A DNA stretch of 63,997 nt, counting the filler, from Sanchytrium tribonematis (Eukaryota): NCBI GenBank assembly GCA_018985235.1. It is 10 parts of 10 records of this genome, joined end to end, with 100 filler letters (N's around TTAATTAATTAA, not from the genome) between each part and the next. Parts side by side here need not be neighbours in the genome. Positions count along the whole stretch, not along the records: positions 1 to 24,857 come from JADGIG010000071.1; positions 24,958 to 29,307 come from JADGIG010000732.1; positions 29,408 to 33,751 come from JADGIG010000733.1; positions 33,852 to 38,192 come from JADGIG010000734.1; positions 38,293 to 42,627 come from JADGIG010000735.1; positions 42,728 to 47,062 come from JADGIG010000736.1; positions 47,163 to 51,493 come from JADGIG010000737.1; positions 51,594 to 55,917 come from JADGIG010000738.1; 2 more parts are not named here. One strand, written 5' to 3'. Position numbers and translations under genes: made by a program. Below, piece by piece: positions 1 to 63,997 of this stretch. The notes under the pieces were generated by a model. That model was not told the DNA's origin. It made no database searches and saw only the letters and a list, made by a program, of their open reading frames with translations. Every line of letters starts with the position of its first letter. Positions within the stretch are counted from its first letter, which is position 1.

Positions 1-502
1 ACTGGCCACGAGCATATGTTTTGCTTGTTGAACCAATGAATATTCGCAATTAATTAATTAATTTTGCAATTGGCAGAACATTTTAAATGACTACCAATGG
101 GGTTTTGAAATCGCTGAAGTTCGAATAGCTAGCAATCAAAAGTTTCTTTGCGCAAGAAGTAAGAAAAATGGATTGTATTGTCAATTGATTATAAAACAAG
201 AAAACGATATGAAAATGCATCATATTACAGGACAGCGAATCTTTTACATGCAAAATCTGAAAAATATGGACTCCATTGTCTTATACACTTTATAGAAGGG
301 TCTGTTTATGACAGGTATGCTTTATGTGGTCATCCATTTAAAGCAAAACAGGGGGTCCTGCATTGTGTTCCACTTAGCGATAAATTCGGAGAAAATATTC
401 ACCGAGATGTCATACCAAATGTACCAGACAAAGATCAACTTGTTACATATTATATTCCTGAGGGAAACTTATTTAAATAAATCCATTTCAAGTAGTCAAC
501 AC

Positions 503-1192
503 ATGAAATCTTGTATCGTGTCAATTTTAATGTGTGCAAACATAGTGGATGAGGGATTCTTAGCTAATTGGGCCACCCAATTTGGGTGTCATTAGGTGAT
601 AATGAAGTGAATGTAACAATTTGAAGCAATTTGCTGGTATTTATCATTGTAATTATAGATGGTAAAGTTGAAGAAATCACTCGATAAATTATGATTTTTT
701 TGATCTAAATGATATATGGGGGGGCAAATTTGAATAGAAATTTGATATCACGCTGAATGCTTGCACTTATTTATTTACCACATTATGATTGCAACAAAAG
801 AATATCAACTTAAATTGATGAATCGAATTTATAAAGAGCCTTTGCTATTGAATGCTCAAGAGGCTAAGTTTTCGCCAAATCAGCCATTTCTGTGCATCAG
901 AGCACTGTTTGATACTCCTACAAAATATATTGGAAAGGGAACATTTCGAACCGCAGTGAAAAAAATGAGTTTTGTTTTCTGTTCTGATGTAGATGTGAGC
1001 CAGAAAGTGTTTCCACAACTCAAATGGACCAAAATGACGCATTTAGGTGATGTAGATGAAATATTAACAATCAGCAAACTTATTTGTGCTAAAAAAACTG
1101 GGGCGTATAAGTATTCATGCATTGCAATCGATAAAAAAGTTGAAGATGCAAAAGATAAGACTCCATTTCTTATTGACAATCCATATCAATAA
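503..1192 (+). pseudogene. Degenerate member of a Cys-patterned secreted family (see 2450-3027, 10814-11554)
   Basis: ORF 761-1192 shares EAKFS..FLC..FC..WTKM..GDVDEI..IC..YSCI pattern with the other two; hydrophobic start MKSCIVSILMCA at 503 is separated from it by stops and frame changes. Confidence 0.45.
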
Positions 1193-1212
1193 ATTACCAC
1201 TCAATAAATATT

Positions 1213-1617
1213 TTATTGCGCATTTTCTAATTTCTCAACATCCAATATTACATTGTGAATACTGGATGCTAATAAATTGACATCCATCTCATGTGCTCTA
1301 CATCTAATAAAATGCCTCATTTTCATTTCAAATATTCGTGAAATTTGTCGCATAGTTGCAGAAACATGTTGGATTATGCAATTATGGAAATATAGTAATC
1401 CGACTCGTAAATGATTGATAAATTGGAGTCTGCATCGGATAATAGCAGTGCCAGTGATGGGGTGATAATACATGATTTGTAAAGATTGGATAAATTCCGC
1501 ATTTGCAATTCCAAAATAATCAGTCATATGGACGCGTAATAGATGCAGTAATTTGTCATTGGATATTTTAGAGGGTGTTAGGAAGCATAGGGCATATCGT
1601 TTTTTGTATCTGACCAT
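1213..1617 (-). CDS. POP5: RNase P/MRP subunit Pop5
   Basis: MVRYKKRY N-terminus, YYHPITGTAIIRC and HVSATMR motifs; start moved from 1761 to the ATG at 1617. Confidence 0.85.
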   Translation of the reverse strand: MVRYKKRYALCFLTPSKISNDKLLHLLRVHMTDYFGIANAEFIQSLQIMYYHPITGTAIIRCRLQFINHLRVGLLYFHNCIIQHVSATMRQISRIFEMKMRHFIRCRAHEMDVNLLASSIHNVILDVEKLENAQ

Positions 1618-1653
1618 TTTGCAAATTTGTGTTTGATCCCCTCTAAACTTTTG

Positions 1654-2295
1654 ATGTTGAAGAGATGTGTAAGATGCTTTTGGAAGCAAGTCACGAATCC
1701 ACAAGAGCATCAAAAAGAAAGAGATCGCATTAAAAGGGAATTTAGAGAGGGATATTGGCATGATTTTAAAGTATTAAATGCAACAAATGGCAAATTATTT
1801 GAACCCAAACCAAATCTACATTTATCAATTAAATGCCCTGATTTGAGTGTATATGATGCAAATACCAAACATGTTCAATTATTAGATGTACTAAAAGAGA
1901 AACCTACTTTTTTGGGTGTTGTTTTCAATGAATTTGCCAATTTGCAATTAAAAGAATACAAATCATTTTATGACAGTCAATTGAGTCAAATGAATCCTCA
2001 ATTACAATTTGTTCAATTAAATGTTGAAGAAAATTGGCTCAAATCTGTCATTTTGAACATGTTGAAATATTCATTAAAATCCAAAATTCCTCAAAAAGAC
2101 CATTCAACATACCTCACAAGCACATTTCACAAGATATATGATTTCAAAGAGCATCTAGGCATCATTAATAAGTATGTCCCATGGATGTATTTGATAAATA
2201 AACAGGGAATTGTGAGGTGGCAAATTCATGGAAAATCTAGTGAAACAGAATTGCATTTATTGAAATCACTAACAAAGCAAGTCATTCTTGAATAA
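1654..2295 (+). CDS. ATP10: Mitochondrial ATP synthase assembly factor Atp10
   Basis: GYWHDF..NGKLF, QLNVEENWLK, LGIINKYVPWMYLINKQGIVRW motifs; Arg-rich N-terminus from ATG 1654. Confidence 0.85.
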   Translation: MLKRCVRCFWKQVTNPQEHQKERDRIKREFREGYWHDFKVLNATNGKLFEPKPNLHLSIKCPDLSVYDANTKHVQLLDVLKEKPTFLGVVFNEFANLQLKEYKSFYDSQLSQMNPQLQFVQLNVEENWLKSVILNMLKYSLKSKIPQKDHSTYLTSTFHKIYDFKEHLGIINKYVPWMYLINKQGIVRWQIHGKSSETELHLLKSLTKQVILE

Positions 2296-2449
2296 ATGAT
2301 GAACGTCTTTAGATTAATAGTTGCAAAAGAAAGAGGTAAACGATACCGTGCTCCAAATCTGAAGACAGGTTTGAAAAATTCTGTGATTCGCTCAAAATAT
2401 CCGGGGTAAATGATTTTTCTTTTAAAAACCAAGCAGCATCCCCCATACA

Positions 2450-3027
2450 ATGATCTTCTCTATTACACTCTCTGCTTTTCCGCTCTACTTTCAAGTGACT
2501 CATTCGATGGTATCTTGTAGAATTGGAAACAGTGAAGAAGGATTATCTTGCTTCCCATCCACTAATCAATTCCAATTCGTAAAAAAGACCATTAACATTG
2601 ACAATTTATCTCCAAATTTGCCGACTTTAAAGGAAATCAAATTTGCGTCGTAAATATCGCCAATAAAGTTGCTTGCACAGACCAGTTCCATGCATTAGTC
2701 GAAGAATCGTTGCCATTAATTGAAATTCAAGGCGATGATGTTGTGGAAGTCCGATTTTCTATTGATTATCCATTCATGTGTTTGATCAATTCAAATTCAC
2801 AAGTCTGGTGTATGGCTACTGGTGATGGAATCAATACACCCACATTCTCACCAGATACGCCATGGACACGTATGGAGAAATTCGGCACAATTGATGCTAT
2901 TAAAATGGAAAATGGTGCGATTTGTGGGCATGAATTGAATACAGCAAAATCAGATTATAAATGCATTACCATTGCAGGCCCATTTGATCCAAAATTTGGA
3001 TTATTAGAACCAATGCCACTTTATTAA
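2450..3027 (+). pseudogene. Secreted Cys-patterned family member with one frameshift near 2585-2601
   Basis: Signal-like MIFSITLSAF in frame 2; frame 1 from about 2602 reads FADFKGNQICVVNIANKVACTDQF..EVRFS..FMC, aligning with the 10814 protein; no frame-restoring GT-AG intron found. Confidence 0.55.
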
Positions 3028-3416
3028 AATAAAACATAATTATTAAATTCACATATTTATTCGTGTTTTAGGGTCATATGCATTCTCAAATGATGAAAAG
3101 TATAAAATTGTTTATGGCATTCATGACATTGTATTAATTCTACATTTTTTAATATACTGACAGACATGGTGATGATTTGGATGGCAAATTCGGTAATGAC
3201 ATTTTAAACCCATTCTGTGACACGTTGCACTGTTATCAATTCGAATCCATGTGGGTTGATTGGTGTAAATGGGTTACTTTTATATTGCCATGCGTCATCA
3301 ACGAGTTCGATGCGGCAAAATTGGAAATCAAAACACATCGAGGAGAACTCGCCAAATAATGATTGATGAATGCCAGTATTTGTCAATTTGACGTGCATCT
3401 TTTAATCAAGCCACCC

Positions 3417-4145
3417 ATGAATTTCAATTTGTCAGATCATTTCATTCTAAGTTATGTAGCAGGTGCGTCACTTGTATTTAATATTCAGTATGGTTTAATC
3501 TGTTTATTGAATATTTATTTAATTGGCAAAACGCGTATTAATATGACCATGTTCATTTTGACATTTTTTATGTTGATTTCCAATTATTTGTTAATGATGC
3601 GTCCAAATCTATTTAATGAGCCAATTTCCATTATTATATTTCAAATAGGTGGTACATTAGAAGGATTGGTGGTCATTGGATATACGCCTGTCAAGTTTAA
3701 AGGATTATTACCAAATTGGATGAAGGTCATTTCTATTTTGAGTGCAATTTTGATTTCTATTTCTACAATCTGCTTGACGAGTTTCATTCTATTAGATCAT
3801 TTGGATTATATTAATATGGTTTCTAATTTGGGATCTATCTTGATTGGAGTCGTGATATTTTATTGGTGTCAAAAATTATATTTGAAAATTTTCAAGAATC
3901 CACGGAGAGATTTCAAACAGAAAAGATTGCAGCAATTGAGTTTATCTACTATATTCATGACATTTCTAGTCGTATTCTTGAATATTTTATTGAATTATTA
4001 TGGTGGAGTCATTAATTTCACGAGTTTTGCCATTGTAGCATTTGTTGCTATTTATGGCGCACTAATGGATTTTATTATTGACTTCAACAAGCAATTAGAA
4101 TCTAGATCATTAATCATCATGACAAATGCTCTAGAAATGAATTAA
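3417..4145 (+). CDS. Multi-pass (about 7 TM) membrane protein, possibly GPCR-like
   Basis: About seven hydrophobic segments with a basic loop between the fifth and sixth; ATG preceded by CCC. Confidence 0.55.
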   Translation: MNFNLSDHFILSYVAGASLVFNIQYGLICLLNIYLIGKTRINMTMFILTFFMLISNYLLMMRPNLFNEPISIIIFQIGGTLEGLVVIGYTPVKFKGLLPNWMKVISILSAILISISTICLTSFILLDHLDYINMVSNLGSILIGVVIFYWCQKLYLKIFKNPRRDFKQKRLQQLSLSTIFMTFLVVFLNILLNYYGGVINFTSFAIVAFVAIYGALMDFIIDFNKQLESRSLIIMTNALEMN

Positions 4146-5320
4146 ACGAGTTTATCGTATCTGTATTTCTTTTTTCTTGAATAAATCAATAATCCAAGAA
4201 ATAAAGTAATTACGAATAAGATGCTCCATATTGGAATAGTCACTGTATATTCAAGTAATTTAGACTCATCTGCATTCATTTTTAGCTTATTTGGATCAAT
4301 ATCTGCTGACTGAGTGGTAGTTTCAACTTTTGGATATCCAAAATACGCCCATTCGTTATGTTTACGCCCACATGTTGTCATTGGCAAATCCAAATAGTAT
4401 TCCAATCTAGATTCTACTTTAAATAAATGATCATCATCAATCCCCCCACTCAAAACTAAAATATCATTTTCATTTGCAAATAAATCATCCTTGTCTTTAA
4501 CTGTGATTGAGGAATAAATTGTGAATTGTTTATGCTTTGTATTGAGTTTCAACTCATTTTTAGATATTCTGAGTAATTCGTATGGCTTCTCTGCTTGTAC
4601 AAATGCCAAATAAGGATGATATTGACGTGTTGGATAATCTCGCATATAATTTAAAACAAACATGAATTCCATACTGCCATTATTATTAATTTTAATGGCG
4701 TTACTTGAGAAATGTAGTTTGTGATCATCGGCTGTAATTATATCCAATAAACAGTCATATTCCCTTTCAATTCGATTAATAAGTGTGTTTTCTTTTAATT
4801 CTCCTAAAACATATGGATGTAGTGAGTATAAAGCGAGCATATTAGTGCTATTATAAATAAATAACCAGTTCTTTTCCAATGTAGTTGATTTACCATTGAA
4901 ATTTTTAAGATTAATAAAATGTCTTTCAGAAGATCCATTTAAAATATCATCCATTTTCATCATTTCCATACCACGAATGGGATATGCTTGTTTGGGATTT
5001 GTCATTGTGAAATACAAATACATTTCATGGTTAAAATAAGTGATTCGTGGATCTTCAGGACCATAAAAATGGAACCAAATACTCTCTTGGTGTTGACCCC
5101 ATTTGATAAATTCAGGCGTATCCTTGACATTTAATTTGTATAAACGATTGTCATAAATTAATCTGATTTCGCTCGTGTCAAAGTGATTGACTTTACCCAA
5201 ATAACATCTGACAATTTCTAATGTTTTACCCTTGTATTGAGTAAAAACTCCATTGAAGACCTGTTTACAATCCTGTAATCCGGAGTGGATGCGTAGATCC
5301 ATGATTTGCACTTTGTTCAT
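4142..5320 (-). CDS. Beta-mannosyltransferase (GT91)/GH130-like protein with C-terminal TM helix
   Basis: GPEDPRI and EKNW motifs, YSLHP; hydrophobic C-terminal helix followed by RKKK; 5' end uncertain. Confidence 0.6.
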   Translation of the reverse strand: MNKVQIMDLRIHSGLQDCKQVFNGVFTQYKGKTLEIVRCYLGKVNHFDTSEIRLIYDNRLYKLNVKDTPEFIKWGQHQESIWFHFYGPEDPRITYFNHEMYLYFTMTNPKQAYPIRGMEMMKMDDILNGSSERHFINLKNFNGKSTTLEKNWLFIYNSTNMLALYSLHPYVLGELKENTLINRIEREYDCLLDIITADDHKLHFSSNAIKINNNGSMEFMFVLNYMRDYPTRQYHPYLAFVQAEKPYELLRISKNELKLNTKHKQFTIYSSITVKDKDDLFANENDILVLSGGIDDDHLFKVESRLEYYLDLPMTTCGRKHNEWAYFGYPKVETTTQSADIDPNKLKMNADESKLLEYTVTIPIWSILFVITLFLGLLIYSRKKKYRYDKLV

Positions 5321-5533
5321 TTGTAGTGATATGGGATGGGACTTGCATTTTAAAAGCTGGCAATTTATTGATTTAATTTGATTGGTGGTTGTTAATTAAA
5401 AAGAATGTCATTGGAGGATTTTGATTCGAGGACTAGGACTTGTTCAATTAGAGAAGTGATAAACGGCGGCAGAGATAAATACAAATTGAGATTTAATAAT
5501 ATTTTTTTAATGTCTTCTTGAAACACTTGAAAC

Positions 5534-6079
5534 ATGTTGAATTATTTTAGAATCTTCGTCATTTCAGTGATTGCGTGTTTATTCTATTTTAATTATCGTG
5601 ATACCCCTAAACAATCCAGATCACCCGTTTCCCAAATCATCAATTCATGTCCTATTAAATCCAGTATTTATCAGATTTATGATCCAAAAACACTCCCAAT
5701 CCAATCATTTCTTCAAAATATCAATGATTTACCTAATAAACCATCATTGTTATTTGTAGTGAGTAGTGTCTGTCAAGATTGCACATTAAATCCAATGATT
5801 CGTGAAATTAAAGCCAACAATCATTTATTTGGGATTGATGCCATGGCTATTGCGAATCAATTAGATAGCGAGTCAAATACGTTGAGTAAATTGAGTGATT
5901 TGAAGAGTAAAATGAATGAATATTATGATATTCAAGTGAATTACATTTTGAATGGAGATTTGACGATTGCGAATTATGCAGCACAATTGGGATTAAAGAG
6001 TGTCGCACCTGATGGGTCTACCTTGTTATTGAATGCTGATTTGACAAGTGATTTACAATCTATTCAAGAATGTGTTTGA
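5534..6079 (+). CDS. Membrane-anchored thioredoxin-fold-like protein
   Basis: N-terminal anchor; LLFVVSSVCQDC has CxxC after a hydrophobic strand. Confidence 0.4.
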   Translation: MLNYFRIFVISVIACLFYFNYRDTPKQSRSPVSQIINSCPIKSSIYQIYDPKTLPIQSFLQNINDLPNKPSLLFVVSSVCQDCTLNPMIREIKANNHLFGIDAMAIANQLDSESNTLSKLSDLKSKMNEYYDIQVNYILNGDLTIANYAAQLGLKSVAPDGSTLLLNADLTSDLQSIQECV

Positions 6080-6105
6080 ATAAATCCAGTCTTTTATTGA
6101 AACCC

Positions 6106-8219
6106 TTAAGCTGTATGCTCTACTCCTGACTTTGGTTTTGATCTAAACTGCTTAATACTTCTTTTAATAGGTGTTTTGATTAAAGTCAGTACAAACAAAA
6201 TTAAATTTAAACACAATTTAAGAATCATTCCAACGGACCAATTCACTTTAACTGAGTCGTACTTCCATTTGTAAGCATTTGGATAAGTAGTACTCATTGA
6301 TTTAGCATTAGATTCGATGATAGAATGTCCTTCTTCTAAAATTCGCGTTGATTCGATAGAATTGAAAATAATACGATTTGGTCCTACATAAATAGAGAAT
6401 ACGGGTTACAATCGTTGGAGAAGCATCCATTTCATTTGTGTGTGTCTCTGTTTGGGTAGCATCCGGTTGATTTGTTTCTGTATAATGACTAGCCCCATTT
6501 GCATTTGAACTCATTGTAATTGTTTCTGCAACTAGAATTAATGACTCACTGGTCTCATTTAGTGCTAATATTCTACAACTGCTCTGAGTAGTCGCATAGA
6601 TCCCACTCAAATTGCATTGATTTTTGAATGTTTTACCAAACACTCCGGGTGCCAATGGATTATTGCTTAAATCGCATTTTTGCAAGCCAGTTGAATTATA
6701 AATGACTACATTTGTTACGAAATTATTTGATATACTCAACTGGGATGGCGCCATAAATGATAAATTACCACTTAAATAATTATTATTAAGATAGAAACTA
6801 GAGCCTTTCAATTGGAAAGAGATGCATCCACTTAGATGATTATGAGATAAATCTAATGTATTGACATATTGGAGGGACTGTGAGATGCTTCCAATAAAAT
6901 AATTGTTGGAAATATTGAAATAATCACGAGTTGAGTTAATTTGCCAATTTGGAATATTTCCTGTCAAATTATTACCAGACATGTCAATAGATGTCAAAGT
7001 AGATGGAAGATCATAGCTAATATTGCCAGACATCCCATTATTATCTAATTTGAGCGTAAAAATTGATTTTGGTAGTGATTTTGGAAATTTATCAAATTTG
7101 TTGAAACTCAGTCTCAAATCACTGATAGCCGAGTGTCCCAAATCAATTTCACCAGATAATTGATTGTGAGATACATCCACTAATTTAAATGTGGCAAGTC
7201 TCCAGAGAATAAATTATATGACAAATTTAATATTTGGATGCTGTTGCTCAGCGAAACTGCAGATAAATTGCCATAAAATCTATTCTGCCCTATAATCAAG
7301 TCTGTCAATCCAGATGGCCATGACAAATTACTTGGTATTTCACCACCAAGTAAGTTATTTTCCAAATTCAAAATTTGTAATGAATCTACCAAAATTGGAA
7401 ATGAGCCAGTTAAATTGTTGCTGCTCAAATCTAATATTTGCAAGCTACTAGTTAAATTCAGAATGGATCCATTAAAGTCGGAATTGCCCCAGTTAGTCTA
7501 TTATTGTTTAAATACAATGCTATTAATAAACTGGGCAAATTGAATGGAATCGTACCATTGATTAGATTATTACCGGCATAAAGGTAGCTCAATGTGGATG
7601 GCAGTGAACTTGGTATTGCATCATCAATCAGATTATCGCCCAGTCCGACTGCTTCGACATTTGGTGGAAAATTAGGCATTTTGGTAAATCGATTAACATC
7701 CAACCAAAGCCTAGTCACTCCAGCTGGAAATGATGTTGGTAATCCGCTCAATTGAGTTTCATAAACTTCAAAATAGATCAAAGAAGTTGGAAGCGTGTCT
7801 GGAATTTTTCCATAAATAGGCGTCTGTACGATTCTCAAATGATCCAGCGTATTTGGTAAATCACTCGGAAGTGTGGTATTTAAAGTTGTCTGATATATCT
7901 CTAAAGATGTTATAGCAGGTGGTAAAAATTCACTTTGAATGGTGCCATTAATTTTGGCGTAAGCTATATCTATATACCAAACTTGTTCATTTGGAGCACT
8001 ACCAGAGCACAGTATATTAATATAAGGGCCTCCAATCCCAATTTGCTTGCTATAACCGCAGCAATCTGCTGGAATACTCTGAAATAGAATTGGTTCTGTT
8101 ATATTCATATTTAAACCTTGTAGAAATCTCATAACGAGTGGACAATCTGTGGATACCCCATTGACACGCGTCATCATAGTCAAATAAATGATAAATATGG
8201 ATTTTAAAACGGACTTCAT
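6106..8219 (-). pseudogene. Cell-surface LRR protein, two frameshifts (about 7480 and 7185) plus a 19-nt intron (6384-6402)
   Basis: Signal peptide, DC..DCC cap, LxxLxLxxNxLxG repeats over three ORFs, S/T stalk and TM tail; the two upstream breaks have no GT-AG solution. Confidence 0.7.
6384..6402 (-). other. 19-nt spliceosomal intron GTATTCTCTATTTATGTAG
   Basis: Removal joins ..IVT-R-PNR.. in frame to the 6106-6297 TM-tail ORF; same position as introns at 43607 and 45352. Confidence 0.85.
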
Positions 8220-8339
8220 TTGAAATGTAATTTATTTGGCCTAGTTGAAATATTTTAAAAGCCATTCAAGAAACTTTTATTAGAAATCAATATTTTGTAA
8301 ATACTTGTCATTTTTATCTATAGATATTCAAAATTCTAT

Positions 8340-9221
8340 TTATTTAATTTCTTTCCATAAAATACTCCGTAATCCACTATTAATAGCTATTTTACGTGCA
8401 AACCATCTATCACTCGTCATCACATCCACATAATCATCCTTCAACAACCAACATGGACTCCAATTCTTCCTTTTTGAATATCTCAAACAATCATGCCATC
8501 TCGTATACACTGGAATTCCATAAATTTGATCATTTTTAAATGGAGAATCCATGATAATCGTGTGAAAGAAGGATTCATCAGGCACCGTCGTATGTTTAAA
8601 GAATTGAATCCAATCTGTCAACCATTTTTGATTTGTAAACATATAACTGATAAATGGCTTAGAAAGCATCACCCATTGAGAATATTTATAAATTGGAGCA
8701 TGATTTGGTGTAATATCATATCTAGTACAATTCGAATTCTCACATCTCGCTTTTGTCCGAGTGCATTCTGGCCAATTATATTTACAAGTTGGAATTGGAT
8801 AATCATCGAATAATTGACTTGTATTTGGATCTAATTCACTTAAAAATGATTCTAAATCTCTTAATGGTCTTAATGGGACAGTCATACCATCTAAAAAGTA
8901 GAAATAATCAATATTAGTAGAATCTGCTGATTTTAATAATAGTAATTGTGCGAATAATAGGGAGTATTTGCCCCAATTACACTTGATTTGTTGATCAATA
9001 ACATGTATATTGGGTTGATCAAATGATTCCTTGTTGATTTTCTTATCAAAATGGATAAAATAGTCATGATTTGGTGAATAATAATGAGTAATAAATTCTT
9101 TGAATCCCTGTAGCGTATCATGATCATGTACTAGAAAACCGAATCCAATTCTAGGTGGATGAATGGGATATAAATAGAATAAACACCAAATTAAAATGAC
9201 GATTGGCAAAATGTATTTCAT
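8340..9221 (-). CDS. GT14 (core-2/I-branching/xylosyltransferase-like) glycosyltransferase
   Basis: FLVH, IHFDKK, WGKYSL, SQWVMLS, PDESFFHT, FARK motifs; type II anchor. Confidence 0.85.
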   Translation of the reverse strand: MKYILPIVILIWCLFYLYPIHPPRIGFGFLVHDHDTLQGFKEFITHYYSPNHDYFIHFDKKINKESFDQPNIHVIDQQIKCNWGKYSLLFAQLLLLKSADSTNIDYFYFLDGMTVPLRPLRDLESFLSELDPNTSQLFDDYPIPTCKYNWPECTRTKARCENSNCTRYDITPNHAPIYKYSQWVMLSKPFISYMFTNQKWLTDWIQFFKHTTVPDESFFHTIIMDSPFKNDQIYGIPVYTRWHDCLRYSKRKNWSPCWLLKDDYVDVMTSDRWFARKIAINSGLRSILWKEIK

Positions 9222-9433
9222 GGTGTTTCACTCCGAGTGATGCAACCCATCACAAAATATTACAAGTCAATTCATTTTCACTTTTTAATGATACGGCACT
9301 TATGATCATCTAGATGCGTCATTCACCAATTCATCATTCATTTGTGCAAGCATCTTTGATTGGTCTCGAAATTGGATGAATGCATTCCGTTACAACTTGA
9401 TCTCATCATAAATAGAGACTCAGCACCCCTCTC

Positions 9434-9586
9434 ATGTTCAAAAGAATGATGAGATTGAAATATAAAAAGAGAATTGAAGATGATTTATTAAGTACGGAAT
9501 CAGATGATACATTATTGGATTTTGAAGAACGAGAATATAACAGATTTATCATGTATGAAAAGAAACAACGACAATCATACTTTTAA
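9434..9586 (+). CDS. Putative 50-aa small protein (absent from the ORF track)
   Basis: ATG TTC AAA..TTT TAA; CCCC 5 nt upstream and AATAAA overlapping the stop, as in neighbouring genes. Confidence 0.4.
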   Translation: MFKRMMRLKYKKRIEDDLLSTESDDTLLDFEEREYNRFIMYEKKQRQSYF

Positions 9587-9682
9587 TAAATTAAAATGGC
9601 TATCATTTTTAAGAATCTTCTAATTTTAAACCAATGAAATGCCATTCATAAACTATAAATAGCAGCAACCCCCCATTTACCC

Positions 9683-10579
9683 ATGTTTTTATTATGTCAG
9701 TGGATTGCAACAGTATCACTTGATTGTCCAAAATTGATTCCATTTGCGCAACAATTGAATATCCATATTATAAATACAACTATTTGGAATCAAATCAATT
9801 TAGATTGTTGCTTAGCACCAGGTATTAAATGTGGCAATAACAAAGTGATTGTGATTAATTGGAGTGGTATGAACTTGAATGGGACTTTAAATGGCAATTT
9901 ATCAGGGTTATCAGCACTTTTCAATTTGGATGTTTCCAATAATCTGATTAATGGAACCATTTCTACCTTGTTGCCATCGAATTTGAATGCGCTACATGTA
10001 GATGGTAATTATTTAAATGGTACATTGACAAATTGGACATTACCTCTAAATTTACAAACTTTGAATATCAATTCAAATCAATTTACAGGATCTCTACCAT
10101 CTGGTATTTCCCAATTGACACAGCTAACTGCTAACTACAATCTATTTACTGGTGTGATTCCATATTTATCACCAAGTTTGAATACACTTACTGTGGGCAA
10201 TAATTTGTTGACTGGGTTTGTGAATATTCCACCCTTTTTGAAACAATTATTTCTAGGTCGCAATTTATTGACTGGTGATTTGCCAATCATGCCAGATTCA
10301 TTAAATATCATATTTCTAGGTGGAAATCAATTTACTGGGACTATTAGTGCCTATAAACCACAATATTTGTGGATCAGTGACAATTTATTTACTGGTTTGA
10401 ATATTACAGATTATTCTGCAATTCTTCCAGGTCAATGTTCTCTCAATAATAATCCATTATTGGGAGCATCTAATTTACCACCATTGGGTGTTTGTTATGA
10501 AATAGGGCTGTATTCACTTCAAACGACTCAATTATCTGGTATATTAAATTCATTTAGTTGTCACAGTCTAGGTGAATGA
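9683..10579 (+). CDS. Secreted LRR protein without TM tail
   Basis: Short signal peptide, LDC..LDCC..GIKC cap, about 9 LRRs; candidate 19-nt intron at 10539-10557 would change the last residues. Confidence 0.8.
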   Translation: MFLLCQWIATVSLDCPKLIPFAQQLNIHIINTTIWNQINLDCCLAPGIKCGNNKVIVINWSGMNLNGTLNGNLSGLSALFNLDVSNNLINGTISTLLPSNLNALHVDGNYLNGTLTNWTLPLNLQTLNINSNQFTGSLPSGISQLTQLTANYNLFTGVIPYLSPSLNTLTVGNNLLTGFVNIPPFLKQLFLGRNLLTGDLPIMPDSLNIIFLGGNQFTGTISAYKPQYLWISDNLFTGLNITDYSAILPGQCSLNNNPLLGASNLPPLGVCYEIGLYSLQTTQLSGILNSFSCHSLGE

Positions 10580-10813
10580 ATTAAAAATACATTGAATTGT
10601 TTAATAAATAGATGAAAGGGAATTGTTTTGCCCAAATTTCTGTTTTACTTGCATTGCTTGCATATCGAGTTTACCACTTGTTATTGGGTCTGTGTATATT
10701 GGATAAATGACAAAGCATTCTGTGTTTTCTGTAAGACCAGAGTCAATTCTGTGTCATTTGAAAGTGTTTTGCAATTTGCAACATAAAAAGGGAAATGACC
10801 CCACAAATTTACA

Positions 10814-11554
10814 ATGCTTTTCACTTCAATGATCAATGCAATAGCAGCAAAGAATACACCAAATCCATATCAACATTCTATATCAAATGGTACTGAAGTA
10901 TTCTCAGTGACTCACAATTATACAAAGTGTGAAATTATAACTAAATCTGAGAATAAGAGTCCTGCGACAGTCAAATGCGGTTACTTTCCGAAACTTAATC
11001 AAGTTAAATTTAGTGGTAAATTGCCTTATTCTTATAAATCTACTGAAAAATCAATTAAAAAGATATTTTTCCCTCATTCCCTTGATTTTATTGGAAACAG
11101 CATTTGTGTGATAAATACTGCTGGTTCTATGGCCTGTGGTACTCAATTCCCAGACTGGGTATCCAATGGTGAAGTGACACTCAAATCCATCCCAATTGCC
11201 GCTAATAATTCAAATTATCTAATTACTTCTGAGGTCAGGTTTTCACCCACCAAGTCATTTATGTGTGTTACAGGATATTACCGCATTCATAAAACAAAGA
11301 AAGAAAATGGACATTTTAGCACGACAGATATTTATTGCACACCTTTCGGAAAATCTCAAAATGGCAAAATTTTATTTATAAATGCCTTTGAGTGGATCAA
11401 AATTAATAGTTTGACTAACGTAAATGCCATAGTAGTTTCCGAGGACAATATCTGTGGGCGTATAGGTGATGAAATAAGGTACTCTTGTATTTCTGTGACA
11501 GAACCTTTCGAGAAATTAGCAAATGCCAGAATCACATCTTATTTAAGTCAATAA
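10814..11554 (+). CDS. Secreted Cys-patterned protein, intact family member, unknown function
   Basis: 246-aa ORF, signal-like start, eight Cys with spacing conserved in the 2450 and 761 copies. Confidence 0.7.
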   Translation: MLFTSMINAIAAKNTPNPYQHSISNGTEVFSVTHNYTKCEIITKSENKSPATVKCGYFPKLNQVKFSGKLPYSYKSTEKSIKKIFFPHSLDFIGNSICVINTAGSMACGTQFPDWVSNGEVTLKSIPIAANNSNYLITSEVRFSPTKSFMCVTGYYRIHKTKKENGHFSTTDIYCTPFGKSQNGKILFINAFEWIKINSLTNVNAIVVSEDNICGRIGDEIRYSCISVTEPFEKLANARITSYLSQ

Positions 11555-11715
11555 ATGCAACTCTCTATTCATTTTTTGCTGTGCAACTTTCAAAATAGAT
11601 GATTGTTGTGTTGTGAGCACTAAACATTTTATTGTCGAGGCAGCAGTCACATTACTGATGCGTATTAGAAACGCATGTCGTACAAATACAATTACAAATC
11701 ACAAAATACCCCTCG

Positions 11716-12258
11716 ATGTTCTTTCACCTGTTGATGCTTTCCAAATCGATCAATATCACCCATTTAACAACGAATGAATTAAAATGGTTCAAACATAATA
11801 AAAATATGCGATTATGGATCATATCCTCATTAAAAATGACAGCATCAATTTATGAAATGGAATTATTAAATCGACGACAAATGAAAGCACATGACATCAA
11901 TGAATTCCAACATGGCAATACGACATACAATCAACTAATAAATGACCATGTGAAATGGATTAAAACGTATGATGTGATTTTGAGACATCAAATGGATTTA
12001 AAAGGAATGGAAATAGAAATCAATGCATTTCAATTAAAATGGTATGTGGATCTAATGAAGACATGGGTGATGGATGATGTATTTATTGATGAATTGGAAT
12101 GGAAGAGATATTTGATGAAATCATTTATAATGGATATTCGATTGAATGGATTTATAGATGACATTGTGGGGATGTTGGGTGAATTGGGGAATGCTATGCA
12201 AGATCATGATGTGATTTGTTGTTTTAATGACATTGAAAAATCTCCTTTTTTGAAATGA
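11716..12258 (+). CDS. Hypothetical, probably secreted protein
   Basis: 180-aa ORF, CCCC before ATG, short hydrophobic N-terminus. Confidence 0.55.
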   Translation: MFFHLLMLSKSINITHLTTNELKWFKHNKNMRLWIISSLKMTASIYEMELLNRRQMKAHDINEFQHGNTTYNQLINDHVKWIKTYDVILRHQMDLKGMEIEINAFQLKWYVDLMKTWVMDDVFIDELEWKRYLMKSFIMDIRLNGFIDDIVGMLGELGNAMQDHDVICCFNDIEKSPFLK

Positions 12259-13738
12259 TTTTCATTTTACTTGTATTGGGTACATTATCAGATCAATTAG
12301 AATACATGATGCTCAATGGGCATCAACGAGTTAAAAAAGGATGCTTTACAAGATCAAAACAAATTTGGGGTTCTGATAAAGTGATTGATACGATTAATAA
12401 TAAGCAACTCACTGAAATTGAATGGAATACAGTGGTAGATTATGCATTGCATTTATATGTATGTGGTGATGTTAAATTATTCGATCATTTTAGATTAAAC
12501 ATACCACTCACTTTAGCTAAACAATTGGTGGCAATGAACTCGGAACATAAAATAGCCATGATTCATCATTATATAGGGAATGGGAAATTAGAAATTACAG
12601 AGGAATCTATTCAGGTGTTTATTGAATATGCAATGAATCCATTTCATCTGGAATTGTTTACAGAATTGAGAAATAAAGAACCTGTATTAGCTGCTAAATT
12701 GGCTGTAAAACTTGGAAATGTAAAAGCAATAATGGCATTATTAAATATTGCACAAAATAGCAATATTGATGTTCACATTCAAGACAATTTTCGATTGCTA
12801 AATGAAAATACAGAATTTAAAATTTTAGTGGATCTTCATCTCAACAAAGAACAATTGATAAATTATTATCATGTTTTACAAAACAATCATGGCAATCAAC
12901 ACTGCTTATTAGCAGAAGCCTATGCAGTACGCAATCCAAAATATTTTGAATTTGCAAATAAAGAGGGTGTGAATTGCGACATTGTGGGACTAGATGCCCA
13001 TCAGATCAAATTGGCATTGGTGATGGGTGCAACCCAGAACATTGCAGCAATACTGGCTAGTAAATATGAAGCTGGTATGCTTTTAGAGACATTTAATCAA
13101 AATGGCATTTTCGACAATCTTCCACATGGAATAGCAGATCAATATACTACTTGTTTATGGGATTTGATTGAGAAAATTACCAATGAAGAAGAACTGACTC
13201 AATTACTAAAAATATTCTATTTTTATGACAATTGTAAATTGTTTCAAAAATTATTGCAAAAATTGAATAACCATCTCCAATATCTTTCAATGTTAAATTT
13301 GGCCTACAAACTCATAAGACTCAAATGCAATGTTCTGATACTTTTGCAGATTATTATACAAATCATCCGTTGCCATTAAATTTGGATTTATTAAAATTAT
13401 TTTATCACACGGATCTTTCACAGAATAACTTTAAAGATGTGGTGGTTGCTAAGGAGATGGCCTGCAAAATTATATTTCCAAATGTTTGCGCAACTGTTTC
13501 TGCTATCCGTGAAATGGAAGCATCTCGTCTATTCTATTGGATGTATGATTTTGTAACTCAGCGAGACACGGAAATATATGGACAATTAAATTTAGTGACA
13601 AGACATTTGACATATGCTCTATATCTCAAATTAAATCAACCATCTGATTTTGATAAGGAATGTTTGAAAAATCGTAATTTTGGATTTTTAACAAAAGAAT
13701 CTTTTTTGAAAATGATCAAAATTGAAATCATTGAATAA
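12255..13738 (+). pseudogene. Helical secreted family copy 1 (about 490 aa), 1-nt frameshift near 13295
   Basis: Two ORFs together align along their length with the intact 15468 protein; the shifted frame restores KFGLQTHKTQMQC. Confidence 0.7.
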
Positions 13739-13884
13739 ATTGTGCAATGTTAAACTGTTATTTGACTCATCGGTGTCTGGTTGGTACCATGTTTGTCACA
13801 TGCTGCAGATGTCGTCATTGATTGCGACATAATTGACGTGATTTGCCATTTTAATAGAAATGCACTATCCTCCTTGTTTTGCGA

Positions 13885-15341
13885 ATGATTTTGGTGTTAC
13901 TTATATTGGGTTCATTAGTAAGGCAATTGAATTCCATAATGGCAACGAATTATAATAAAGGATGTCTTCTTTTGAAAAGAAAAGCATTGAAATCTCAAGA
14001 ATTGAAGGCAAAAAATTATCGAAAGAAGAATTGAGGGTTGTAGCAAATTATGCATTGTATCTATGTGAATGTGGAGATTTTGATTTCTTCGACTATTTGA
14101 AAGTACATAAACCTGTCTCTTTATCTTCTGAATTGATAGATTTTGATTCGGAAAACAAAATCAACCTTTTACGTTTGTTTATCGGGGAGGGAAAAACAGA
14201 ATTAAATAAAGACATGATGGCCAATTTGATCAAGTCCGCAATGAATCCATTTCATCTGGAATTATTTACGGAATTGAGAAATAAAGAACCTGTATTAGCT
14301 GCTAAACTGGCGGTTGAAAAAAAAGACGAAGAAATCATAGCTGCATTGTTGGATATTGCTATAAAGAACAGCATCGATGTGTATCTTCAAAATTATTTTA
14401 AATTATTATGGCACTCTGGGAATTCAATGATTTTGATACATGCTCAATTGGATGTAAGATTATTAAAAACGTATCTAGAAATCTTGAAAAACATAGGTGG
14501 TCGCAAGCATTGCAAGTTATTAGAAGCCTATGCAATTTTGAATCCAAATTATTTTGAATTTGACAAAAAAGCGGATCTCGAAGAATGTCAAATAAAGGGT
14601 CTCTACACCCATCAAACCAAATTAGCACTTATTGTAGGAGCAAGCGATATAACCATGGATATACTGGTGGAAGAGTATGAAAATGGGATACTGCAGGGGG
14701 ATTTTGATGACCCTGGCTATTTTAAAGGTTATAAACATAAAATAACAGATCAGTGTGTTAGCACTGTCGAGAAATTATTTGAAAAAGTCACTTTAAGAGA
14801 GGAAATCAAACAAATGCTACTAGTTTTCTATGATTTTGAGAATTGCGAATTGTTTCAAAAATTATTGGATAAAAATGAAGGTTTTATACTAGAAATACTA
14901 AAATACGGATTGGAACTGCATAAATCCAAACTGCACTGCTCAAATAGCTTTAAAAACTATTACTCTCAAAATGCATTGCCATTAGATTTAGTACTATTGC
15001 AATTATTTTTACATACGGATAAATCCGTCAAAGTGTATCCAAAATTAAAAATTTTAATGAGTTTGTTCCACTCTATTGTAGGGCCTAATATCTGTGAGAG
15101 TATTGCATCAATTAATCAACAAACAGCAACGGAATTATACAACTGGATGTACAGATTCGTATTAGAACGAACAGATTATTATTCAGTATTTCTTGGAACT
15201 GTTAGACATTTGACATTTGCACTTCATCTTAAACTCAATCATCATGCTACTTATGATGTAGAATGTATGAAATTCTACCATTTTGCATCTTGGTCCAAAC
15301 AAGTATTTTTAAATCAAATTGGTGTAGAGATTAAACAATAA
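13885..15341 (+). pseudogene. Helical secreted family copy 2; signal peptide out of frame (break near 14000)
   Basis: MILVLLILGSLVRQL at 13885 matches the copy 1 start; main ORF 13962-15341 is in another frame. Confidence 0.65.
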
Positions 15342-15467
15342 AAGATTGTTTGAAATATTCGCAATACCTTGACATTTTAATTGGTTCTCTAGAATTCACG
15401 TGCCTCCGTATGATGCAATTTGACGTCATTGTGATCTTTTAAAAATCTCTCTTTCCCCCAATTTGAA

Positions 15468-16946
15468 ATGCTTTTGACATGGCTCGTACTGGCTATTAAA
15501 ATCAAGGACTTGGAGGGAATGATGTTAAATGGGAAATATCAAAAAAAGTGGATGATGTGCTTTCAATCATCTAAACCTGCTTGGACTTCTTTACAAGTCA
15601 AAGAATGGATTGGTGTTAAACAATTTTCAGATGCAGATGGTGAGATTCTCTCTGACTATGCCATTTTAAGAAAGGTGTGTAAAAATGAAAGTGAATTATT
15701 CAATCACATGGTTACTTTGAGACCCAAGTTGTTGTTGGAAAGAATTATCGCCTCAAAATCAATTGAATTAAGTCAAAAAACCAACCTTGTTGCTGACTTT
15801 CGCGCATCATGCAAGATTATGCATGACGATTGGCTTGATTTGATGTTGCAATTTTCAGTGAAATCATCAATTAAGGATTTGTTTGTAACATTAAGAAATG
15901 AAGTACCCGAATTGGCTGCTAGACATGCTGTCAACTATGGATCATCAGATGTGATCATTTGGTTATTGGAAATTGCCAAAAACAGCCACATAGATGTCCA
16001 TATTCAAAATTATTTCCGACTTTTGTTTACAAATACAAAATCTAAAATTTTAGTTGATTTTCATATTGATATATCTATGTATTACTCTATTCTGAAATCT
16101 CTTGATGGAAATGAGCATTGTAAATTACTAGAGGCGTATGCAGTGCGAAATCCAAACTTTTTTAATTTTGCAAAAGAGGAAGATATAACAGATTGTAAGA
16201 TCACGGGACTATATCCACATCAAACCAGACTAGCACTTGTTTTAGGAGCTACTGAAAACACCGTGGAAAAATTAGTGAGCAACTTTAAAGTGGAGAATTT
16301 ACAGGGTTTAAATGAGAGATATATTTTGTCAAATTTACGACATGGTGCAGCAGATCAATTCGAATCTAATTTGTATCCATTGATTGAACGAGTGAAATCT
16401 AATGAAGGTATTAAAAACACATTGAAGTTGTTTTATGATTTTGAAAATTGTAATTTGTTGGATTATCAATTACGAGCACATTCAAGGTTTTATTTGACAA
16501 TTTTGAAATATGGATTAAGAAATGGTGCAACTAGATTAAATTGTGTGCAAATATTTGCGACTTATTATGCTTCTGAAATTTTGACATTGGATTTAGATAC
16601 ATTGAAAACATTTTATTTTACAGATCCAACAAAGGCAAATTACGTTGATGGAGTCGCTGCTAGAGAACCCATTGTGAGTATAATGAGTACAAGAGTTTGT
16701 GATTTTGTAAATAGTCTTGAGCTTGAAACAGCAAAAGTATCATTTGAATGGCTATTAGGATTCTATAAACATCGAGCTGTGGATAATTATGAATTGTATC
16801 AGACCACCACAAGGCATTTGGTATATGCGTTTTATTTAAAAGCCAACAGAGAAATGGAGTTTATGAAGAAATGCCAAAATACTGCGAATTATGCATCACA
16901 GACAAAAGAAAAAATGTTGAATCTGTTCAGTGGCTCTTCAAACTAA
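15468..16946 (+). CDS. Helical secreted family copy 3, intact, unknown function
   Basis: 492 aa; shared motifs IDVHIQNYF, HCKLLEAYA.RNP, FYDFENC, RHL.YA..LK.N. Confidence 0.75.
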   Translation: MLLTWLVLAIKIKDLEGMMLNGKYQKKWMMCFQSSKPAWTSLQVKEWIGVKQFSDADGEILSDYAILRKVCKNESELFNHMVTLRPKLLLERIIASKSIELSQKTNLVADFRASCKIMHDDWLDLMLQFSVKSSIKDLFVTLRNEVPELAARHAVNYGSSDVIIWLLEIAKNSHIDVHIQNYFRLLFTNTKSKILVDFHIDISMYYSILKSLDGNEHCKLLEAYAVRNPNFFNFAKEEDITDCKITGLYPHQTRLALVLGATENTVEKLVSNFKVENLQGLNERYILSNLRHGAADQFESNLYPLIERVKSNEGIKNTLKLFYDFENCNLLDYQLRAHSRFYLTILKYGLRNGATRLNCVQIFATYYASEILTLDLDTLKTFYFTDPTKANYVDGVAAREPIVSIMSTRVCDFVNSLELETAKVSFEWLLGFYKHRAVDNYELYQTTTRHLVYAFYLKANREMEFMKKCQNTANYASQTKEKMLNLFSGSSN

Positions 16947-17064
16947 CTGTAGTTTCCAATCGAAATAAAAAATGATCAAAATATCCAAAAATCTTGGAAA
17001 CACGTTTTTTCAACCAATCAAATTTAATTTCAACTTCAAACTCGATATTTCCCCCAAACCCAAA

Positions 17065-18362
17065 ATGCAGCAAGAAGCAGAGTATATTCGTCAACATATC
17101 CCATCTCCATATATCCCACTCATATTTAAAATCAAATCTGATTTAGGATTGACTATATTGGAAATTCCAGATATCAAAATCCCATTTTTAAGTGCATCTG
17201 AATCTAAGCAATTGGTAATCCAACAAACACTCTCATTAGAAAGCAAATTACAAATATTAAGTAAAACCAACCAAAAACAATGGAAATATATTATAAATGA
17301 GCTAGAAATGCAAATATTGCAGCATAATGAATTAACAAAACATAAAATAAAAGAATTGGTACAGGGACAAGTTCAACCCACTGGATCATTTATACAAAGC
17401 ATCTATAATTTTGCATTAGGCAGTATCGGTGGCGCTATTGGTGCATTTTCTATTTATCCAATTGACTTGGTAAAAACTCGAATGCAAAATCAAAGAAATG
17501 TAGTTGGTGAAGTCATGTACAAGAATAGTTGGGATTGTTTTAATAAAGTATTCAAAAGGGAAGGATTACGCGGATTATATGGTGGATTAGCACCTCAAAT
17601 GGTGGGCGTGGCACCTGAAAAAGCCATAAAATTAACTAGCAATGAATTTGTGAGATCATTTTGGGATGAAGAAGATATTCCACTATGGGGTGAAGTATTA
17701 GCTGGCTGCATAGCTGGTGGATCACAAGTTATCTTCACTAATCCATTGGAAATTGTCAAAATTCGATTGCAACTTCAAGGAGAATTGGGATTAAAATCAA
17801 ATGCTGTGGAAATTATTAAGCATTTGGGTTTAGTTGGATTATACAAGGGTGCTGGGGCATGTTTATTGCGTGATATTCCATTTAGTGGCATCTATTTTAC
17901 TGCATATAATCATTTTAAAAAGGATCTCTTTCATGAAGAAGCAAAAGGCAAATTACCCATTTCTGAGTTGCTAATGAGTGGCGCCGTAATTTCATATTGA
18001 CTTAGTTGGCTGGGATGCCATCTGCATACTTGACAACCCCCGCAGATGTCATAAAAACGAGATTGCAAGTGGAAGCACGAAAGGGACATACTTCCTACAC
18101 GGGGATCATTCACTGCTTCAAGACCATTTTAAAAGAAGAAGGCTATCGTGCATTGTTTAAAGGCGGTGCTGCTAGAGTATTTAGATCCAGTCCGCAATTT
18201 GGAGTGACTTTGGCGAGTTATGAATTATTAAAAAGAAGTTTCCCACTCCCATCTAATCATAAACCGACTCAATATACAGAAGATATGATGCTCAAAAGAA
18301 TGGAGAGAGCATCTAAGATATTAAGTGAAATGAAATATAAATATGGTGTGCCTAATAAATAA
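17065..18362 (+). CDS. AGC1: Mitochondrial aspartate/glutamate carrier (Agc1/SLC25A12-13 type), two exons
   Basis: [44 protein letters not shown]; intron 17986-18005; start chosen at CCC-preceded ATG 17065. Confidence 0.9.
17986..18005 (+). other. 20-nt spliceosomal intron GTAATTTCATATTGACTTAG
   Basis: Removal restores the conserved carrier sequence [15 protein letters not shown]. Confidence 0.92.
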
Positions 18363-18379
18363 TTTGAAATTTATTTATT

Positions 18380-19513
18380 TTATTCCTTTTTCAATTGAAG
18401 TGGCGCATTTAATTCAATTAATTTTAATGCTGGCCACTTTCCATCTCTAAATGGACATTGTAAATCCTTCAAAACATCATTTGCAACTGTTTTAGAGCAT
18501 TGTTTGACACTGCAGCCAATCCACTCAAATCTCTCCACCAATTTGGGAATGGTAAAGTGCAAATCTTGCAATAATGCACTAATTTCCATATTCACACCAT
18601 CTTCATTTAGAATACTTGGCATATTCAATAAAACACACTGAAATCCCTCTAAAGAAATTACTAAAATCATGATAAAATTCAATAGTTTAGATTTCATTGG
18701 CAATGTCAATAATTGCTTCATTTTGGAGTATTCATCTGTTGTAGATTCAGTAAATTGAGACTGCAAATATTCTGCCATTTCACCAGAAACATTTAAAAGT
18801 CGTTTTAATTGGATGATATTCATATTGGTTCTACTGCTTTGTTTGTAGAGTTTAATGAGAATATCAATAACCAATAGCCATCTAATATGTTCTGGATTAT
18901 TATTATGGGCCTGACTGGCACGAATGATGCGTTGTTTTGCAAATTGAGTCAAATGGTTGATATTTTGTTTGATGGATAATGGATCATGAAATAGGTCTAA
19001 AATGAATTTAATGTTGATTGTATTCAATATATTTAGTGGTAGGAGGTTGGAGAATGGATAAATGCTCTCTTTATTTAGCGTATTTGGATCAAAAATGGGC
19101 AATAAATTATGAAATGAATTTGTAGTGGTAGATTCTACTGGGATAGGTTGAGATTGCATCACTTGTGATAATGCATCTAAAGTGCCTTGTTGCACTGCAC
19201 TTTTATCCATTTGATTTAATAATGATTTGGTCTTTCTAGTTCCAAAATCAGTTCCGAGTTGCTTTTTAGATTTATAATATTCAATTTGTTGTTCCTGTTG
19301 ACGTGGCTGTAGATTATAGTTGATTTTACCATGGATAAATGGAATAGGTGTCCATTTGTTGTCTACAACATGAAAATATCGATCATTTGCATTCGAATGA
19401 CCTGTAAATTCAATATTGTCATAATTCGCAGTGATTTGAACTGTGTCATCATTGATTTGGATGTCTGGTTTGGTTTGTTTAAAGAGATTATGTGAAAAGT
19501 CACCTACCAACAT
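18380..19513 (-). CDS. RPA49: RNA polymerase I subunit A49-like
   Basis: LGTDFGTRKTK and LLPIFD..ESIYPFSNLLP motifs. Confidence 0.75.
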   Translation of the reverse strand: MLVGDFSHNLFKQTKPDIQINDDTVQITANYDNIEFTGHSNANDRYFHVVDNKWTPIPFIHGKINYNLQPRQQEQQIEYYKSKKQLGTDFGTRKTKSLLNQMDKSAVQQGTLDALSQVMQSQPIPVESTTTNSFHNLLPIFDPNTLNKESIYPFSNLLPLNILNTINIKFILDLFHDPLSIKQNINHLTQFAKQRIIRASQAHNNNPEHIRWLLVIDILIKLYKQSSRTNMNIIQLKRLLNVSGEMAEYLQSQFTESTTDEYSKMKQLLTLPMKSKLLNFIMILVISLEGFQCVLLNMPSILNEDGVNMEISALLQDLHFTIPKLVERFEWIGCSVKQCSKTVANDVLKDLQCPFRDGKWPALKLIELNAPLQLKKE

Positions 19514-21518
19514 CTTTTTGTATCTCCGGTTTGATCCCTTTCAAAATCATTTATTTCAAATCTATTTATTTTTTAAGCAACTTTGGAGATGCAGGATGTG
19601 TATATGTTTCCACGAATCTGTATTTCATTTAACCCTTTTCAATGGCTAGGACTATCGTCTATTTTGATAATGTTTCTAATTTATGAATTTTGTTAAACAA
19701 TATTACATGTTGTAAATTATAGAAATAATAATATTATTTTTTATTATCGATGTATTTGTGATCAGATCCACCATAAACCTGGAATCTCATCCTTTTTAAA
19801 AAGAGTAATTTAAGGACAAATTTATTAATAAAGCAAAAACCCAAGGCTGTATGTTCGATTTTCATTAAAGAACCTCCTTTATATACATATTTTTGTGGAA
19901 TAAAAAGTAAGCACTTCATTTAAATAATATTTATCCCAGCTAAAAGACTGATTATGGAGAGCAATTAAAGAAGAAGTACGAGATTTTTTTTAAATTATAT
20001 TATTAATAATAGGGCAACAAGTGCAGCAGTAATTAGTAAATAATTGAGATTTGGCAAACAGGCTAACATTGCAGAAATGCAATTTGTCTACTGCGTCCAG
20101 AACACTAACCTGACGTGATTCATGCACAGGAAAGGGTGGGCAGCCAAAACAATACAAACCACTCACGGTAATCTTCAATTCCCAGTGTCTTACTGATTCC
20201 TGCCTTTTCGAAAATAAATTATTTGTGCTACGTTTTAACGTACTGTGTTTATAAGTTCAATAAAGAGTTCAAAAGCATAACCGCATGCATTTTGATTAAA
20301 AACTCAAATGAACAAAGAAGCAAATATCGGAAACATCGAGTCAAAATGATCCCCCATATTAATAAACATTAGTGAGGATCTTACACAGCTTTAATTTCTA
20401 AAAGACAGTTATGGACATTCCCCTTCCACAAAATTGTCTTTGTAACAACCTGAAGCTGTAGAGTATGTATTTAGTCTCAAACCTCTTCGCTTTTTCAATT
20501 TTAATATGGTACACTGAAAAAGGGTCAACTTGGTTGCTTGGAAATGCTTCTTTCTTCTTAGCTTTTAAATCAGAATGTAATTTTTGAATGTAGAAACCAA
20601 TTGTGTGTAAATTGGCTTTTTTAATTCATCAATCTTTGATAAAAAGGCATTTTCTAATTTGATCAATGCATTATATTATGACGTAAGAAGATTTGGATTT
20701 GCATAACGCGAAATCTAAAATTTTAAAAAATCCACAAAAAATAAATGATACTATTGAAAGGTAGATAAAGAACTAAGTGACTACGGAAGCCGATTTAATG
20801 CACAAAAAAAGTCATGCAACTACAATAATTTTCAATCAAGGGAATTAAACCGTTTTTTTGTTGAAAACGTAGAGAAATTAAGGGTCTATTCAAATTTATC
20901 AAAATCCACATGAGAGGAATTGGAAGTGAAATAATACAGTTGAAAAAGATGATCACAGCGCAAAAAAAGAAAGGACCTTATACATATACATTATTTGCTT
21001 CATTTAAATTCAGGCCGAAATTTAATATTGATTGATTCATTTCCAGTAAGATGAGTTGACTGATGTGGTTGGGGTTTATGGCTCCTAGGATGAACACGCA
21101 GACCGAATGCCCGGGGTTCAGCCTGTTAATGGGAAAAGCTGCTTCGGTTACTACACAACCCTTTGATACATAAAAATGTAAAAAGTACAAAAATAACTAA
21201 ATATAATGTTTCACCTCAGTTTTTTACACTCTCAAGTCACAAATAAAGATCGACATTGTCATTAAGAAGGTGGCTTGTGTCGAGGTCAAATGTGTAAATC
21301 GCTATTATACAAAAGTTAATTAGTAAACTAGGCATAATTTTTGCTTATGTTCGTGTAAATAACAAATTTAGCAAATTCAACTGAATTTCTTGCTTTTTGA
21401 CACTTTCAATTTATATTTCAGGTATTGTTGGATACTTACTATAATTTTCTTTAGATATTATAGTTGGTCTTTTGTGGCAGAAATAACAATTTCATGAAAA
21501 TGATGATCATATTTAGGT

Positions 21519-21930
21519 TCAAATCGCTTTTGTTAGTGATGTTTTTCCGAAAATTTGTTGAATATGGAATTTAGTTTTCAATTGGACTGTATAAGACGCA
21601 TTTGCTTTAGAGCGGCTTTTTGTTCGAATAGAGAGGAATTGCGAAGTCCTTGCTATCTTTGGTTCATTTGGATTTTTAATTGAAAGTCCATGATCTAAAA
21701 TGGGCACCAAAAATGTCCGAAACATCTTTAATTTAGTGTCAATAGGTAAACCGTTATGAAATTAGCCAAATTCATATGCAATAGACATTACTTGCCCGAA
21801 TTTTTGATATTTTTCATTAAGAAATTCTGTGTAATTAATACCAAAAGTATCAAAGTTAATGCCAACTAGTCACTGTGCGTTGTTAGTCTTTCCAATTGGT
21901 ATGTCGTAGTCAAGTATATAAGTGCAATTT
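21519..21930 (-). mobile_element. Possible degraded non-LTR retrotransposon RT C-terminal remnant
   Basis: FRTFLVPILDHG resembles the YK.F.RP.LEYG motif after LINE RT; many stops. Confidence 0.3.
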
Positions 21931-22383
21931 TTTTGTTGTAAATGTTGAGAAGGTTTTTGAAAATAATTTTTTCATTTTTGGTATCTAAATAGCCCTGTCA
22001 AAATGGTTTGAAGATAATCTCATTTTTATGTTCTACTAAAGGGGCATTTTAAAAGGAATGTAGAAGATTTATGCGTGTGTTGTCGTTAAGGGAAAAGAAT
22101 TCTTGTACGAAACAAAATATGGTTCGACAATGCACAGGATAATAGATTAATAAGAGTAATTAGCAATAGTAAAAAGCATTTAGTCGATGGGGTACCTTAT
22201 CAAGATTTATGTCAGTTTAGTTATATTGCATTAAGACTTGCACTTTTGATTTATAATGAAAACACCACATAATTGAATTAGAAGATCCACTTTACTCAGG
22301 ACAATTTTCATCTTTTCTTTGACCACTTAAATATTTCTCAAAATATCTTTGGATTTGGAAGAGCTGAATGACCAACGCTTAAA

Positions 22384-22899
22384 ATGGCCCAACAATCTTT
22401 GAGATGTAGATGGATTTACTATGCTAGTTTTGGCGACTATTTATGCAAAGGATTCTATCAAGAAAGCGAAAATAATTGGATTGTGCTGTATAAAAAGACA
22501 TCATTTTTGATTTCACTAATAGATGATAAATATGGGTGTTCATGCCATTATAACATCACCCATCGTATGCCCTGTATACATTTGATATATTTAAATGAAA
22601 ATGCACTCACTTCCAATCTTATTCCGCACTTCATTCCTCATTTTTGGTTTGCAATGAAACGGTCTAATGAAAATTGCAAATTACAAACATTTGGCAGAGA
22701 TATTTATGGATTCGGGATTGAAATGGCGTTAGATATATTGGATATTAATTCAAATGATATAGATTATAACACGAGAGATAGAATGGAATCTATTAAACGA
22801 GAAATTGAGCAATATTTCCTCAGTCGTGATGATTTAGGCAATAATAGACTAGTAAAGTGGATGGAGAGATGCTTGGATTCAATAAAATCAGTCAAATAA
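22384..22899 (+). mobile_element. SWIM zinc-finger ORF, probable Mutator-like transposase remnant
   Basis: CSC-x7-MPCIH then IPHFW, inside a gene-free degenerate region. Confidence 0.6.
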
Positions 22900-23969
22900 C
22901 TGCAATCTAATGCATTTAAGAGATGTTGACTTTAGTTTCGAGGAGATTCTCCTTCAAAGTATTTATTAAATATTTTTTGTGGATCGTAGTTGGACAGCTG
23001 GTTTGTTAAAATTAACATATTTGAAGCATCATAATTGATCAAACATAACATAGGTTTTCGTTGGCTTTCTCTCTTATAAAATAGTAATTATTCTTAGTTG
23101 TTTCTTTTCACTTATGATTCACTAAATAAGTAACCTAATGGAATTATAAGCAGCTTGATGTAAGTTTAAAATAACAATGACAAGAAATTAGTTTTAACTG
23201 CGTAAACTCGAATAAATATTGAGCGAAAAAGTATTGAAAGTATGTGTATTTATTGCTGAGTTCTGAGTGCACTAGATAGTCGACTTATTGAGAATAAATA
23301 TCTTTAAAAAATCACCGAATTTCAGAATTTTATTTATTAAATTTGTCCTACCCAAATGTAATATTTATTGTTCGAGTACCTGTTTTTAAATGATATTTGA
23401 ACAAATAATGTTGTTCATGAGGCTTTTTGGGCAACAAATAGTAAAAATTGCTCTTATTAATAAATTATATTCTAACCATACTTAAATAAAGTTCTCTTAT
23501 ATATTTACAGGGAAACAACATGAATGTCAGCAATTAATGAAGAATCAAAATGTCAATCTCTCAAAATGTTCATGATTGGTATCAGAGAAACGAAATTTGT
23601 ATGATGGTAATGAAACTGATACATGTTTTGCTTAAATTCTAAATCATTAATGATAGATTTGAATGTAAAAAATATGTTCTAGAGTAAAAATCTTATTGCA
23701 AGATGGAGACGCAATATCATTTGATCTCGCAACCATGTGATAATTTATGATGTCATCAGTGTCAAGCAAGAATCTTTATAATTTGGATAATTTGGTAGGA
23801 AGTAGTGGGTTGGTTTCCAATATATCAAGTAGTGAGTCTTACAAAAGTGACTGGACGTCTGGAATAGATGCTGAAGTGATTACTCATGATGAAATCTATG
23901 GAAATCTTTGAGAATGGGGGAGTTACAAAAATTAATTCATTTTGGCAAACAATTAGTTAATAAAAATAT

Positions 23970-24310
23970 GGAAATGATCAGTGCTGTTGTGTTAAAGCAT
24001 GCGGATGTATTCCAGATTCAGCATCGTTTAATGTAGATGAAAGCAAATTTAAATCTCCTTATATTTATAAGCTTCCAAAAACTCATGAAGAAGCAGCGAT
24101 AAAACAATTAGTTAAAATGGAGGGTTTTGGAATTTTAGATAATTCTGATTACCATATTGCTCAACCAATTTTACTTGTACCAAAGCCAAATGCCGTATCT
24201 CAACTGGAATGGCGATTATGTGCAGACCTTAAATCAATGAATAAGGCATTACGTTTTCCAAACCATCCGATGAAGGATATGCATAATTTATTACGCCGTA
24301 TTACTGGACG
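23970..24310 (+). mobile_element. Ty3/Gypsy reverse transcriptase N-terminal fragment
   Basis: PYIYKLP..PILLVPKP..WRLCADLKSMNK..HPM; truncated where the LINE fragment begins. Confidence 0.7.
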
Positions 24311-24857
24311 AGTCTAAGTCATTCACAATTTGACCATCTTTGTAGGTCGTAACAGGTAGAATTTTAGCTGCACCATTTAATGCTATAGTATATACACTAT
24401 TCCATATTTCTTCCACTGTGAGATTATCAAAATTGGCATGGATTTGACCAAATTTATTTTGATAGTAACTTTGTAATTTGGTTCGCAAATCATAGTCATT
24501 TAAATGATGTTCCAGTGAATATTTCGAAGAATGGATATTGGAGAATCAAGTGATATTGAAAAGAGAATGGGAAAATGATCAGATGAGGTCAATTCATTCT
24601 CCAAAACCGAAATTGCACTAATTTGATGGGATGCGCTCGAGTGACTCCATACCTGGTCCAATACATTGCTTGAGTTGACCATTGTTGATTGAAGAGGTGT
24701 ATTTCGTGGATAGTATGATTTTTGGCCCATTTTGATTTCAAAATCTCGACCATGGTTTTCATGTCCAGTATGCAAGCTGAGGCACTTTTTGTTAGTGTCC
24801 CCAATTAGTAAAGATTTATTAGAGATGGCAGTATGCATTTCATTATAAATTACATTC
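24311..24857 (-). mobile_element. Non-LTR retrotransposon APE endonuclease fragment
   Basis: LLIGDTN, VLDQVW and SDHFPI motifs; stops downstream; runs to the contig end. Confidence 0.7.
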
Positions 24858-24957
24858 NNNNNNNNNNNNNNNNNNNNNNNNNNNNNNNNNNNNNNNNNNN
24901 NTTAATTAATTAANNNNNNNNNNNNNNNNNNNNNNNNNNNNNNNNNNNNNNNNNNNN
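24858..24957. other. Artificial contig spacer; same at 29308-29407, 33752-33851, 38193-38292, 42628-42727, 47063-47162, 51494-51593, 55918-56017, 60322-60421
   Basis: Identical 100-nt N44-TTAATTAATTAA-N44 linker with stops in all six frames. Confidence 0.98.
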
Positions 24958-25158
24958 TCATGCTCCCGTATTGATATTGGCATGTTTATGGCATTCTTTG
25001 GTGGTGCTACATGGATATTAATGCCAGATGGCCCTTTTACACTCAATGAGAAACATCAATTGGAATTTCTGATTCTAATGAATGCAATCGCATTATTCAT
25101 TGGCGGAATCGGATATTCGTATGCCATTACATTCACAGAAAAGAAAAAGCAAGAATAA
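24958..25158 (+). CDS. 3' fragment of a two-TM protein, probably the same family as the next three genes
   Basis: Open frame from the contig edge: SCSRIDIGMFMAFFGGATWILM..LILMNAIALFIGGIGYSYAITFTEKKKQE*. Confidence 0.5.
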   Translation, partial: SCSRIDIGMFMAFFGGATWILMPDGPFTLNEKHQLEFLILMNAIALFIGGIGYSYAITFTEKKKQE

Positions 25159-25272
25159 ATATATGTTTGAAAAAAGATTAGGCATCATTTCAAAAGAGGG
25201 GGCTTATCAACACCAATGAAGCCCATTTAAAATTGCATCATATCATGTCATCACAATTTGACATTCCCCGTG

Positions 25273-26346
25273 ATGTTGTTGCCATTTCTATTGTATGCTC
25301 AAGTTGTAATGACGCCACAATTTGCCACAGATTCAGCCAAAATCATTCAAGATGTATTGCCCACCATGGTATTTCAATGGGATATCATGCGTAACTGTTT
25401 GATAACTGGTGAATGTGATGCATTAAGATCAAATAGACATCAATTGGATTCTGTCTTTCAAATAATTGCGAGTGTCAAACAACAAGAAATTCATATGGAT
25501 GATTTGGGAATGAACCAACATGAATTAAATGGTATTTTGACTCAAATGGCACAGTATATGCTCAATCCAGTTACAATTCCAACGCAATCTGAGGTACAAC
25601 AGAGATTAAAATGTCAAAGAGGGAGAAGAATTGTAAAGCGAGATGGTGTTGGTGAAGTTGAATTGGGTCTTTCTGCACCAAATACTGGATCAGGGATGGT
25701 ACACATGGGAGGTAAGGATAACAATGGCTATCAGCAACTCCCTGATTCATCCAATTGCCAATTACGGTGGACTACTTTAAAATCTAAAATGGCTATATTA
25801 GTAGGCGGAATTCTGTTATTCAGTGTTGGTATTTCTGGTATGGTTGCATCTATCTCTCGATACAATCATAGAAATGTAGAAATCCAGGATTTGAAACAAC
25901 CAATCGCACCACTTTGTAATTTCAAGGCGGATTGCAAGACTGGCTTCAAATTGCAGGAATACGCAGAAATAACAAGATTAGCTGATGTAGAGACACCACA
26001 TTGTTATGTTTGTTATACTGCCAATTGTAATCCAGATAAATTAAATTCATGTTATTGGTTTGATACGATTACAGAACAAGTTATGATTAAACATTTGGAT
26101 TCAGAGACAGCCAAGGTATTGTCTGATGTGTTGAAAGAAGCCATTAAGGAAAAAGAATGCGTGGTTGAAAACTATGGTAAATGGAAAGGATCCGATGCCC
26201 CTGATAGATGCGCAAAAGAAGTGGCACGTCGACAACATATTCCAAAGAATCATTATATTTATTGGGTAGTTGCATCTGCCATGGCATCTTTTATTGGTTT
26301 TATTGCCGTGTTTTCACAAATTGCGCGATTGATGATGAATAAATAG
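25273..26346 (+). CDS. Signal peptide + KR site + two TM helices around a Cys-rich loop; unknown
   Basis: MLLPFLLYA, KCQRGRRIVKRDG, two hydrophobic helices. Confidence 0.65.
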   Translation: MLLPFLLYAQVVMTPQFATDSAKIIQDVLPTMVFQWDIMRNCLITGECDALRSNRHQLDSVFQIIASVKQQEIHMDDLGMNQHELNGILTQMAQYMLNPVTIPTQSEVQQRLKCQRGRRIVKRDGVGEVELGLSAPNTGSGMVHMGGKDNNGYQQLPDSSNCQLRWTTLKSKMAILVGGILLFSVGISGMVASISRYNHRNVEIQDLKQPIAPLCNFKADCKTGFKLQEYAEITRLADVETPHCYVCYTANCNPDKLNSCYWFDTITEQVMIKHLDSETAKVLSDVLKEAIKEKECVVENYGKWKGSDAPDRCAKEVARRQHIPKNHYIYWVVASAMASFIGFIAVFSQIARLMMNK

Positions 26347-26533
26347 GATTTGCCAATATTGTCATTTTATGGATAAATGGGCAATGAAATGATCTATTCA
26401 GACACGTGATGGATATGATGCGATATGGTGTCATTTCGGATCTCGTGATGTATTATGATGTCATTTTAGAGTGGCACAGATCAGTTTCAAAGGGGGGTAA
26501 ATAGTTTTTAAACGCGACATCCCCAAATGTACA

Positions 26534-27142
26534 ATGATTTTGACGACATTGTTATTGGCAGTTGGAACAAAATTGAATGTCAGATCTCAAGGTGCACTAA
26601 ATCGTCTCATTTTACTTTCTAAAAACTGTATAAATGAGGAAGGAATGCCGTGTACTCCACTAGAAATGGCAAGTCAGTATCCAACAGATGCACAACTAGC
26701 TTTAGTCAATTTGGCTTCCCAGAGTGGATATGGAGAGACTGGAGTGGAACTTACAGAAGCATTACAACAAGAAATTCTGACTGCGTCTGAAGAACTAGGA
26801 GTGGAAGCTGTGAGATGTTCTAGTGGGTCGCTTATAAAGCGGGAAAGAAGCAAAATGTTAAAATGTATTATGATGTTGGCTGGAATTTCTGCTGTCGTAG
26901 GAAGTGCTGCTACTATTTTATTCGAATTTAAGGACGAATATAGTACATATGAAGTACCAGATATTGTACGAAAAGTACTTATCATCACTGTCGCTGGAAT
27001 TGCTGCAGTTGAAAGTTCCATATTTGCATATTATGGTGGCCGCGGCTATAAATTGGTGAAGGCAAGTGAAAATGAGAGTCTTCCGGCGCATCGAAAAAAT
27101 CATCAACGTGCAGTCACAGGGTTAGAACAAATTGGGTCATAA
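26534..27142 (+). CDS. Signal peptide + KR site + TM hairpin; unknown
   Basis: MILTTLLLA, RCSSGSLIKRER, two hydrophobic helices. Confidence 0.65.
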   Translation: MILTTLLLAVGTKLNVRSQGALNRLILLSKNCINEEGMPCTPLEMASQYPTDAQLALVNLASQSGYGETGVELTEALQQEILTASEELGVEAVRCSSGSLIKRERSKMLKCIMMLAGISAVVGSAATILFEFKDEYSTYEVPDIVRKVLIITVAGIAAVESSIFAYYGGRGYKLVKASENESLPAHRKNHQRAVTGLEQIGS

Positions 27143-27407
27143 ATAAATCGAATTTAAAATATAGTATGTGATCATTCAATCGATGATCTACTCTCTGATG
27201 CTGAATCCTAGGGACGGCTTCAAACTAGCATGAAATGGTGTAGTCCTATTAGCAGGCTTTGTGACTCTTGATTGTCTCTTAAAAAATTTGATGATCAATC
27301 ATAATCATGATTTCAATCTTGATGAATCTGGTACTAGACAATAAAATATGAGATGTTTTATTTTTGTACATCACCTTGCAACAAGGAGATATTTTGGTCA
27401 CTTCAAA

Positions 27408-27914
27408 ATGCTTTTCATTTTTATCATCTTGCTACATGCTCGAGACCTCCCATCTTCTATTGCATATATTCAACAATTAGTCAATGCATGTCCTACTTGC
27501 AGTGCTGCTCAAATATTAGCAGATCATCCAGAGATGATTTCGTCACTTTTAAGTGAATTTAAAGAATTGCCCCATCAAATTCATTCATATCTATTACCCA
27601 GTGATTCCATAAATGCTCAGACATTATTAGATCAAAGTGGATTGCAAATAAGTAGATGTAATCACATCCAAAAGAGATCTTATAAATGTTTTTTATTTAA
27701 TCTCGGATTAGCTACAGTGATATTTGGATTATCCTCTATTGTAGTGAATCATTTGGGATTATTTAAATTGTCTGCAGTCACTAAAGAGATTATTAATTTG
27801 ATTGGTGCATTTGTGATGGTTGTGAGCGGGACTTTTTTGATGTCTGCAGCGAGTCAAATTAGATTGAGATTAGAAATACGAGATACAGTGAATGAAGAAC
27901 CTCCATTGATTTAA
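27408..27914 (+). CDS. Signal peptide + KR site + TM hairpin; unknown
   Basis: MLFIFIILLHA, RCNHIQKRSY, two hydrophobic helices. Confidence 0.6.
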   Translation: MLFIFIILLHARDLPSSIAYIQQLVNACPTCSAAQILADHPEMISSLLSEFKELPHQIHSYLLPSDSINAQTLLDQSGLQISRCNHIQKRSYKCFLFNLGLATVIFGLSSIVVNHLGLFKLSAVTKEIINLIGAFVMVVSGTFLMSAASQIRLRLEIRDTVNEEPPLI

Positions 27915-27948
27915 ATGATTGGAATCCTGTTTTAGAATAAACTCATAT

Positions 27949-29199
27949 TTATTCATCAATAGTCAACATTTTAGCATTTACAGATATAGAGGGTTCCATA
28001 GTCTGTATAGGGGGTGTAATAATATCCAAATGATCATTCATTTGTGGACTCTGTATGGAATCTGGTTTATTTTTACTATATTTGGCATTTACTAATTTCC
28101 AATAATCCGTGGTTAATTGATCCATAGATTTCAATAATGGATGAAATAATCTATGAACATATACATAGGGTGTACTTAGAAGTGTGCAATTGCCATGAAT
28201 TCGATTTGAATGACCTTGTTTGATAGAAATAATAATGGGGTGATTTAAATGGATCAATTTCAATGATTTGGATTGTAAATGGGATTGGATATTATGTGAT
28301 ACTAATTTAGCATGTTGGATGGCAATATATGCCATTTTAAATGTACTCAAATTGGACACATCTCCAATGGCAAATATGTCATCATATAATTGCAATTGGC
28401 AAGTATGGCGTGTTTGGATATATCCATTAGAATCTAGTGTATTTAATGGCATAAATTGACTATTTGGATGTAAATTACCAGTGCAATCCATGAGTAAATC
28501 ACAATTATACGTATTTTGAGATGTCTTAATTTGTAAATCACCATTTTGCCATCCTCTATCCATTGGATTTGGAATATAATGTCTTAAATTAGTCACACGT
28601 TGATTTAATATGACATTGACTTGTTTCTTGTGTAAATTAGCGAGTAATTTATGATGAAATTGTGGTTTATAGGGACCTGGTACCAATTCAAAACCAGAAT
28701 GGATTAATGTAATTTGTTTATCAGGATAATCAGTGGCTATTTCATGGCATAATTCAACACCAGATGGACCACCACCTACAATTATGATGGAATTGGCTAA
28801 TTTGATAGCTGTAGTAATTTGGTGTAATAAATCCATTCCAGCATGTTGATTTAAATGTAATTTGAGTGGAGATGGATATGCACATCCACTGGCAATTACG
28901 AGCATGTCATAATGAATAAAATGATGATCTGTTTTTATAAATTTCTCATTTGGATTCACAGAAATGACAGTATCATGAACCACAGTGAGATGGGTGGATA
29001 ATTGAGTGTATGGAATGAATAATTTAGAGTGGAATTGTGAATCAATGATGCCTTTAATAGATGCCAAATTGAAATAAATGGAATCCTGTTTTGTAATCAT
29101 TGTGATTTCCACTTGAAGTGACTTGAAAAGGGATTTTAAATATTGAATCGTGTGAATGGCACCAATTCCACTTCCAATAATGACAATTTGAGATGGCAT
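27949..29199 (-). CDS. AIFM2/FSP1/AMID-like FAD-NAD(P)H oxidoreductase
   Basis: IIGSGIGA, YDMLVIASG, IVGGGPSGVE, IFAIGDV motifs. Confidence 0.88.
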   Translation of the reverse strand: MPSQIVIIGSGIGAIHTIQYLKSLFKSLQVEITMITKQDSIYFNLASIKGIIDSQFHSKLFIPYTQLSTHLTVVHDTVISVNPNEKFIKTDHHFIHYDMLVIASGCAYPSPLKLHLNQHAGMDLLHQITTAIKLANSIIIVGGGPSGVELCHEIATDYPDKQITLIHSGFELVPGPYKPQFHHKLLANLHKKQVNVILNQRVTNLRHYIPNPMDRGWQNGDLQIKTSQNTYNCDLLMDCTGNLHPNSQFMPLNTLDSNGYIQTRHTCQLQLYDDIFAIGDVSNLSTFKMAYIAIQHAKLVSHNIQSHLQSKSLKLIHLNHPIIISIKQGHSNRIHGNCTLLSTPYVYVHRLFHPLLKSMDQLTTDYWKLVNAKYSKNKPDSIQSPQMNDHLDIITPPIQTMEPSISVNAKMLTIDE

Positions 29200-29407
29200 T
29201 TTAAAAAGGAGACATTTGTGATTTTTAAATGGACGTGTGCGTATCTGCTGATTGGTAAAAACTATATAAAAACATCATTTATTGATTTCATGATTTAATC
29301 TTGTTTCNNNNNNNNNNNNNNNNNNNNNNNNNNNNNNNNNNNNNNNNNNNNTTAATTAATTAANNNNNNNNNNNNNNNNNNNNNNNNNNNNNNNNNNNNN
29401 NNNNNNN

Positions 29408-30457
29408 CGAAATCAAATCCTTTTGAAAAGCGCTATTGAGTCTGTAAAACAGAACCCAGAAGCTGATTTAAATCAGCTGTTCAAAGCTATTCCGAAACTA
29501 GAACAGGATTTGCCGAAATTTCAGAAAAGTCAATATGCTGAAGAATTGCAGCGGGTGTACGATTTGATTCAAAAAGACTATTTGCAATTAAAAAAGAAAG
29601 AAGAGGCAGATTTGTCTGTTGATAAAGTGTGTCATGAAGGCTTTAGTACAACTAGAGTTAATGTGAAAAAACAGCAAAAATCAAAATCACCTCCTGAAAA
29701 CCCTGAGGACAGCTTCACTGCCTCAAGTGATAAGAAATTTGTAACCGTCAATCAACCGGGTCTATTCATCGTTCCTGATTCTCTTAAAAATAATCGAACA
29801 CTCTTACAATTTGTTGGATTAAAAAATATTGAAGAAATTTACAATTTTATTCAAAGTAATCCGGAGATCGTAGATTCTAAAAACCAAGAAACCCTTCTTT
29901 CTGCGGCTTTTGAATATGCGTTCGCCTATGGTGAAAAATTAAAAGCTTCAGGTGTTAAAAATCCAAATGTCGAAAAAGATGAGTTGTTTATAGGAGGTTT
30001 ACGTAAAATAGTTTTTAATGCTACTTTTATACAATACAGTTTGCAAGCAGATCCTAGGCTATTATATCAAAAGTTCTCTACTATTCCAGCAGCCCTGGAA
30101 AATTTTGAGATGGAGGTCAAAACAACTGTAAATCATGTCATTTCAAGACTTTTGGCCAAGTTAAACCAACCTGAGGACGGCCATTTCTTTGATCTTTCTC
30201 CAAGTTCTGAAAAATCTGAAGTTTTAAAGGCTTGTCCAGTCGATCTTAAGAGCGCAATCTTGCGTGAGGATATCGACAGCTTTCAAAAGATTCTTGATGG
30301 TCTTGGTGAAAGTGAAAGCAGCAAATGGATATCCGAATTTGCCCGAGTCAAGATAATCGAGTTAGTTGCTGTCGATGAAAATGGACAAGAGATTGCAAAC
30401 GAAGAAGACTCAGAACACAAACAGGTAGATTCAGACTCCAATTCACCTACTCAATAA
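29408..30457 (+). CDS. CDC37: Hsp90 co-chaperone Cdc37-like, 5' truncated
   Basis: CHEGFSTTRVN motif, helical middle domain, PVDLKSAI C-terminal domain, acidic tail. Confidence 0.65.
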   Translation, partial: RNQILLKSAIESVKQNPEADLNQLFKAIPKLEQDLPKFQKSQYAEELQRVYDLIQKDYLQLKKKEEADLSVDKVCHEGFSTTRVNVKKQQKSKSPPENPEDSFTASSDKKFVTVNQPGLFIVPDSLKNNRTLLQFVGLKNIEEIYNFIQSNPEIVDSKNQETLLSAAFEYAFAYGEKLKASGVKNPNVEKDELFIGGLRKIVFNATFIQYSLQADPRLLYQKFSTIPAALENFEMEVKTTVNHVISRLLAKLNQPEDGHFFDLSPSSEKSEVLKACPVDLKSAILREDIDSFQKILDGLGESESSKWISEFARVKIIELVAVDENGQEIANEEDSEHKQVDSDSNSPTQ

Positions 30458-30527
30458 AAAATTCGATAATCTATTTCAAGTTGCCAGTAATTTTGTAATA
30501 TTTAAGGAAATTTTTGGTTGAACATTT

Positions 30528-31163
30528 TTGAGTGCCAAATACCGACCAGTCTCGCTTGACATTGAATTCAAGTATGCTTTAATCCCACTGGAACATCGAC
30601 GCCTACAAAATTTTAAAATTTCAACCCCATTTCAAACCTCATCTGGCGGCCCTATACCAGCAAAAATGCAATCTTTTAGAACTTCAAATTGTAACATAAC
30701 AGGATCTGCAACAGTTGATGAACAAGCTAAGTTGAAGCGTGCTTTTGGTGAAAACGCCAATTTAGGTTGGGAAGCTAAAGATGCTCAACGGACTCAGAAA
30801 AAAATCAAACGAGCTAGCTTTTACGATCTTCCAAGATCTCATAGTCTTCCATCGCTATACAAGTATGATGAGCTAGATGACACTAAAACGAAGCGAATTT
30901 TTAGTTCTGGCTCAGAGGTAAATATAGGTGGCTTGGTCTCTAGAGGTGAAAATAGACATCTAAATGTTATAAAAAAGCAACAAATAGGCAAGAAATCAAC
31001 TCAAGCTGCAGTTATGCCCAATGGCGATTTTGGAACTGCAGCATTATATTCTGTAGAAAGTGATTTACATGTATTTAAAATATCAAAAAAGACTTCGTTA
31101 CCTGATAAGACGGTTTGTAGGCCCAAAAAACGGTCTTTTACTTTATTCGGGGATATTAAATAA
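30528..31163 (+). CDS. Hypothetical basic protein
   Basis: 211-aa ORF, stop fused to AATAAA; start uncertain. Confidence 0.45.
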   Translation: MSAKYRPVSLDIEFKYALIPLEHRRLQNFKISTPFQTSSGGPIPAKMQSFRTSNCNITGSATVDEQAKLKRAFGENANLGWEAKDAQRTQKKIKRASFYDLPRSHSLPSLYKYDELDDTKTKRIFSSGSEVNIGGLVSRGENRHLNVIKKQQIGKKSTQAAVMPNGDFGTAALYSVESDLHVFKISKKTSLPDKTVCRPKKRSFTLFGDIK

Positions 31164-31293
31164 ACTTTTTTGATACTACCCCTTTTGCCAAGCCTTATAC
31201 AATAGAAGTTTCAGAGCATTATTGGAAACCAATAAAAGGCGAGGATTTAAAACTGGGAGAAAAATTAGGGGCGAAACCAAAAAAATGGAATCG

Positions 31294-31894
31294 CTAAACC
31301 ATTCTTTTTACTTCAAAAAATCTTTTCAGATAATTAACTTGGAAAAGACAAACGCCAATGACTATTACCACTTGGAATAGAGTCCACCAAACAACACGAT
31401 CTCTAGTGTTTTCACTGGTTTTACGATGAGCCTGTTCTCTATGTATTAGATACTCCTGTTCTGTTTTGAGAACATGAACATCTTGATATAAATTTTTGAT
31501 TTCTTTACCAACTGGATCTAGTTTCTGACCAGCTTTCAAACTCTGCTCTTCTGAAGTTTGATAATCTTCATCAGTCATAAAATTAAAGGTTATAGTTTTC
31601 AAATCATTGCTTTTGGTATTGACAAAGCAATATTGAAAATCTCCTGCGTTAAATAAAGGTACCTTCCACTTCAGCTGTAAATTGATGAAAATATATTGAT
31701 TCACCTTGTAAATTTAAGACTTGCTTTCCATTAGGATCATTCATAGTAACGTCAATCTTGGTGTCTCCACCTTCACTCACCTGAAAGCCTAAGCTGGCTT
31801 CTTTTCCAGTTTTCACAGGATCGTAAAAGCACTGCAAAGCATATCTATTGAGGACAAATGTAAAGGCATTTGCAACAAACAAAAAATGTAACAT
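31294..31894 (-). CDS. EMP24: p24/Emp24 GOLD-domain cargo receptor, two exons, 193 aa
   Basis: FQVSEGG, YCF.N, RVVWW, YLKRFFEVKRMV; intron 31644-31662. Confidence 0.9.
31644..31662 (-). other. 19-nt spliceosomal intron GTACCTTTATTTAACGCAG
   Basis: Removal gives AEVE-G-DFQYCF, the conserved GOLD motif. Confidence 0.92.
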
Positions 31895-32352
31895 GTCTCA
31901 AAAAATATTAAATGAAAATTTATTTTAAGTTACTAATTATGAGTAGTCTGATTAAAAGATGATGCATTAAGATTGACGGAGTTCTTACTAGTGACTTTTA
32001 CAGGTGGGACTTCTGTTCTTCCTCTGTGTGTTTGATGCAATTCAGTAAAATATTTGTATGATGAATCAATCACATAATCACTGAGTTTTTGAGCATAATT
32101 CGTGGCTACCATTATCATTGTCCAAAATTTTACATCGTTGACTGCATCCATGAATGTTTTTTCAGAAGCATCCATTGTATTTTTGACCCCTGTATGATAT
32201 GGATTCAGGTCAAAGATTCAATCGGTATTATGAAACTAATAATGGACAAGAAATTCATTTTAATCCGGAGCAAGATGTTAGCTTGCCCCAAATGTTCTGC
32301 ACACATCTAAGCAAATCTTTACATTTCAAAATCGTGAGGTTCCCCATAAAAC

Positions 32353-33279
32353 ATGAGTTGGAAACGAGATGGAGAATGGTTTATTTTTCAAGACAGATAC
32401 ACAATCGATAAGGATGTAAATGATATTTTACCCAAAGATATCAAAAATGTAGAACTTTATAATGGCTTGTCCGTTCGCATTGAGCAGGTAGGTGATTTGA
32501 AATGTATTTTCCAAGATACCTTGACGAACAACAAATTTTATGCTACTCCCAAGTTGACAATTAACTACCTTCCATTTGAAATTGATGAGTTGTACGTTCA
32601 GTGTAAATTTCTCAATTGTTTTAATGGACAAAAACATCTTTGGGAATCTTTTCTAAAACATCAGACGGTCATTACAGAGCCACTGAATATCGAGTCATAC
32701 AATGGAAATATGAACAACATTTTGTTAAAATTACTTCCCCACTATGATGGTACTGTACATATACCGGAATGGAAGATCGACGATATTCAAAAAGTTCAAG
32801 TAGGAATTTACAAAAATATTCAAAACATTGAATTAGATAAAAATCTAAAAAGCAAATTGGCACTCATATTTACTAAAATGAAGAGAAACACTTGTAGCAA
32901 AGAGGATCTACTTAATTGTCACAAAAACTTTAATTTCTTGTTTTATGAATATATTGTCGACAAATTCACTCAATATATTTCAATATACCTTCCAAACTAC
33001 TCCTTTACTTCTGTGGAAGAAACATATTTTAACATGAGGTTAATTATTGCTATTGAAAAAACCGGTCTTCCAATGCATTTTTTGCCAAGTATTAAGAAGC
33101 AAATTTCAAATTGGCATTCGTCCTGCAAAATAGAGCTAGATACTTTTGATATTCCATTTTATGACTCAATTCATATGAGTGGACATATTGGCATCGAAAA
33201 TATTCAAATTTCTGTAGCCGGTCTATCAAATGGAAACACAGAAATTTTTATCGAAAAGAAACACAAGATAGAAATGTAA
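32353..33279 (+). CDS. Hypothetical protein
   Basis: 308-aa ORF, CCCC before ATG. Confidence 0.55.
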   Translation: MSWKRDGEWFIFQDRYTIDKDVNDILPKDIKNVELYNGLSVRIEQVGDLKCIFQDTLTNNKFYATPKLTINYLPFEIDELYVQCKFLNCFNGQKHLWESFLKHQTVITEPLNIESYNGNMNNILLKLLPHYDGTVHIPEWKIDDIQKVQVGIYKNIQNIELDKNLKSKLALIFTKMKRNTCSKEDLLNCHKNFNFLFYEYIVDKFTQYISIYLPNYSFTSVEETYFNMRLIIAIEKTGLPMHFLPSIKKQISNWHSSCKIELDTFDIPFYDSIHMSGHIGIENIQISVAGLSNGNTEIFIEKKHKIEM

Positions 33280-33288
33280 ATTGGTTTA

Positions 33289-33751
33289 TTACATGATAAT
33301 TTCGTTGTGGACATTATTCTTTAACTCTTTGTGCGGTAAAACCACACAGTTTCTGACAACGACCTCACTAGAGACATGTACGTCATCCGCTAAATAAATA
33401 AAAAATACCCAAAATTGTCGCGCTTTGTTGTTTAACACCATTGACAACATAGCTGTTGTTTTCATCATTTGTAGGAATTTTTGCTCCAACTAAATTTGAT
33501 GCTTTGATATTTCCAAAGACAACTTCAACTTGACTTAAAGGAGAGCCTTCGACGCGTGCCCACTTGCCAATAAAGTTGCTTTTTCCAATAATACTGTGCA
33601 TGACACAAGCATATGGATCGATATGAGTTTGCTCAGCAATAATTGCGTCTCTTACTCTCACACCATCACCAATGTAAACATTTGGGCCAATGCTGACATT
33701 TGGGCCAATTTTGGCAGTAGAGCTAATTTGTGCAGTAGGATGGATTGCACA
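33289..33751 (-). CDS. Mannose-1-phosphate guanylyltransferase alpha-like (GMPPA/Psa2), 3' part
   Basis: Hexapeptide repeats AKIGPNVSIGPNV, IGKWARVEG, RNCVVLPHKEL..EIIM; intron 33390-33408. Confidence 0.88.
33390..33408 (-). other. 19-nt spliceosomal intron GTATTTTTTATTTATTTAG
   Basis: Removal gives SATIL-A-DDVHVSSEVVVRNC. Confidence 0.9.
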
Positions 33752-34275
33752 NNNNNNNNNNNNNNNNNNNNNNNNNNNNNNNNNNNNNNNNNNNNTTAAT
33801 TAATTAANNNNNNNNNNNNNNNNNNNNNNNNNNNNNNNNNNNNNNNNNNNNCATAAAGTCCCATAAACAACTGATTTTAGATTTAATAGCTAATTTCCAG
33901 GAAAAAAAGTGTGATTTAAATCCAGTGACAATACAAAGCACTTTATTACCTTTGAGCAACAACATTTACTATCAATTATGCTCTGAAAATGCTTTGAAAA
34001 GAATCTTAGACAACGACACACTATCAAATAATGATATGAGAATGCTGTTCCTTACATACAACATCACCTTTTGTAATAATGTCAACAAAATATAACCATC
34101 CGACAATCAACCGACAAATAAATTAAATTGCAAGACATTTTTATTGGTCATACGACAATTTCTGTACTTGATTGGTCGTTTCATTGGTCAGTTTGCAACA
34201 TATTCTCCAACATATAACATATTCTGCTTCTTATTGGTTGTTGTTTAGATTCTACCCAATGAATTCCCATTTTCC

Positions 34276-35847
34276 ATGAGACAACAAAATCAATTACCAT
34301 TGCGCAGAATCTATCCCAACCAAGTTGTACCATCTAAACAGGATATTTTAGATCATTTACTAGCCAAAACATCAAGGCAAACATACAATACTTATCAAAA
34401 GCAATTTATTCAATATTGTGAAGATATTTTAATCAATCCCTTGGAAGCAGGTACAGACAATATCACGGATTTCTTTTACAAATTATTTATATCAGGGAAG
34501 ACAGCAAGAACAGTGGATCAAGCCAAATCCGGTTTAGTCAATTTTTTCAAATCCCACAATATTCTCCCAAATCCTGCACAAATGTCTTCTGTAAAAGAAT
34601 ACGTGCAATCCAATTTGAAATATACCAAAGTAAACAATATAGACGAGGAGATTGTGGCTTATCCTCTTTCAGTGTACCAATTGGGACTCTTAATCAATAA
34701 TTTATCTGAATCCCATCCATTTATTGGATCAATGTTTAGATTTCTATTTTGTGCTGGATAATTGGGTTGTTTTAGGATAAGTGAAATGATAAATTTAAAA
34801 TGGAAAGACGTAGCAATGAAAAGTGATGAGAATGGGCAATTTATCAGCATTAGACTACATTGGCATAAAAAAGCACAGTTGCAAAAAGAAGTACAAGTAT
34901 ACAACATACCATCAGAAACCAACTACCCTGCACTTGATATTGTCAAATTTTATCAAGATTACATGCAACAAATACGCCAGTTGAATTCAAATGTTCAGGA
35001 TCATGCAAATTTTATACCGGCTTTTAAAATCACCAACAATGGACAACCAGTGGTTGATTGGTATTCCACAGCAACTCAAATCATCCATCCGAAATATTCT
35101 TGAACATTTGGTTAGCATAATTCCGGACATATCCACAGGAATAACACTCCACAGCATGAGGCGGGGAGGCTGTTTTTATCGTGTTTTTGAATCTAATCAC
35201 AAAAGATTCAACTTTCGCGAACTCATGTCGTGGTGCAGATGGCATGACGCAAAGACGTGTTGTCAATATTTAATTACTCATAGCTTTTCCAATCAAATTG
35301 ATCCACGAAATTTATTGAGGGAATCAAATTCAAATATCGTTGGGCAGCAGCATCAGAATAATCCAAATTTGAGTCATCCAATTGCTATGATTATTTAAGT
35401 GATTTATTGGTATCCAAATTGACAGAAAGACAGGTGAATCCCGCATTTCAATCCACAAATAATCCAATAATAATTAATCAACCACAAATGGTACAAGTTC
35501 CAATCCAACCAGCTAATTCATTAGTACGCCAACCACAGCAGCAAACACTCAATACATTTGTGAGACAAGTTACTATTCCAACAGCTGATTCGGCTGAAGA
35601 AGCATGGAAACAGTGGTTTGTTGGTGATGCAAGTAAAGGTTTATTTCAAGGACTAAGCAGAATTAACAAATCAGAATTCAAATTGGAATACAAGAAATAT
35701 TCAGAAAGAAATGTGTTGGCAATGGCATTTGTAAAATATCAATCATTTGAATCATTTGAGTTGGCTTACAGGGGGATACACCAGAACCTATTCAATGACA
35801 CTGAAAGAGGTCAGAAAGCGCAAAAGAGAAAACAGATTGTGAAATAA
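34276..35847 (+). mobile_element. Crypton-like tyrosine recombinase, disrupted (nonsense at 34759-61, at least 3 frameshifts)
   Basis: N-terminal SAM-like domain, GCFRISE (Arg), LHSMRRGG (HxxR), WCRW..QY; C-terminal WKQWFVGD..KGL..KKYSER domain. Confidence 0.8.
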
Positions 35848-35859
35848 TAAATATTTGAT

Positions 35860-36369
35860 TCATTTATTCATTTCGTGAAGACCTGTTAGTGCAACCATTG
35901 CAGCATCCCACTCGTGTTCTGTAGCTAATAGCTCCGTATTTGTGATCTCATTTAGTGCATCATAGGCTTCATAATTTGTTACTGATTTTGGTACTTTTTG
36001 CAAATTGTATTTTGATTTCCAAGCAGATGGCAACACAGCAAATGACCCATATCCTACTGTATAGAAAAAAGTGAAAATTGCTGTTTGCATGGAATTGTTG
36101 TACACGTCATTTGCAATACAATTTGGTCCATGTTTCACGCCCTGTTTCTCAACAAAAGCAGCTTTGATCATTGGATAATGGCATTCCAATTTAATCATAT
36201 AATTCAATAAAGTGTTAGTCATGTAGTCCATTTTATCCCCATTTTCATGGCCTTCAAATGAGTTTAACATGGTTTCATTGCCATTATCTGTCATATCAAT
36301 AATAGAATGCTGAAGAAGAACAACAATAGCACAAGTGTTTTGAGCAGGATCGCATCCGATGATGATCAT
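35860..36369 (-). CDS. RuvC-fold Holliday junction resolvase-like protein
   Basis: IIGCDPA, FVEKQ, PSAWK and HEWDAAMVAL in RuvC/poxvirus A22 order within 169 aa; ORF intact. Confidence 0.75.
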   Translation of the reverse strand: MIIIGCDPAQNTCAIVVLLQHSIIDMTDNGNETMLNSFEGHENGDKMDYMTNTLLNYMIKLECHYPMIKAAFVEKQGVKHGPNCIANDVYNNSMQTAIFTFFYTVGYGSFAVLPSAWKSKYNLQKVPKSVTNYEAYDALNEITNTELLATEHEWDAAMVALTGLHEMNK

Positions 36370-36464
36370 TTATTTATGAAAGCGAAGCTCGAATCTTAAG
36401 TAAAACGGGGAACACAATCATTAGTCGGTTGAACAGATCGTTTCATCTGATTTATCCAAACATA

Positions 36465-37148
36465 ATGTTTGGAAATGTTACAAGATATTCAGACCCTAAA
36501 TACAAATCGAATTTCCAAAGTGGAGTTTTTGCTGTTGATGATTATGCTGATGATTACGCGCAATATAAAGAGAACAGTCCTGTACTTACAAAACACCAGA
36601 CAATTGGTCTTTACGGACTTTTTGTGCCTATCTCCCATCAACAAAATGTTGAATTGAGCGATGAAAATAAGGATTTTTTTGTGATGCATCGCGAATTTAA
36701 TGGAGATAACACTCCAGGCCTATTGATAGGACCAATTCAATTTGTAAATTATCAATGTGTACGACCAAATGTTGACATCTTATTTAATTCAGATAGTAAA
36801 ATTACTTATTTGAAAGCAAATAAAGACATTAAAAATGGAGATGAATTAGTGGCATTCTACGGTGATGATTATTTTGGAGAAAATAATCAGCAATGTCAAT
36901 GTAAGGTTTGTAAAAAACAATTACCAGAATTAGAACCAATATTTAAATCATCAGAAACTTTAAGATTATAAAAAAACTACAACAGTTATTTCCATCCTAA
37001 TAAGAATGTATTAAATGCTTATAAATCTACCTGGAAAGAGATGAGTGATCTAACTTATATCGGATTTCATGAAATGACTTTTTATGCAGAAATTGCCGAA
37101 TTTCTTCATCAGACGAACCAATTGTTGCTTTCAAACTATCAATGCTAA
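36465..37148 (+). pseudogene. SET-domain protein (Set9/Suv4-20-like motifs); TAA at 36969 may be premature
   Basis: GVFA, GPIQFVNYQC..PN, DIKNGDELVAFYGDDYFGENNQQCQCKVC; frame stays open 58 codons past the stop. Confidence 0.7.
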
Positions 37149-37699
37149 GAGAAAATAATTACAGATAAACACCAAACTGAAAATAATGAAAGTAGATTGT
37201 ATATAGAAGATTTAAAAAACAAAATTCATGCCCTTCAACTTGAATTACAATTATTTGACAATAACAATGATTTATTACCAATACAACAAAACTTATTAAA
37301 AAGCTAAGAAGCAAAACATTATTATAAATATTTGACTTATTATTATAAAAAAATCGACTACACCTCCCCATATTCACAAGTTTTAGACCTTTTTATTCAG
37401 TTTCAAAAACTTATAATACATTAAGAAATCATATCTATTTATTTGAGTTTAAAATTGACTTAGAATCATGCAATAATAATCAACTATGCATTTTAGAGCG
37501 AAGAATTGGTAGATTTGTACAAACTTACAATCTACATTAACTAACAATAGGTGTTTACATTTGTCATTGGCATTTGACGACCCCTTCAATAAATAATATT
37601 ATTATTATTATTATCACAAGTTTTAAAAGAATTAAGGGTAGATAAAACAACTATATTTTGGTTTGAATGTCCTGTTCGTGGTAAAATCGATAAAGAAAT

Positions 37700-37915
37700 C
37701 AATATAGATCGATATATTCACTGACTCCAAAAGCTCTATATCTCAGACTAAACAGTATCAAAGTGGCCACGACCACGGACAGATTAAAAATATCGATCTT
37801 CTTATTCAGGGCAAATTGGACAGAGTAATCATGCATTGGGTTAAAGGACACACATCAGAGGGTGATTCTGATTAGGTAACAATTTAGCAGATTATGGTGC
37901 TGCTTATGCTGGGAA
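37700..37915 (+). mobile_element. RNase H remnant (non-LTR or cellular type)
   Basis: IDIFTDSKSSI, HWVKGH and GNNLAD in order, with stops and frameshifts. Confidence 0.65.
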
Positions 37916-37987
37916 TGGTGAGTTTCTAACAACTCACTTATTGAAATTGAAGAGAAATCCAATATTGAACAAATAAAGTGTTTACCC

Positions 37988-38057
37988 ATCCAATTCCCCC
38001 CGGGGGGGAATTGGATTTTTCGACCAAATAACCTGTTCAATTCCCCGGGGAATTGAA
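37988..38057. repeat. Two related GC-core palindromes
   Basis: ATCCAATT-C6-G7-AATTGGAT (37988-38016) and perfect TTCAATTCCCCGGGGAATTGAA (38036-38057). Confidence 0.9.
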
Positions 38058-38460
38058 TAGATTTTAGTAAATATTTTTTGTAACAAACAAATGGCAAACA
38101 AAAAGCAGACACCGTTAAAGACTAAAAGAAAAGCTTTACGTGATCTAGCAATTCAAAGACTATCTTTAAAAGAAATTTCAAGAAAATATAACNNNNNNNN
38201 NNNNNNNNNNNNNNNNNNNNNNNNNNNNNNNNNNNNTTAATTAATTAANNNNNNNNNNNNNNNNNNNNNNNNNNNNNNNNNNNNNNNNNNNNAAATCATA
38301 TTCCTGTTTCATTTGTTCCATTTCCAATCTCAATTTATTTTGACCAATAATAAATCTGTTTAGCAGGAAATAAAGTCACAAAGTCATATTCAAAGATGCT
38401 ATAATCAAAATCGAATAAAAGCGTGCGATACTTTTCAACGCTTCTCCTTTTGACACAAAA

Positions 38461-41400
38461 ATGAGTGAAAAATTTCAAATTACACCAGAATATTTGTTAA
38501 ACACAAATTTATCCATTCATCAACATCAAGATAAGATCTACTATGCTACTACAACACATTTAGTAGAATTATTCAATGAAAATCAAAAAATATTTCCACT
38601 TTCACACATTATTTCCAATATTTCATATTTTGGAGATTTGGTGGGTATTCTATCACAACCAGATGGCAAATTAATTATCTATCAATTGGATACTATGAGA
38701 AAAAGAAGAGTTATTAAAGAAGAACAGGGTGTTTTGGAGGGAATTTTTGTAAATGCATCCCAATATGCCATTATTACGGAAAAGAAACATTTGAGAGTGT
38801 ATTTGTGGGAAAAGACACAATTATTAGTGGATATTGCATTGGATTTGAATGCTCCTTTAAATTTATTCGCTTTCCAGGAGCATCTTTTTGTTCAAAATAT
38901 GGCTGTAAATATGAAAGAAAAGTGCTTACAGCCTGAGAAAGAATTGGATAGCATTATTCAACATAGTCCAATTGGATTATTAACCAATGATGGTATTTTT
39001 ATCGCTCCTTGGCAATTTTTATCTATTAAAGCAGATTTATTGAATTCTATTGGTTGCACTATATTAAATCAATTCTTATTCATTGCATATCCACAATGTA
39101 TTGTTATTTGCGAAAAGAAACAAGATTATATCCCATTAAAACAGATTGATTTCCAATTAGGCCATATTTCTCAAATTATTTCTAAATCAAATGCCATTTT
39201 ATTATCTACCACAAATGGTGGTATTTATGAATTCAATTATGATTCTAACCCGCAAGATATGTTTAAATGTATATTAAATCCAACAATTTCTAATAAAATC
39301 ATCTGTTCAGCAACAGTCCAACGAAAACCATGGATTGTCTTTGCAACTGATAAATCTTTATGTTTATTCAATTATTTGAATAGATCTGTGCAATTTACAA
39401 AGCCATGCTTAGAAACATGCACTTCTTTGGCAATTCATCCTTCTAGTTTGTATTTAATTGCGACTTTTCCAGAAAGAACTACGATTTATGAAATATTGCA
39501 TAATGATTTCTTAGTTTTTAAAGATGTTCAATTAAGATGGTGCAGAAATGTTCAAATTTGTCGTGGTGGTCATTTATTTGCTCTGGTTGTGAATAATTTG
39601 ATCCAGTTATATGATTTCTGGCTCTGTCAACCCATTTGCGTATTTAAAGGACACCAATCTAATATCGTCAATTTGCAATTTGATGACAAGGACATGTTTC
39701 TGTTTTCTACTGGTAATGATGGATCTTTATACACGTGGAATTTAATCACAAAACAACGCGAAAATGATTTGGTATTAAAGGGGTCAACGCCGTTACAGTC
39801 TATCTGGTTAAATGACTCTAACTGCATCGTATTGCAAGTCGATAGAACCTTGAAAGAAGTTGTGAATAATGCAGTGGCTAATTCTATCCATTTACCAGTT
39901 CCCTGTTTAAATATGGCATTTATCAAAACAATTTCTAGTTTTCTAGTCAATGGAAATGACGGCAAGTCGTATATTTACAAATATCCATTCACAAATCAGC
40001 CACCAATGATTTTATCAGGTCATTCTCATCCAATTATTAATTGTCAAATATTATTCAATTCTGGCAAATTTTTGACCATTTGCGACCATTTATTTATGAA
40101 TCTATGGAACATTACTGGAATTGAGTATTTTGAACCCGTCTTTACAGATGAAATTGTAGTTACTAAAGATGAATTGGATGCCCAATATTCTTTATTAGAA
40201 GATTTAAAAACCAAAACAGAAGAGAAGAAAATGGAAATACAATATCAAATTCAAGTCAAGAAATCATTAAATGAAAAAAAAATTAATGATTTGATGAAAC
40301 AACATTCAAAAGAATTGGAAATGTTGCAATATGAACATGATTTAGAAATGAAAACGTGTTTAGAGCAAGAACAAAAGATTAAAGATGAAATTGCAATGGA
40401 AGATGAACTATTTAATAAATCTAAACTGGAAATGGAAACACATTATCAACAATTGTTGAATTATGAATATGAAAAACAAAATAAATTGAGATTGGAAATG
40501 GAACAAATGAAACAGGAATATGATTTACAAGTACAGCACTATGAAAAAGAATGTCAATTGGAAATTCAAAAAGAAACAGACGCATTAAACCAATTAAAAT
40601 CAGAATTGGCACATGAATTTGATGTGAAACAAGCACAATTGGAAATGAAACAATTAGAATTAAATAAAATGGAGCATATTCAAGATGAAGAATTAACAGA
40701 AGCCCAATTAAAATTGAAATTGGAATTTGATGAAAAGAATAAATTGCTAGATGAAGAAAGATTTAAAATTCAAGCAGATTATCAACATGTTTTAAAACAA
40801 TGTGAGCAATTAGAAAAAGAAATTCATTTACAAGATCAAGATATCCATAAATTAGAAAAAGAAGAATCTGACATGGTTGAAGAATTAAAGCAATTACAAG
40901 CAGATTACAATAAACACCAACAAGAATTATCCCAAATTGATGCAGAAATTAATAATAAAGATGATAAAATCAGTGATTTAAAGCAAAAACAACAAGAATT
41001 AGAGAAGTATAAATTTGTAATGGACTATAAATTGCAAGAATTACAAGATCAAGTCACCCCTAAAAAACAAGAAATCCAACAAATTCAAGAAATGATTGAA
41101 AAAGTCAAACAAGATGAAATCAAGAAATCCAATGATATTTCCAATTTAAATCAACAAATTCATGATATTCAAGTCAAAATTAGCTTAGAACAACAAGAAT
41201 TACAAGTTCAACAATCTAAATACCACAAATTAGAATTATTTGAAAAACGCATTTTATTCAAATTCAAACAAATGGCCAATATCACCAATAAAAAAGAAAT
41301 CAAATTGAAATTACATGAATTATCTCATGAATTTGAAATGATTGATGATTTACCAATGCATTTAGTAAGTGAAAATGAAGAACAACTTCTTTTAAAACAA

Positions 41401-41550
41401 CGAGATCAATTGCAAAAACAAATTCAATTGACACAATCCCGTATTTCTAAACATGAACAATCTCATCAACAACAAATGTCTAAATTATTACAAGAAAATA
41501 TGGTATTGGTGAAACAAATCAAGGAATCTCAAGTGAAAATGGATGAATAA
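38461..41550 (+). CDS. CFAP57: WD40 + coiled-coil axonemal protein CFAP57/WDR65-like
   Basis: IHPSSLY, RGGHLFA, FKGHQS WD repeats; ELEKYKFVMDYKLQEL in the coiled coil. Confidence 0.8.
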   Translation: MSEKFQITPEYLLNTNLSIHQHQDKIYYATTTHLVELFNENQKIFPLSHIISNISYFGDLVGILSQPDGKLIIYQLDTMRKRRVIKEEQGVLEGIFVNASQYAIITEKKHLRVYLWEKTQLLVDIALDLNAPLNLFAFQEHLFVQNMAVNMKEKCLQPEKELDSIIQHSPIGLLTNDGIFIAPWQFLSIKADLLNSIGCTILNQFLFIAYPQCIVICEKKQDYIPLKQIDFQLGHISQIISKSNAILLSTTNGGIYEFNYDSNPQDMFKCILNPTISNKIICSATVQRKPWIVFATDKSLCLFNYLNRSVQFTKPCLETCTSLAIHPSSLYLIATFPERTTIYEILHNDFLVFKDVQLRWCRNVQICRGGHLFALVVNNLIQLYDFWLCQPICVFKGHQSNIVNLQFDDKDMFLFSTGNDGSLYTWNLITKQRENDLVLKGSTPLQSIWLNDSNCIVLQVDRTLKEVVNNAVANSIHLPVPCLNMAFIKTISSFLVNGNDGKSYIYKYPFTNQPPMILSGHSHPIINCQILFNSGKFLTICDHLFMNLWNITGIEYFEPVFTDEIVVTKDELDAQYSLLEDLKTKTEEKKMEIQYQIQVKKSLNEKKINDLMKQHSKELEMLQYEHDLEMKTCLEQEQKIKDEIAMEDELFNKSKLEMETHYQQLLNYEYEKQNKLRLEMEQMKQEYDLQVQHYEKECQLEIQKETDALNQLKSELAHEFDVKQAQLEMKQLELNKMEHIQDEELTEAQLKLKLEFDEKNKLLDEERFKIQADYQHVLKQCEQLEKEIHLQDQDIHKLEKEESDMVEELKQLQADYNKHQQELSQIDAEINNKDDKISDLKQKQQELEKYKFVMDYKLQELQDQVTPKKQEIQQIQEMIEKVKQDEIKKSNDISNLNQQIHDIQVKISLEQQELQVQQSKYHKLELFEKRILFKFKQMANITNKKEIKLKLHELSHEFEMIDDLPMHLVSENEEQLLLKQRDQLQKQIQLTQSRISKHEQSHQQQMSKLLQENMVLVKQIKESQVKMDE

Positions 41551-41707
41551 AATTGATTTATTTACTGTTTTTTATTTTTTATATCTAATAAATAAAGCAA
41601 TAAATAATATAATTGTGTTTTCAGGGAATTTTCTTTAGATTCAAACCATTCCAATTTACTGCTTGATGCTTCTCCTTTAGCAATCCAATTCGATTCAAAA
41701 TTTCATA

Positions 41708-42202
41708 TCACGATTTATTTCGGCTAATTTCACTTTCAAACTTTTTTAGTAGATCCAACACGTTTTGAACCCGTGCAGTCTTGTGAGAACAACAATTTGC
41801 AAAAATTCTATCGTTCCGATTCTCTCTAGGTGGATCAACATGTTTACGCTGTGTTTCGCAATATTTTCTTGCTATTTTGATTTCATTTTTGATTGTTGCT
41901 TGAGGGTACGATCTCAACTTTTCAAACATGGCTTCTAAACTTTCACCAGTAATTGTAACAGCATATATATTAAATTCGCATACTCTTTGTAATGCGTGTA
42001 CTCCAATTAAATTTGAAGGATGGAAATTTGCATTATTGATAATTTTAGTCAATCGTTTTTCAGTTTCATCATGATCGCAATCATCACAATTATTTTCATT
42101 CATACTCGTTCGTTTTAAAAATTCAGATGTAGGTGCTAAAGAATCAAATTTATCAGAGAACCCACATAAAAAGAAAATGATGATTGCGATTTGGGGCAAC
42201 AT
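41708..42202 (-). CDS. Hypothetical secreted protein
   Basis: MLPQIAIIIFFLCG signal-like start, several Cys. Confidence 0.45.
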   Translation of the reverse strand: MLPQIAIIIFFLCGFSDKFDSLAPTSEFLKRTSMNENNCDDCDHDETEKRLTKIINNANFHPSNLIGVHALQRVCEFNIYAVTITGESLEAMFEKLRSYPQATIKNEIKIARKYCETQRKHVDPPRENRNDRIFANCCSHKTARVQNVLDLLKKFESEISRNKS

Positions 42203-42249
42203 TTTTTGGATTAAAAAGAGTCTACATTGGTTCAAATTGTTTATTTAGA

Positions 42250-42627
42250 TCAAAGTTGTAATTTCCATTGATTCAAAATTCCTTTTAATAATGAAATTGA
42301 AATATTCAGGCCAGCAGTAGTTGCTTGATCTTTTGAATTATCCGCAGTTGGGGTTTTAATTTTTTCATTATACTCTTCAATTGTATTTAAAATTTGTTGC
42401 TTAGCAAGTTCGTCGTCCTTGCTTTGTAGTACATTGATGAATTCTGTAACAGAAGTGCCTCTACGATCAAAATGACCGCTATAATATAATATGGCTCTCA
42501 AAGGAATAACTGCTGTACCACTTGGCAAATAGGTTTCTAATCTAAAGTCAAAGTGCTGATTGTGAAATATGGCTTTAACAAATTCGGTTCTGACCTCATT
42601 TGGCAATTTTTCAATTTGCGTTGAAAT
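42250..42627 (-). CDS. Hypothetical protein, 5' truncated
   Basis: Open to the contig edge; no recognised motif. Confidence 0.35.
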   Translation of the reverse strand: MSTQIEKLPNEVRTEFVKAIFHNQHFDFRLETYLPSGTAVIPLRAILYYSGHFDRRGTSVTEFINVLQSKDDELAKQQILNTIEEYNEKIKTPTADNSKDQATTAGLNISISLLKGILNQWKLQL

Positions 42628-42727
42628 NNNNNNNNNNNNNNNNNNNNNNNNNNNNNNNNNNNNNNNNNNNNTTAATTAATTAANNNNNNNNNNNNNNNNN
42701 NNNNNNNNNNNNNNNNNNNNNNNNNNN

Positions 42728-43332
42728 GAATGTGTCAATTAAGTATTTCATACAAAACAAATCCTACTTGGAAAGATTTTGTGATTATTGAGCAATGGGA
42801 TCATTCCTGTCCTGATGCCTTTAATCAATGGACTATTAAATTACCTACCAATTTACCTAGTGGGGATATTGTAGTGGCATTTACATGGTTTAATGCGTGG
42901 TGGCCTGATAATCAACCACAATTTTATACCAATTGTTTCGATTTAAGAGTCTCTGGTAATGTGAATGAAAAAGGATTAAGTGGTATATGTCCATTGGTAT
43001 CTAATATTCTTCCAAATCAGAAATTGGTGATTACGCAAGATTCTACTTGTCCAAATTGTGGGACAAAGAAGTATATGGGAAAGAAAGGGAATCCATTGTT
43101 AGACTCCAAATCAATCACTGTGACGCCAGCTACCAAAATGACGTGTATTGATAAGCCATATGCTAGTATATTGCCAAATCAACCACTGACTAACAATACT
43201 GAAACACCCACTGCACCTATCACAGCACCGGCAGCACCAAATCTACCAGCAGCACCAATTGCGCCAGCAGCACCAGCAGCACCAGCAGCACCTGTCGTCC
43301 CAGATACTTCAAAATGCGAAAAAATAAAATGA
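42728..43332 (+). CDS. AA11-like lytic polysaccharide monooxygenase, 5' truncated, Pro/Ala tail
   Basis: CQLSISY, LPSGDIVVAFTWFN..FYTNCFD; PAA repeats; N-terminal His not visible. Confidence 0.6.
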
Positions 43333-43346
43333 TTTCTTTTAATATT

Positions 43347-44947
43347 TTATTTACTCATCTGCATAGACATACGCTGTTTAGGTCGTCTCATTGGTGTTTT
43401 AGCAACTACAAATCCAACCAATAACAAGTTAATAGCCAATTGGATCAATTGCAAAATATTTAATTTAAATTCAAATTGCTGTATGTTGCCATTCCATCCA
43501 CTTGCTGCTGCTAATAATGTAGTTGCATTTTGCGAGAAAGTAGTCTCTTGTCTCCATGTAGTAATAGATTTGATGGTGGAAGTTGATTTTATATTGATAA
43601 TTGGGCCTAAATCAATTTATAAATACGAGTGACGACAGATGCTTTGATATAATCATTAGAAAATGTGGCGGTGGACTCGCTCGTTGATTCAAAAGTGGCA
43701 GCAGTACTCAATTCAGAAGTGGAATGCAAGGTGCTTGCTTTGGTTGATCCTGCAACAAATGGGGTAGTTTGCAATTCAGTCGTCATCATACTAGATGATT
43801 TAAAAGTGCTAGAGTATGCCAAACTAGTCAGTTTACTAGTGAAATGAGGCATTGTACACTGATATCCATTATTAGCGAACAAATTGCCTTTTTGACATTT
43901 CGCTGGCAAATATTGCAATCCATTAGCATTCAACATTGGATTATATTCCAAATAACACATATTCAATATAGATGTATCTAAAATAGTCACATCTGTGATC
44001 ATATTTACAGAAGCATCTAGAAAATTGGGTTTCTTAAAAACTGCAGGACCTTGAAATTTATTTGCCCATATTCTACATTCTGTACACCCAATGGTCACAT
44101 TTAAACATCCTGTAAACTGATTTTCAATAATGCCCAGTTCTGTAATTTGCTGTAATAATTGATACGGAAATACACTCGCAAATGAATTATATTCAAAATA
44201 TATCGTATTTAGACTTAATGGCCATTCAGTAGGTAATTCACCAGATAATAGATTATAACTGAATGAATAGTATGTAATTTGATTGGGCACACGTTCTACA
44301 GACCCTGAAAAGTAATTGCTATCCATGTACAAGATATTTAATGAATCTGGAAAATTGTTCACAGATCCCGTAAATAAGTTATTAAAACCTCTAAATTCTT
44401 TCAATCCACTTGGTAAATTATTAGGGATATCCCCACTTAAAGAATTGCCTAATAAATAAAGCGTGGTCACTTTTGGAGGTAAAAGTGGAATACTTCCATT
44501 TAAAACATTTCCATAGAGCATCAAAGTGGTCAAATTAGATGGTAAAGTAGATGGAATGGGTCCATATAGCTTATTACTACTTAAATGCAATGTGCTAATG
44601 GAGCTTGGGAGATTCTCAGGGATTTGGGTGGATAATTTCAAATTTGAGTATATTTTTAAAGTATACAGATTCTTGGGTAAACTAGTCGCGTTTAATGTCC
44701 CATTGATATTCGTACCCACTAATTGAATGCTTGTGACTGACGTGGATGTGCAATTAATGGATATTTGAGTGTAATATGTTTGAAATACTTTGGATTGAGT
44801 TGAACTTTGGTAATTACAACAATTTTGAGGAATTAAATTGAACTCTATGGGATCTGTCATGTGCAAATTCAAAGATCTCAAGAAATTCATGGTTAAATCA
44901 CAATCTGTTGCGTATAACATAATAGAGAGCAATGGAAACAATTTCAT
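43347..44947 (-). CDS. Single-pass cell-surface LRR protein, two exons
   Basis: Signal peptide, LRRs, S/T stalk; 20-nt intron 43607-43626 adds an 86-codon TM exon missing from the ORF track. Confidence 0.85.
43607..43626 (-). other. 20-nt spliceosomal intron GTATTTATAAATTGATTTAG
   Basis: Removal gives VVT-R-PIINI..WNGNIQQF..TM..KTPMRR. Confidence 0.88.
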
Positions 44948-45061
44948 GTTTCGTGACGGAAAAAGTCAAGCCACTTTAAAAATTTGAAATCTTAAGTTAA
45001 AAGACGTAAAAATGTTGACTTTTTGGAGAAAACTAGGAGAAATTGTTTTTTTCAATATCTT

Positions 45062-46523
45062 TTAGCTAGTAATTGATTTATTATTAAAGCTATATGATAA
45101 TTTTGTATGTCGTGTCTTGATCAATGTCCGCAATTCAAATATCATCAATATAATCAACATCAAACTCATTAAAATTCTTGAAAACTGTCCCAAATTTATA
45201 TTTAATTGAAACACATGAATATTGCCCACCCATTTCCCCGTTGTAGTGGAAATAGAACCCGTTTGATTACTATTTAATGGCATACTAGTTTTACTCTTTG
45301 ATGCTATCATTTCATGAGTCGTATGTGGTTTTGTTGCACTTAGAATGGGCCCTAAATTAATAAATTTTACGAGTTGGAATTGTAATTACAACTGTAGTTT
45401 CATCTGCCATTAAATTACTCTTCTGTGTTGTCAATGAAGTCACATTTCTAGTAGCACATTTGTAGCTAGTATCTACAAATAATCCAGTTTTAGTGCACAT
45501 AGATGGCAAATTATTGACATTTAATAATGGATTAAAATCAATTTCACACTTTGTAATGGCAGTAGTATTTAAAATAGTCACATTAGTGAACAAATTAAAT
45601 GCCAGTGAGACATAAGTGGGTTTTTGGAGCACGATGGGGCCTTGAAATTGATTATGTTGCAATGCGCAATAGTCGCATATTAAAGTTGTATTTAAGCATC
45701 CAGTAAATTGATTTTCGTAGACGTATAATGCAGTGGATTGTTTCAATAATTGATGAGGTAAAATCCCAATGAGTTGATTATGGGCCACATAAAATTGAGT
45801 TAAAGAAATTGGCCAATCTTGCATTAATTCACCAGTAAATAAATTATATGAAATAGAATATTTAATGCTATGGCTTGGGGTCACATTTATAGTTCCTGTT
45901 AATAAATTAAAATCTAAAATGACATTTGTCAAGGAATCTGGTAGGTAATTGATGGATCCAGTTAGTTGATTATAATAAGAATAAAACCGAGTCAATCCAC
46001 TTGGAAGATTAATTGGAATGGTGCCTTTGATTTTATTACTTGAAATCATTAAGCTGCGAAGATTGGGTGGGAAATTGGGAATGGTGCCATTTAAATTATT
46101 TACTTGCAAGTCTAATGTCACTAAATTGGATGGAAGTTGATTTGGAATAGATCCAGATAGTCTGTTTGTACTCAAAGATAATGTGGATATAGAGTTTGGA
46201 AGATTATTTGGGATTTCACAAGTCAATTTTAGATTAAACGATAAATCAAGATAACTGATATTTTTGGGTAAAGTAGTGGCATTTATGGATCCATTTATAT
46301 TTAAATCATATATTTGAATGGAAGTGACGGAAGTGGAAGTGCAATCGATGGATATTTTAGTGTAAACATCAAAAGTGCTGGTACTTTGATAATTACAGCA
46401 ACTTAGAGGGATGAGGTTAAATTCTATTGGATCTGTGATGTGCATGTTGAGAGATTTGAAGAAATCCAAGGTTAAATCACAATCTGTCGCGTATAACACT
46501 AGAAATAGTGTTTGGAAAATCAT
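45062..46523 (-). CDS. Single-pass cell-surface LRR protein, tandem paralogue, two exons
   Basis: Close N-terminal similarity to the 44947 gene; intron 45352-45370 joins the 45062-45310 TM ORF. Confidence 0.85.
45352..45370 (-). other. 19-nt spliceosomal intron GTAAAATTTATTAATTTAG
   Basis: Removal gives IPT-R-PILS..EMIASK in frame. Confidence 0.88.
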
Positions 46524-46810
46524 ACTGTGTTTCGAAATGGGACACTGAAAGCCACTCCAAAGCTGTAGCGAATGATTTTAGACATTGATGAGTCTATTTA
46601 GTAAACTCACTGGAAGAAACTTGGAGAAATCTAGAAGATTTGGAAGTAGTGAAAATTTCAAAATCTACGACATTTCTGAAGTGTTCTACTAAATTATAAT
46701 GAGCATTTAACCAATAATGAGCCATTGCTAATGATTTTTACTGAGAACAGAGTACAACATGGAGTTTCATAACGCTCGTCAAATTTCAAAATCAAGAATT
46801 ACCCATCCCA

Positions 46811-47062
46811 ATGTTGATCGCGTCTCTTCTTGTCTTTTCAACATCATTAGACTGCTTTACAGTATTAAAACTAGCAAATCAATTACATTTTAAGCCAAAA
46901 TATCCGGTTATTTACCAAAAGATGGAAATAGATTGCTGTAAAAGTCAAGGTATTATTTGTCAAAATAATCGAGTAACAGAAATAAAATGGATAAGTTCAA
47001 ATGGATACACGATGCAAAGTGCCTATTATAAATTTAAGGAGCCAGATACGACTAAATATGAA
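46811..47062 (+). CDS. LRR-family N-terminal cap, 3' truncated
   Basis: SLDC..DCC..GIICQNNRVTEIKW matches the 9683 N-terminus. Confidence 0.6.
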
Positions 47063-47885
47063 NNNNNNNNNNNNNNNNNNNNNNNNNNNNNNNNNNNNNN
47101 NNNNNNTTAATTAATTAANNNNNNNNNNNNNNNNNNNNNNNNNNNNNNNNNNNNNNNNNNNNTCTAAGAGGTGATAGAGATGAAGGAATCAATTTATTTC
47201 GTAGTTCACTCTGCATCTTCCTCCATCTCTTCACCCCTAAATGAGAACAGATTAACCAGATATTTTCTTCAGAGCAGACCAGAGTCACTTCAAATAATTG
47301 ACTGTCAATCACTTTAGACATTACACAATTTTCCGTCACTGCAATGCGTCCATTTGAGGTAATTCTTTCAGCGGATTCAAACTGCACTAAATCAATAGAA
47401 ATTGGTAATTAGTCGCTTAAGACATGCTTTAAAGTAGCGAAAGAACTTTTTACGGTTACAGGGACAGTGCAGCTGAATGCTTGACCACTCAAATCGCTGT
47501 AAAGCATCAATGTGATTGCAAACTCTTTAGGTACTTCTAGAGTAGCCATTGGGAAATCAGGGGAGTCTAGGCCAATTGCAGTATTGGCTCTACTTTCAGT
47601 GGAGATGACGGAAGAAATTTCAGTATTTGCAATAATCTTGCGCATGATTTCATTCTTTTTATGTTGCAATTGCTTTCGAAAAGTATTTAAATAAAACCCA
47701 ATCATCAGTGTCGTAACCGGTTAAGGAAGTTAATAATTTACTTAATTTGTTCTTTTATGAACTACCCAAAACCCCAAATACTTGGTAATATAAATTAACA
47801 CCAATAAAGAACATCATTAATATTGCATTAATTAATTAGTTCTGTGTCCAAAATCAACATGACTTTGTGAAATTCTGCCTTTTCT

Positions 47886-50800
47886 TTATTTATTCGTCTT
47901 CTTTGTTTCTTTAGGCTTTTGCCAAGGTATGACTCTACGAATATTTACTCTTTCAAGCAACCCATGTTTAAGGATTGTAATAGTGTTATTTGAATGAACT
48001 TCTTTAACAATAAAGGGCCCATCTTGTTCTGGAGACCATTTGCTATCCAATTCAGGCTGAACTTTACGAATTAAAACCATGTCATCTGCTTTAAAGCTGC
48101 ATTTAATTCGATTTTTGTTCAGTCTCTCTGCATCCTTTTTAACTTGAGCAGGAGTATTTTTTTCAAGAGTTTGAGAATTTAAATAATAAGAAGGCAGTAC
48201 CATGTTTTGGTTAAACAATATATCACTTGGTGACCTGTTAGTAGTTCCATGAACAGTAGCACGTAAAGCAAATGCGATTGCGGGAATTTTATCAAACCAG
48301 TCATCAAGACCAATACATCGAAGTATATTATTGATGGTGCCATGTAATCTTTCACATATAGAATTGGCAGTGGCCGAGTAGGTGGTTGTAAACGAATGAA
48401 ATATTCCAGGTCCTTGATCAGAAAGCACAAAACGAGGACGAGGATAGCGACAAAGCCAATACTCATCAATCACTTTGGCTATTGTCTGAGAAGATTGTTC
48501 CGATAAAGGAATTAATTCAACCCAGCGGCTATGGATATCGATTATAGTGAGTAAATACTTATATTCGATACCATTCTGATCAATGGAAACTGGAAATGGA
48601 CCTTGGAGATCCAAAGCTACTACTTCAAAGCTTGACAGGTTGTTTTGAATTGTAGTAGGAGTGAGATGACCATATTTCTTTGAATTAATTTTGTGTTTTG
48701 CGCATAATAAACACTTGTTACAAAACGTCTTTATATCCTTGAAAATGTTGTGCCAGTAGAATTTGGAAGTAACTATATTTGTCATTCTAGTGATTCCAGG
48801 ATGCATATAGTTTGTGTGCATCCACTCCATTAAGTCGTGTTTCATAGAAAATGGGATGTAAATTTTGTCATTGTGTTGTAACAATACATTTTGGTCTACT
48901 GTTATTACCTTTAAATGTGGCAGAGTCTTCTTTTGTTTGAAACTAAGGATATCTACACTAGCATGTCCTAGTAAAACCTGAATATACAAGTACAAACTGG
49001 GATCCGCTGCTTGTTTCGTTGATATGTATGAGATCGATAATGGAAATTCTTCTATCAAATTGACAGTTTCCTCATTCCGTGAAAGCCAATCTGCAACATG
49101 GTTGTCTAATCCAGCAATTTTTTTAAATGTGGGTCCGTATTCGGATATTTTATTTGCTAGACGCTGCATCATCAAGCCCTTCATTGATTTTAAATGGGTA
49201 ACATTCATGTTATCAGTATATACTATAATTGTTTGTCCATATAAAAGCGAATGCAAATGCTCTAGTAAAGCTGCAATGGCAATTGTTTCTTTTTCGACTA
49301 TTGGGCGGTTTAATGCCGCATTTGATAGTTTTTTTGAATAAAAATGAATTGGCATAGGAATGTTTTCATCATTGTATTGAAAAACACACCCACCAATACC
49401 GTAGTCAGAAGCATCACAGGTTATGTGAAATGTCTTCTTGAAATCAGGATAAACCAATAATGTATTCTGACTAAGAAGGTCAACACATCTATGAAACAAA
49501 GTCTTACAATTTTCATCAAAGTCAAATTGTGCACTTTTTGATACCATTTGGTTTAAAGGAGCAATAATAGACGAAAGATTAGGCAAGAATCTTCGAAAAA
49601 AGTTAATAGCTCCTATAAATCCTCGTAGTTGCTTCTTTGTTTTCGGATATGGTGCTTGACAGATTGCTTGTACCTTTTCTGGGTCTGCTGTGATTCCAGT
49701 GGAATTTAAAACAAATCCTAAGTATTTTATCTCGTGTTTAGCTAATTCGCATTTTGACAGCTTAAGGTGAACATTATTATCTTGAAATATGTTCAATACT
49801 GTTGCAATATGAGTCATATGTTTTTCGTAAGTATCACTTATAATTAGTACATCGTCTATATAGACGAGAACAAATGACAAGTGACCCAAAATTGAGATCA
49901 TAAATTGCTGGAATGCCTCAGGGGCAGAACTGCAACCCATTGGCATTTTAACGAAATAATATGAGCCAAATACCAGTATAAAACCTGTGTATTGCTGACT
50001 CTCTTTGTCGAGCTCTAAGTGGAAGAATCCACTTTTACAATCAACTTTAGAGAACCATTTTCCAGGACCAACACGATACAAAAGATCATCAATGGTTGGA
50101 ATTGGGAAGGGTCTCCTCTCAATTAATAAATTTAAAGTTTTAGAAAAGTCAACAACTAGTCTGGCACCACCATCTTTCTTTGAGACAGTAAAAGCACTGC
50201 TAGTATATGCTGTAGTTCCTTCTTTGATTATGTCATCTCTCAACATTTCTTTGATTTGATTTTTAACATACTCTAGCTGTGCAAAGGTGATGCGAAATGG
50301 TTTTGAACGAAATGGTGTAGGTTTTGTTTTAAAATGAAGTTTGAAAACAAAGTTGGGCACAGTTTCAACAATTGGCTGAAACACCTTGTTGTACATTGTC
50401 AGGATATTATCAAGCTGAATTTTTTCATTTACAAGTAAAACTTCAGAGTAATTATTGTTGTAGTCAAACGAAGATTCATTCATGACAATTCTCTCAATTT
50501 GAAAATCTATTTTAATTCCAAATTTGTTTAACAACTTAGTACCAATAATTAAATCTTGCCCAATTTGGTCACAAACCATTAGATCTATTTCCACATTCAG
50601 AGAAGGAGAAAGTCCTCGTAAATTTAACGTGACTTTTGTTTTACCTTCACAGTTTATTTTTGAGCCAGTAATGCTTTGCGCATTCCAGTTACTAGGGGAA
50701 ATAACTAAGGACAAATAATTTGCTAACGATTTACTAATGATAGATTCGGCACTACCTGTATCTAACAGTGCAGTTGTTTGCCCTTTACCATTTATACCAA

Positions 50801-51493
50801 CTGGTAATTGAGGTCGCCCATCGATTGCGGCTACCTGAGCCTTACGTTTAGGGTGTAACTCGGGATGTAAAATCCAACATTTCTCAGTGCGAGGTTTCTT
50901 TTTCTTGGGAAATCCATTTGGAATTTTATCCTCTTCATTTGAAGTTTCAATTTTTCGTTTTTTATGAAATTGTTTTGATAATAACTTCATGTTATCTTCT
51001 GCTCTCTGAGCTGTTGAAAAGGCCTCTGACAAACTTGAAACATTCTGCAAATTTGCAAACGCTTGTATTTCTCTCAAAAGCCCATCAAGAAATGCGTTCA
51101 TTTGGTCACGTGAACTTAATTTGTCCGCCTCAGATGGAGCAAGAAAATTGCAACACTGAACATTCTGCTTAAATCGATAAAAATAGGATTCAACGGACTC
51201 ATCCACTTGTTGTTTTAATCTTCTGAATTTACCATAGTATTTGCGATGCGCATCAGCGCCTACAAAATGATCTTGTAATTTTACCAATGCATCACTAGCG
51301 GAGGCAAAAGGAGAAAATTCAATGTATGTTTGTAGTGCAATACCTCCAAGAGCTCTTTTTAGTTGTACGCAACCAGTAGATTCGGGATCTTCAGTAGTTG
51401 CTTCATTTTTCCATTTGCAAGTAGCCATATGGCTTTTAAACTCCTTACGAAAATAAACAAAGTTCTCAGAAGGGGTTCCTGAATATTTTTTTC
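47886..51493 (-). mobile_element. Ty3/Gypsy LTR retrotransposon gag-pol, single ORF, 5' truncated
   Basis: LLDTGS protease, YIDD RT, CDASDYGIG RNase H, HHCC + DDE integrase, GPF motif, in PR-RT-RH-IN order. Confidence 0.95.
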
Positions 51494-51593
51494 NNNNNNN
51501 NNNNNNNNNNNNNNNNNNNNNNNNNNNNNNNNNNNNNTTAATTAATTAANNNNNNNNNNNNNNNNNNNNNNNNNNNNNNNNNNNNNNNNNNNN

Positions 51594-53987
51594 TCTCAGA
51601 CCATTCTAGAAGTAGTGATTTGTAAATATAAAGTATCTGAAAAAATTGCAGCAATATCCCAAATCCAACCAAATACCTTCCAAATTTGATCTTAATAAAT
51701 AATAATACAATAGAGGTAAATAGCAATACAATTCCGAGTAAGATATACAATTTGGCATTATTGGGACACTTTTCACAATAATTCGATTTTGTGTAAAAGC
51801 CGGATAAGCATTTCCCGCACAAAATTCCAGTATAACCAGTGTCACATTGATTGCTTCCTAAGCATCCTTTTGAAACACACTTGGAATACTCTAAACCGTT
51901 TTCAGTTTGAATTTCATAGTAGTTTACTTTTCCTCGAGGCACTTGGGTACCAGAAATAAAACACTCTGCTCCGTTGGGACACTCAGCGCATATTGGTCTA
52001 ATGCCGTTGCTATCTTTGTATCTGAAAACATTCAGATAGCCAGTAGTACACGTGTAATCAATTGTTGTTTGGAGAAGGTTTCCTCCCATTGTAAAATTAA
52101 CTGTAATGGGAAAGTCACTGGGAATTAAGAAATTGCTTGTTTCTCCTGTCGTATTCCAAATGACACTTTGAATGTTTTTAGTTTTAAAATCAGGATAAGA
52201 GTAGGTGGCTATTGCAATATTAGATAACGGATAAACTGACCCCACTGATACCGAGACCTGTAGTTGTGGAGTGATCGGAAACTCAAATGTGCAATTTTCA
52301 TGATATTCCAAAATAGGCCAAATAATATTGTTTGTGTTGCTGATAGGAGCTATTTGAGGCAAAATAGAAACAACATCAAACAGCCTGAATGATGCTTGAT
52401 TTTTACCAGACACCACAAACAAACTATTTTTAGTGAAAGAAACTAAGGGTGGCATAATTGTCATAATTTGCATCCTACCTTCAACAAGATTGCCAGCTAC
52501 ATTTAAAACGAGCTTCAAAGTATTATTATAAAAAGTACCTTTTTGAAGCCCTAAATTATGAGAATCAAAAATCATTTCCTGTTGACTAGATCCACTCAGT
52601 GATAAGGCCGGAATTGCATATAAATCAGAGCTGCTCAGCACGCGCCTGATCTTCAAAGGAAGCTGGAAGCGTATAATTTGGAAATTGTTCATCACATTGT
52701 AATCAAGAGGTAAAATATAAGCAAAATAAGGATCTACAAAATTGGTGAGTTCCGCAGTTTCACCGAATGTGTCAATGACCAATAAAGACATCGTAGAGCT
52801 TGGTAAAATCGAATAAGCGTGTTGGTTATTATTTTGGTATTTACGTGACCAGTATTTAAAATAATCTCCGCCAGGGGTCTTCAAAGTGTTGTTCAATTTG
52901 AGTGAAAATTCATAGCATAGAGGGTCCGGAAAGCTTCCCACTAATACTATGTTCTTTTTCCAAATTTGCGTGTCCATTTGAGTGTACGAGAAAGAGTAGC
53001 TAAAGTTGGAATTGAAACAAGCGAAATCGGTATCGCAAGGACCAACAAGTTCTTTATAAACTAATGGATTGTTTCTCATTGAGCATATTGTAACAGTCGA
53101 AGGGAGCGTCAATGATTTGAATTTAGTACCATCTGCAATTAATACATTTAATTGACTATTTTGTGGAAAATTAATGCTTGACACTGGATTATTCGAAATG
53201 TCAAGAAAAAAGACTGTAGCCGATAAATCTAAAGTACTTATCAAATTGTTGCGAGCAGAAACATTGACAATGGAAGGAAAATTAGGTAAGGCATTGAGAT
53301 TATTGAAACTCACGTCAAATATGTTTAAATTATAAGTGGATGGAGGTTGCGGAGGCAGGGGTAGAAAAAATGTATCTGGATAAAGGGTAAAATAGTTGTG
53401 ACTAAAATTGTATATGGCAGTAGAAGGTGGAATAGATGCCAAGTAGCCAGAAAATCGATTGTTGGATAAATTGATCTCTCTTATGGGCCCGCAAATTTGG
53501 CCGATAATCTCCCCCGTTATAATATTACTGGACAAATCTATTTTGATATATAACAAGTATTTCGTAAATTGGTAAAAAGTCCGTCGGGTATAATTTCAAA
53601 TTGATTGGAATTGGCAAAATAATTCTTAATTTGATTTACAGGAGGAGGTTTTCCAGTCAATACATTATTTTGTATCATCAGGGTTTCGAGCGATGGAATT
53701 AATAATCCTGAGATATCTCCCGCTAAATTATTATTGCTAAGATCTAGTTTTTTAAGATTGAGTAGGGCATTCAGAGAACCCAATATAGTCGAATCTAAAG
53801 TCACGGTATTTTTAGCTATAGCATTTCCCAATATTCCTGTAACCTGACCAAAATTAGATTCTAGATAACGACATTGGTTCGGAAATACCGAACAGCATAA
53901 GGAATTCAGCGAATCATCTAAATGCTGTAAGAATGCCATGGCATTTTCACAATCCGTACGAGCATAAGCCAAAAGATAGATAAACAT
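51594..53987 (-). CDS. LRR + Cys-rich multi-pass membrane protein, frame break near 53545, 3' truncated
   Basis: Signal peptide, LRRs in both ORFs, CAECPNGAEC..GYTGILCGKC..CEKC, then TM helices. Confidence 0.7.
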
Positions 53988-54048
53988 TTTGTTTTACGAC
54001 TGCAGACGTCCTTGGTAAAACGTAAAGATTTTGAAACAACTTGATAAA

Positions 54049-54339
54049 ATGAGTAAATTCACTGGAGCCATTAATCTTATGTTCGGAATGTTCTTGGCAT
54101 TTGGCGGCATGTTTGCATTTTTAAGCAGAGGATCTTTAATTTCAATGATAATAGGTTCCAGTTTTGGAGTATTAATTGTTGGAAGTAGAAAGCAACCTAT
54201 TGTAATGTTTGTTTTAAGTGGCATTATATCATTAATAATGGGATGGAGATATTTAGAGACCATGAATGTCATGCCTAGCGGTGTAGTTGGAATGATTGCA
54301 TTTTCTATTTGTGTTTTAAATTTGACCCACTTGAAGTAA
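54049..54339 (+). CDS. TMEM14-family small membrane protein
   Basis: GGMFAF..RGSLISMIIG, MGWRY..T..VMPSG. Confidence 0.8.
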   Translation: MSKFTGAINLMFGMFLAFGGMFAFLSRGSLISMIIGSSFGVLIVGSRKQPIVMFVLSGIISLIMGWRYLETMNVMPSGVVGMIAFSICVLNLTHLK

Positions 54340-54360
54340 TTTTACCAAGAAAATAAAATT

Positions 54361-55587
54361 TTATTCAGACTGGTAACTCTTGAAGTATACAGGTTTTTTT
54401 AAAACAGCTGGCAGATATTCAGTATGCTCTTCTTGTGAGTGTCTTTCTCTGCCTCTGTCACCAGTATAATATGGCCAACAATCAAAAGTGTCACTCAATG
54501 GCTCCCAAATAATTGGAACATCTTCAGCAGGTCTATGGGCCATTGTATGAGGATGTTTTTTTGCGTAATCGGTATCATAAAATTTAATGTAATTGTAGGA
54601 TTCAATATCGTATGTGACTTTAACTGATGGTACCATTAATATCTTCCCGAATCCATTTTTGATCAGATCCATGCAGAAGGTAGTAATTTCACTAGCACTG
54701 CATTCTCCAGGCAAGGTCTCATTTTTATTACCATTTAAGCCTCTTCTAAATTCAATATAATTGAATATGGTGGCATTTATAACAGTCATACCATTCCACA
54801 AGCACATCATTTGTACAGGAAGATCGTCTTGTTGTCTTTCCAAGTCATCTTGATTTTGGTTATTTACAACCTCTTGGTTTATAACTTGCTTTGGGGTAGG
54901 ATGCTTTCCAAATTTGCGTTCTTGGACTACCCAAGAGTCATAAAATAATAACCTGCGCCACGCTGTCATCCAAGCCAGATCCATACCACCGGTCAAAAAT
55001 GCATCATTTAACAACTGCTGATGAATTAGCTCTAAGACGTCATTGTAGCAATAAAGTACATCGTTCATAAATATAACAAAATCAGCATGGTATCTATTTT
55101 TAAGTATAGGTTTTATAGCATAATTTCTCATGTAAGCCAAATAATCAATTCTATTGGTTTCAGTATCATTTTTATTTAATGGACTCGTCTCTATTGTGTG
55201 ACTAATGTTATTTAAATTTAATAAGTAATGAAATTCTTTAAGGAGTTTTTTGGTCTTGTCTGAACTTCCACTTTCATATATGTTAATATGGGATCTGATG
55301 AGATACTGGGTTGATAATTTAAGGATATTATGCATCATGTTTGGCAGAATTTCTTGATTGTTGTATAAATTTATGGCTATAAAATAGGAATAGTCTCTCC
55401 GTATAAAGTAATCATATCTATTTTTAATATCCTTATTACAGCCATGTATGCTCTTAGAGTATTTTTTGGTTAGGTAGTGCGACCAAGTGAACGCGTTGTT
55501 TATATGAATATGCGCGATTTGAGAGTAATCAAATGGTAAAAGAGTAAAAATAAAAACAGGGATCAGTTTATAAAAAAACTGGTCCAT
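54361..55587 (-). CDS. GT69 (CAP59/CMT1-like) alpha-1,3-mannosyltransferase
   Basis: AINLYNN, IYESGSSD, RIDYLAYMRN, FMNDV, FYDSWV, CLWNG, ECSASE. Confidence 0.88.
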   Translation of the reverse strand: MDQFFYKLIPVFIFTLLPFDYSQIAHIHINNAFTWSHYLTKKYSKSIHGCNKDIKNRYDYFIRRDYSYFIAINLYNNQEILPNMMHNILKLSTQYLIRSHINIYESGSSDKTKKLLKEFHYLLNLNNISHTIETSPLNKNDTETNRIDYLAYMRNYAIKPILKNRYHADFVIFMNDVLYCYNDVLELIHQQLLNDAFLTGGMDLAWMTAWRRLLFYDSWVVQERKFGKHPTPKQVINQEVVNNQNQDDLERQQDDLPVQMMCLWNGMTVINATIFNYIEFRRGLNGNKNETLPGECSASEITTFCMDLIKNGFGKILMVPSVKVTYDIESYNYIKFYDTDYAKKHPHTMAHRPAEDVPIIWEPLSDTFDCWPYYTGDRGRERHSQEEHTEYLPAVLKKPVYFKSYQSE

Positions 55588-55604
55588 ATTTGAAACCAAC
55601 TGAA

Positions 55605-55917
55605 ATGTGGTCTGAGAGAAGTCGCACTGACCTACCAATTATGCTTAAAGGCCTGCTTTTGCAACAAAGCAATCCATATTCAATTGCTAATCCCGATGGA
55701 ATCATAAACTGTGGGGTTGCTGAAAACACCAGCCAATTGCAAGAATTAAGCACGTATTTTACTGATATCGAAATGAAGGCAGACGACTTTAAATACGGGG
55801 AGTTGCAAGGTAGCAAGAAACTACGTGGTTTGATTGCAGACTTATTCAATCGTCATTTAAGCACAACATGGAAAAGTGAAAATTTAAGTTTACATAATGG
55901 CTGTGGCAGCACTATTG
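55605..55917 (+). CDS. PLP-dependent aminotransferase class I/II (ACC-synthase-like), 3' truncated
   Basis: NPDGIINCGVAEN, YG..QGS..LR..IA. Confidence 0.8.
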
Positions 55918-56017
55918 NNNNNNNNNNNNNNNNNNNNNNNNNNNNNNNNNNNNNNNNNNNNTTAATTAATTAANNNNNNNNNNNNNNNNNNNNNNNNNNN
56001 NNNNNNNNNNNNNNNNN

Positions 56018-56515
56018 TGGTCAATTACAAGTGGGTCCTACTTTCTAGAATTAAATATAGACGACACTGTCAAAGAATTTAAAGTTTTACCTATTGAAGG
56101 ATTGATAATACTTGAGTTTGAGAAATCGTCGACTCTAACATTTTCTCAACTCTCTGAGAAACTTAAAATGCCAATTTTAATGATAAAAAAGTACTGCAAA
56201 TTTTGGCAAAAAAACGACATTTTACATTTATCTGGCAATACCTTGCAACTTGTTGACTCCAATTTAGAGAAAGATAATACCACAATAATGCAAGAACATC
56301 AAGAAATAGAAATTACACCGCAACTGAAAATTGCCATGAATATCATGCGTTCAATTATTAGAACTCGAGTCAAGGCGCAACTATCAGAAATAGAAGTCTC
56401 TGCTAGAAAGAGCCCAGTCTTTAAAACTTTTAAGCACTCTGTCGCTCAAATTTTGCAATTAATGGTGCAGCAGGAATTGGTAGTTTATCATGAAGGATTT
56501 TATAAAATAAAATGA
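56018..56515 (+). CDS. APC2-like cullin C-terminus, 5' truncated
   Basis: G..FLEL..F.V.P...IILEF..L...L..FW..L followed by a winged-helix-sized tail. Confidence 0.55.
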   Translation, partial: WSITSGSYFLELNIDDTVKEFKVLPIEGLIILEFEKSSTLTFSQLSEKLKMPILMIKKYCKFWQKNDILHLSGNTLQLVDSNLEKDNTTIMQEHQEIEITPQLKIAMNIMRSIIRTRVKAQLSEIEVSARKSPVFKTFKHSVAQILQLMVQQELVVYHEGFYKIK

Positions 56516-56521
56516 TTGTAC

Positions 56522-57042
56522 TCAGTCGATTCTCTTGGAAAAAACTTTCGGCCAGCACAACTTAGTGGTTGCGACAACATTTCCTTGCCAAAAATCGATA
56601 GCTGAATTTTCTGGTTCGGAATCAACTTGAATGGGAGCCTCCAAGATTGCAGCTAAAAAATTGTAAAATTCACTGGATTCACTCATTATTTTGTAAACTG
56701 CCTCGATATCCTCACAAGTATATGGATTTGAATTTATTTCTTCCTTCATAGTTTCCTCCGTTTTTAAGTCATCAAAAATTCTAGATCCTTTTCAGTGATT
56801 TTTTCCAAATGAGGCTCAAAATATTCAATGTCTATGCTCGGAATTAAATCTTTAATTGTAAATTTACGGATTTGTGCTTTCAAGCCAGTTGTGGGATTAT
56901 TTTGTAGAAAATCTGGCTGTTTTCTATAAGTTGGTGGTGTAGAAATTACCTTGAAGGGTTTAGATTCTGGATTTGGAGTTGGAGGTGGGGGCAGAGGATA
57001 TTCTGGATCGAAACATATTGATTTTGCTCCATTTATATTCAT
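56522..57042 (-). CDS. Hypothetical protein split at a T5 run; weak Ada3/Ngg1 resemblance
   Basis: YFEPHLEKITEKDLEF motif; one extra T would join the two ORFs. Confidence 0.3.
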
Positions 57043-57056
57043 GAAGTTTTAAAAAT

Positions 57057-59631
57057 TTATTCTTCAACAACAGCAAATTTGGAAACCCAATTGAGAAATT
57101 TAATCCTTGAAAGATGCAGACAATCTAAAGAGTCCCGCAAACCCACAGTGACACCATGATGTTCTTCTGTGTCATGCTTTGAATCCAACGCAATGTTGAC
57201 CCGTTTTGGTGGACTGTAAAATTCCATGCAATCTAAACCAAGTACATTGTCGAATAACAACATTATATTGACCGGCAAATCTGGTAAAACCTTGAAAGTT
57301 TCTTTCAAATGATTTAGGTCATTTGCTCCACACTCTTGGTGCAGCAAAATCTTATTATCTTGAAAGCAGATCAATCTTGTAGTAAACCTGGCTATATCTT
57401 TTCTTAACATATAGTCCTTAATATTGATAACTTTGATCGCTATTTCTACCTCATTGTCAACGGTTTGAAATTTTAAATCGCATGATGGATATCCTTTAAC
57501 TCTCATAAAAATTTCCTTATTTAAATGAACTCCTGACAATATTTTTTTCAAAGAAATCTTGTCCAAATTGGAACAACCAAGCTGCTTAAATTCATCTGTT
57601 GTTTGAAGAGTAATATACCTTATTACGCTATGAACATTATAAAGCGAATTCGGCAAATGATTGCTGACACAATATTCAAGGGCCAATTTTAGAAAGTCCA
57701 AAGATTCAGATGTCGCGTTTCTCAAGTCAGAATTTACAAGGTCTGATTCAATTGCAGTCCCGGTAATTCTCATTAGCAAAAGAACTAAAATTTTATCACT
57801 TGAATTTTTCACTAGGCCTTTCGGTTTTGCGGAAAACCAAGATGCGATTTCTTTCATACATTTTACATCATTAAAGTATTTCTTCTCGCCTTTGCGTAAC
57901 TCAATTCCAATCTGCAAGCTTTGAGACGTTAATTCGAGCTAAGTAAGACAAAAATACAATATCAAGACAAGTCTTACAATTTTTTAAAAAAGATAAAGTA
58001 TCCTCAAATGAATTAGTTCTCTTTTTCCTCATTTCACAGTCTGCAATGTAATCGATATGTGTGAGTGAATCTAATTGTGAGGATAACGTATTGACATTGT
58101 AGTTCAAATCATGATAGAAATATGTTACTTTTAAAAATTCGACAATTTCATTTTTTTGCTCAGTAATACTCAGAAAATTTATAGGAATTTTTAAATTTTC
58201 GATAATTTCAGAAGTCAATTCATTTCCAGCAACATTTTTTGATTTCCATAAAGTTCCCTCACAATCAAGAATCTTTTCATATTTCTCAACTTGCTTGTTG
58301 TCTGTCATTAAAATAAATCTAGCATCGCCTTTCAATTTCTTTTTTATAAGGTTAATGTCAGTCTTGCACATATGGACAAGATTTTTTTCTTTGTATAGTA
58401 AAGTATTTTTGACGATTACGACATCTGCAAAATCAAATATTTTTTGACTTTTCTGATTAGTGCAGAGTATTTTGATTGAACCTTGAATGAACAGCCTTTC
58501 GATAGTTTTACGATCTTCCATGTATGCATGGCAGTAACAAACTCCATTAGAAATTTGCTGCTTAAGTGAATTGGCGACTTCAACTTGTACTTTACTTGGC
58601 TGAGAAAAATGAACTGAAATATATGAAGATGTTTGTTGACAACTTAGTTTTGAATTACAAATAATAACAGTCTTTTTGTTTTTAAGTTTCTTCAAAATAT
58701 CTGGCAATTTTTTGCTTAATTGAGCATCAAAGTACTTTTCGTTTTTCAACTCAAAACCTAAAACCATACTACCAGGTATGTGTTCTGGACCACTCAAAGT
58801 CTCACCATTTTGCTGCAAGTCGACATGTGCAGAAATCCAGGAATTTAGCTCTAAAGATTCACTATTGTGAAAGAATACAAGCTTGGCTTTTAAGATGGAT
58901 TTTTTCTCCAAGTAAAAGCAGATTGAGACTGTTGATTCAAAAGATTGGAAGTTTTTTTGAGAGATTTCGGTCATGTCAAAGCAAATAAGATCGCTCCTTC
59001 TCAGGTCCTCTATGCTCAATTTTGAAATGTCAAAACCATTAAACTTGAGATTCTCCGTCCTTTCAAAGAATTCATTAAACGAGAACACAATAGCTTCACC
59101 ACAACCATGAGTCAATGATTCCAAGTAAGAATTTAAATACCCTTTTCTTACTTCAATTTTCTCATGTGATCTAAGTCTTCTCGTCATTAGGGTGCTAACA
59201 TCATCGATGTTTTTATTGCTAATTTCAGAGACATGATTATCAAATTGCTGAGGTCTTTCTTTGTATTTAATGATATCATTTAAGGATTTCTTTTTCTTTT
59301 TATTCAAATTTCGATTTTTTCCAGAAAAGCTACTGTAACCGTCGACAATACGAGATTCGTTACTTAAGTCAACACTTACAACTTCCTTTGCATATTTTTT
59401 AAAATGCGGACTTAGTGATACCTTTTTACCGAGTGGTTTGCGCAAGAATGGTTTCGCGTGAAAAGATCTGGCAGAATTAGGCTGGTTATTGAGTAATTTA
59501 AGGGGGCTTGACATTAAATATAGAGGAGAGCTAGATTTTCTCTGGGATTCTATTTCATCGTAGAAATTACAATTTTCTTCAATTTCCATTAGTTGACTAG
59601 TCGATTCTAAAAAAGATTTTACAAAATTCAT
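57057..59631 (-). CDS. Degenerate Mer3/HFM1-like (Ski2-type helicase + Sec63 domain) protein, two exons
   Basis: GVCYCHA, DRKTIERLF..GSIKILCT, ADVVIVKNT, FLKVTYFY, LRKGEKK; intron 57939-57957. Confidence 0.6.
57939..57957 (-). other. 19-nt spliceosomal intron GTATTTTTGTCTTACTTAG
   Basis: Removal joins CLDI|LELTSQSLQIGIELRKGEKK, fusing the 576-aa and 286-aa ORFs. Confidence 0.88.
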
Positions 59632-60421
59632 TTGGTTTCAATTGACACAATAAACTTTATTAGATTTTGATCTCAGAATAAAACAATCATCGAGTTCAGA
59701 CATATGCTTGTCAAATGATCATCAATGATAAAGTACTTACCTTAATTAGAATAATATTTATCAGAGCCAAAAATATCATCGAGTTCAGACTCGTCATCTA
59801 TCGTCCTTTAATTAACTTACTGATTCTATGTTAGTTGGTAAATTCAGATTACACCAATTTTGTCGTCGTTGCTCGGTACCCAGTGCAAATCATCTTAATT
59901 TATAACATACCTTTTATATTGAAATTCAACTCTCCCAGTTGTAAAGATCTAACTCAAATTTCTTTCTGCTTGAATGTAATCTACATTAAAAATATTCATC
60001 AGGCAGCAAAGTGTCCTCAAGGTCAGACGGTAATTCCATTATCATCAATTGATTTTCTTACCTTCGTTAGTTATTCGGTCTGCTATAATCTATCATCATT
60101 TTCAGCGACTCTAGTTGAATCTTCACACCAGAAATAATTACCTTTTAGCTTCAAAGCATTGTTGGCCCCTTTCCATCATCTCTTCACGTGAATTTAACCA
60201 ATAACCCGCTCGTACAATATTTCAAAAAATTTATTCAACCACAAGTCTCGCCACCTTAGCTGCAGTGAACACTTTGTATCCAATGACATCCAAATTTATG
60301 ACCAACTCATCTTTGTTCTTANNNNNNNNNNNNNNNNNNNNNNNNNNNNNNNNNNNNNNNNNNNNTTAATTAATTAANNNNNNNNNNNNNNNNNNNNNNN
60401 NNNNNNNNNNNNNNNNNNNNN

Positions 60422-60842
60422 CCCAAAAGGCATCTTGGTAAGAAAACCCTTCCAATAAATCTATGGCTTCTTCCTTGAAGTTCAAAATATACAAACCTGC
60501 AGCCAAAGCTTCCGCACAATTCAATTTAAAAGCTTTACCATAATTAATTGGATTAGCACTAACCAAGAAAGGTAGTAAACGGTCTTTATAGCTTCCCTTA
60601 GTAAATTTCACCGGTAATTCTTCTACATGGTTCCATGAGCAATCTAGCACGGCGATTCCGGATTTAACGACATAATCACGATCAACAGGAGACAATGCTT
60701 TTTCTCCAAACGGACTTAGAGTGATACTTTTACACGTATGTCTTGGATTAACTGGCTTTATTTTTTTACTGCGGACTAGCTTACTTGCTGAGCATCGTTT
60801 AGTGTCACAAGTGCCAAAATCTACAGAGTATACTTTGACCAT
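60422..60842 (-). CDS. TSR3: 18S rRNA aminocarboxypropyltransferase Tsr3, 3' truncated
   Basis: DFGTCDTKRCS, LDCSW, RLLPFLVSANPINYG..KLNCAEALAA. Confidence 0.93.
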
Positions 60843-61026
60843 TGTACAAATTAGTTTGAAGGAGTTACCGAAGGACGCATTTCTTTTGACATCTTGAAAA
60901 CTAGATTTAATTGGGTATGTATCATCAATTTTTTAAAGTATTTCTTAGCTCTCTGATGGATTAATTTTTTATGACGATTTATGTATACTCAGAATGCAAA
61001 GCGGCAGCATTTAATTTTCAATTTAT

Positions 61027-61428
61027 TTATTCGTCATCTTCTGCAATCGCGAAATTATCATCCATTTGAATTTCAACTTTCTTTTTTTTACGCTTTTCTT
61101 TCATTTCGTCACTGTCTACTACAGGAAATTCCATGCTCAAAATATTTATATTTTTGGCCTCTCTTTTTTCGCCATTCTTGTCAGTGTATTCGCTGCAATA
61201 CAGAACACCGGTGACTACGATGGCGCTACCAACATCCAAACAGCTCACAATATTCTCAAATCTCCCTGGCCAAATAGTTGCGTTGTAATAGTTGGTGTAC
61301 TTTTTGCCACTCACAAAAGGATTCACCACAAATCGCAACTCTAATACTTCAACGGGCCCATTTCTTGTCTTTCTCGTTGCTTTCTTTGGGGGGAGTCCAA
61401 GTCTTCCATTTAGATTGACAACAACCAT
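61027..61428 (-). CDS. Bacterial/mitochondrial-type single-stranded DNA-binding protein
   Basis: VNLNGRLG, TIW, GSAIVVTG.L..SEYTDKNGEKR; acidic tail. Confidence 0.75.
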   Translation of the reverse strand: MVVVNLNGRLGLPPKKATRKTRNGPVEVLELRFVVNPFVSGKKYTNYYNATIWPGRFENIVSCLDVGSAIVVTGVLYCSEYTDKNGEKREAKNINILSMEFPVVDSDEMKEKRKKKKVEIQMDDNFAIAEDDE

Positions 61429-61608
61429 TTTCTACGCCTTCTTCTACGCCATCAAGCCCCCAAATGGCTTTATAGAGGCCATTTGAACAATGATTGGGTA
61501 GAGAGCCACTTTATGGCCCAATTTGGCTAGAAATACGCTCATTTATTTGTCAATTTTGAGCCATTAATCAGACGGTTTTAGAAGAAGGAATGTATCCCAA
61601 ATTACAAA

Positions 61609-62391
61609 ATGATGATGAATTTCTTTTTAACATCCATTATGGCTACAGATATCAGTTTAGTAGGTGTCTGTGGATTGAACAATGGTAGAGATCCACAATT
61701 CAAAAATGACACACTATTATTTTGTGACAAGGGCAACTGTTGCAGTGCATCTGGATATTGTGGTACATCATCCACCTCCAAGAAGACCAAAGAAGGGTAC
61801 TGCAATTTACAAGGTGAATTCAAATGTCAACCACAATTTTCAGATTCCAATTCAAAATGCAGACCAATCAGTGATACGGGTGTTTGTGGCATCAATAAAG
61901 GCAGAGATAAGAACCACGATGATGATACTGTCTTGTACTGTGCAAATGAGAATTGTTGCAGTGCTTCTGGGTATTGTGGCAAATCAGATGCATCAGATTC
62001 AGAAAGTACAGGATATTGCAATACCAATGGTGATTTCCCATGTCAACCCAATTATTCATCATTAGAATCTGCTTGTCCACCTGCTGCTGGATTGGTGAGT
62101 TTAGTGGGTGTTTGTGGATTAAACAAGGGAAGAGATCCAAAATATTCAGATGATAAATATTTATTTTGTGCAGCTGGTAATTGTTGCAGTGGATCTGGTT
62201 ATTGTGGGATTTCAGATACATCCAACACATCTAGCACTGGATATTGCAATTTAAAGGGTGATTTCAAATGTGCTGCAGAATATTCTGCATTAAATTCAAC
62301 ATGTGCCAAACCACCCAAAGAAGATTCACAATCTGATGAACAATGTAATCCAATTATTGATTTTTTATATTCAATCTTTGGATGGAAATAA
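61609..62391 (+). CDS. Secreted protein with three hevein/CBM18-like chitin-binding repeats
   Basis: 3x GVCG..C..CCS.SGYCG..YC..C..C. Confidence 0.85.
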   Translation: MMMNFFLTSIMATDISLVGVCGLNNGRDPQFKNDTLLFCDKGNCCSASGYCGTSSTSKKTKEGYCNLQGEFKCQPQFSDSNSKCRPISDTGVCGINKGRDKNHDDDTVLYCANENCCSASGYCGKSDASDSESTGYCNTNGDFPCQPNYSSLESACPPAAGLVSLVGVCGLNKGRDPKYSDDKYLFCAAGNCCSGSGYCGISDTSNTSSTGYCNLKGDFKCAAEYSALNSTCAKPPKEDSQSDEQCNPIIDFLYSIFGWK

Positions 62392-62585
62392 ACATTTTAA
62401 AATTACAAAATTGATTTATGGGGGCATGAACATACTCTGTCAACTGTACAAGCGCACGGTTGTTTGCAAACATCTATATTAATCTTGTTTTATGTCTTGC
62501 ACCAATTAATTAAAGTTGCAAACACTATTTTATTGGTGCGAAAAAAGGTATTTTCTACTTAAATCTGCCAATTCCCATACAGTAC

Positions 62586-63092
62586 ATGATTATGAATCTA
62601 TTTATTTTATCAGTCTTTTCAGTACAGCCATTCAGTACAATTGGCGTGTGTGGCGTAAATAAAGATGTCAATGGCAAAATAAGAGATCCAAAATTCAAAA
62701 TTACAGATGTCCTTTATTGTCAGAGTGGAAATTGCTGTAGTAGCCAAGGATTTTGTGGTAAATCAGATCCAAAAATCAAATTAAGCACCGGTTATTGTAA
62801 CGCGTATGGCCAATTTCAATGTCAACCAGAATATTCCGCACCTCACTCAACTTGTTTACCCGTGAGTACGGTGGGTGTATGTGGATTAAATACAGATAAA
62901 AATGGCAAAGTCAGAGATCCACAATTTGAAAAGACCCAATATTTGAAATGCAATAATGGAAATTGTTGTGGATTTTATGGATATTGTGGTAAATCACCCA
63001 TTTCTCAAACCAATAATTTGGGATATTGCAATGCAAATGGCAGTTATCAATGTCAATCTAAATATTCAGACCCATTTTCAACATGCAAATAA
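62586..63092 (+). CDS. Secreted protein with two hevein/CBM18-like repeats
   Basis: Same 8-Cys unit twice. Confidence 0.85.
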   Translation: MIMNLFILSVFSVQPFSTIGVCGVNKDVNGKIRDPKFKITDVLYCQSGNCCSSQGFCGKSDPKIKLSTGYCNAYGQFQCQPEYSAPHSTCLPVSTVGVCGLNTDKNGKVRDPQFEKTQYLKCNNGNCCGFYGYCGKSPISQTNNLGYCNANGSYQCQSKYSDPFSTCK

Positions 63093-63126
63093 ATAATTCT
63101 GATTGGAAAACAACACGTGATTTTGA

Positions 63127-63336
63127 GAATCTTCAAATCGTTTTGGCAAAGCAAGAGATTTAAATTATAAAACCACAGATGTCCTCTATTGTGATAGGGG
63201 AAATTGTTGTAGTGCTTCAGGATATTGTGGCAACACTTTGCCAAGCATTACTGATTCCAACGGATACTGCAATAAGAATGGGGATTTTAAATGTCAACCA
63301 AAATACTCTTCATTAAAGTCAACATGCGCAAAATAA
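63127..63336 (+). pseudogene. 5'-truncated hevein-like repeat
   Basis: RDLNYKTTDVLYCDRGNCCSASGYCG..CAK* with no ATG after the stop at 63124. Confidence 0.7.
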
Positions 63337-63513
63337 ATAATCATTTTGATTTAATGGACTTTGTAATATAAATTCTGATTGAATTTAGCACCTCATTAAC
63401 GCATTATTGGTCATTTAAATGACTGCAATATGTAATATCTCTTTTGATTCGTCCAGATTTATTCCCCAATACTTTGTTTTCTATTTAAATCTCCCATTCC
63501 CATATCAATATTC

Positions 63514-63768
63514 ATGTTGACTTTCTTTATTTTATCCATTTCAGCACAACAAACATTCATCAACACCATTTGTGGTCCCAATAATGGAAGAGATCACAGA
63601 TTTGCAGAAGATGCCATATTTAAATGCGCACCAGGTCAATGTTGTGGGGCAAAACAGTATTGTGGGGTATCTGATCCCAATTTATTAGATGAACATTCAT
63701 TTTGTAATGCATCTGGTGATTATAAATGTGCTCCGTATTTTTCAGGAGATGGATCTGCATGTCAATAA
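63514..63768 (+). CDS. Secreted single hevein-like domain protein
   Basis: ICGPNNGRD..CAPGQCCGAKQYCG..FC..C..C. Confidence 0.8.
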   Translation: MLTFFILSISAQQTFINTICGPNNGRDHRFAEDAIFKCAPGQCCGAKQYCGVSDPNLLDEHSFCNASGDYKCAPYFSGDGSACQ

Positions 63769-63883
63769 ATTATTTTTGCAAATTTATAATTTCACTGATT
63801 GGATCTAAATGACTTGTGTGATGATCTGTCATTGGTACTAGAATTATTGAATTTATTTATAATTAAACTGAAGTCATTCCGTC

Positions 63884-63997
63884 ATGATGTCATCATTCTT
63901 TCTTTTATCCGTATTCGCAGTTGCCTCACCCATTTTTGAGAATACGATTTGTGGTGCCAATGCAGGTAGACAGTGACGAAATGAAAGAAAAGCGTAA
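63884..63997 (+). pseudogene. Start of a further, frameshifted hevein-like copy
   Basis: MMSSFFLLSVFA, then NTICGANAGR in another frame. Confidence 0.45.

What the first reader, a model, noticed from the sequence alone, without database searches (positions are those of the whole stretch)
6384..57957. Ultra-short 19-20-nt spliceosomal introns with a fixed A at -6
Seen: eight GT-AG segments of 19 or 20 nt (6384-6402, 10539-10557, 17986-18005, 31644-31662, 33390-33408, 43607-43626, 45352-45370, 57939-57957). Seven restore a reading frame, four of them in recognisable genes (AGC1, p24, GMPPA-like, Mer3-like), and they occur on four separate contigs. All start GTA and end YTNAYNYAG, with A always sixth from the end. 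I found no longer intron. Known: introns this short are described from Stentor (15-16 nt) and the chlorarachniophyte nucleomorph (about 18-21 nt); typical fungal introns are much longer. Inference: this fungus-like genome splices by a length ruler with the branch point fused to the acceptor, implying a 14-15-nt lariat loop and a modified spliceosome. Gene finders with minimum intron lengths would miss them. I cannot tell whether this has been reported for this lineage.
Basis: partly seen in the sequence, partly recalled or inferred. Interest (0 to 1): 0.92.

Follow-up and report, generated by a model that had tools for sequence, protein, structure and literature searches.

The report
Tiny 19-20-base introns of sanchytrid fungi
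Genes of this alga-parasitising sanchytrid fungus are interrupted by 19-20-base segments with intron-type ends that recur at the same places in related sanchytrid genomes; they are likely real spliceosomal introns, shorter than any fungal introns I found in print, and were overlooked because the published sanchytrid proteins were predicted without allowing for introns.

Summary
Confirmed at DNA level. All eight GTA...YTNAYNYAG segments exist; seven restore long reading frames (7 at 19-20 nt against about 0.04 expected; 14 against 5.7 with bare GT..AG). The DNA is from a sanchytrid fungus (closest named matches Sanchytrium tribonematis and Amoeboradix gromovi). Proteins called without an intron model from other sanchytrid assemblies break at the same places, and their read-through tails decode to 19- or 20-nt introns with A at -6 (AGC1, p24, 13 LRR-family proteins), so assembly error is rejected. 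They are most likely U2-type spliceosomal introns with a minimal GTA donor and the branch point fused to the acceptor, at five distinct positions, about 0.16-0.18 per kb. Splicing itself, branch use and the ruler mechanism are untested here. The layout is known from Stentor, Yarrowia and Encephalitozoon, and equal or shorter introns from Stentor, Mikrocytos and nucleomorphs; the shortest fungal figure I read was 24 nt. No searched paper describes sanchytrid introns, and the scan had not noted this on other DNA. A. gromovi keeps most core splicing factors; Slu7 and Prp18 are unannotated (weak hint). New variant of a known kind.

The parts
17986..18005 (+). 20-nt phase-0 intron in AGC1 (mitochondrial aspartate/glutamate carrier); exon 1 16972-17985, exon 2 18006-18362
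   Evidence: Mito_carr on both sides; best of 282 stop-free trial edits are all 20-nt deletions, the called one is the only GT..AG among them, no 1-2-nt indel rescues; A. gromovi and two ENA proteins break at the same residue, one decoding only to a 19-nt intron with A at -6
31644..31662 (-). 19-nt phase-1 intron in a p24/emp24 gene; exon 1 31663-31894, exon 2 31294-31643
   Evidence: EMP24_GP25L on both sides; joined protein aligns without a gap across the junction to Rhizophlyctis p24; P0122 (84% identical, another assembly) reads through a 19-nt intron with A forced at -6
33390..33408 (-). 19-nt phase-1 intron in a GMPPA-like gene (5' part runs off the contig); exon 2 33289-33389
   Evidence: Upstream part matches human GMPPA 289-358, downstream part matches its last 30 residues 391-420; no relative's tail available
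57939..57957 (-). 19-nt phase-0 intron in a degenerate Ski2/Mer3-type helicase gene; exon 2 57057-57938
   Evidence: Exon 1 matches ASCC3 helicase C-terminal region (E 1.8e-6), exon 2 Sec63 domain; joins 560 and 293 codons; no relative's tail available
43607..43626 (-). 20-nt phase-1 intron in an LRR surface-protein gene, between the Ser/Thr stalk and the exon for the C-terminal hydrophobic segment; exon 1 43627-44947, exon 2 43347-43606
   Evidence: Joins 446 and 85 codons; intron-free S. tribonematis paralogue P0130 is contiguous over the junction and a 20-nt GT..AG removal is within 1 point of the best of 486 edits
45352..45370 (-). 19-nt phase-1 intron at the homologous place in the neighbouring LRR paralogue; exon 1 45371-46523, exon 2 45062-45351
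   Evidence: Joins 402 and 95 codons; S. tribonematis P0129 breaks at the same Arg with a tail best decoded as 19 nt
6384..6402 (-). 19-nt phase-1 intron at the homologous place in an LRR paralogue that also carries two ordinary frameshifts upstream (about 7460-7500 and 7180-7215); exon 2 6106-6383
   Evidence: Joins 270 and 91 codons; trial edits against P0130 do not single it out; frameshifts without intron signals seen
10539..10557 (+). 19-nt motif-bearing segment at the family intron position of an LRR paralogue (9683-10538); only 4 codons follow after removal, so status as a working intron is uncertain
   Evidence: Motif 8 of 8 positions; the 81%-identical S. tribonematis orthologue P0136 has a tail compatible with the same 19-nt motif
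10104..10123 (+). 20-nt strict-motif match inside LRR coding sequence: a counter-example, not an intron
   Evidence: Removal gives a stop after 3 codons; the encoded residues are identical in P0136

Best explanation
These 19-20-nt GT-AG segments are likely major (U2-type) spliceosomal introns of a sanchytrid fungus, and the decoded tails of relatives' proteins indicate that the same size and layout are shared across both named sanchytrid genera. Shown: the segments, their motif, frame and homology restoration, and breaks at the same positions in other assemblies. Inferred mechanism: the whole intron is recognised as one unit (intron definition). The donor is reduced to GTA followed by T-rich bases, with no G at +5; U2 would pair with YTNAY so that the A at -6 is the branch point; the YAG five bases later is the only acceptor in reach; the donor-to-branch distance is held at 14-15 nt, probably the lower limit that this spliceosome can loop, while deletion bias in a compact parasite genome removes anything longer. 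With the acceptor this close to the branch point, the second-step factors Slu7 and Prp18 would be dispensable, as in yeast. In the LRR family one ancestral intron sits between ectodomain and membrane-anchor exon.
For: Motif and length excess. AGC1: the best 8 shown of 282 stop-free edits are 20-nt deletions and only the called one is GT..AG. p24: best 8 shown of 594 edits are 19-nt; called cut scores 75.0 against 69.5 and 67.0 for the other two GT..AG and 68.5 for the best 1-2-nt indel, and aligns without a gap. Independent assemblies: AGC1 proteins of A. gromovi and two ENA records break at the same residue; P0004 allows GT..AG lengths 19 (score 60, exon 2 recovered) or 22 (score 6), with A forced at -6; p24 P0122 allows 19 (or 26), A forced at -6. 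LRR family: of 41 non-window members, 26 lack a C-terminal hydrophobic segment by my cut-off; 12 of 26 tails fit the strict motif at 19 nt (2.9 in shuffles), 2 more at 20 nt at the same phase-1 Arg, and 0 of 15 members with such a segment fit at 19. At 11 of 12 Arg junctions the next residue excludes G at +5. A. gromovi annotation holds the core spliceosome and Dbr1. Same -6 geometry in Stentor (PMC9505925), Yarrowia and E. cuniculi (PMC2483917). Slu7/Prp18/Prp22 not needed below 7 nt branch-acceptor distance in yeast (PMC3392075).
Against: The motif is not sufficient: 1 sense-strand strict match (10104) lies in conserved coding sequence. One of eight (10539) restores no long frame, and 6384 lies in a gene with two ordinary frameshifts and is not singled out by trial edits. 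A 1-2-nt indel formally reopens the frame at 7 of 8 sites, at the price of 6-7 extra residues. The LRR tails descend from one ancestral intron, so they are one position, not 14 events; 10 of them come from an unnamed library and may include other contigs of this same genome; secondary peaks at 13, 22 and 26 nt (7, 5, 6 of 26) arise in the same tails through codon ambiguity. Only five distinct positions were examined, two (GMPPA-like, helicase) without support from relatives. The missing Slu7/Prp18 rows are weak evidence: the name Prp16 was also absent, only half the proteins were annotated, and intron-split ORFs can drop out.
Confidence: 0.87

Rival explanations
1. The segments are spliceosomal introns but are spliced poorly or conditionally, as in microsporidia; retention would be common, and in the LRR family it would give a secreted form lacking the membrane anchor.
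For: Short E. cuniculi introns average under 20% spliced (PMC6349667); Mikrocytos 16- and 17-nt introns 63% and 37% (PMC10245619). Donor is minimal; LRR intron separates ectodomain from anchor exon; intron-free anchored paralogues coexist.
Against: AGC1 would lose its third carrier repeat and p24 most of its length if unspliced; 18-21-nt nucleomorph introns are mostly over 80% spliced (PMC6009652).
Confidence: 0.25
2. The breaks are assembly or amplification errors, or pseudogene frameshifts, and the intron-like ends were picked after the fact.
Against: Same breaks in other assemblies with tails decoding to the same motif; no 1-2-nt indel rescues AGC1; excess persists with bare GT..AG; contigs of run X1 bridge 17986, 31644 and 33390 without gaps (X1 may be the source, so not independent).
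Confidence: 0.02
3. The frame is restored during translation (programmed frameshifting or ribosome hopping), without splicing.
For: 19 = 18+1 and 20 = 18+2; a single shift formally reopens 7 of 8 sites.
Against: No single shift passes AGC1; a shift would add 6-7 residues that homologues lack; flanking direct repeats are 0-3 nt, no matched take-off and landing sites; GT, YTNAY and YAG conservation is unexplained.
Confidence: 0.03
4. They are non-spliceosomal introns of the Ire1-cut HAC1/XBP1 type, which are about 19-26 nt in several fungi and animals (sizes and consensus recalled).
For: Size coincidence only.
Against: 0 of 8 have a CNGCNG motif at either junction; all have GT-AG and a branch-type motif; they lie in five unrelated gene types.
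Confidence: 0.01

Closest known systems
15-16-nt introns of Stentor coeruleus and other heterotrich ciliates (PMC9505925, passages; PMC13685798, passages)
   Same: GUA donor followed by U-rich bases, branch A at position 10 of 15 or 11 of 16 (that is -6), narrow two-length distribution, low intron density, core spliceosome retained.
   Different: 4 nt longer (predicted loop 14-15 against 10-11 nt); visible lengths are 3n+1 and 3n+2, not 3n; a clearer YTNAY branch motif; a fungus, so independent origin.
16-17-nt introns of Mikrocytos mackini (PMC10245619, section read)
   Same: Parasite, two adjacent lengths only, conserved sequence, few hundred to few thousand per genome scale of density.
   Different: Mikrocytos has only 17-19 spliceosomal proteins and no U1/U5 snRNA identified; A. 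gromovi retains U1-70K, U2AF, SF1 and branching factors; sanchytrid introns also occur in a transporter and a metabolic gene.
18-21-nt introns of the Bigelowiella natans nucleomorph (PMC6009652, passages)
   Same: Same size class, AU-rich, caliper-type recognition proposed.
   Different: Nucleomorph introns have no discernible branch A and are dense (3.1 per gene); here the -6 A is fixed and density is about 0.16-0.18 per kb.
Branch point fused to acceptor in Yarrowia lipolytica and Encephalitozoon cuniculi (PMC2483917, passages); microsporidian mini-introns (PMC6349667; 24-nt shortest in Vairimorpha necatrix, PMC10759460)
   Same: Fungal or fungus-related; branch motif followed by 2 nt and AG puts the A at -6; no polypyrimidine tract.
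   Different: Yarrowia introns are long; E. cuniculi median 32 nt with a strong GTAAGT donor; here 19-20 nt with no G at +5, in an aerobic fungus sister to Blastocladiomycota with introns deep inside genes.

Membership tests
U2-type spliceosomal intron | GT...AG termini | tested here: met
   8 of 8
U2-type spliceosomal intron | Branch-site motif able to pair with U2 GUAGUA, with an A near the 3' end | tested here: met
   YTNAY with A at -6 in 8 of 8; forced or compatible in relatives' tails. Sequence only
U2-type spliceosomal intron | Removal restores the frame and the homologous protein | tested here: met
   7 of 8 restore a long frame; exact length confirmed by homology for AGC1, p24 and 43607
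U2-type spliceosomal intron | Extended donor consensus with G at +5 | tested here: not met
   0 of 8 in the window, excluded at 11 of 12 relatives' Arg junctions; also lacking in Stentor's accepted introns, so not disqualifying
U2-type spliceosomal intron | Removed from mature mRNA | not testable with these tools
   Needs RNA reads of a sanchytrid
U2-type spliceosomal intron | Lariat intermediate branching at the A | not testable with these tools
   Needs lariat sequencing; Dbr1 is annotated in both sanchytrids
U2-type spliceosomal intron | Major spliceosome present in the lineage | tested here: met
   Core proteins in the published eggNOG table of A. gromovi; snRNAs not examined, none in this window; this genome itself not held
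U12-type spliceosomal intron | RTATCCTT donor (consensus recalled) | tested here: not met
   0 of 8 (position table)
Ire1-cut HAC1/XBP1-type intron | CNG|CNG loops at both junctions (consensus recalled) | tested here: not met
   0 of 8 at either junction
Programmed frameshift or translational bypass | A single shift or matched hop passes without a stop and fits homologues | tested here: not met
   None at AGC1; lower scores elsewhere; repeats 0-3 nt
Reduced spliceosome (microsporidian/mikrocytid type) | Loss of most spliceosomal proteins | tested here: not met
   At least 13 factors listed for A. gromovi; only Slu7 and Prp18 (and the name Prp16) without a row among those queried

The most novel reading that the evidence does not exclude
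The whole phylum Sanchytriomycota has only 19-20-nt introns, the shortest modal introns in fungi and animals, and its otherwise near-complete spliceosome has lost the second-step factors Slu7 and Prp18 because every acceptor sits five bases from its branch point: a natural test of the yeast distance rule and of the minimal lariat in a fungal spliceosome.
Probability: 0.3. Interest if true: 0.87.

Novelty: new variant of a known kind. Interest (0 to 1): 0.72.

Why it matters
It adds a fungal phylum to the short list of lineages that splice introns of 20 nt or less, and one that sits next to tractable model fungi (Allomyces, Blastocladiella) and keeps most spliceosomal proteins, so the changes that allow a 14-15-nt lariat loop can be found by comparison. 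It shows convergence with ciliates on a GTA donor and a branch A at -6. Practically, the two public sanchytrid proteomes were called with TransDecoder on genomic contigs (PMC8371127), so every intron-bearing gene is truncated or split (seen for AGC1 and LRR proteins; SF1/BBP appears as two adjacent ORFs); statements on gene loss and reduced metabolism in this phylum, and phylogenomic sets that use these proteomes, deserve a re-check with a minimum intron of about 15 nt.

Tried and rejected
No RNA holder listed for window 9500-19400; the one run found (X1) is DNA and may be the source. No whole genome is held, so no genome-wide scan or snRNA search. The single metagenome scan, for the AGC1 junction with a 15-27-nt intron, gave 1 hit, L001, a bacterial contig matching by chance; no relative's DNA was obtained, so relatives' introns are decoded from protein tails only. 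Two tails (P0002, P0003) stop inside the intron and give position but no length. Rfam: 0 families in the window. PDB search with the helicase exon 2 gave nothing useful. Other candidates rejected as introns: 13543-13561, 37145-37162 (18 nt, no A at -6, non-coding flanks), 12280-12300 (21 nt, in frame in a signal-peptide region, no evidence), 6287, 10104, 35936. Frame breaks at about 7200, 7480, 13300, 34760, 35080, 53560 and 53994 carry no matching signal and are ordinary lesions. Of the 150 hits only those with the family's N-terminal cysteine motif and under 1500 residues were kept; hits that gave 43 proteins, 2 of them the window's own and left out. One paper search was uninformative. The TPPP paper on sanchytrids (PMC10459994, passages) has no intron statement. 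The AGC1 tree groups the window with A. gromovi and two ENA proteins (100/100) but does not resolve the sister group.
Full report
What the window is. The window is ten contigs joined by spacers, 33% G+C, gene-dense. No whole genome is held. The AGC1 reading frame finds Amoeboradix gromovi (EukProt EP00835) as best named hit, 68% identical over 90% of its length, while other fungi cover at most about two thirds. The LRR genes find Sanchytrium tribonematis (EP00834); one pair is 81% identical over 292 residues. In a 30-row tree of the carrier domain the window, A. gromovi and two ENA proteins form a clade at 100/100. The DNA is therefore from a sanchytrid (Sanchytriomycota), algal parasites with 10.5-11.2-Mb, about 35% G+C genomes placed sister to Blastocladiomycota (PMC8371127, passages).

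The observation. All eight segments are present, six of 19 nt and two of 20 nt, on four contigs; 8 of 8 begin GTA, end YAG and have A at -6 and T at -8; none has G at +5. The strict motif is found 7 and 4 times at 19 and 20 nt against 0.7 and 0.8 in 20 shuffled copies. Asking which matches join a long upstream frame to a long downstream frame gives 7 at 19-20 nt against about 0.04 from other lengths; because the motif was drawn from these cases I repeated the count with looser patterns: 7 against 0.8 for GTA..YAG and 14 against 5.7 for GT..AG (p 0.002). Three of the 11 strict matches are not introns, one of them sense-strand in conserved coding sequence. 10539-10557 restores no long frame. Seven or eight introns in 43 kb of long ORFs is 0.16-0.18 per kb.

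Homology fixes the length. For AGC1 the eight best shown of 282 stop-free trial edits against 17 homologues are all 20-nt deletions; the called one is within 0.1 of the top and the only GT..AG; no 1-2-nt indel avoids a stop. For p24 the eight best shown of 594 edits are 19 nt; the called cut (75.0) beats the other two GT..AG cuts and the best indel, though shifted non-GT-AG cuts score up to 80.5; the joined protein aligns without a gap across the junction. The GMPPA-like gene matches human GMPPA before the break and its last 30 residues after it. The helicase gene has an ASCC3-like region before and a Sec63 domain after. In three LRR paralogues the intron falls in the same Arg codon; an intron-free S. 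tribonematis paralogue is contiguous there. For 45352 and 6384 the low-complexity stalk makes trial edits less decisive.

Other genomes. Galindo et al. called sanchytrid proteins with TransDecoder on genomic contigs; 'intron' occurs only in the reference list of the main text and 'splic' not at all. Such proteins read into introns, so their tails carry intron sequence. AGC1 of A. gromovi and of two ENA records breaks at the same residue as the window. The tail of P0004 allows GT..AG at 19 or 22 nt; only 19 recovers exon 2 (score 60 against 6) and it forces A at -6 and T at -9. The p24 protein P0122 allows 19 or 26 nt and forces A at -6. So the AGC1 intron is 20 nt here and 19 nt there, with the A moving with the 3' end. 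In the LRR family, of 41 non-window members 26 lack a C-terminal hydrophobic segment by my cut-off; 12 of 26 tails fit the strict motif at 19 nt (2.9 in shuffled tails), two more at 20 nt at the same Arg, and 0 of the other 15 fit at 19. Three of these are S. tribonematis proteins; ten come from an unnamed library of 50% clusters and could include other contigs of this genome. Peaks at 13, 22 and 26 nt in the same tails stem from codon ambiguity; 19 is the commonest and matches the DNA seen here. These tails are one ancestral position, so five positions are known in all, three with support from other assemblies. Contigs of DNA run X1 bridge three of the introns with no gap, but X1 may be the source.

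How it most likely works. Shown: size, motif, frame restoration, conservation. Inferred from established splicing chemistry: U2 pairs with YTNAY and the A at -6 attacks the GT; the loop is 14 or 15 nt; the YAG follows after two bases. The donor offers little beyond GTA, so length and the fused branch-acceptor would carry most of the specificity; the counter-example at 10104 shows that something more (A+T content, context, or tolerated mis-splicing) is involved. In yeast Slu7, Prp18 and Prp22 are not needed for the second step when the branch-acceptor distance is under 7 nt (PMC3392075, passages). In the published eggNOG table of A. gromovi I found rows for Prp8, SF3B1, U2AF65, U2AF35, SF1/BBP (two adjacent ORFs), U1-70K, Prp17, Cwc25, Yju2, Isy1, Prp22-type helicases, Dbr1, SNRNP40, cactin, Sub2 and Snu13, and none for Slu7 or Prp18 by name or by recalled KEGG and KOG identifiers. 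The name Prp16 was also absent and only about half of the proteins are annotated, so this is a hint, not a loss. The spliceosome is not of the stripped microsporidian type.

Comparison with what is known. Stentor introns are 15-16 nt with GUA and the branch A at -6 (PMC9505925, passages); Mikrocytos 16-17 nt (PMC10245619, section and passages); the Bigelowiella nucleomorph 18-21 nt without a discernible branch A (PMC6009652, passages). A branch motif two bases before the AG is described for Yarrowia, and the E. cuniculi consensus has the same form (PMC2483917, passages). The shortest fungal figure that I read is 24 nt in Vairimorpha necatrix (PMC10759460, one passage); E. cuniculi introns are about a third of 76 nt and two Rozella introns about 30 nt (PMC6349667, passages); the shortest animal median is 22 nt (PMC13644364, first third read). 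A survey of 263 fungi lists no sanchytrid clade in its table (PMC8476143, passages). From memory only: E. cuniculi minimum about 23 nt, Babesia microti about 20 nt; reviews by Whelan and Fast and by Black et al. (2023) were not read. Searches for sanchytrid with intron (2 papers), Amoeboradix/Sanchytrium with splic/intron (10 papers), Sanchytriomycota with genome (27 listed), and short-intron terms showed no description of sanchytrid introns; subscription papers are outside this library. The scan's own notes hold nothing on this genome, this sequence or sanchytrids.

Verdict. A real feature, very likely spliceosomal introns, apparently undescribed for this phylum and at the short end for fungi. 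The architecture has precedents, so it is a new variant of a known kind. The open steps are RNA proof, a genome-wide length distribution and a proper spliceosome inventory.

Noticed in passing
window 34249-36971: Broken tyrosine-recombinase gene (Phage_int_SAM_4, weak Phage_integrase; one in-frame stop and one frameshift) followed by an ORF, a minus-strand ORF with a RuvC-like look (by eye, no Pfam hit) and a SET-domain ORF: possibly a Crypton-like or virus-derived mobile element.
   Followed up: partly
window 6106-8219, 9683-10571, 43347-46523, 51594-54341: Large family of signal-peptide LRR proteins with an N-terminal cysteine cap, Ser/Thr stalk and C-terminal anchor, shared with S. tribonematis; members occur with or without the intron before the anchor exon, so retention could yield soluble forms.
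   Followed up: partly
window 57057-59637: Ski2/Mer3-type helicase gene whose helicase part is so degenerate that Pfam finds no helicase domain; only the ASCC3-like C-terminal region and Sec63 domain are recognisable.
   Followed up: partly
window 47886-51493: Ty3/gypsy-type pol ORF of about 1200 residues with protease, RT, RNase H and integrase domains, open up to the contig end.
   Followed up: no
window 12237-16946: Tandem array of three or four related 460-500-residue genes with no Pfam hit; one carries a frameshift near 13300.
   Followed up: no
window 27949-30457, 42728-43332, 54361-55638, 8340-9227, 4142-5395: Ordinary genes: pyridine-nucleotide oxidoreductase, Cdc37-like, weak AA9-like (LPMO) match, CAP59 mannosyltransferase, Core-2/I-branching enzyme, GH130-like; none needs an intron.
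   Followed up: no
window 1-19900 and 29408-33751 (run X1): Paired contigs with clustered substitutions at roughly a third to a half of the depth suggest a diploid or mixed sample.
   Followed up: no
PMC8371127 supplementary file 4, A. gromovi rows 1135-1136: SF1/BBP is annotated as two adjacent ORFs on one contig, as expected if an unrecognised tiny intron splits it.
   Followed up: no

What the first reader, a model, noticed from the sequence alone, without database searches (positions are those of the whole stretch)
34276..37148. Crypton-like recombinase + RuvC-like resolvase + SET domain as one candidate mobile element
Seen: three tightly packed genes on one contig; YR (+) ends about 12 bp from an intact 169-aa RuvC-fold ORF (-), which is head-to-head (95 bp) with a SET gene (+). 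Known: Cryptons are eukaryotic DNA transposons using a tyrosine recombinase, YR reactions pass through a Holliday junction, and from memory some oomycete CryptonS elements carry a SET ORF; RuvC/A22 resolvases are typical of bacteria, phages, large DNA viruses and mitochondria (Cce1/Ydc2). I do not know of Cryptons carrying RuvC. Inference: an undescribed element in which the resolvase processes junction or concatemer intermediates and SET modifies chromatin, or an endogenised DNA-virus fragment. The YR is decayed while RuvC is intact. Element ends were not identified.
Basis: partly seen in the sequence, partly recalled or inferred. Interest (0 to 1): 0.82.

Follow-up and report, generated by a model that had tools for sequence, protein, structure and literature searches.

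The report
Recombinase-resolvase transposon splitting a SET gene
A 2.4-kb stretch carrying a broken tyrosine-recombinase gene and an intact RuvC-type junction-cutting nuclease gene sits inside one copy of a repeated SET-domain gene and is missing from two sister copies, so it is likely a dead Crypton-like jumping gene that carried its own resolvase, a pairing I did not find in print.

Summary
They lie on a 4341-bp unplaced contig (33852-38192) that is glued to unrelated contigs by N/TTAATTAATTAA linkers. The tyrosine recombinase (YR) is 42-47% identical over its full length to ~490-aa oomycete YRs and carries four disabling lesions. The 169-aa ORF is a RuvC-fold protein (Z 16.2 to Thermus RuvC, D7/E74/H152/D155 conserved, phage resolvase profiles hit). 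It belongs to a small family of about 175-aa proteins from metagenomes and one Sanchytrium transcriptome. The SET protein is a KMT5/SUV4-20 homologue.

The new result concerns the unit. In contigs of a public DNA run, two diverged sister copies run straight from the upstream ORF into the SET ORF. They skip exactly 34084-36458 (2375 bp), and removing that segment in silico gives 247 open codons. So YR plus RuvC form one insertion. It is flanked by a 7/8 direct repeat (AACAWAAT) and has 13-bp sub-terminal inverted repeats. SET is the interrupted target, not cargo.

Best reading: a dead, single-copy Crypton-like transposon with its own phage-type resolvase. Whether the pairing recurs elsewhere could not be tested. 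Three literature searches found no description of it. The element is a new variant of a known kind, of moderate-to-high interest.

The parts
33852..38192 (.). The contig that holds the finding (4341 bp). It is joined to unrelated contigs by N44-TTAATTAATTAA-N44 linkers.
   Evidence: positions of N runs, contig lengths falling 4350, 4344, 4341 ...
33852..34083 (+). Upstream part of the interrupted SET-family ORF. It is open from the contig end and ends '...NITFCNNV'. It is present in about 3-4 diverged copies in run X1.
34084..36458 (+). The 2375-bp inserted unit (YR plus RuvC), likely a Crypton-like transposon. Two sister copies lack it.
   Evidence: joint 34083->36459; loose ends at 34086 and 34091 continue with the sequence that follows 36461 or 36466.
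34084..34091 (+). Left flanking direct repeat AACAAAAT
36459..36466 (+). Right flanking direct repeat AACATAAT. It matches the left one at 7 of 8 positions, and the first 4 are identical. It is the same as the target sequence in one sister copy.
34107..34119 (+). Left sub-terminal inverted repeat TCAACCGACAAAT, 23 nt inside the left end
36420..36432 (-). Right sub-terminal inverted repeat (12 of 13 complementary to the left one), 26 nt inside the right end
34143..34189 (+). Three exact ATTGGTC motifs within 47 nt upstream of the YR start. They are candidate promoter or protein-binding sites.
   Evidence: 13 matches in the whole 64-kb window, 3 of them here
34276..35842 (+). Tyrosine recombinase pseudogene. 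It has an N-terminal SAM-like core-binding domain, a catalytic domain (GCFRISE, HWHKK, LHSMRRGG, CRWHD, CCQYL) and a conserved C-terminal domain (IPTA..AWKQWF..KYSER). It carries four lesions.
35860..36369 (-). Intact 169-aa RuvC-type Holliday junction resolvase gene, convergent with the YR
36465..36971 (+). SET-domain (KMT5/SUV4-20-like) part of the interrupted ORF. Its TAA stop at 36969-71 reads TAT in most sister copies.

Best explanation
Window 34084-36458 is a 2375-bp insertion, absent from two sister copies of the same SET-domain gene, that holds a broken Crypton-like tyrosine recombinase gene and an intact phage/bacterial-type RuvC gene. It is likely a dead two-gene transposon whose RuvC would have cut the Holliday junction made by the recombinase.

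Shown:
- The boundaries of the unit.
- The 7/8 flanking direct repeat AACAWAAT.
- The 13-bp sub-terminal inverted repeats.
- The YR homology and its four lesions.
- The RuvC fold and its conserved D-E-H-D residues.
- SET is outside the unit and is read through in frame once the unit is removed.

Inferred, by analogy with the Crypton model of Goodwin et al. as quoted in Kojima & Jurka 2011:
- The element left its donor as a circle.
- The YR bound the sub-terminal repeats and exchanged one pair of strands with an AACAWAAT-like target.
- The resulting four-way junction was completed either by the YR's second exchange or by the element's own RuvC dimer.
- A resolvase of its own would help most where the element core and the target core are not identical. 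The one mismatch between the two flanking repeats suggests that case, because branch migration and the second YR exchange then stall.

The copy seen here is single and no longer autonomous.
For: (1) Empty sites. In Logan contigs of DNA run X1, one contig (depth 41.8) joins 34083 to 36459. When only the left flank was laid, two different contigs (depths 41.8 and 53.5, with 5 and 8 mismatches to the flank) ran on. Their continuations were GTAATGTTTGGAAACGTTACAAGATATACA (27 of 30 letters equal to window 36462-91) and GTTTGGTAACGTT. The window's own form is bridged at the left junction by an 825-nt contig with 0 mismatches (33984-34808, depth 33.7).

(2) Removing 34084-36458 in silico gives 247 codons without a stop, from the contig end through the SET ORF. 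The 77 upstream codons alone would be open by chance with p 0.002.

(3) Ends. AACAAAAT and AACATAAT flank the unit. A 12/13 inverted repeat lies 23 and 26 nt inside the two ends, centred within 2 nt of the modelled circle junction.

(4) YR. 34 of 523 candidates reached E <= 0.01. The best were 1.4e-71 at 42-47% identity, and 24 of the 34 are named Aphanomyces. The alignment is full-length, including the C-terminal domain and the catalytic residues. Only two ORFs lie inside the unit, and there is no RT or DDE gene.

(5) RuvC. The AlphaFold model built with 11 sequences has pLDDT 80. VIA gives Z 16.2, rmsd 2.9 over 151 residues, to T. thermophilus RuvC, and 14.2 to E. coli RuvC. The best Foldseek match is E 3.5e-6, TM 0.65-0.70, also to RuvC. 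E74, H152 and D155 are invariant and D7 nearly so. Of the 11 family members, 5 hit phrog_1770 'Holliday junction resolvase' (best 3.7e-10) and 4 hit phrog_159. The nearest ESM Atlas clusters are phage proteins of 166-184 aa.

(6) The family is real and conserved. Ten small relatives at 22-41% identity turned up among 1.84 billion representatives, one of them from a Sanchytrium transcriptome.
Against: - Only one copy of the unit is seen. Depth is about 32 over 34142-36461, the same as the exact-match contigs elsewhere on this contig. Repeated transposition is therefore not shown.
- Run X1 may be the very data the window was assembled from, so it is not independent proof of the filled form.
- No listed contig is shown to bridge the right junction.
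- The two empty copies could descend from one ancestral copy.
- Recurrence of YR-RuvC linkage elsewhere was not testable. All six scans for loci of RuvC or YR relatives found nothing.
- No RuvC relative was found among the Aphanomyces proteins that hold the nearest YRs.
- The termini differ from the TATGG typical of CryptonS.
- The 49-nt spacing of the inverted repeats in a circle model is far wider than a classical 6-8-bp YR core.
- That the RuvC ORF is intact is not significant (p 0.27).
- No activity, dimer or expression data exist.
Confidence: 0.62

Rival explanations
1. The 2375-bp unit is a mobile YR element, but the RuvC gene is a mere passenger with no role in transposition. It could be captured cargo, or a separate earlier insertion near the right end.
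For: - Known Cryptons carry unrelated second ORFs such as a C48 peptidase or a DDE transposase, or Fanzor.
- The nearest YR relatives, in Aphanomyces, have no detectable RuvC relative in the protein library.
- Only one copy is seen here.
Against: - A Holliday-junction resolvase is the one nuclease whose substrate is the YR reaction intermediate.
- The two genes are packed tail to tail, 17 nt apart by the YR's true frame, inside a very compact unit.
- The family keeps its catalytic residues across 22-41% identity.
Confidence: 0.15
2. YR, RuvC and SET are one larger composite element. On this reading the copies without YR-RuvC are internally deleted, non-autonomous derivatives.
For: - The SET region and its flanks are repeated, with summed depth 110-237 against about 32. 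The SET unit could therefore itself be mobile.
- The two empty copies could stem from one deletion at the AAC microhomology.
Against: - The joined form reads through in frame for 247 codons.
- The SET part is a KMT5/SUV4-20 homologue.
- 13-bp inverted repeats lie symmetrically just inside 34084 and 36458, which marks these points as element ends rather than random deletion points.
- GC is 0.349 inside against 0.302 on both sides.
Confidence: 0.08
3. The segment is a fragment of an endogenised DNA virus, either a giant virus or a polinton-like virus. Such genomes can hold both a YR integrase and a RuvC-like resolvase.
For: - Phaeovirus endogenous elements encode a YR integrase and an A22-like resolvase (PMC13236599, passages).
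- The resolvase looks phage/virus-like by PHROG and ESM Atlas.
Against: - The insertion is only 2375 bp, with defined ends inside an ORF, and it holds no other viral gene.
- The YR aligns end to end with multicopy genomic oomycete YRs.
- The resolvase is structurally nearer to bacterial RuvC (Z 16.2) than to poxvirus A22 (11.3).
- No relative turned up in IMG/VR or in phage records.
Confidence: 0.05
4. The 169-aa gene is the host's own organellar resolvase (a Cce1/Ydc2 or MOC1 analogue) that merely lies beside a dead transposon.
For: - The host has mitochondria (a Mito_carr protein is in the window).
- Ydc2 and MOC1 appear among the fold matches.
Against: - The gene lies inside the segment that two sister sites lack.
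- It has no N-terminal extension, since the catalytic Asp is residue 7.
- It is 169 aa long, whereas the solved Ydc2 chain has 240 residues.
- Z is 10.7 to Ydc2 against 16.2 to bacterial RuvC.
Confidence: 0.03

Closest known systems
CryptonS / Crypton DNA transposons (Goodwin et al. 2003, recalled; Kojima & Jurka 2011, PMC3212892, passages read)
   Same: - A YR is the only recombination enzyme, and there is no RT or DDE gene.
- Short direct repeats flank the element, and there are no long terminal repeats.
- The C-terminal domain is conserved but is not GCR1_C.
- The nearest YR relatives are in oomycetes.
- Some Cryptons carry a second ORF.
   Different: - The second ORF here is a RuvC resolvase. 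The passages read name a C48 peptidase, a DDE transposase or Fanzor instead.
- The flanking repeat is AACAWAAT, not TATGG.
- 13-bp sub-terminal inverted repeats are present.
- The host looks fungus-like rather than stramenopile.
- Kinship to Repbase Cryptons could not be tested.
Bacterial and phage RuvC Holliday junction resolvases (T. thermophilus, D. radiodurans and E. coli RuvC; Lactococcus phage bIL67 RuvC)
   Same: - Same fold over the whole length (Z 14-16 bacterial, 12.6 phage).
- Same D-E-H-D catalytic set.
- Same size, about 160-170 aa.
- Phage HJ-resolvase profiles match at the sequence level.
   Different: - 12-18% identity only.
- Below the Pfam RuvC threshold (1 of 11 members, at E 0.011).
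- Encoded in a eukaryotic nuclear contig inside a YR element.
- No RuvA/RuvB partners.
- Activity and dimer are untested.
Fanzor (eukaryotic TnpB) inside Cryptons and other DNA transposons (PMC13565253, passages)
   Same: A nuclease with a RuvC-like active site carried as a second gene by Crypton-type elements.
   Different: Fanzor is a large RNA-guided nuclease with a split RuvC domain. The protein here is a 169-aa stand-alone resolvase-type RuvC. It aligns end to end with junction resolvases, while IscB/Cas12k/TnpB-like chains score lower (Z about 10-11.6) and match only in part.
Giant-virus pairs of YR integrase and A22-like resolvase (phaeovirus endogenous elements, PMC13236599, passages; poxvirus A22)
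   Same: A YR and a RuvC-superfamily resolvase occur in one mobile or integrating genome of a eukaryote.
   Different: Those are genomes of hundreds of kilobases in which the resolvase serves concatemer resolution and the two genes are not a compact pair. Here the two genes fill a 2.4-kb unit. The fold is nearer to bacterial RuvC than to A22.
KMT5B/C (SUV4-20, fungal Set9) histone H4K20 methyltransferases
   Same: The SET ORF matches KMT5B over residues 51-152 at E 6e-14. The match includes the ELxxYG region and the Cys-rich post-SET.
   Different: - It is one member of a repeated, diverged family in this genome.
- This copy is split by the insertion.
- It ends at a TAA where most sister copies read TAT.
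- NHxC is replaced by NYQC (seen in the sequence).

Membership tests
Crypton (YR-only DNA transposon) | Tyrosine recombinase with the catalytic R-H-R-Y residues | tested here: met
   GCFRISE (R), LHSMRRGG (H..R) and CCQYL (Y) align with the relatives. The ORF itself is broken by four lesions.
Crypton (YR-only DNA transposon) | No reverse transcriptase or DDE transposase in the element | tested here: met
   The 2375-bp unit holds only the YR and RuvC ORFs. Pfam finds nothing else.
Crypton (YR-only DNA transposon) | Short terminal direct repeats (4-6 bp), no TIR or LTR | tested here: inconclusive
   Direct repeat AACAAAAT / AACATAAT: 4 bp perfect, 7 of 8 overall. However, 13-bp inverted repeats lie 23-26 nt inside the ends.
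Crypton (YR-only DNA transposon) | Evidence of mobility: empty sites, several copies | tested here: inconclusive
   Two empty sister sites were found. Only one copy of the unit is present, plus a minor variant of the same locus at depth 9.4.
Crypton (YR-only DNA transposon) | Sequence kinship to named Repbase Cryptons | not testable with these tools
   No Repbase sequences were on hand. The relatives found are unnamed or 'hypothetical' Aphanomyces proteins.
CryptonS subgroup | TATGG at the termini | tested here: not met
   No TATGG or CCATA at either end. The only TATGG on the contig is at 37893. The feature is taken from one search, which says it holds for the majority of CryptonS, not all.
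CryptonS subgroup | Conserved C-terminal region that is not GCR1_C | tested here: met
   The C-terminal 'IPTA..AW.QWF..KYSER' block is shared with all aligned relatives. No GCR1_C hit in the window piece or in 12 relatives.
RuvC Holliday junction resolvase | RNase H-like fold with RuvC topology over the whole protein | tested here: met
   Z 16.2, rmsd 2.9 A, 151 of 165 residues aligned to T. thermophilus RuvC. The top 8 entries are all bacterial RuvC. Foldseek E 3.5e-6.
RuvC Holliday junction resolvase | Catalytic acidic/His set (D7, E70, H143, D146 in T. thermophilus; numbering recalled) | tested here: met
   D7 is nearly invariant. E74, H152 and D155 are invariant in 11 sequences. E, H and D align with D. 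radiodurans RuvC in the profile alignment.
RuvC Holliday junction resolvase | Sequence-profile membership | tested here: inconclusive
   Pfam PF02075 matched 1 of 11 members, at E 0.011, below threshold. PHROG HJ-resolvase families matched 5, 4 and 4 of 11 members, best E 3.7e-10.
RuvC Holliday junction resolvase | Homodimer that nicks four-way junctions symmetrically | not tested
   Complex prediction was never run because its queue was full. No bench data exist.
Mitochondrial Cce1/Ydc2 | Host single-copy gene, larger protein with an N-terminal extension | tested here: not met
   The gene lies inside an insertion that sister sites lack. It is 169 aa with the catalytic Asp at residue 7. Z to Ydc2 is 10.7.
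Poxvirus A22 / NCLDV resolvase | Closest fold and profile match to A22 | tested here: inconclusive
   Fowlpox resolvase Z 11.3 and canarypox 10.7, both below bacterial RuvC. No Pox_A22 Pfam hit is listed.
Fanzor / TnpB | Large protein with a split RuvC domain and a zinc finger | tested here: not met
   169 aa. It aligns end to end with resolvases, while IscB/IsrB/Cas12k chains align only in part at Z about 10-11.6.
SET domain, KMT5/SUV4-20 type | SET profile match and KMT5 similarity | tested here: met
   PF00856 scores 24.0 bits against a cut-off of 22.4. KMT5B matches at E 6e-14 over residues 51-152. ESM Atlas SET clusters score 0.94.

The most novel reading that the evidence does not exclude
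A widespread but unrecognised class of eukaryotic tyrosine-recombinase transposons carries its own Holliday-junction resolvase, here a phage-derived RuvC. One enzyme makes the junction and the other cuts it, which frees the element from the need for identical core sequences at the target. The ~175-aa RuvC family found in metagenomes and in Sanchytrium would then mark such elements across early-diverging fungi and protists.
Probability: 0.35. Interest if true: 0.78.

Novelty: new variant of a known kind. Interest (0 to 1): 0.6.

Why it matters
Crypton transposition has never been reconstituted. According to the passages read, the circle-and-recombine model is still only an analogy.

An element that brings its own junction resolvase would say something concrete about the rate-limiting step, namely resolution of the Holliday junction at imperfectly matching targets. 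It would also give a simple two-protein system to test.

The finding documents a phage/bacterial-type RuvC living in a eukaryotic nuclear mobile element. Finally, it corrects the gene model of this contig: the SET gene is a split KMT5-like gene, not cargo.

Tried and rejected
- No whole genome is held for the window, so copy number and other insertions could be judged only from Logan contigs of one run.
- The single-sequence AlphaFold model of the 169-aa protein was useless (pLDDT 34.8). The alignment-based model was used instead.
- A word-based protein search found only the query itself for RuvC and for SET.
- Scans for DNA loci found nothing. RuvC alignment A2: metagenome contigs and viral contigs (one search did not complete). 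YR alignment A4: metagenome contigs and viral contigs. P0009 and P0049: genome contigs. Cross-genome linkage therefore stays untested.
- tblastn of RuvC against phage records gave no match.
- phmmer of RuvC against PDB gave only a weak RuvC hit, with the profile (E 0.079).
- The upstream 77-aa piece has no Pfam or PDB match. Its identity as a KMT5 N-domain is therefore not shown.
- No other copy of any of the three genes lies elsewhere in the 64-kb window.
- TATGG termini were looked for and not found.
- Reading TAA as a sense codon was considered and rejected, because long ORFs of 1029 and 1180 aa are open under the standard code.
- No RNA holder is listed for the contig.
- Complex prediction for a RuvC homodimer was never accepted because its queue was full. 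No result exists.
- Earlier-findings look-ups by place and by sequence found nothing.
- Literature. Crypton + tyrosine recombinase + 'SET domain': 2 reviews on silencing, seen as listing only. Crypton + 'Holliday junction resolvase': 2 papers, neither describing such an element. A five-term search with RuvC: 2 papers, on Fanzor or classification. Crypton + Aphanomyces: 3 irrelevant papers, listing only. YR + HJ resolvase + transposable element + fungi: 5 papers by listing. Three of these had passages read under the other searches, and none of the passages describes such an element.
Full report
**What the window is.** The 63,997-base window is not one stretch of chromosome. From 24,858 onward it is a chain of small contigs of falling length (4350, 4344, 4341, 4335 ...). 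They are joined by identical 100-nt linkers, N44-TTAATTAATTAA-N44 (also seen as repeats). The finding lies on the contig 33852-38192 (4341 bp). Nothing outside these limits is genomic context. No whole genome is held. Other contigs carry a mitochondrial carrier, an RNA polymerase I A49 subunit, a CAP59-type mannosyltransferase and a Ty3-type pol. ORFs of 1029 and 1180 aa are open under the standard code. GC is about 32%. The host is therefore an AT-rich eukaryote with fungus-like genes and the standard genetic code.

The YR:
- It starts at 34276. Its N-terminus matches the SAM-like core-binding domain of integrases (E 7e-7).
- A search with the read-through translation (stops as X, residues 1-275) gave 34 proteins at E <= 0.01 among 523 candidates. 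The best were 1.4e-71 at 42-47% identity, and 24 of the 34 are named Aphanomyces. The rest are unnamed metagenome or Logan proteins.
- Aligned to six of them, the window pieces cover the whole ~490-aa protein. This includes GCFRISE, RLHWHKKA, LHSMRRGG, CRWHD and CCQYL, and a conserved C-terminal block (IPTA..AW.QWF..KYSER).
- The C-terminal block is not GCR1_C by Pfam.
- The gene is broken four times: a TAA at 34760-62 where the relatives have F or Y, a frameshift in the A-run 35078-80, a frameshift between 35362 and 35398, and a frameshift in the G-run 35772-76. After the last one, the true C-terminus (…LKEVRKRKRENRL) ends at a TGA at 35840-42.

**The 169-aa protein.**
- Pfam is silent, but phrog_1770 'Holliday junction resolvase' matches end to end (E 6e-4).
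- Among 1.84 billion representatives there are 11 hits at E <= 1e-3 besides the protein itself. Ten are small proteins, seven of 156-180 aa and three fragments. One is a 3336-aa protein matched by a short repeated stretch, which I set aside.
- Their sources are ENA, JGI, Logan and NCBI contigs of 0.7-9.3 kb, plus one EukProt transcriptome protein of Sanchytrium tribonematis.
- The family shares M..IGCDPG, VE.QG and HEWDAAMIA. In the 11-row alignment A2, E74, H152 and D155 are invariant and D7 is nearly so.
- With A2 the AlphaFold model reaches pLDDT 80 and pTM 0.79. The single-sequence model had failed.
- The top Foldseek matches are all RuvC (E 3.5e-6, TM 0.65-0.70). In the viral library the top matches are phage RuvC or HJ resolvases.
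- VIA-align Z-scores: T. thermophilus RuvC 16.2 (rmsd 2.9 A, 151 residues), D. radiodurans 15.2, E. coli 14.2, chloroplast MOC1 about 13, phage bIL67 RuvC 12.6, fowlpox resolvase 11.3, Ydc2 10.7.
- Of the 11 members, 5 hit phrog_1770 (best 3.7e-10), 4 hit phrog_159 and 4 hit phrog_18317. Only 1 of 11 touches Pfam RuvC, at E 0.011.
- The nearest ESM Atlas clusters are phage proteins of 166-184 aa (0.94-0.95).
- A small tree splits the family into two well-supported groups. The window's protein sits with P0002-P0004 and P0006. The Sanchytrium protein falls in the other group.
- The protein is therefore a stand-alone, phage/bacterial-type RuvC with its active site in place. It is not a Ydc2/Cce1 orthologue and not a Fanzor.

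**The SET protein.** Pfam SET passes its cut-off (24.0 against 22.4 bits). KMT5B/SUV420H1 matches residues 51-152 at E 6e-14, including the Cys-rich post-SET. ESM Atlas agrees.

**Where the unit ends.** This is the key result.
- One public DNA run (coded X1, Logan contigs, 37.6 Mb) holds 88% of the contig's sampled words. It may be the data the window was assembled from.
- When the contigs were laid on the window contig, those that match the window exactly have depth 28-34 all along it. Summed depth is about 32 over 34142-36461 (YR and RuvC), about 100 over 33852-34141, 110-237 over 36462-37766, and 550-690 over 37912-38192.
- The flanks are therefore repeated, in several copies that are 85-94% alike. 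The YR-RuvC part is single.
- One contig (depth 41.8) joins 34083 directly to 36459, skipping 2375 bp.
- With only the left flank laid, two different contigs carried on past the junction. One (depth 41.8, 5 mismatches) continues after 34086 with 30 letters, 27 of which equal window 36462-91. The other (depth 53.5, 8 mismatches) continues after 34091 with GTTTGGTAACGTT, like window 36467-79.
- The window's own form is bridged at the left junction by an 825-nt contig with no mismatch (33984-34808).
- Removing 34084-36458 in a script leaves one open frame of 247 codons, from the contig's first base through the SET ORF.
- GC is 0.349 inside the segment and 0.302 on both sides.
- The SET gene's own stop (TAA at 36969-71) reads TAT in most sister copies (106.6 of 137.6 depth). 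This copy of the SET gene is thus doubly damaged.
- Conclusion: YR and RuvC entered together as one 2375-bp piece into the coding region of a repeated KMT5-like gene. SET is the target.

**Anatomy of the unit.**
- The unit is flanked by AACAAAAT (34084-91) and AACATAAT (36459-66). They agree at 7 of 8 positions, and the first four are identical. The right one equals the sequence at the empty site of one sister copy.
- Just inside the ends lie TCAACCGACAAAT (34107-19) and its 12/13 complement (36420-32). In a circle model made in a script, the pair is centred within 2 nt of the junction, with 49 nt between the arms.
- In the whole window the 13-mer has 4 matches at up to 2 mismatches (2.67 expected). 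The two at the element's ends match at 0 and 1 mismatch, and a third match at 29610, on an unrelated contig, also has 1 mismatch.
- My rough estimate, which is not a tool result, for a 12/13 inverted match between two 90-nt ends is below 0.01.
- Three exact ATTGGTC motifs lie within 47 nt upstream of the YR. There are 13 in the whole 64-kb window.
- The two genes are convergent, 17 nt apart by the YR's true frame.
- A minor variant contig (depth 9.4 of 36.3) lacks 1 nt at 35081 and 25 nt at 35143. Because the flanking contigs do not gain depth, I read it as a variant of the same locus and not as a second copy.

**Mechanism.**
- Shown: a compact YR-plus-RuvC unit with defined ends, and empty sister sites.
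- Inferred: it is a Crypton-like transposon. In the Crypton model (quoted in PMC3212892) the element excises as a circle and recombines with a short matching target. The YR reaction passes through a Holliday junction.
- I propose that the element's RuvC dimer resolves that junction when the YR's second strand exchange is slow. That is expected when the element and target cores differ, as the single mismatch between the flanking repeats hints.
- Neither dimerisation (complex prediction was never available) nor activity nor expression (no RNA run is listed) could be tested.
- That RuvC is intact while the YR is broken means little (p about 0.27).

**Comparison with what is known.**
- Kojima & Jurka 2011 (passages) describe CryptonS in oomycetes and a diatom. 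These have a conserved non-GCR1_C C-terminus and 5-6-bp direct repeats, mostly TATGG. Some carry a C48 peptidase ORF. 'Resolvase' does not occur in that text, and the 5 hits for 'set' were not shown among the passages read.
- A 2026 review (PMC13565253, passages) lists Fanzor inside Cryptons. That is a different, RNA-guided RuvC-domain nuclease.
- Phaeovirus endogenous elements hold a YR and an A22-like resolvase in very large genomes (PMC13236599, passages).
- My searches found no paper describing a eukaryotic YR transposon with a RuvC or other junction resolvase. Supplements and Repbase were not searched.
- Earlier AI notes of this scan report similar pairings in other genomes: YR with a RuvC-like gene in Rozella, with Yen1/GEN1 in Psilocybe, and with RusA in two others. 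I could not test them, and they count as leads only.

**Open points.** Linkage of this RuvC family with a YR in other genomes was not testable, because all six locus scans came back empty. The Aphanomyces YR relatives have no detectable RuvC relative in the protein library. The right junction is not shown to be bridged by a listed contig. The two empty copies may share one ancestor.

**Verdict.** The best reading is a dead, single-copy Crypton-like transposon carrying a phage-type RuvC resolvase, inserted in a KMT5-like SET gene (confidence about 0.6). It is a new variant of a known kind, with interest 0.6.

Noticed in passing
window 24858-60421 (linkers at 24858-24957, 29308-29407, 33752-33851, 38193-38292, 42628-42727, 47063-47162, 51494-51593, 55918-56017, 60322-60421): The window is a chain of unplaced contigs of falling length, joined by N44-TTAATTAATTAA-N44 linkers. 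Gene neighbourhood across a linker is meaningless.
   Followed up: yes
window 38293-38342 and 40477-40526: The first 50 nt of the next contig are the exact reverse complement of an internal stretch of the same contig, inside the 1029-aa coiled-coil ORF. This is probably an assembly fold-back artefact.
   Followed up: no
window 37912-38192: A high-copy repeat sits at the right end of the contig. Summed depth is 550-690 against about 32, it has a short palindromic piece (37988-38063), and an ORF start reads like a transposase HTH (MANKKQTPLKTKRKALRDLAIQRLSLKEISRKYN). It probably explains why the contig ends there.
   Followed up: partly
window 37708-37872 (+): A short RNase H-like fragment (…HWVKGHTSEGDSD). 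It matches Pfam RNase_H only at E 0.039.
   Followed up: partly
window 33852-34083 and 36459-37766: The KMT5-like SET gene and about 0.8 kb downstream of it are a repeated family of roughly 4-7 diverged copies, 85-94% alike, in run X1. The stop at 36969-71 of this copy reads TAT in most copies, and the frame stays open for 58 more codons.
   Followed up: partly
window 35081 and 35143: A minor variant contig (depth 9.4 of 36.3) lacks 1 nt and 25 nt inside the YR. Contig breaks at about 34808, 35251, 35764 and 35836 suggest further small variation at this locus.
   Followed up: no
window 47886-51428 (-): A 1180-aa Ty3/gypsy-type pol ORF (protease, RT, RNase H, integrase) that is open over its whole length.
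   Followed up: no
protein P0008: A 3336-aa library protein matches residues 22-66 of the RuvC-like protein in 16 separate stretches. This is probably a low-complexity or repeat effect.
   Followed up: no
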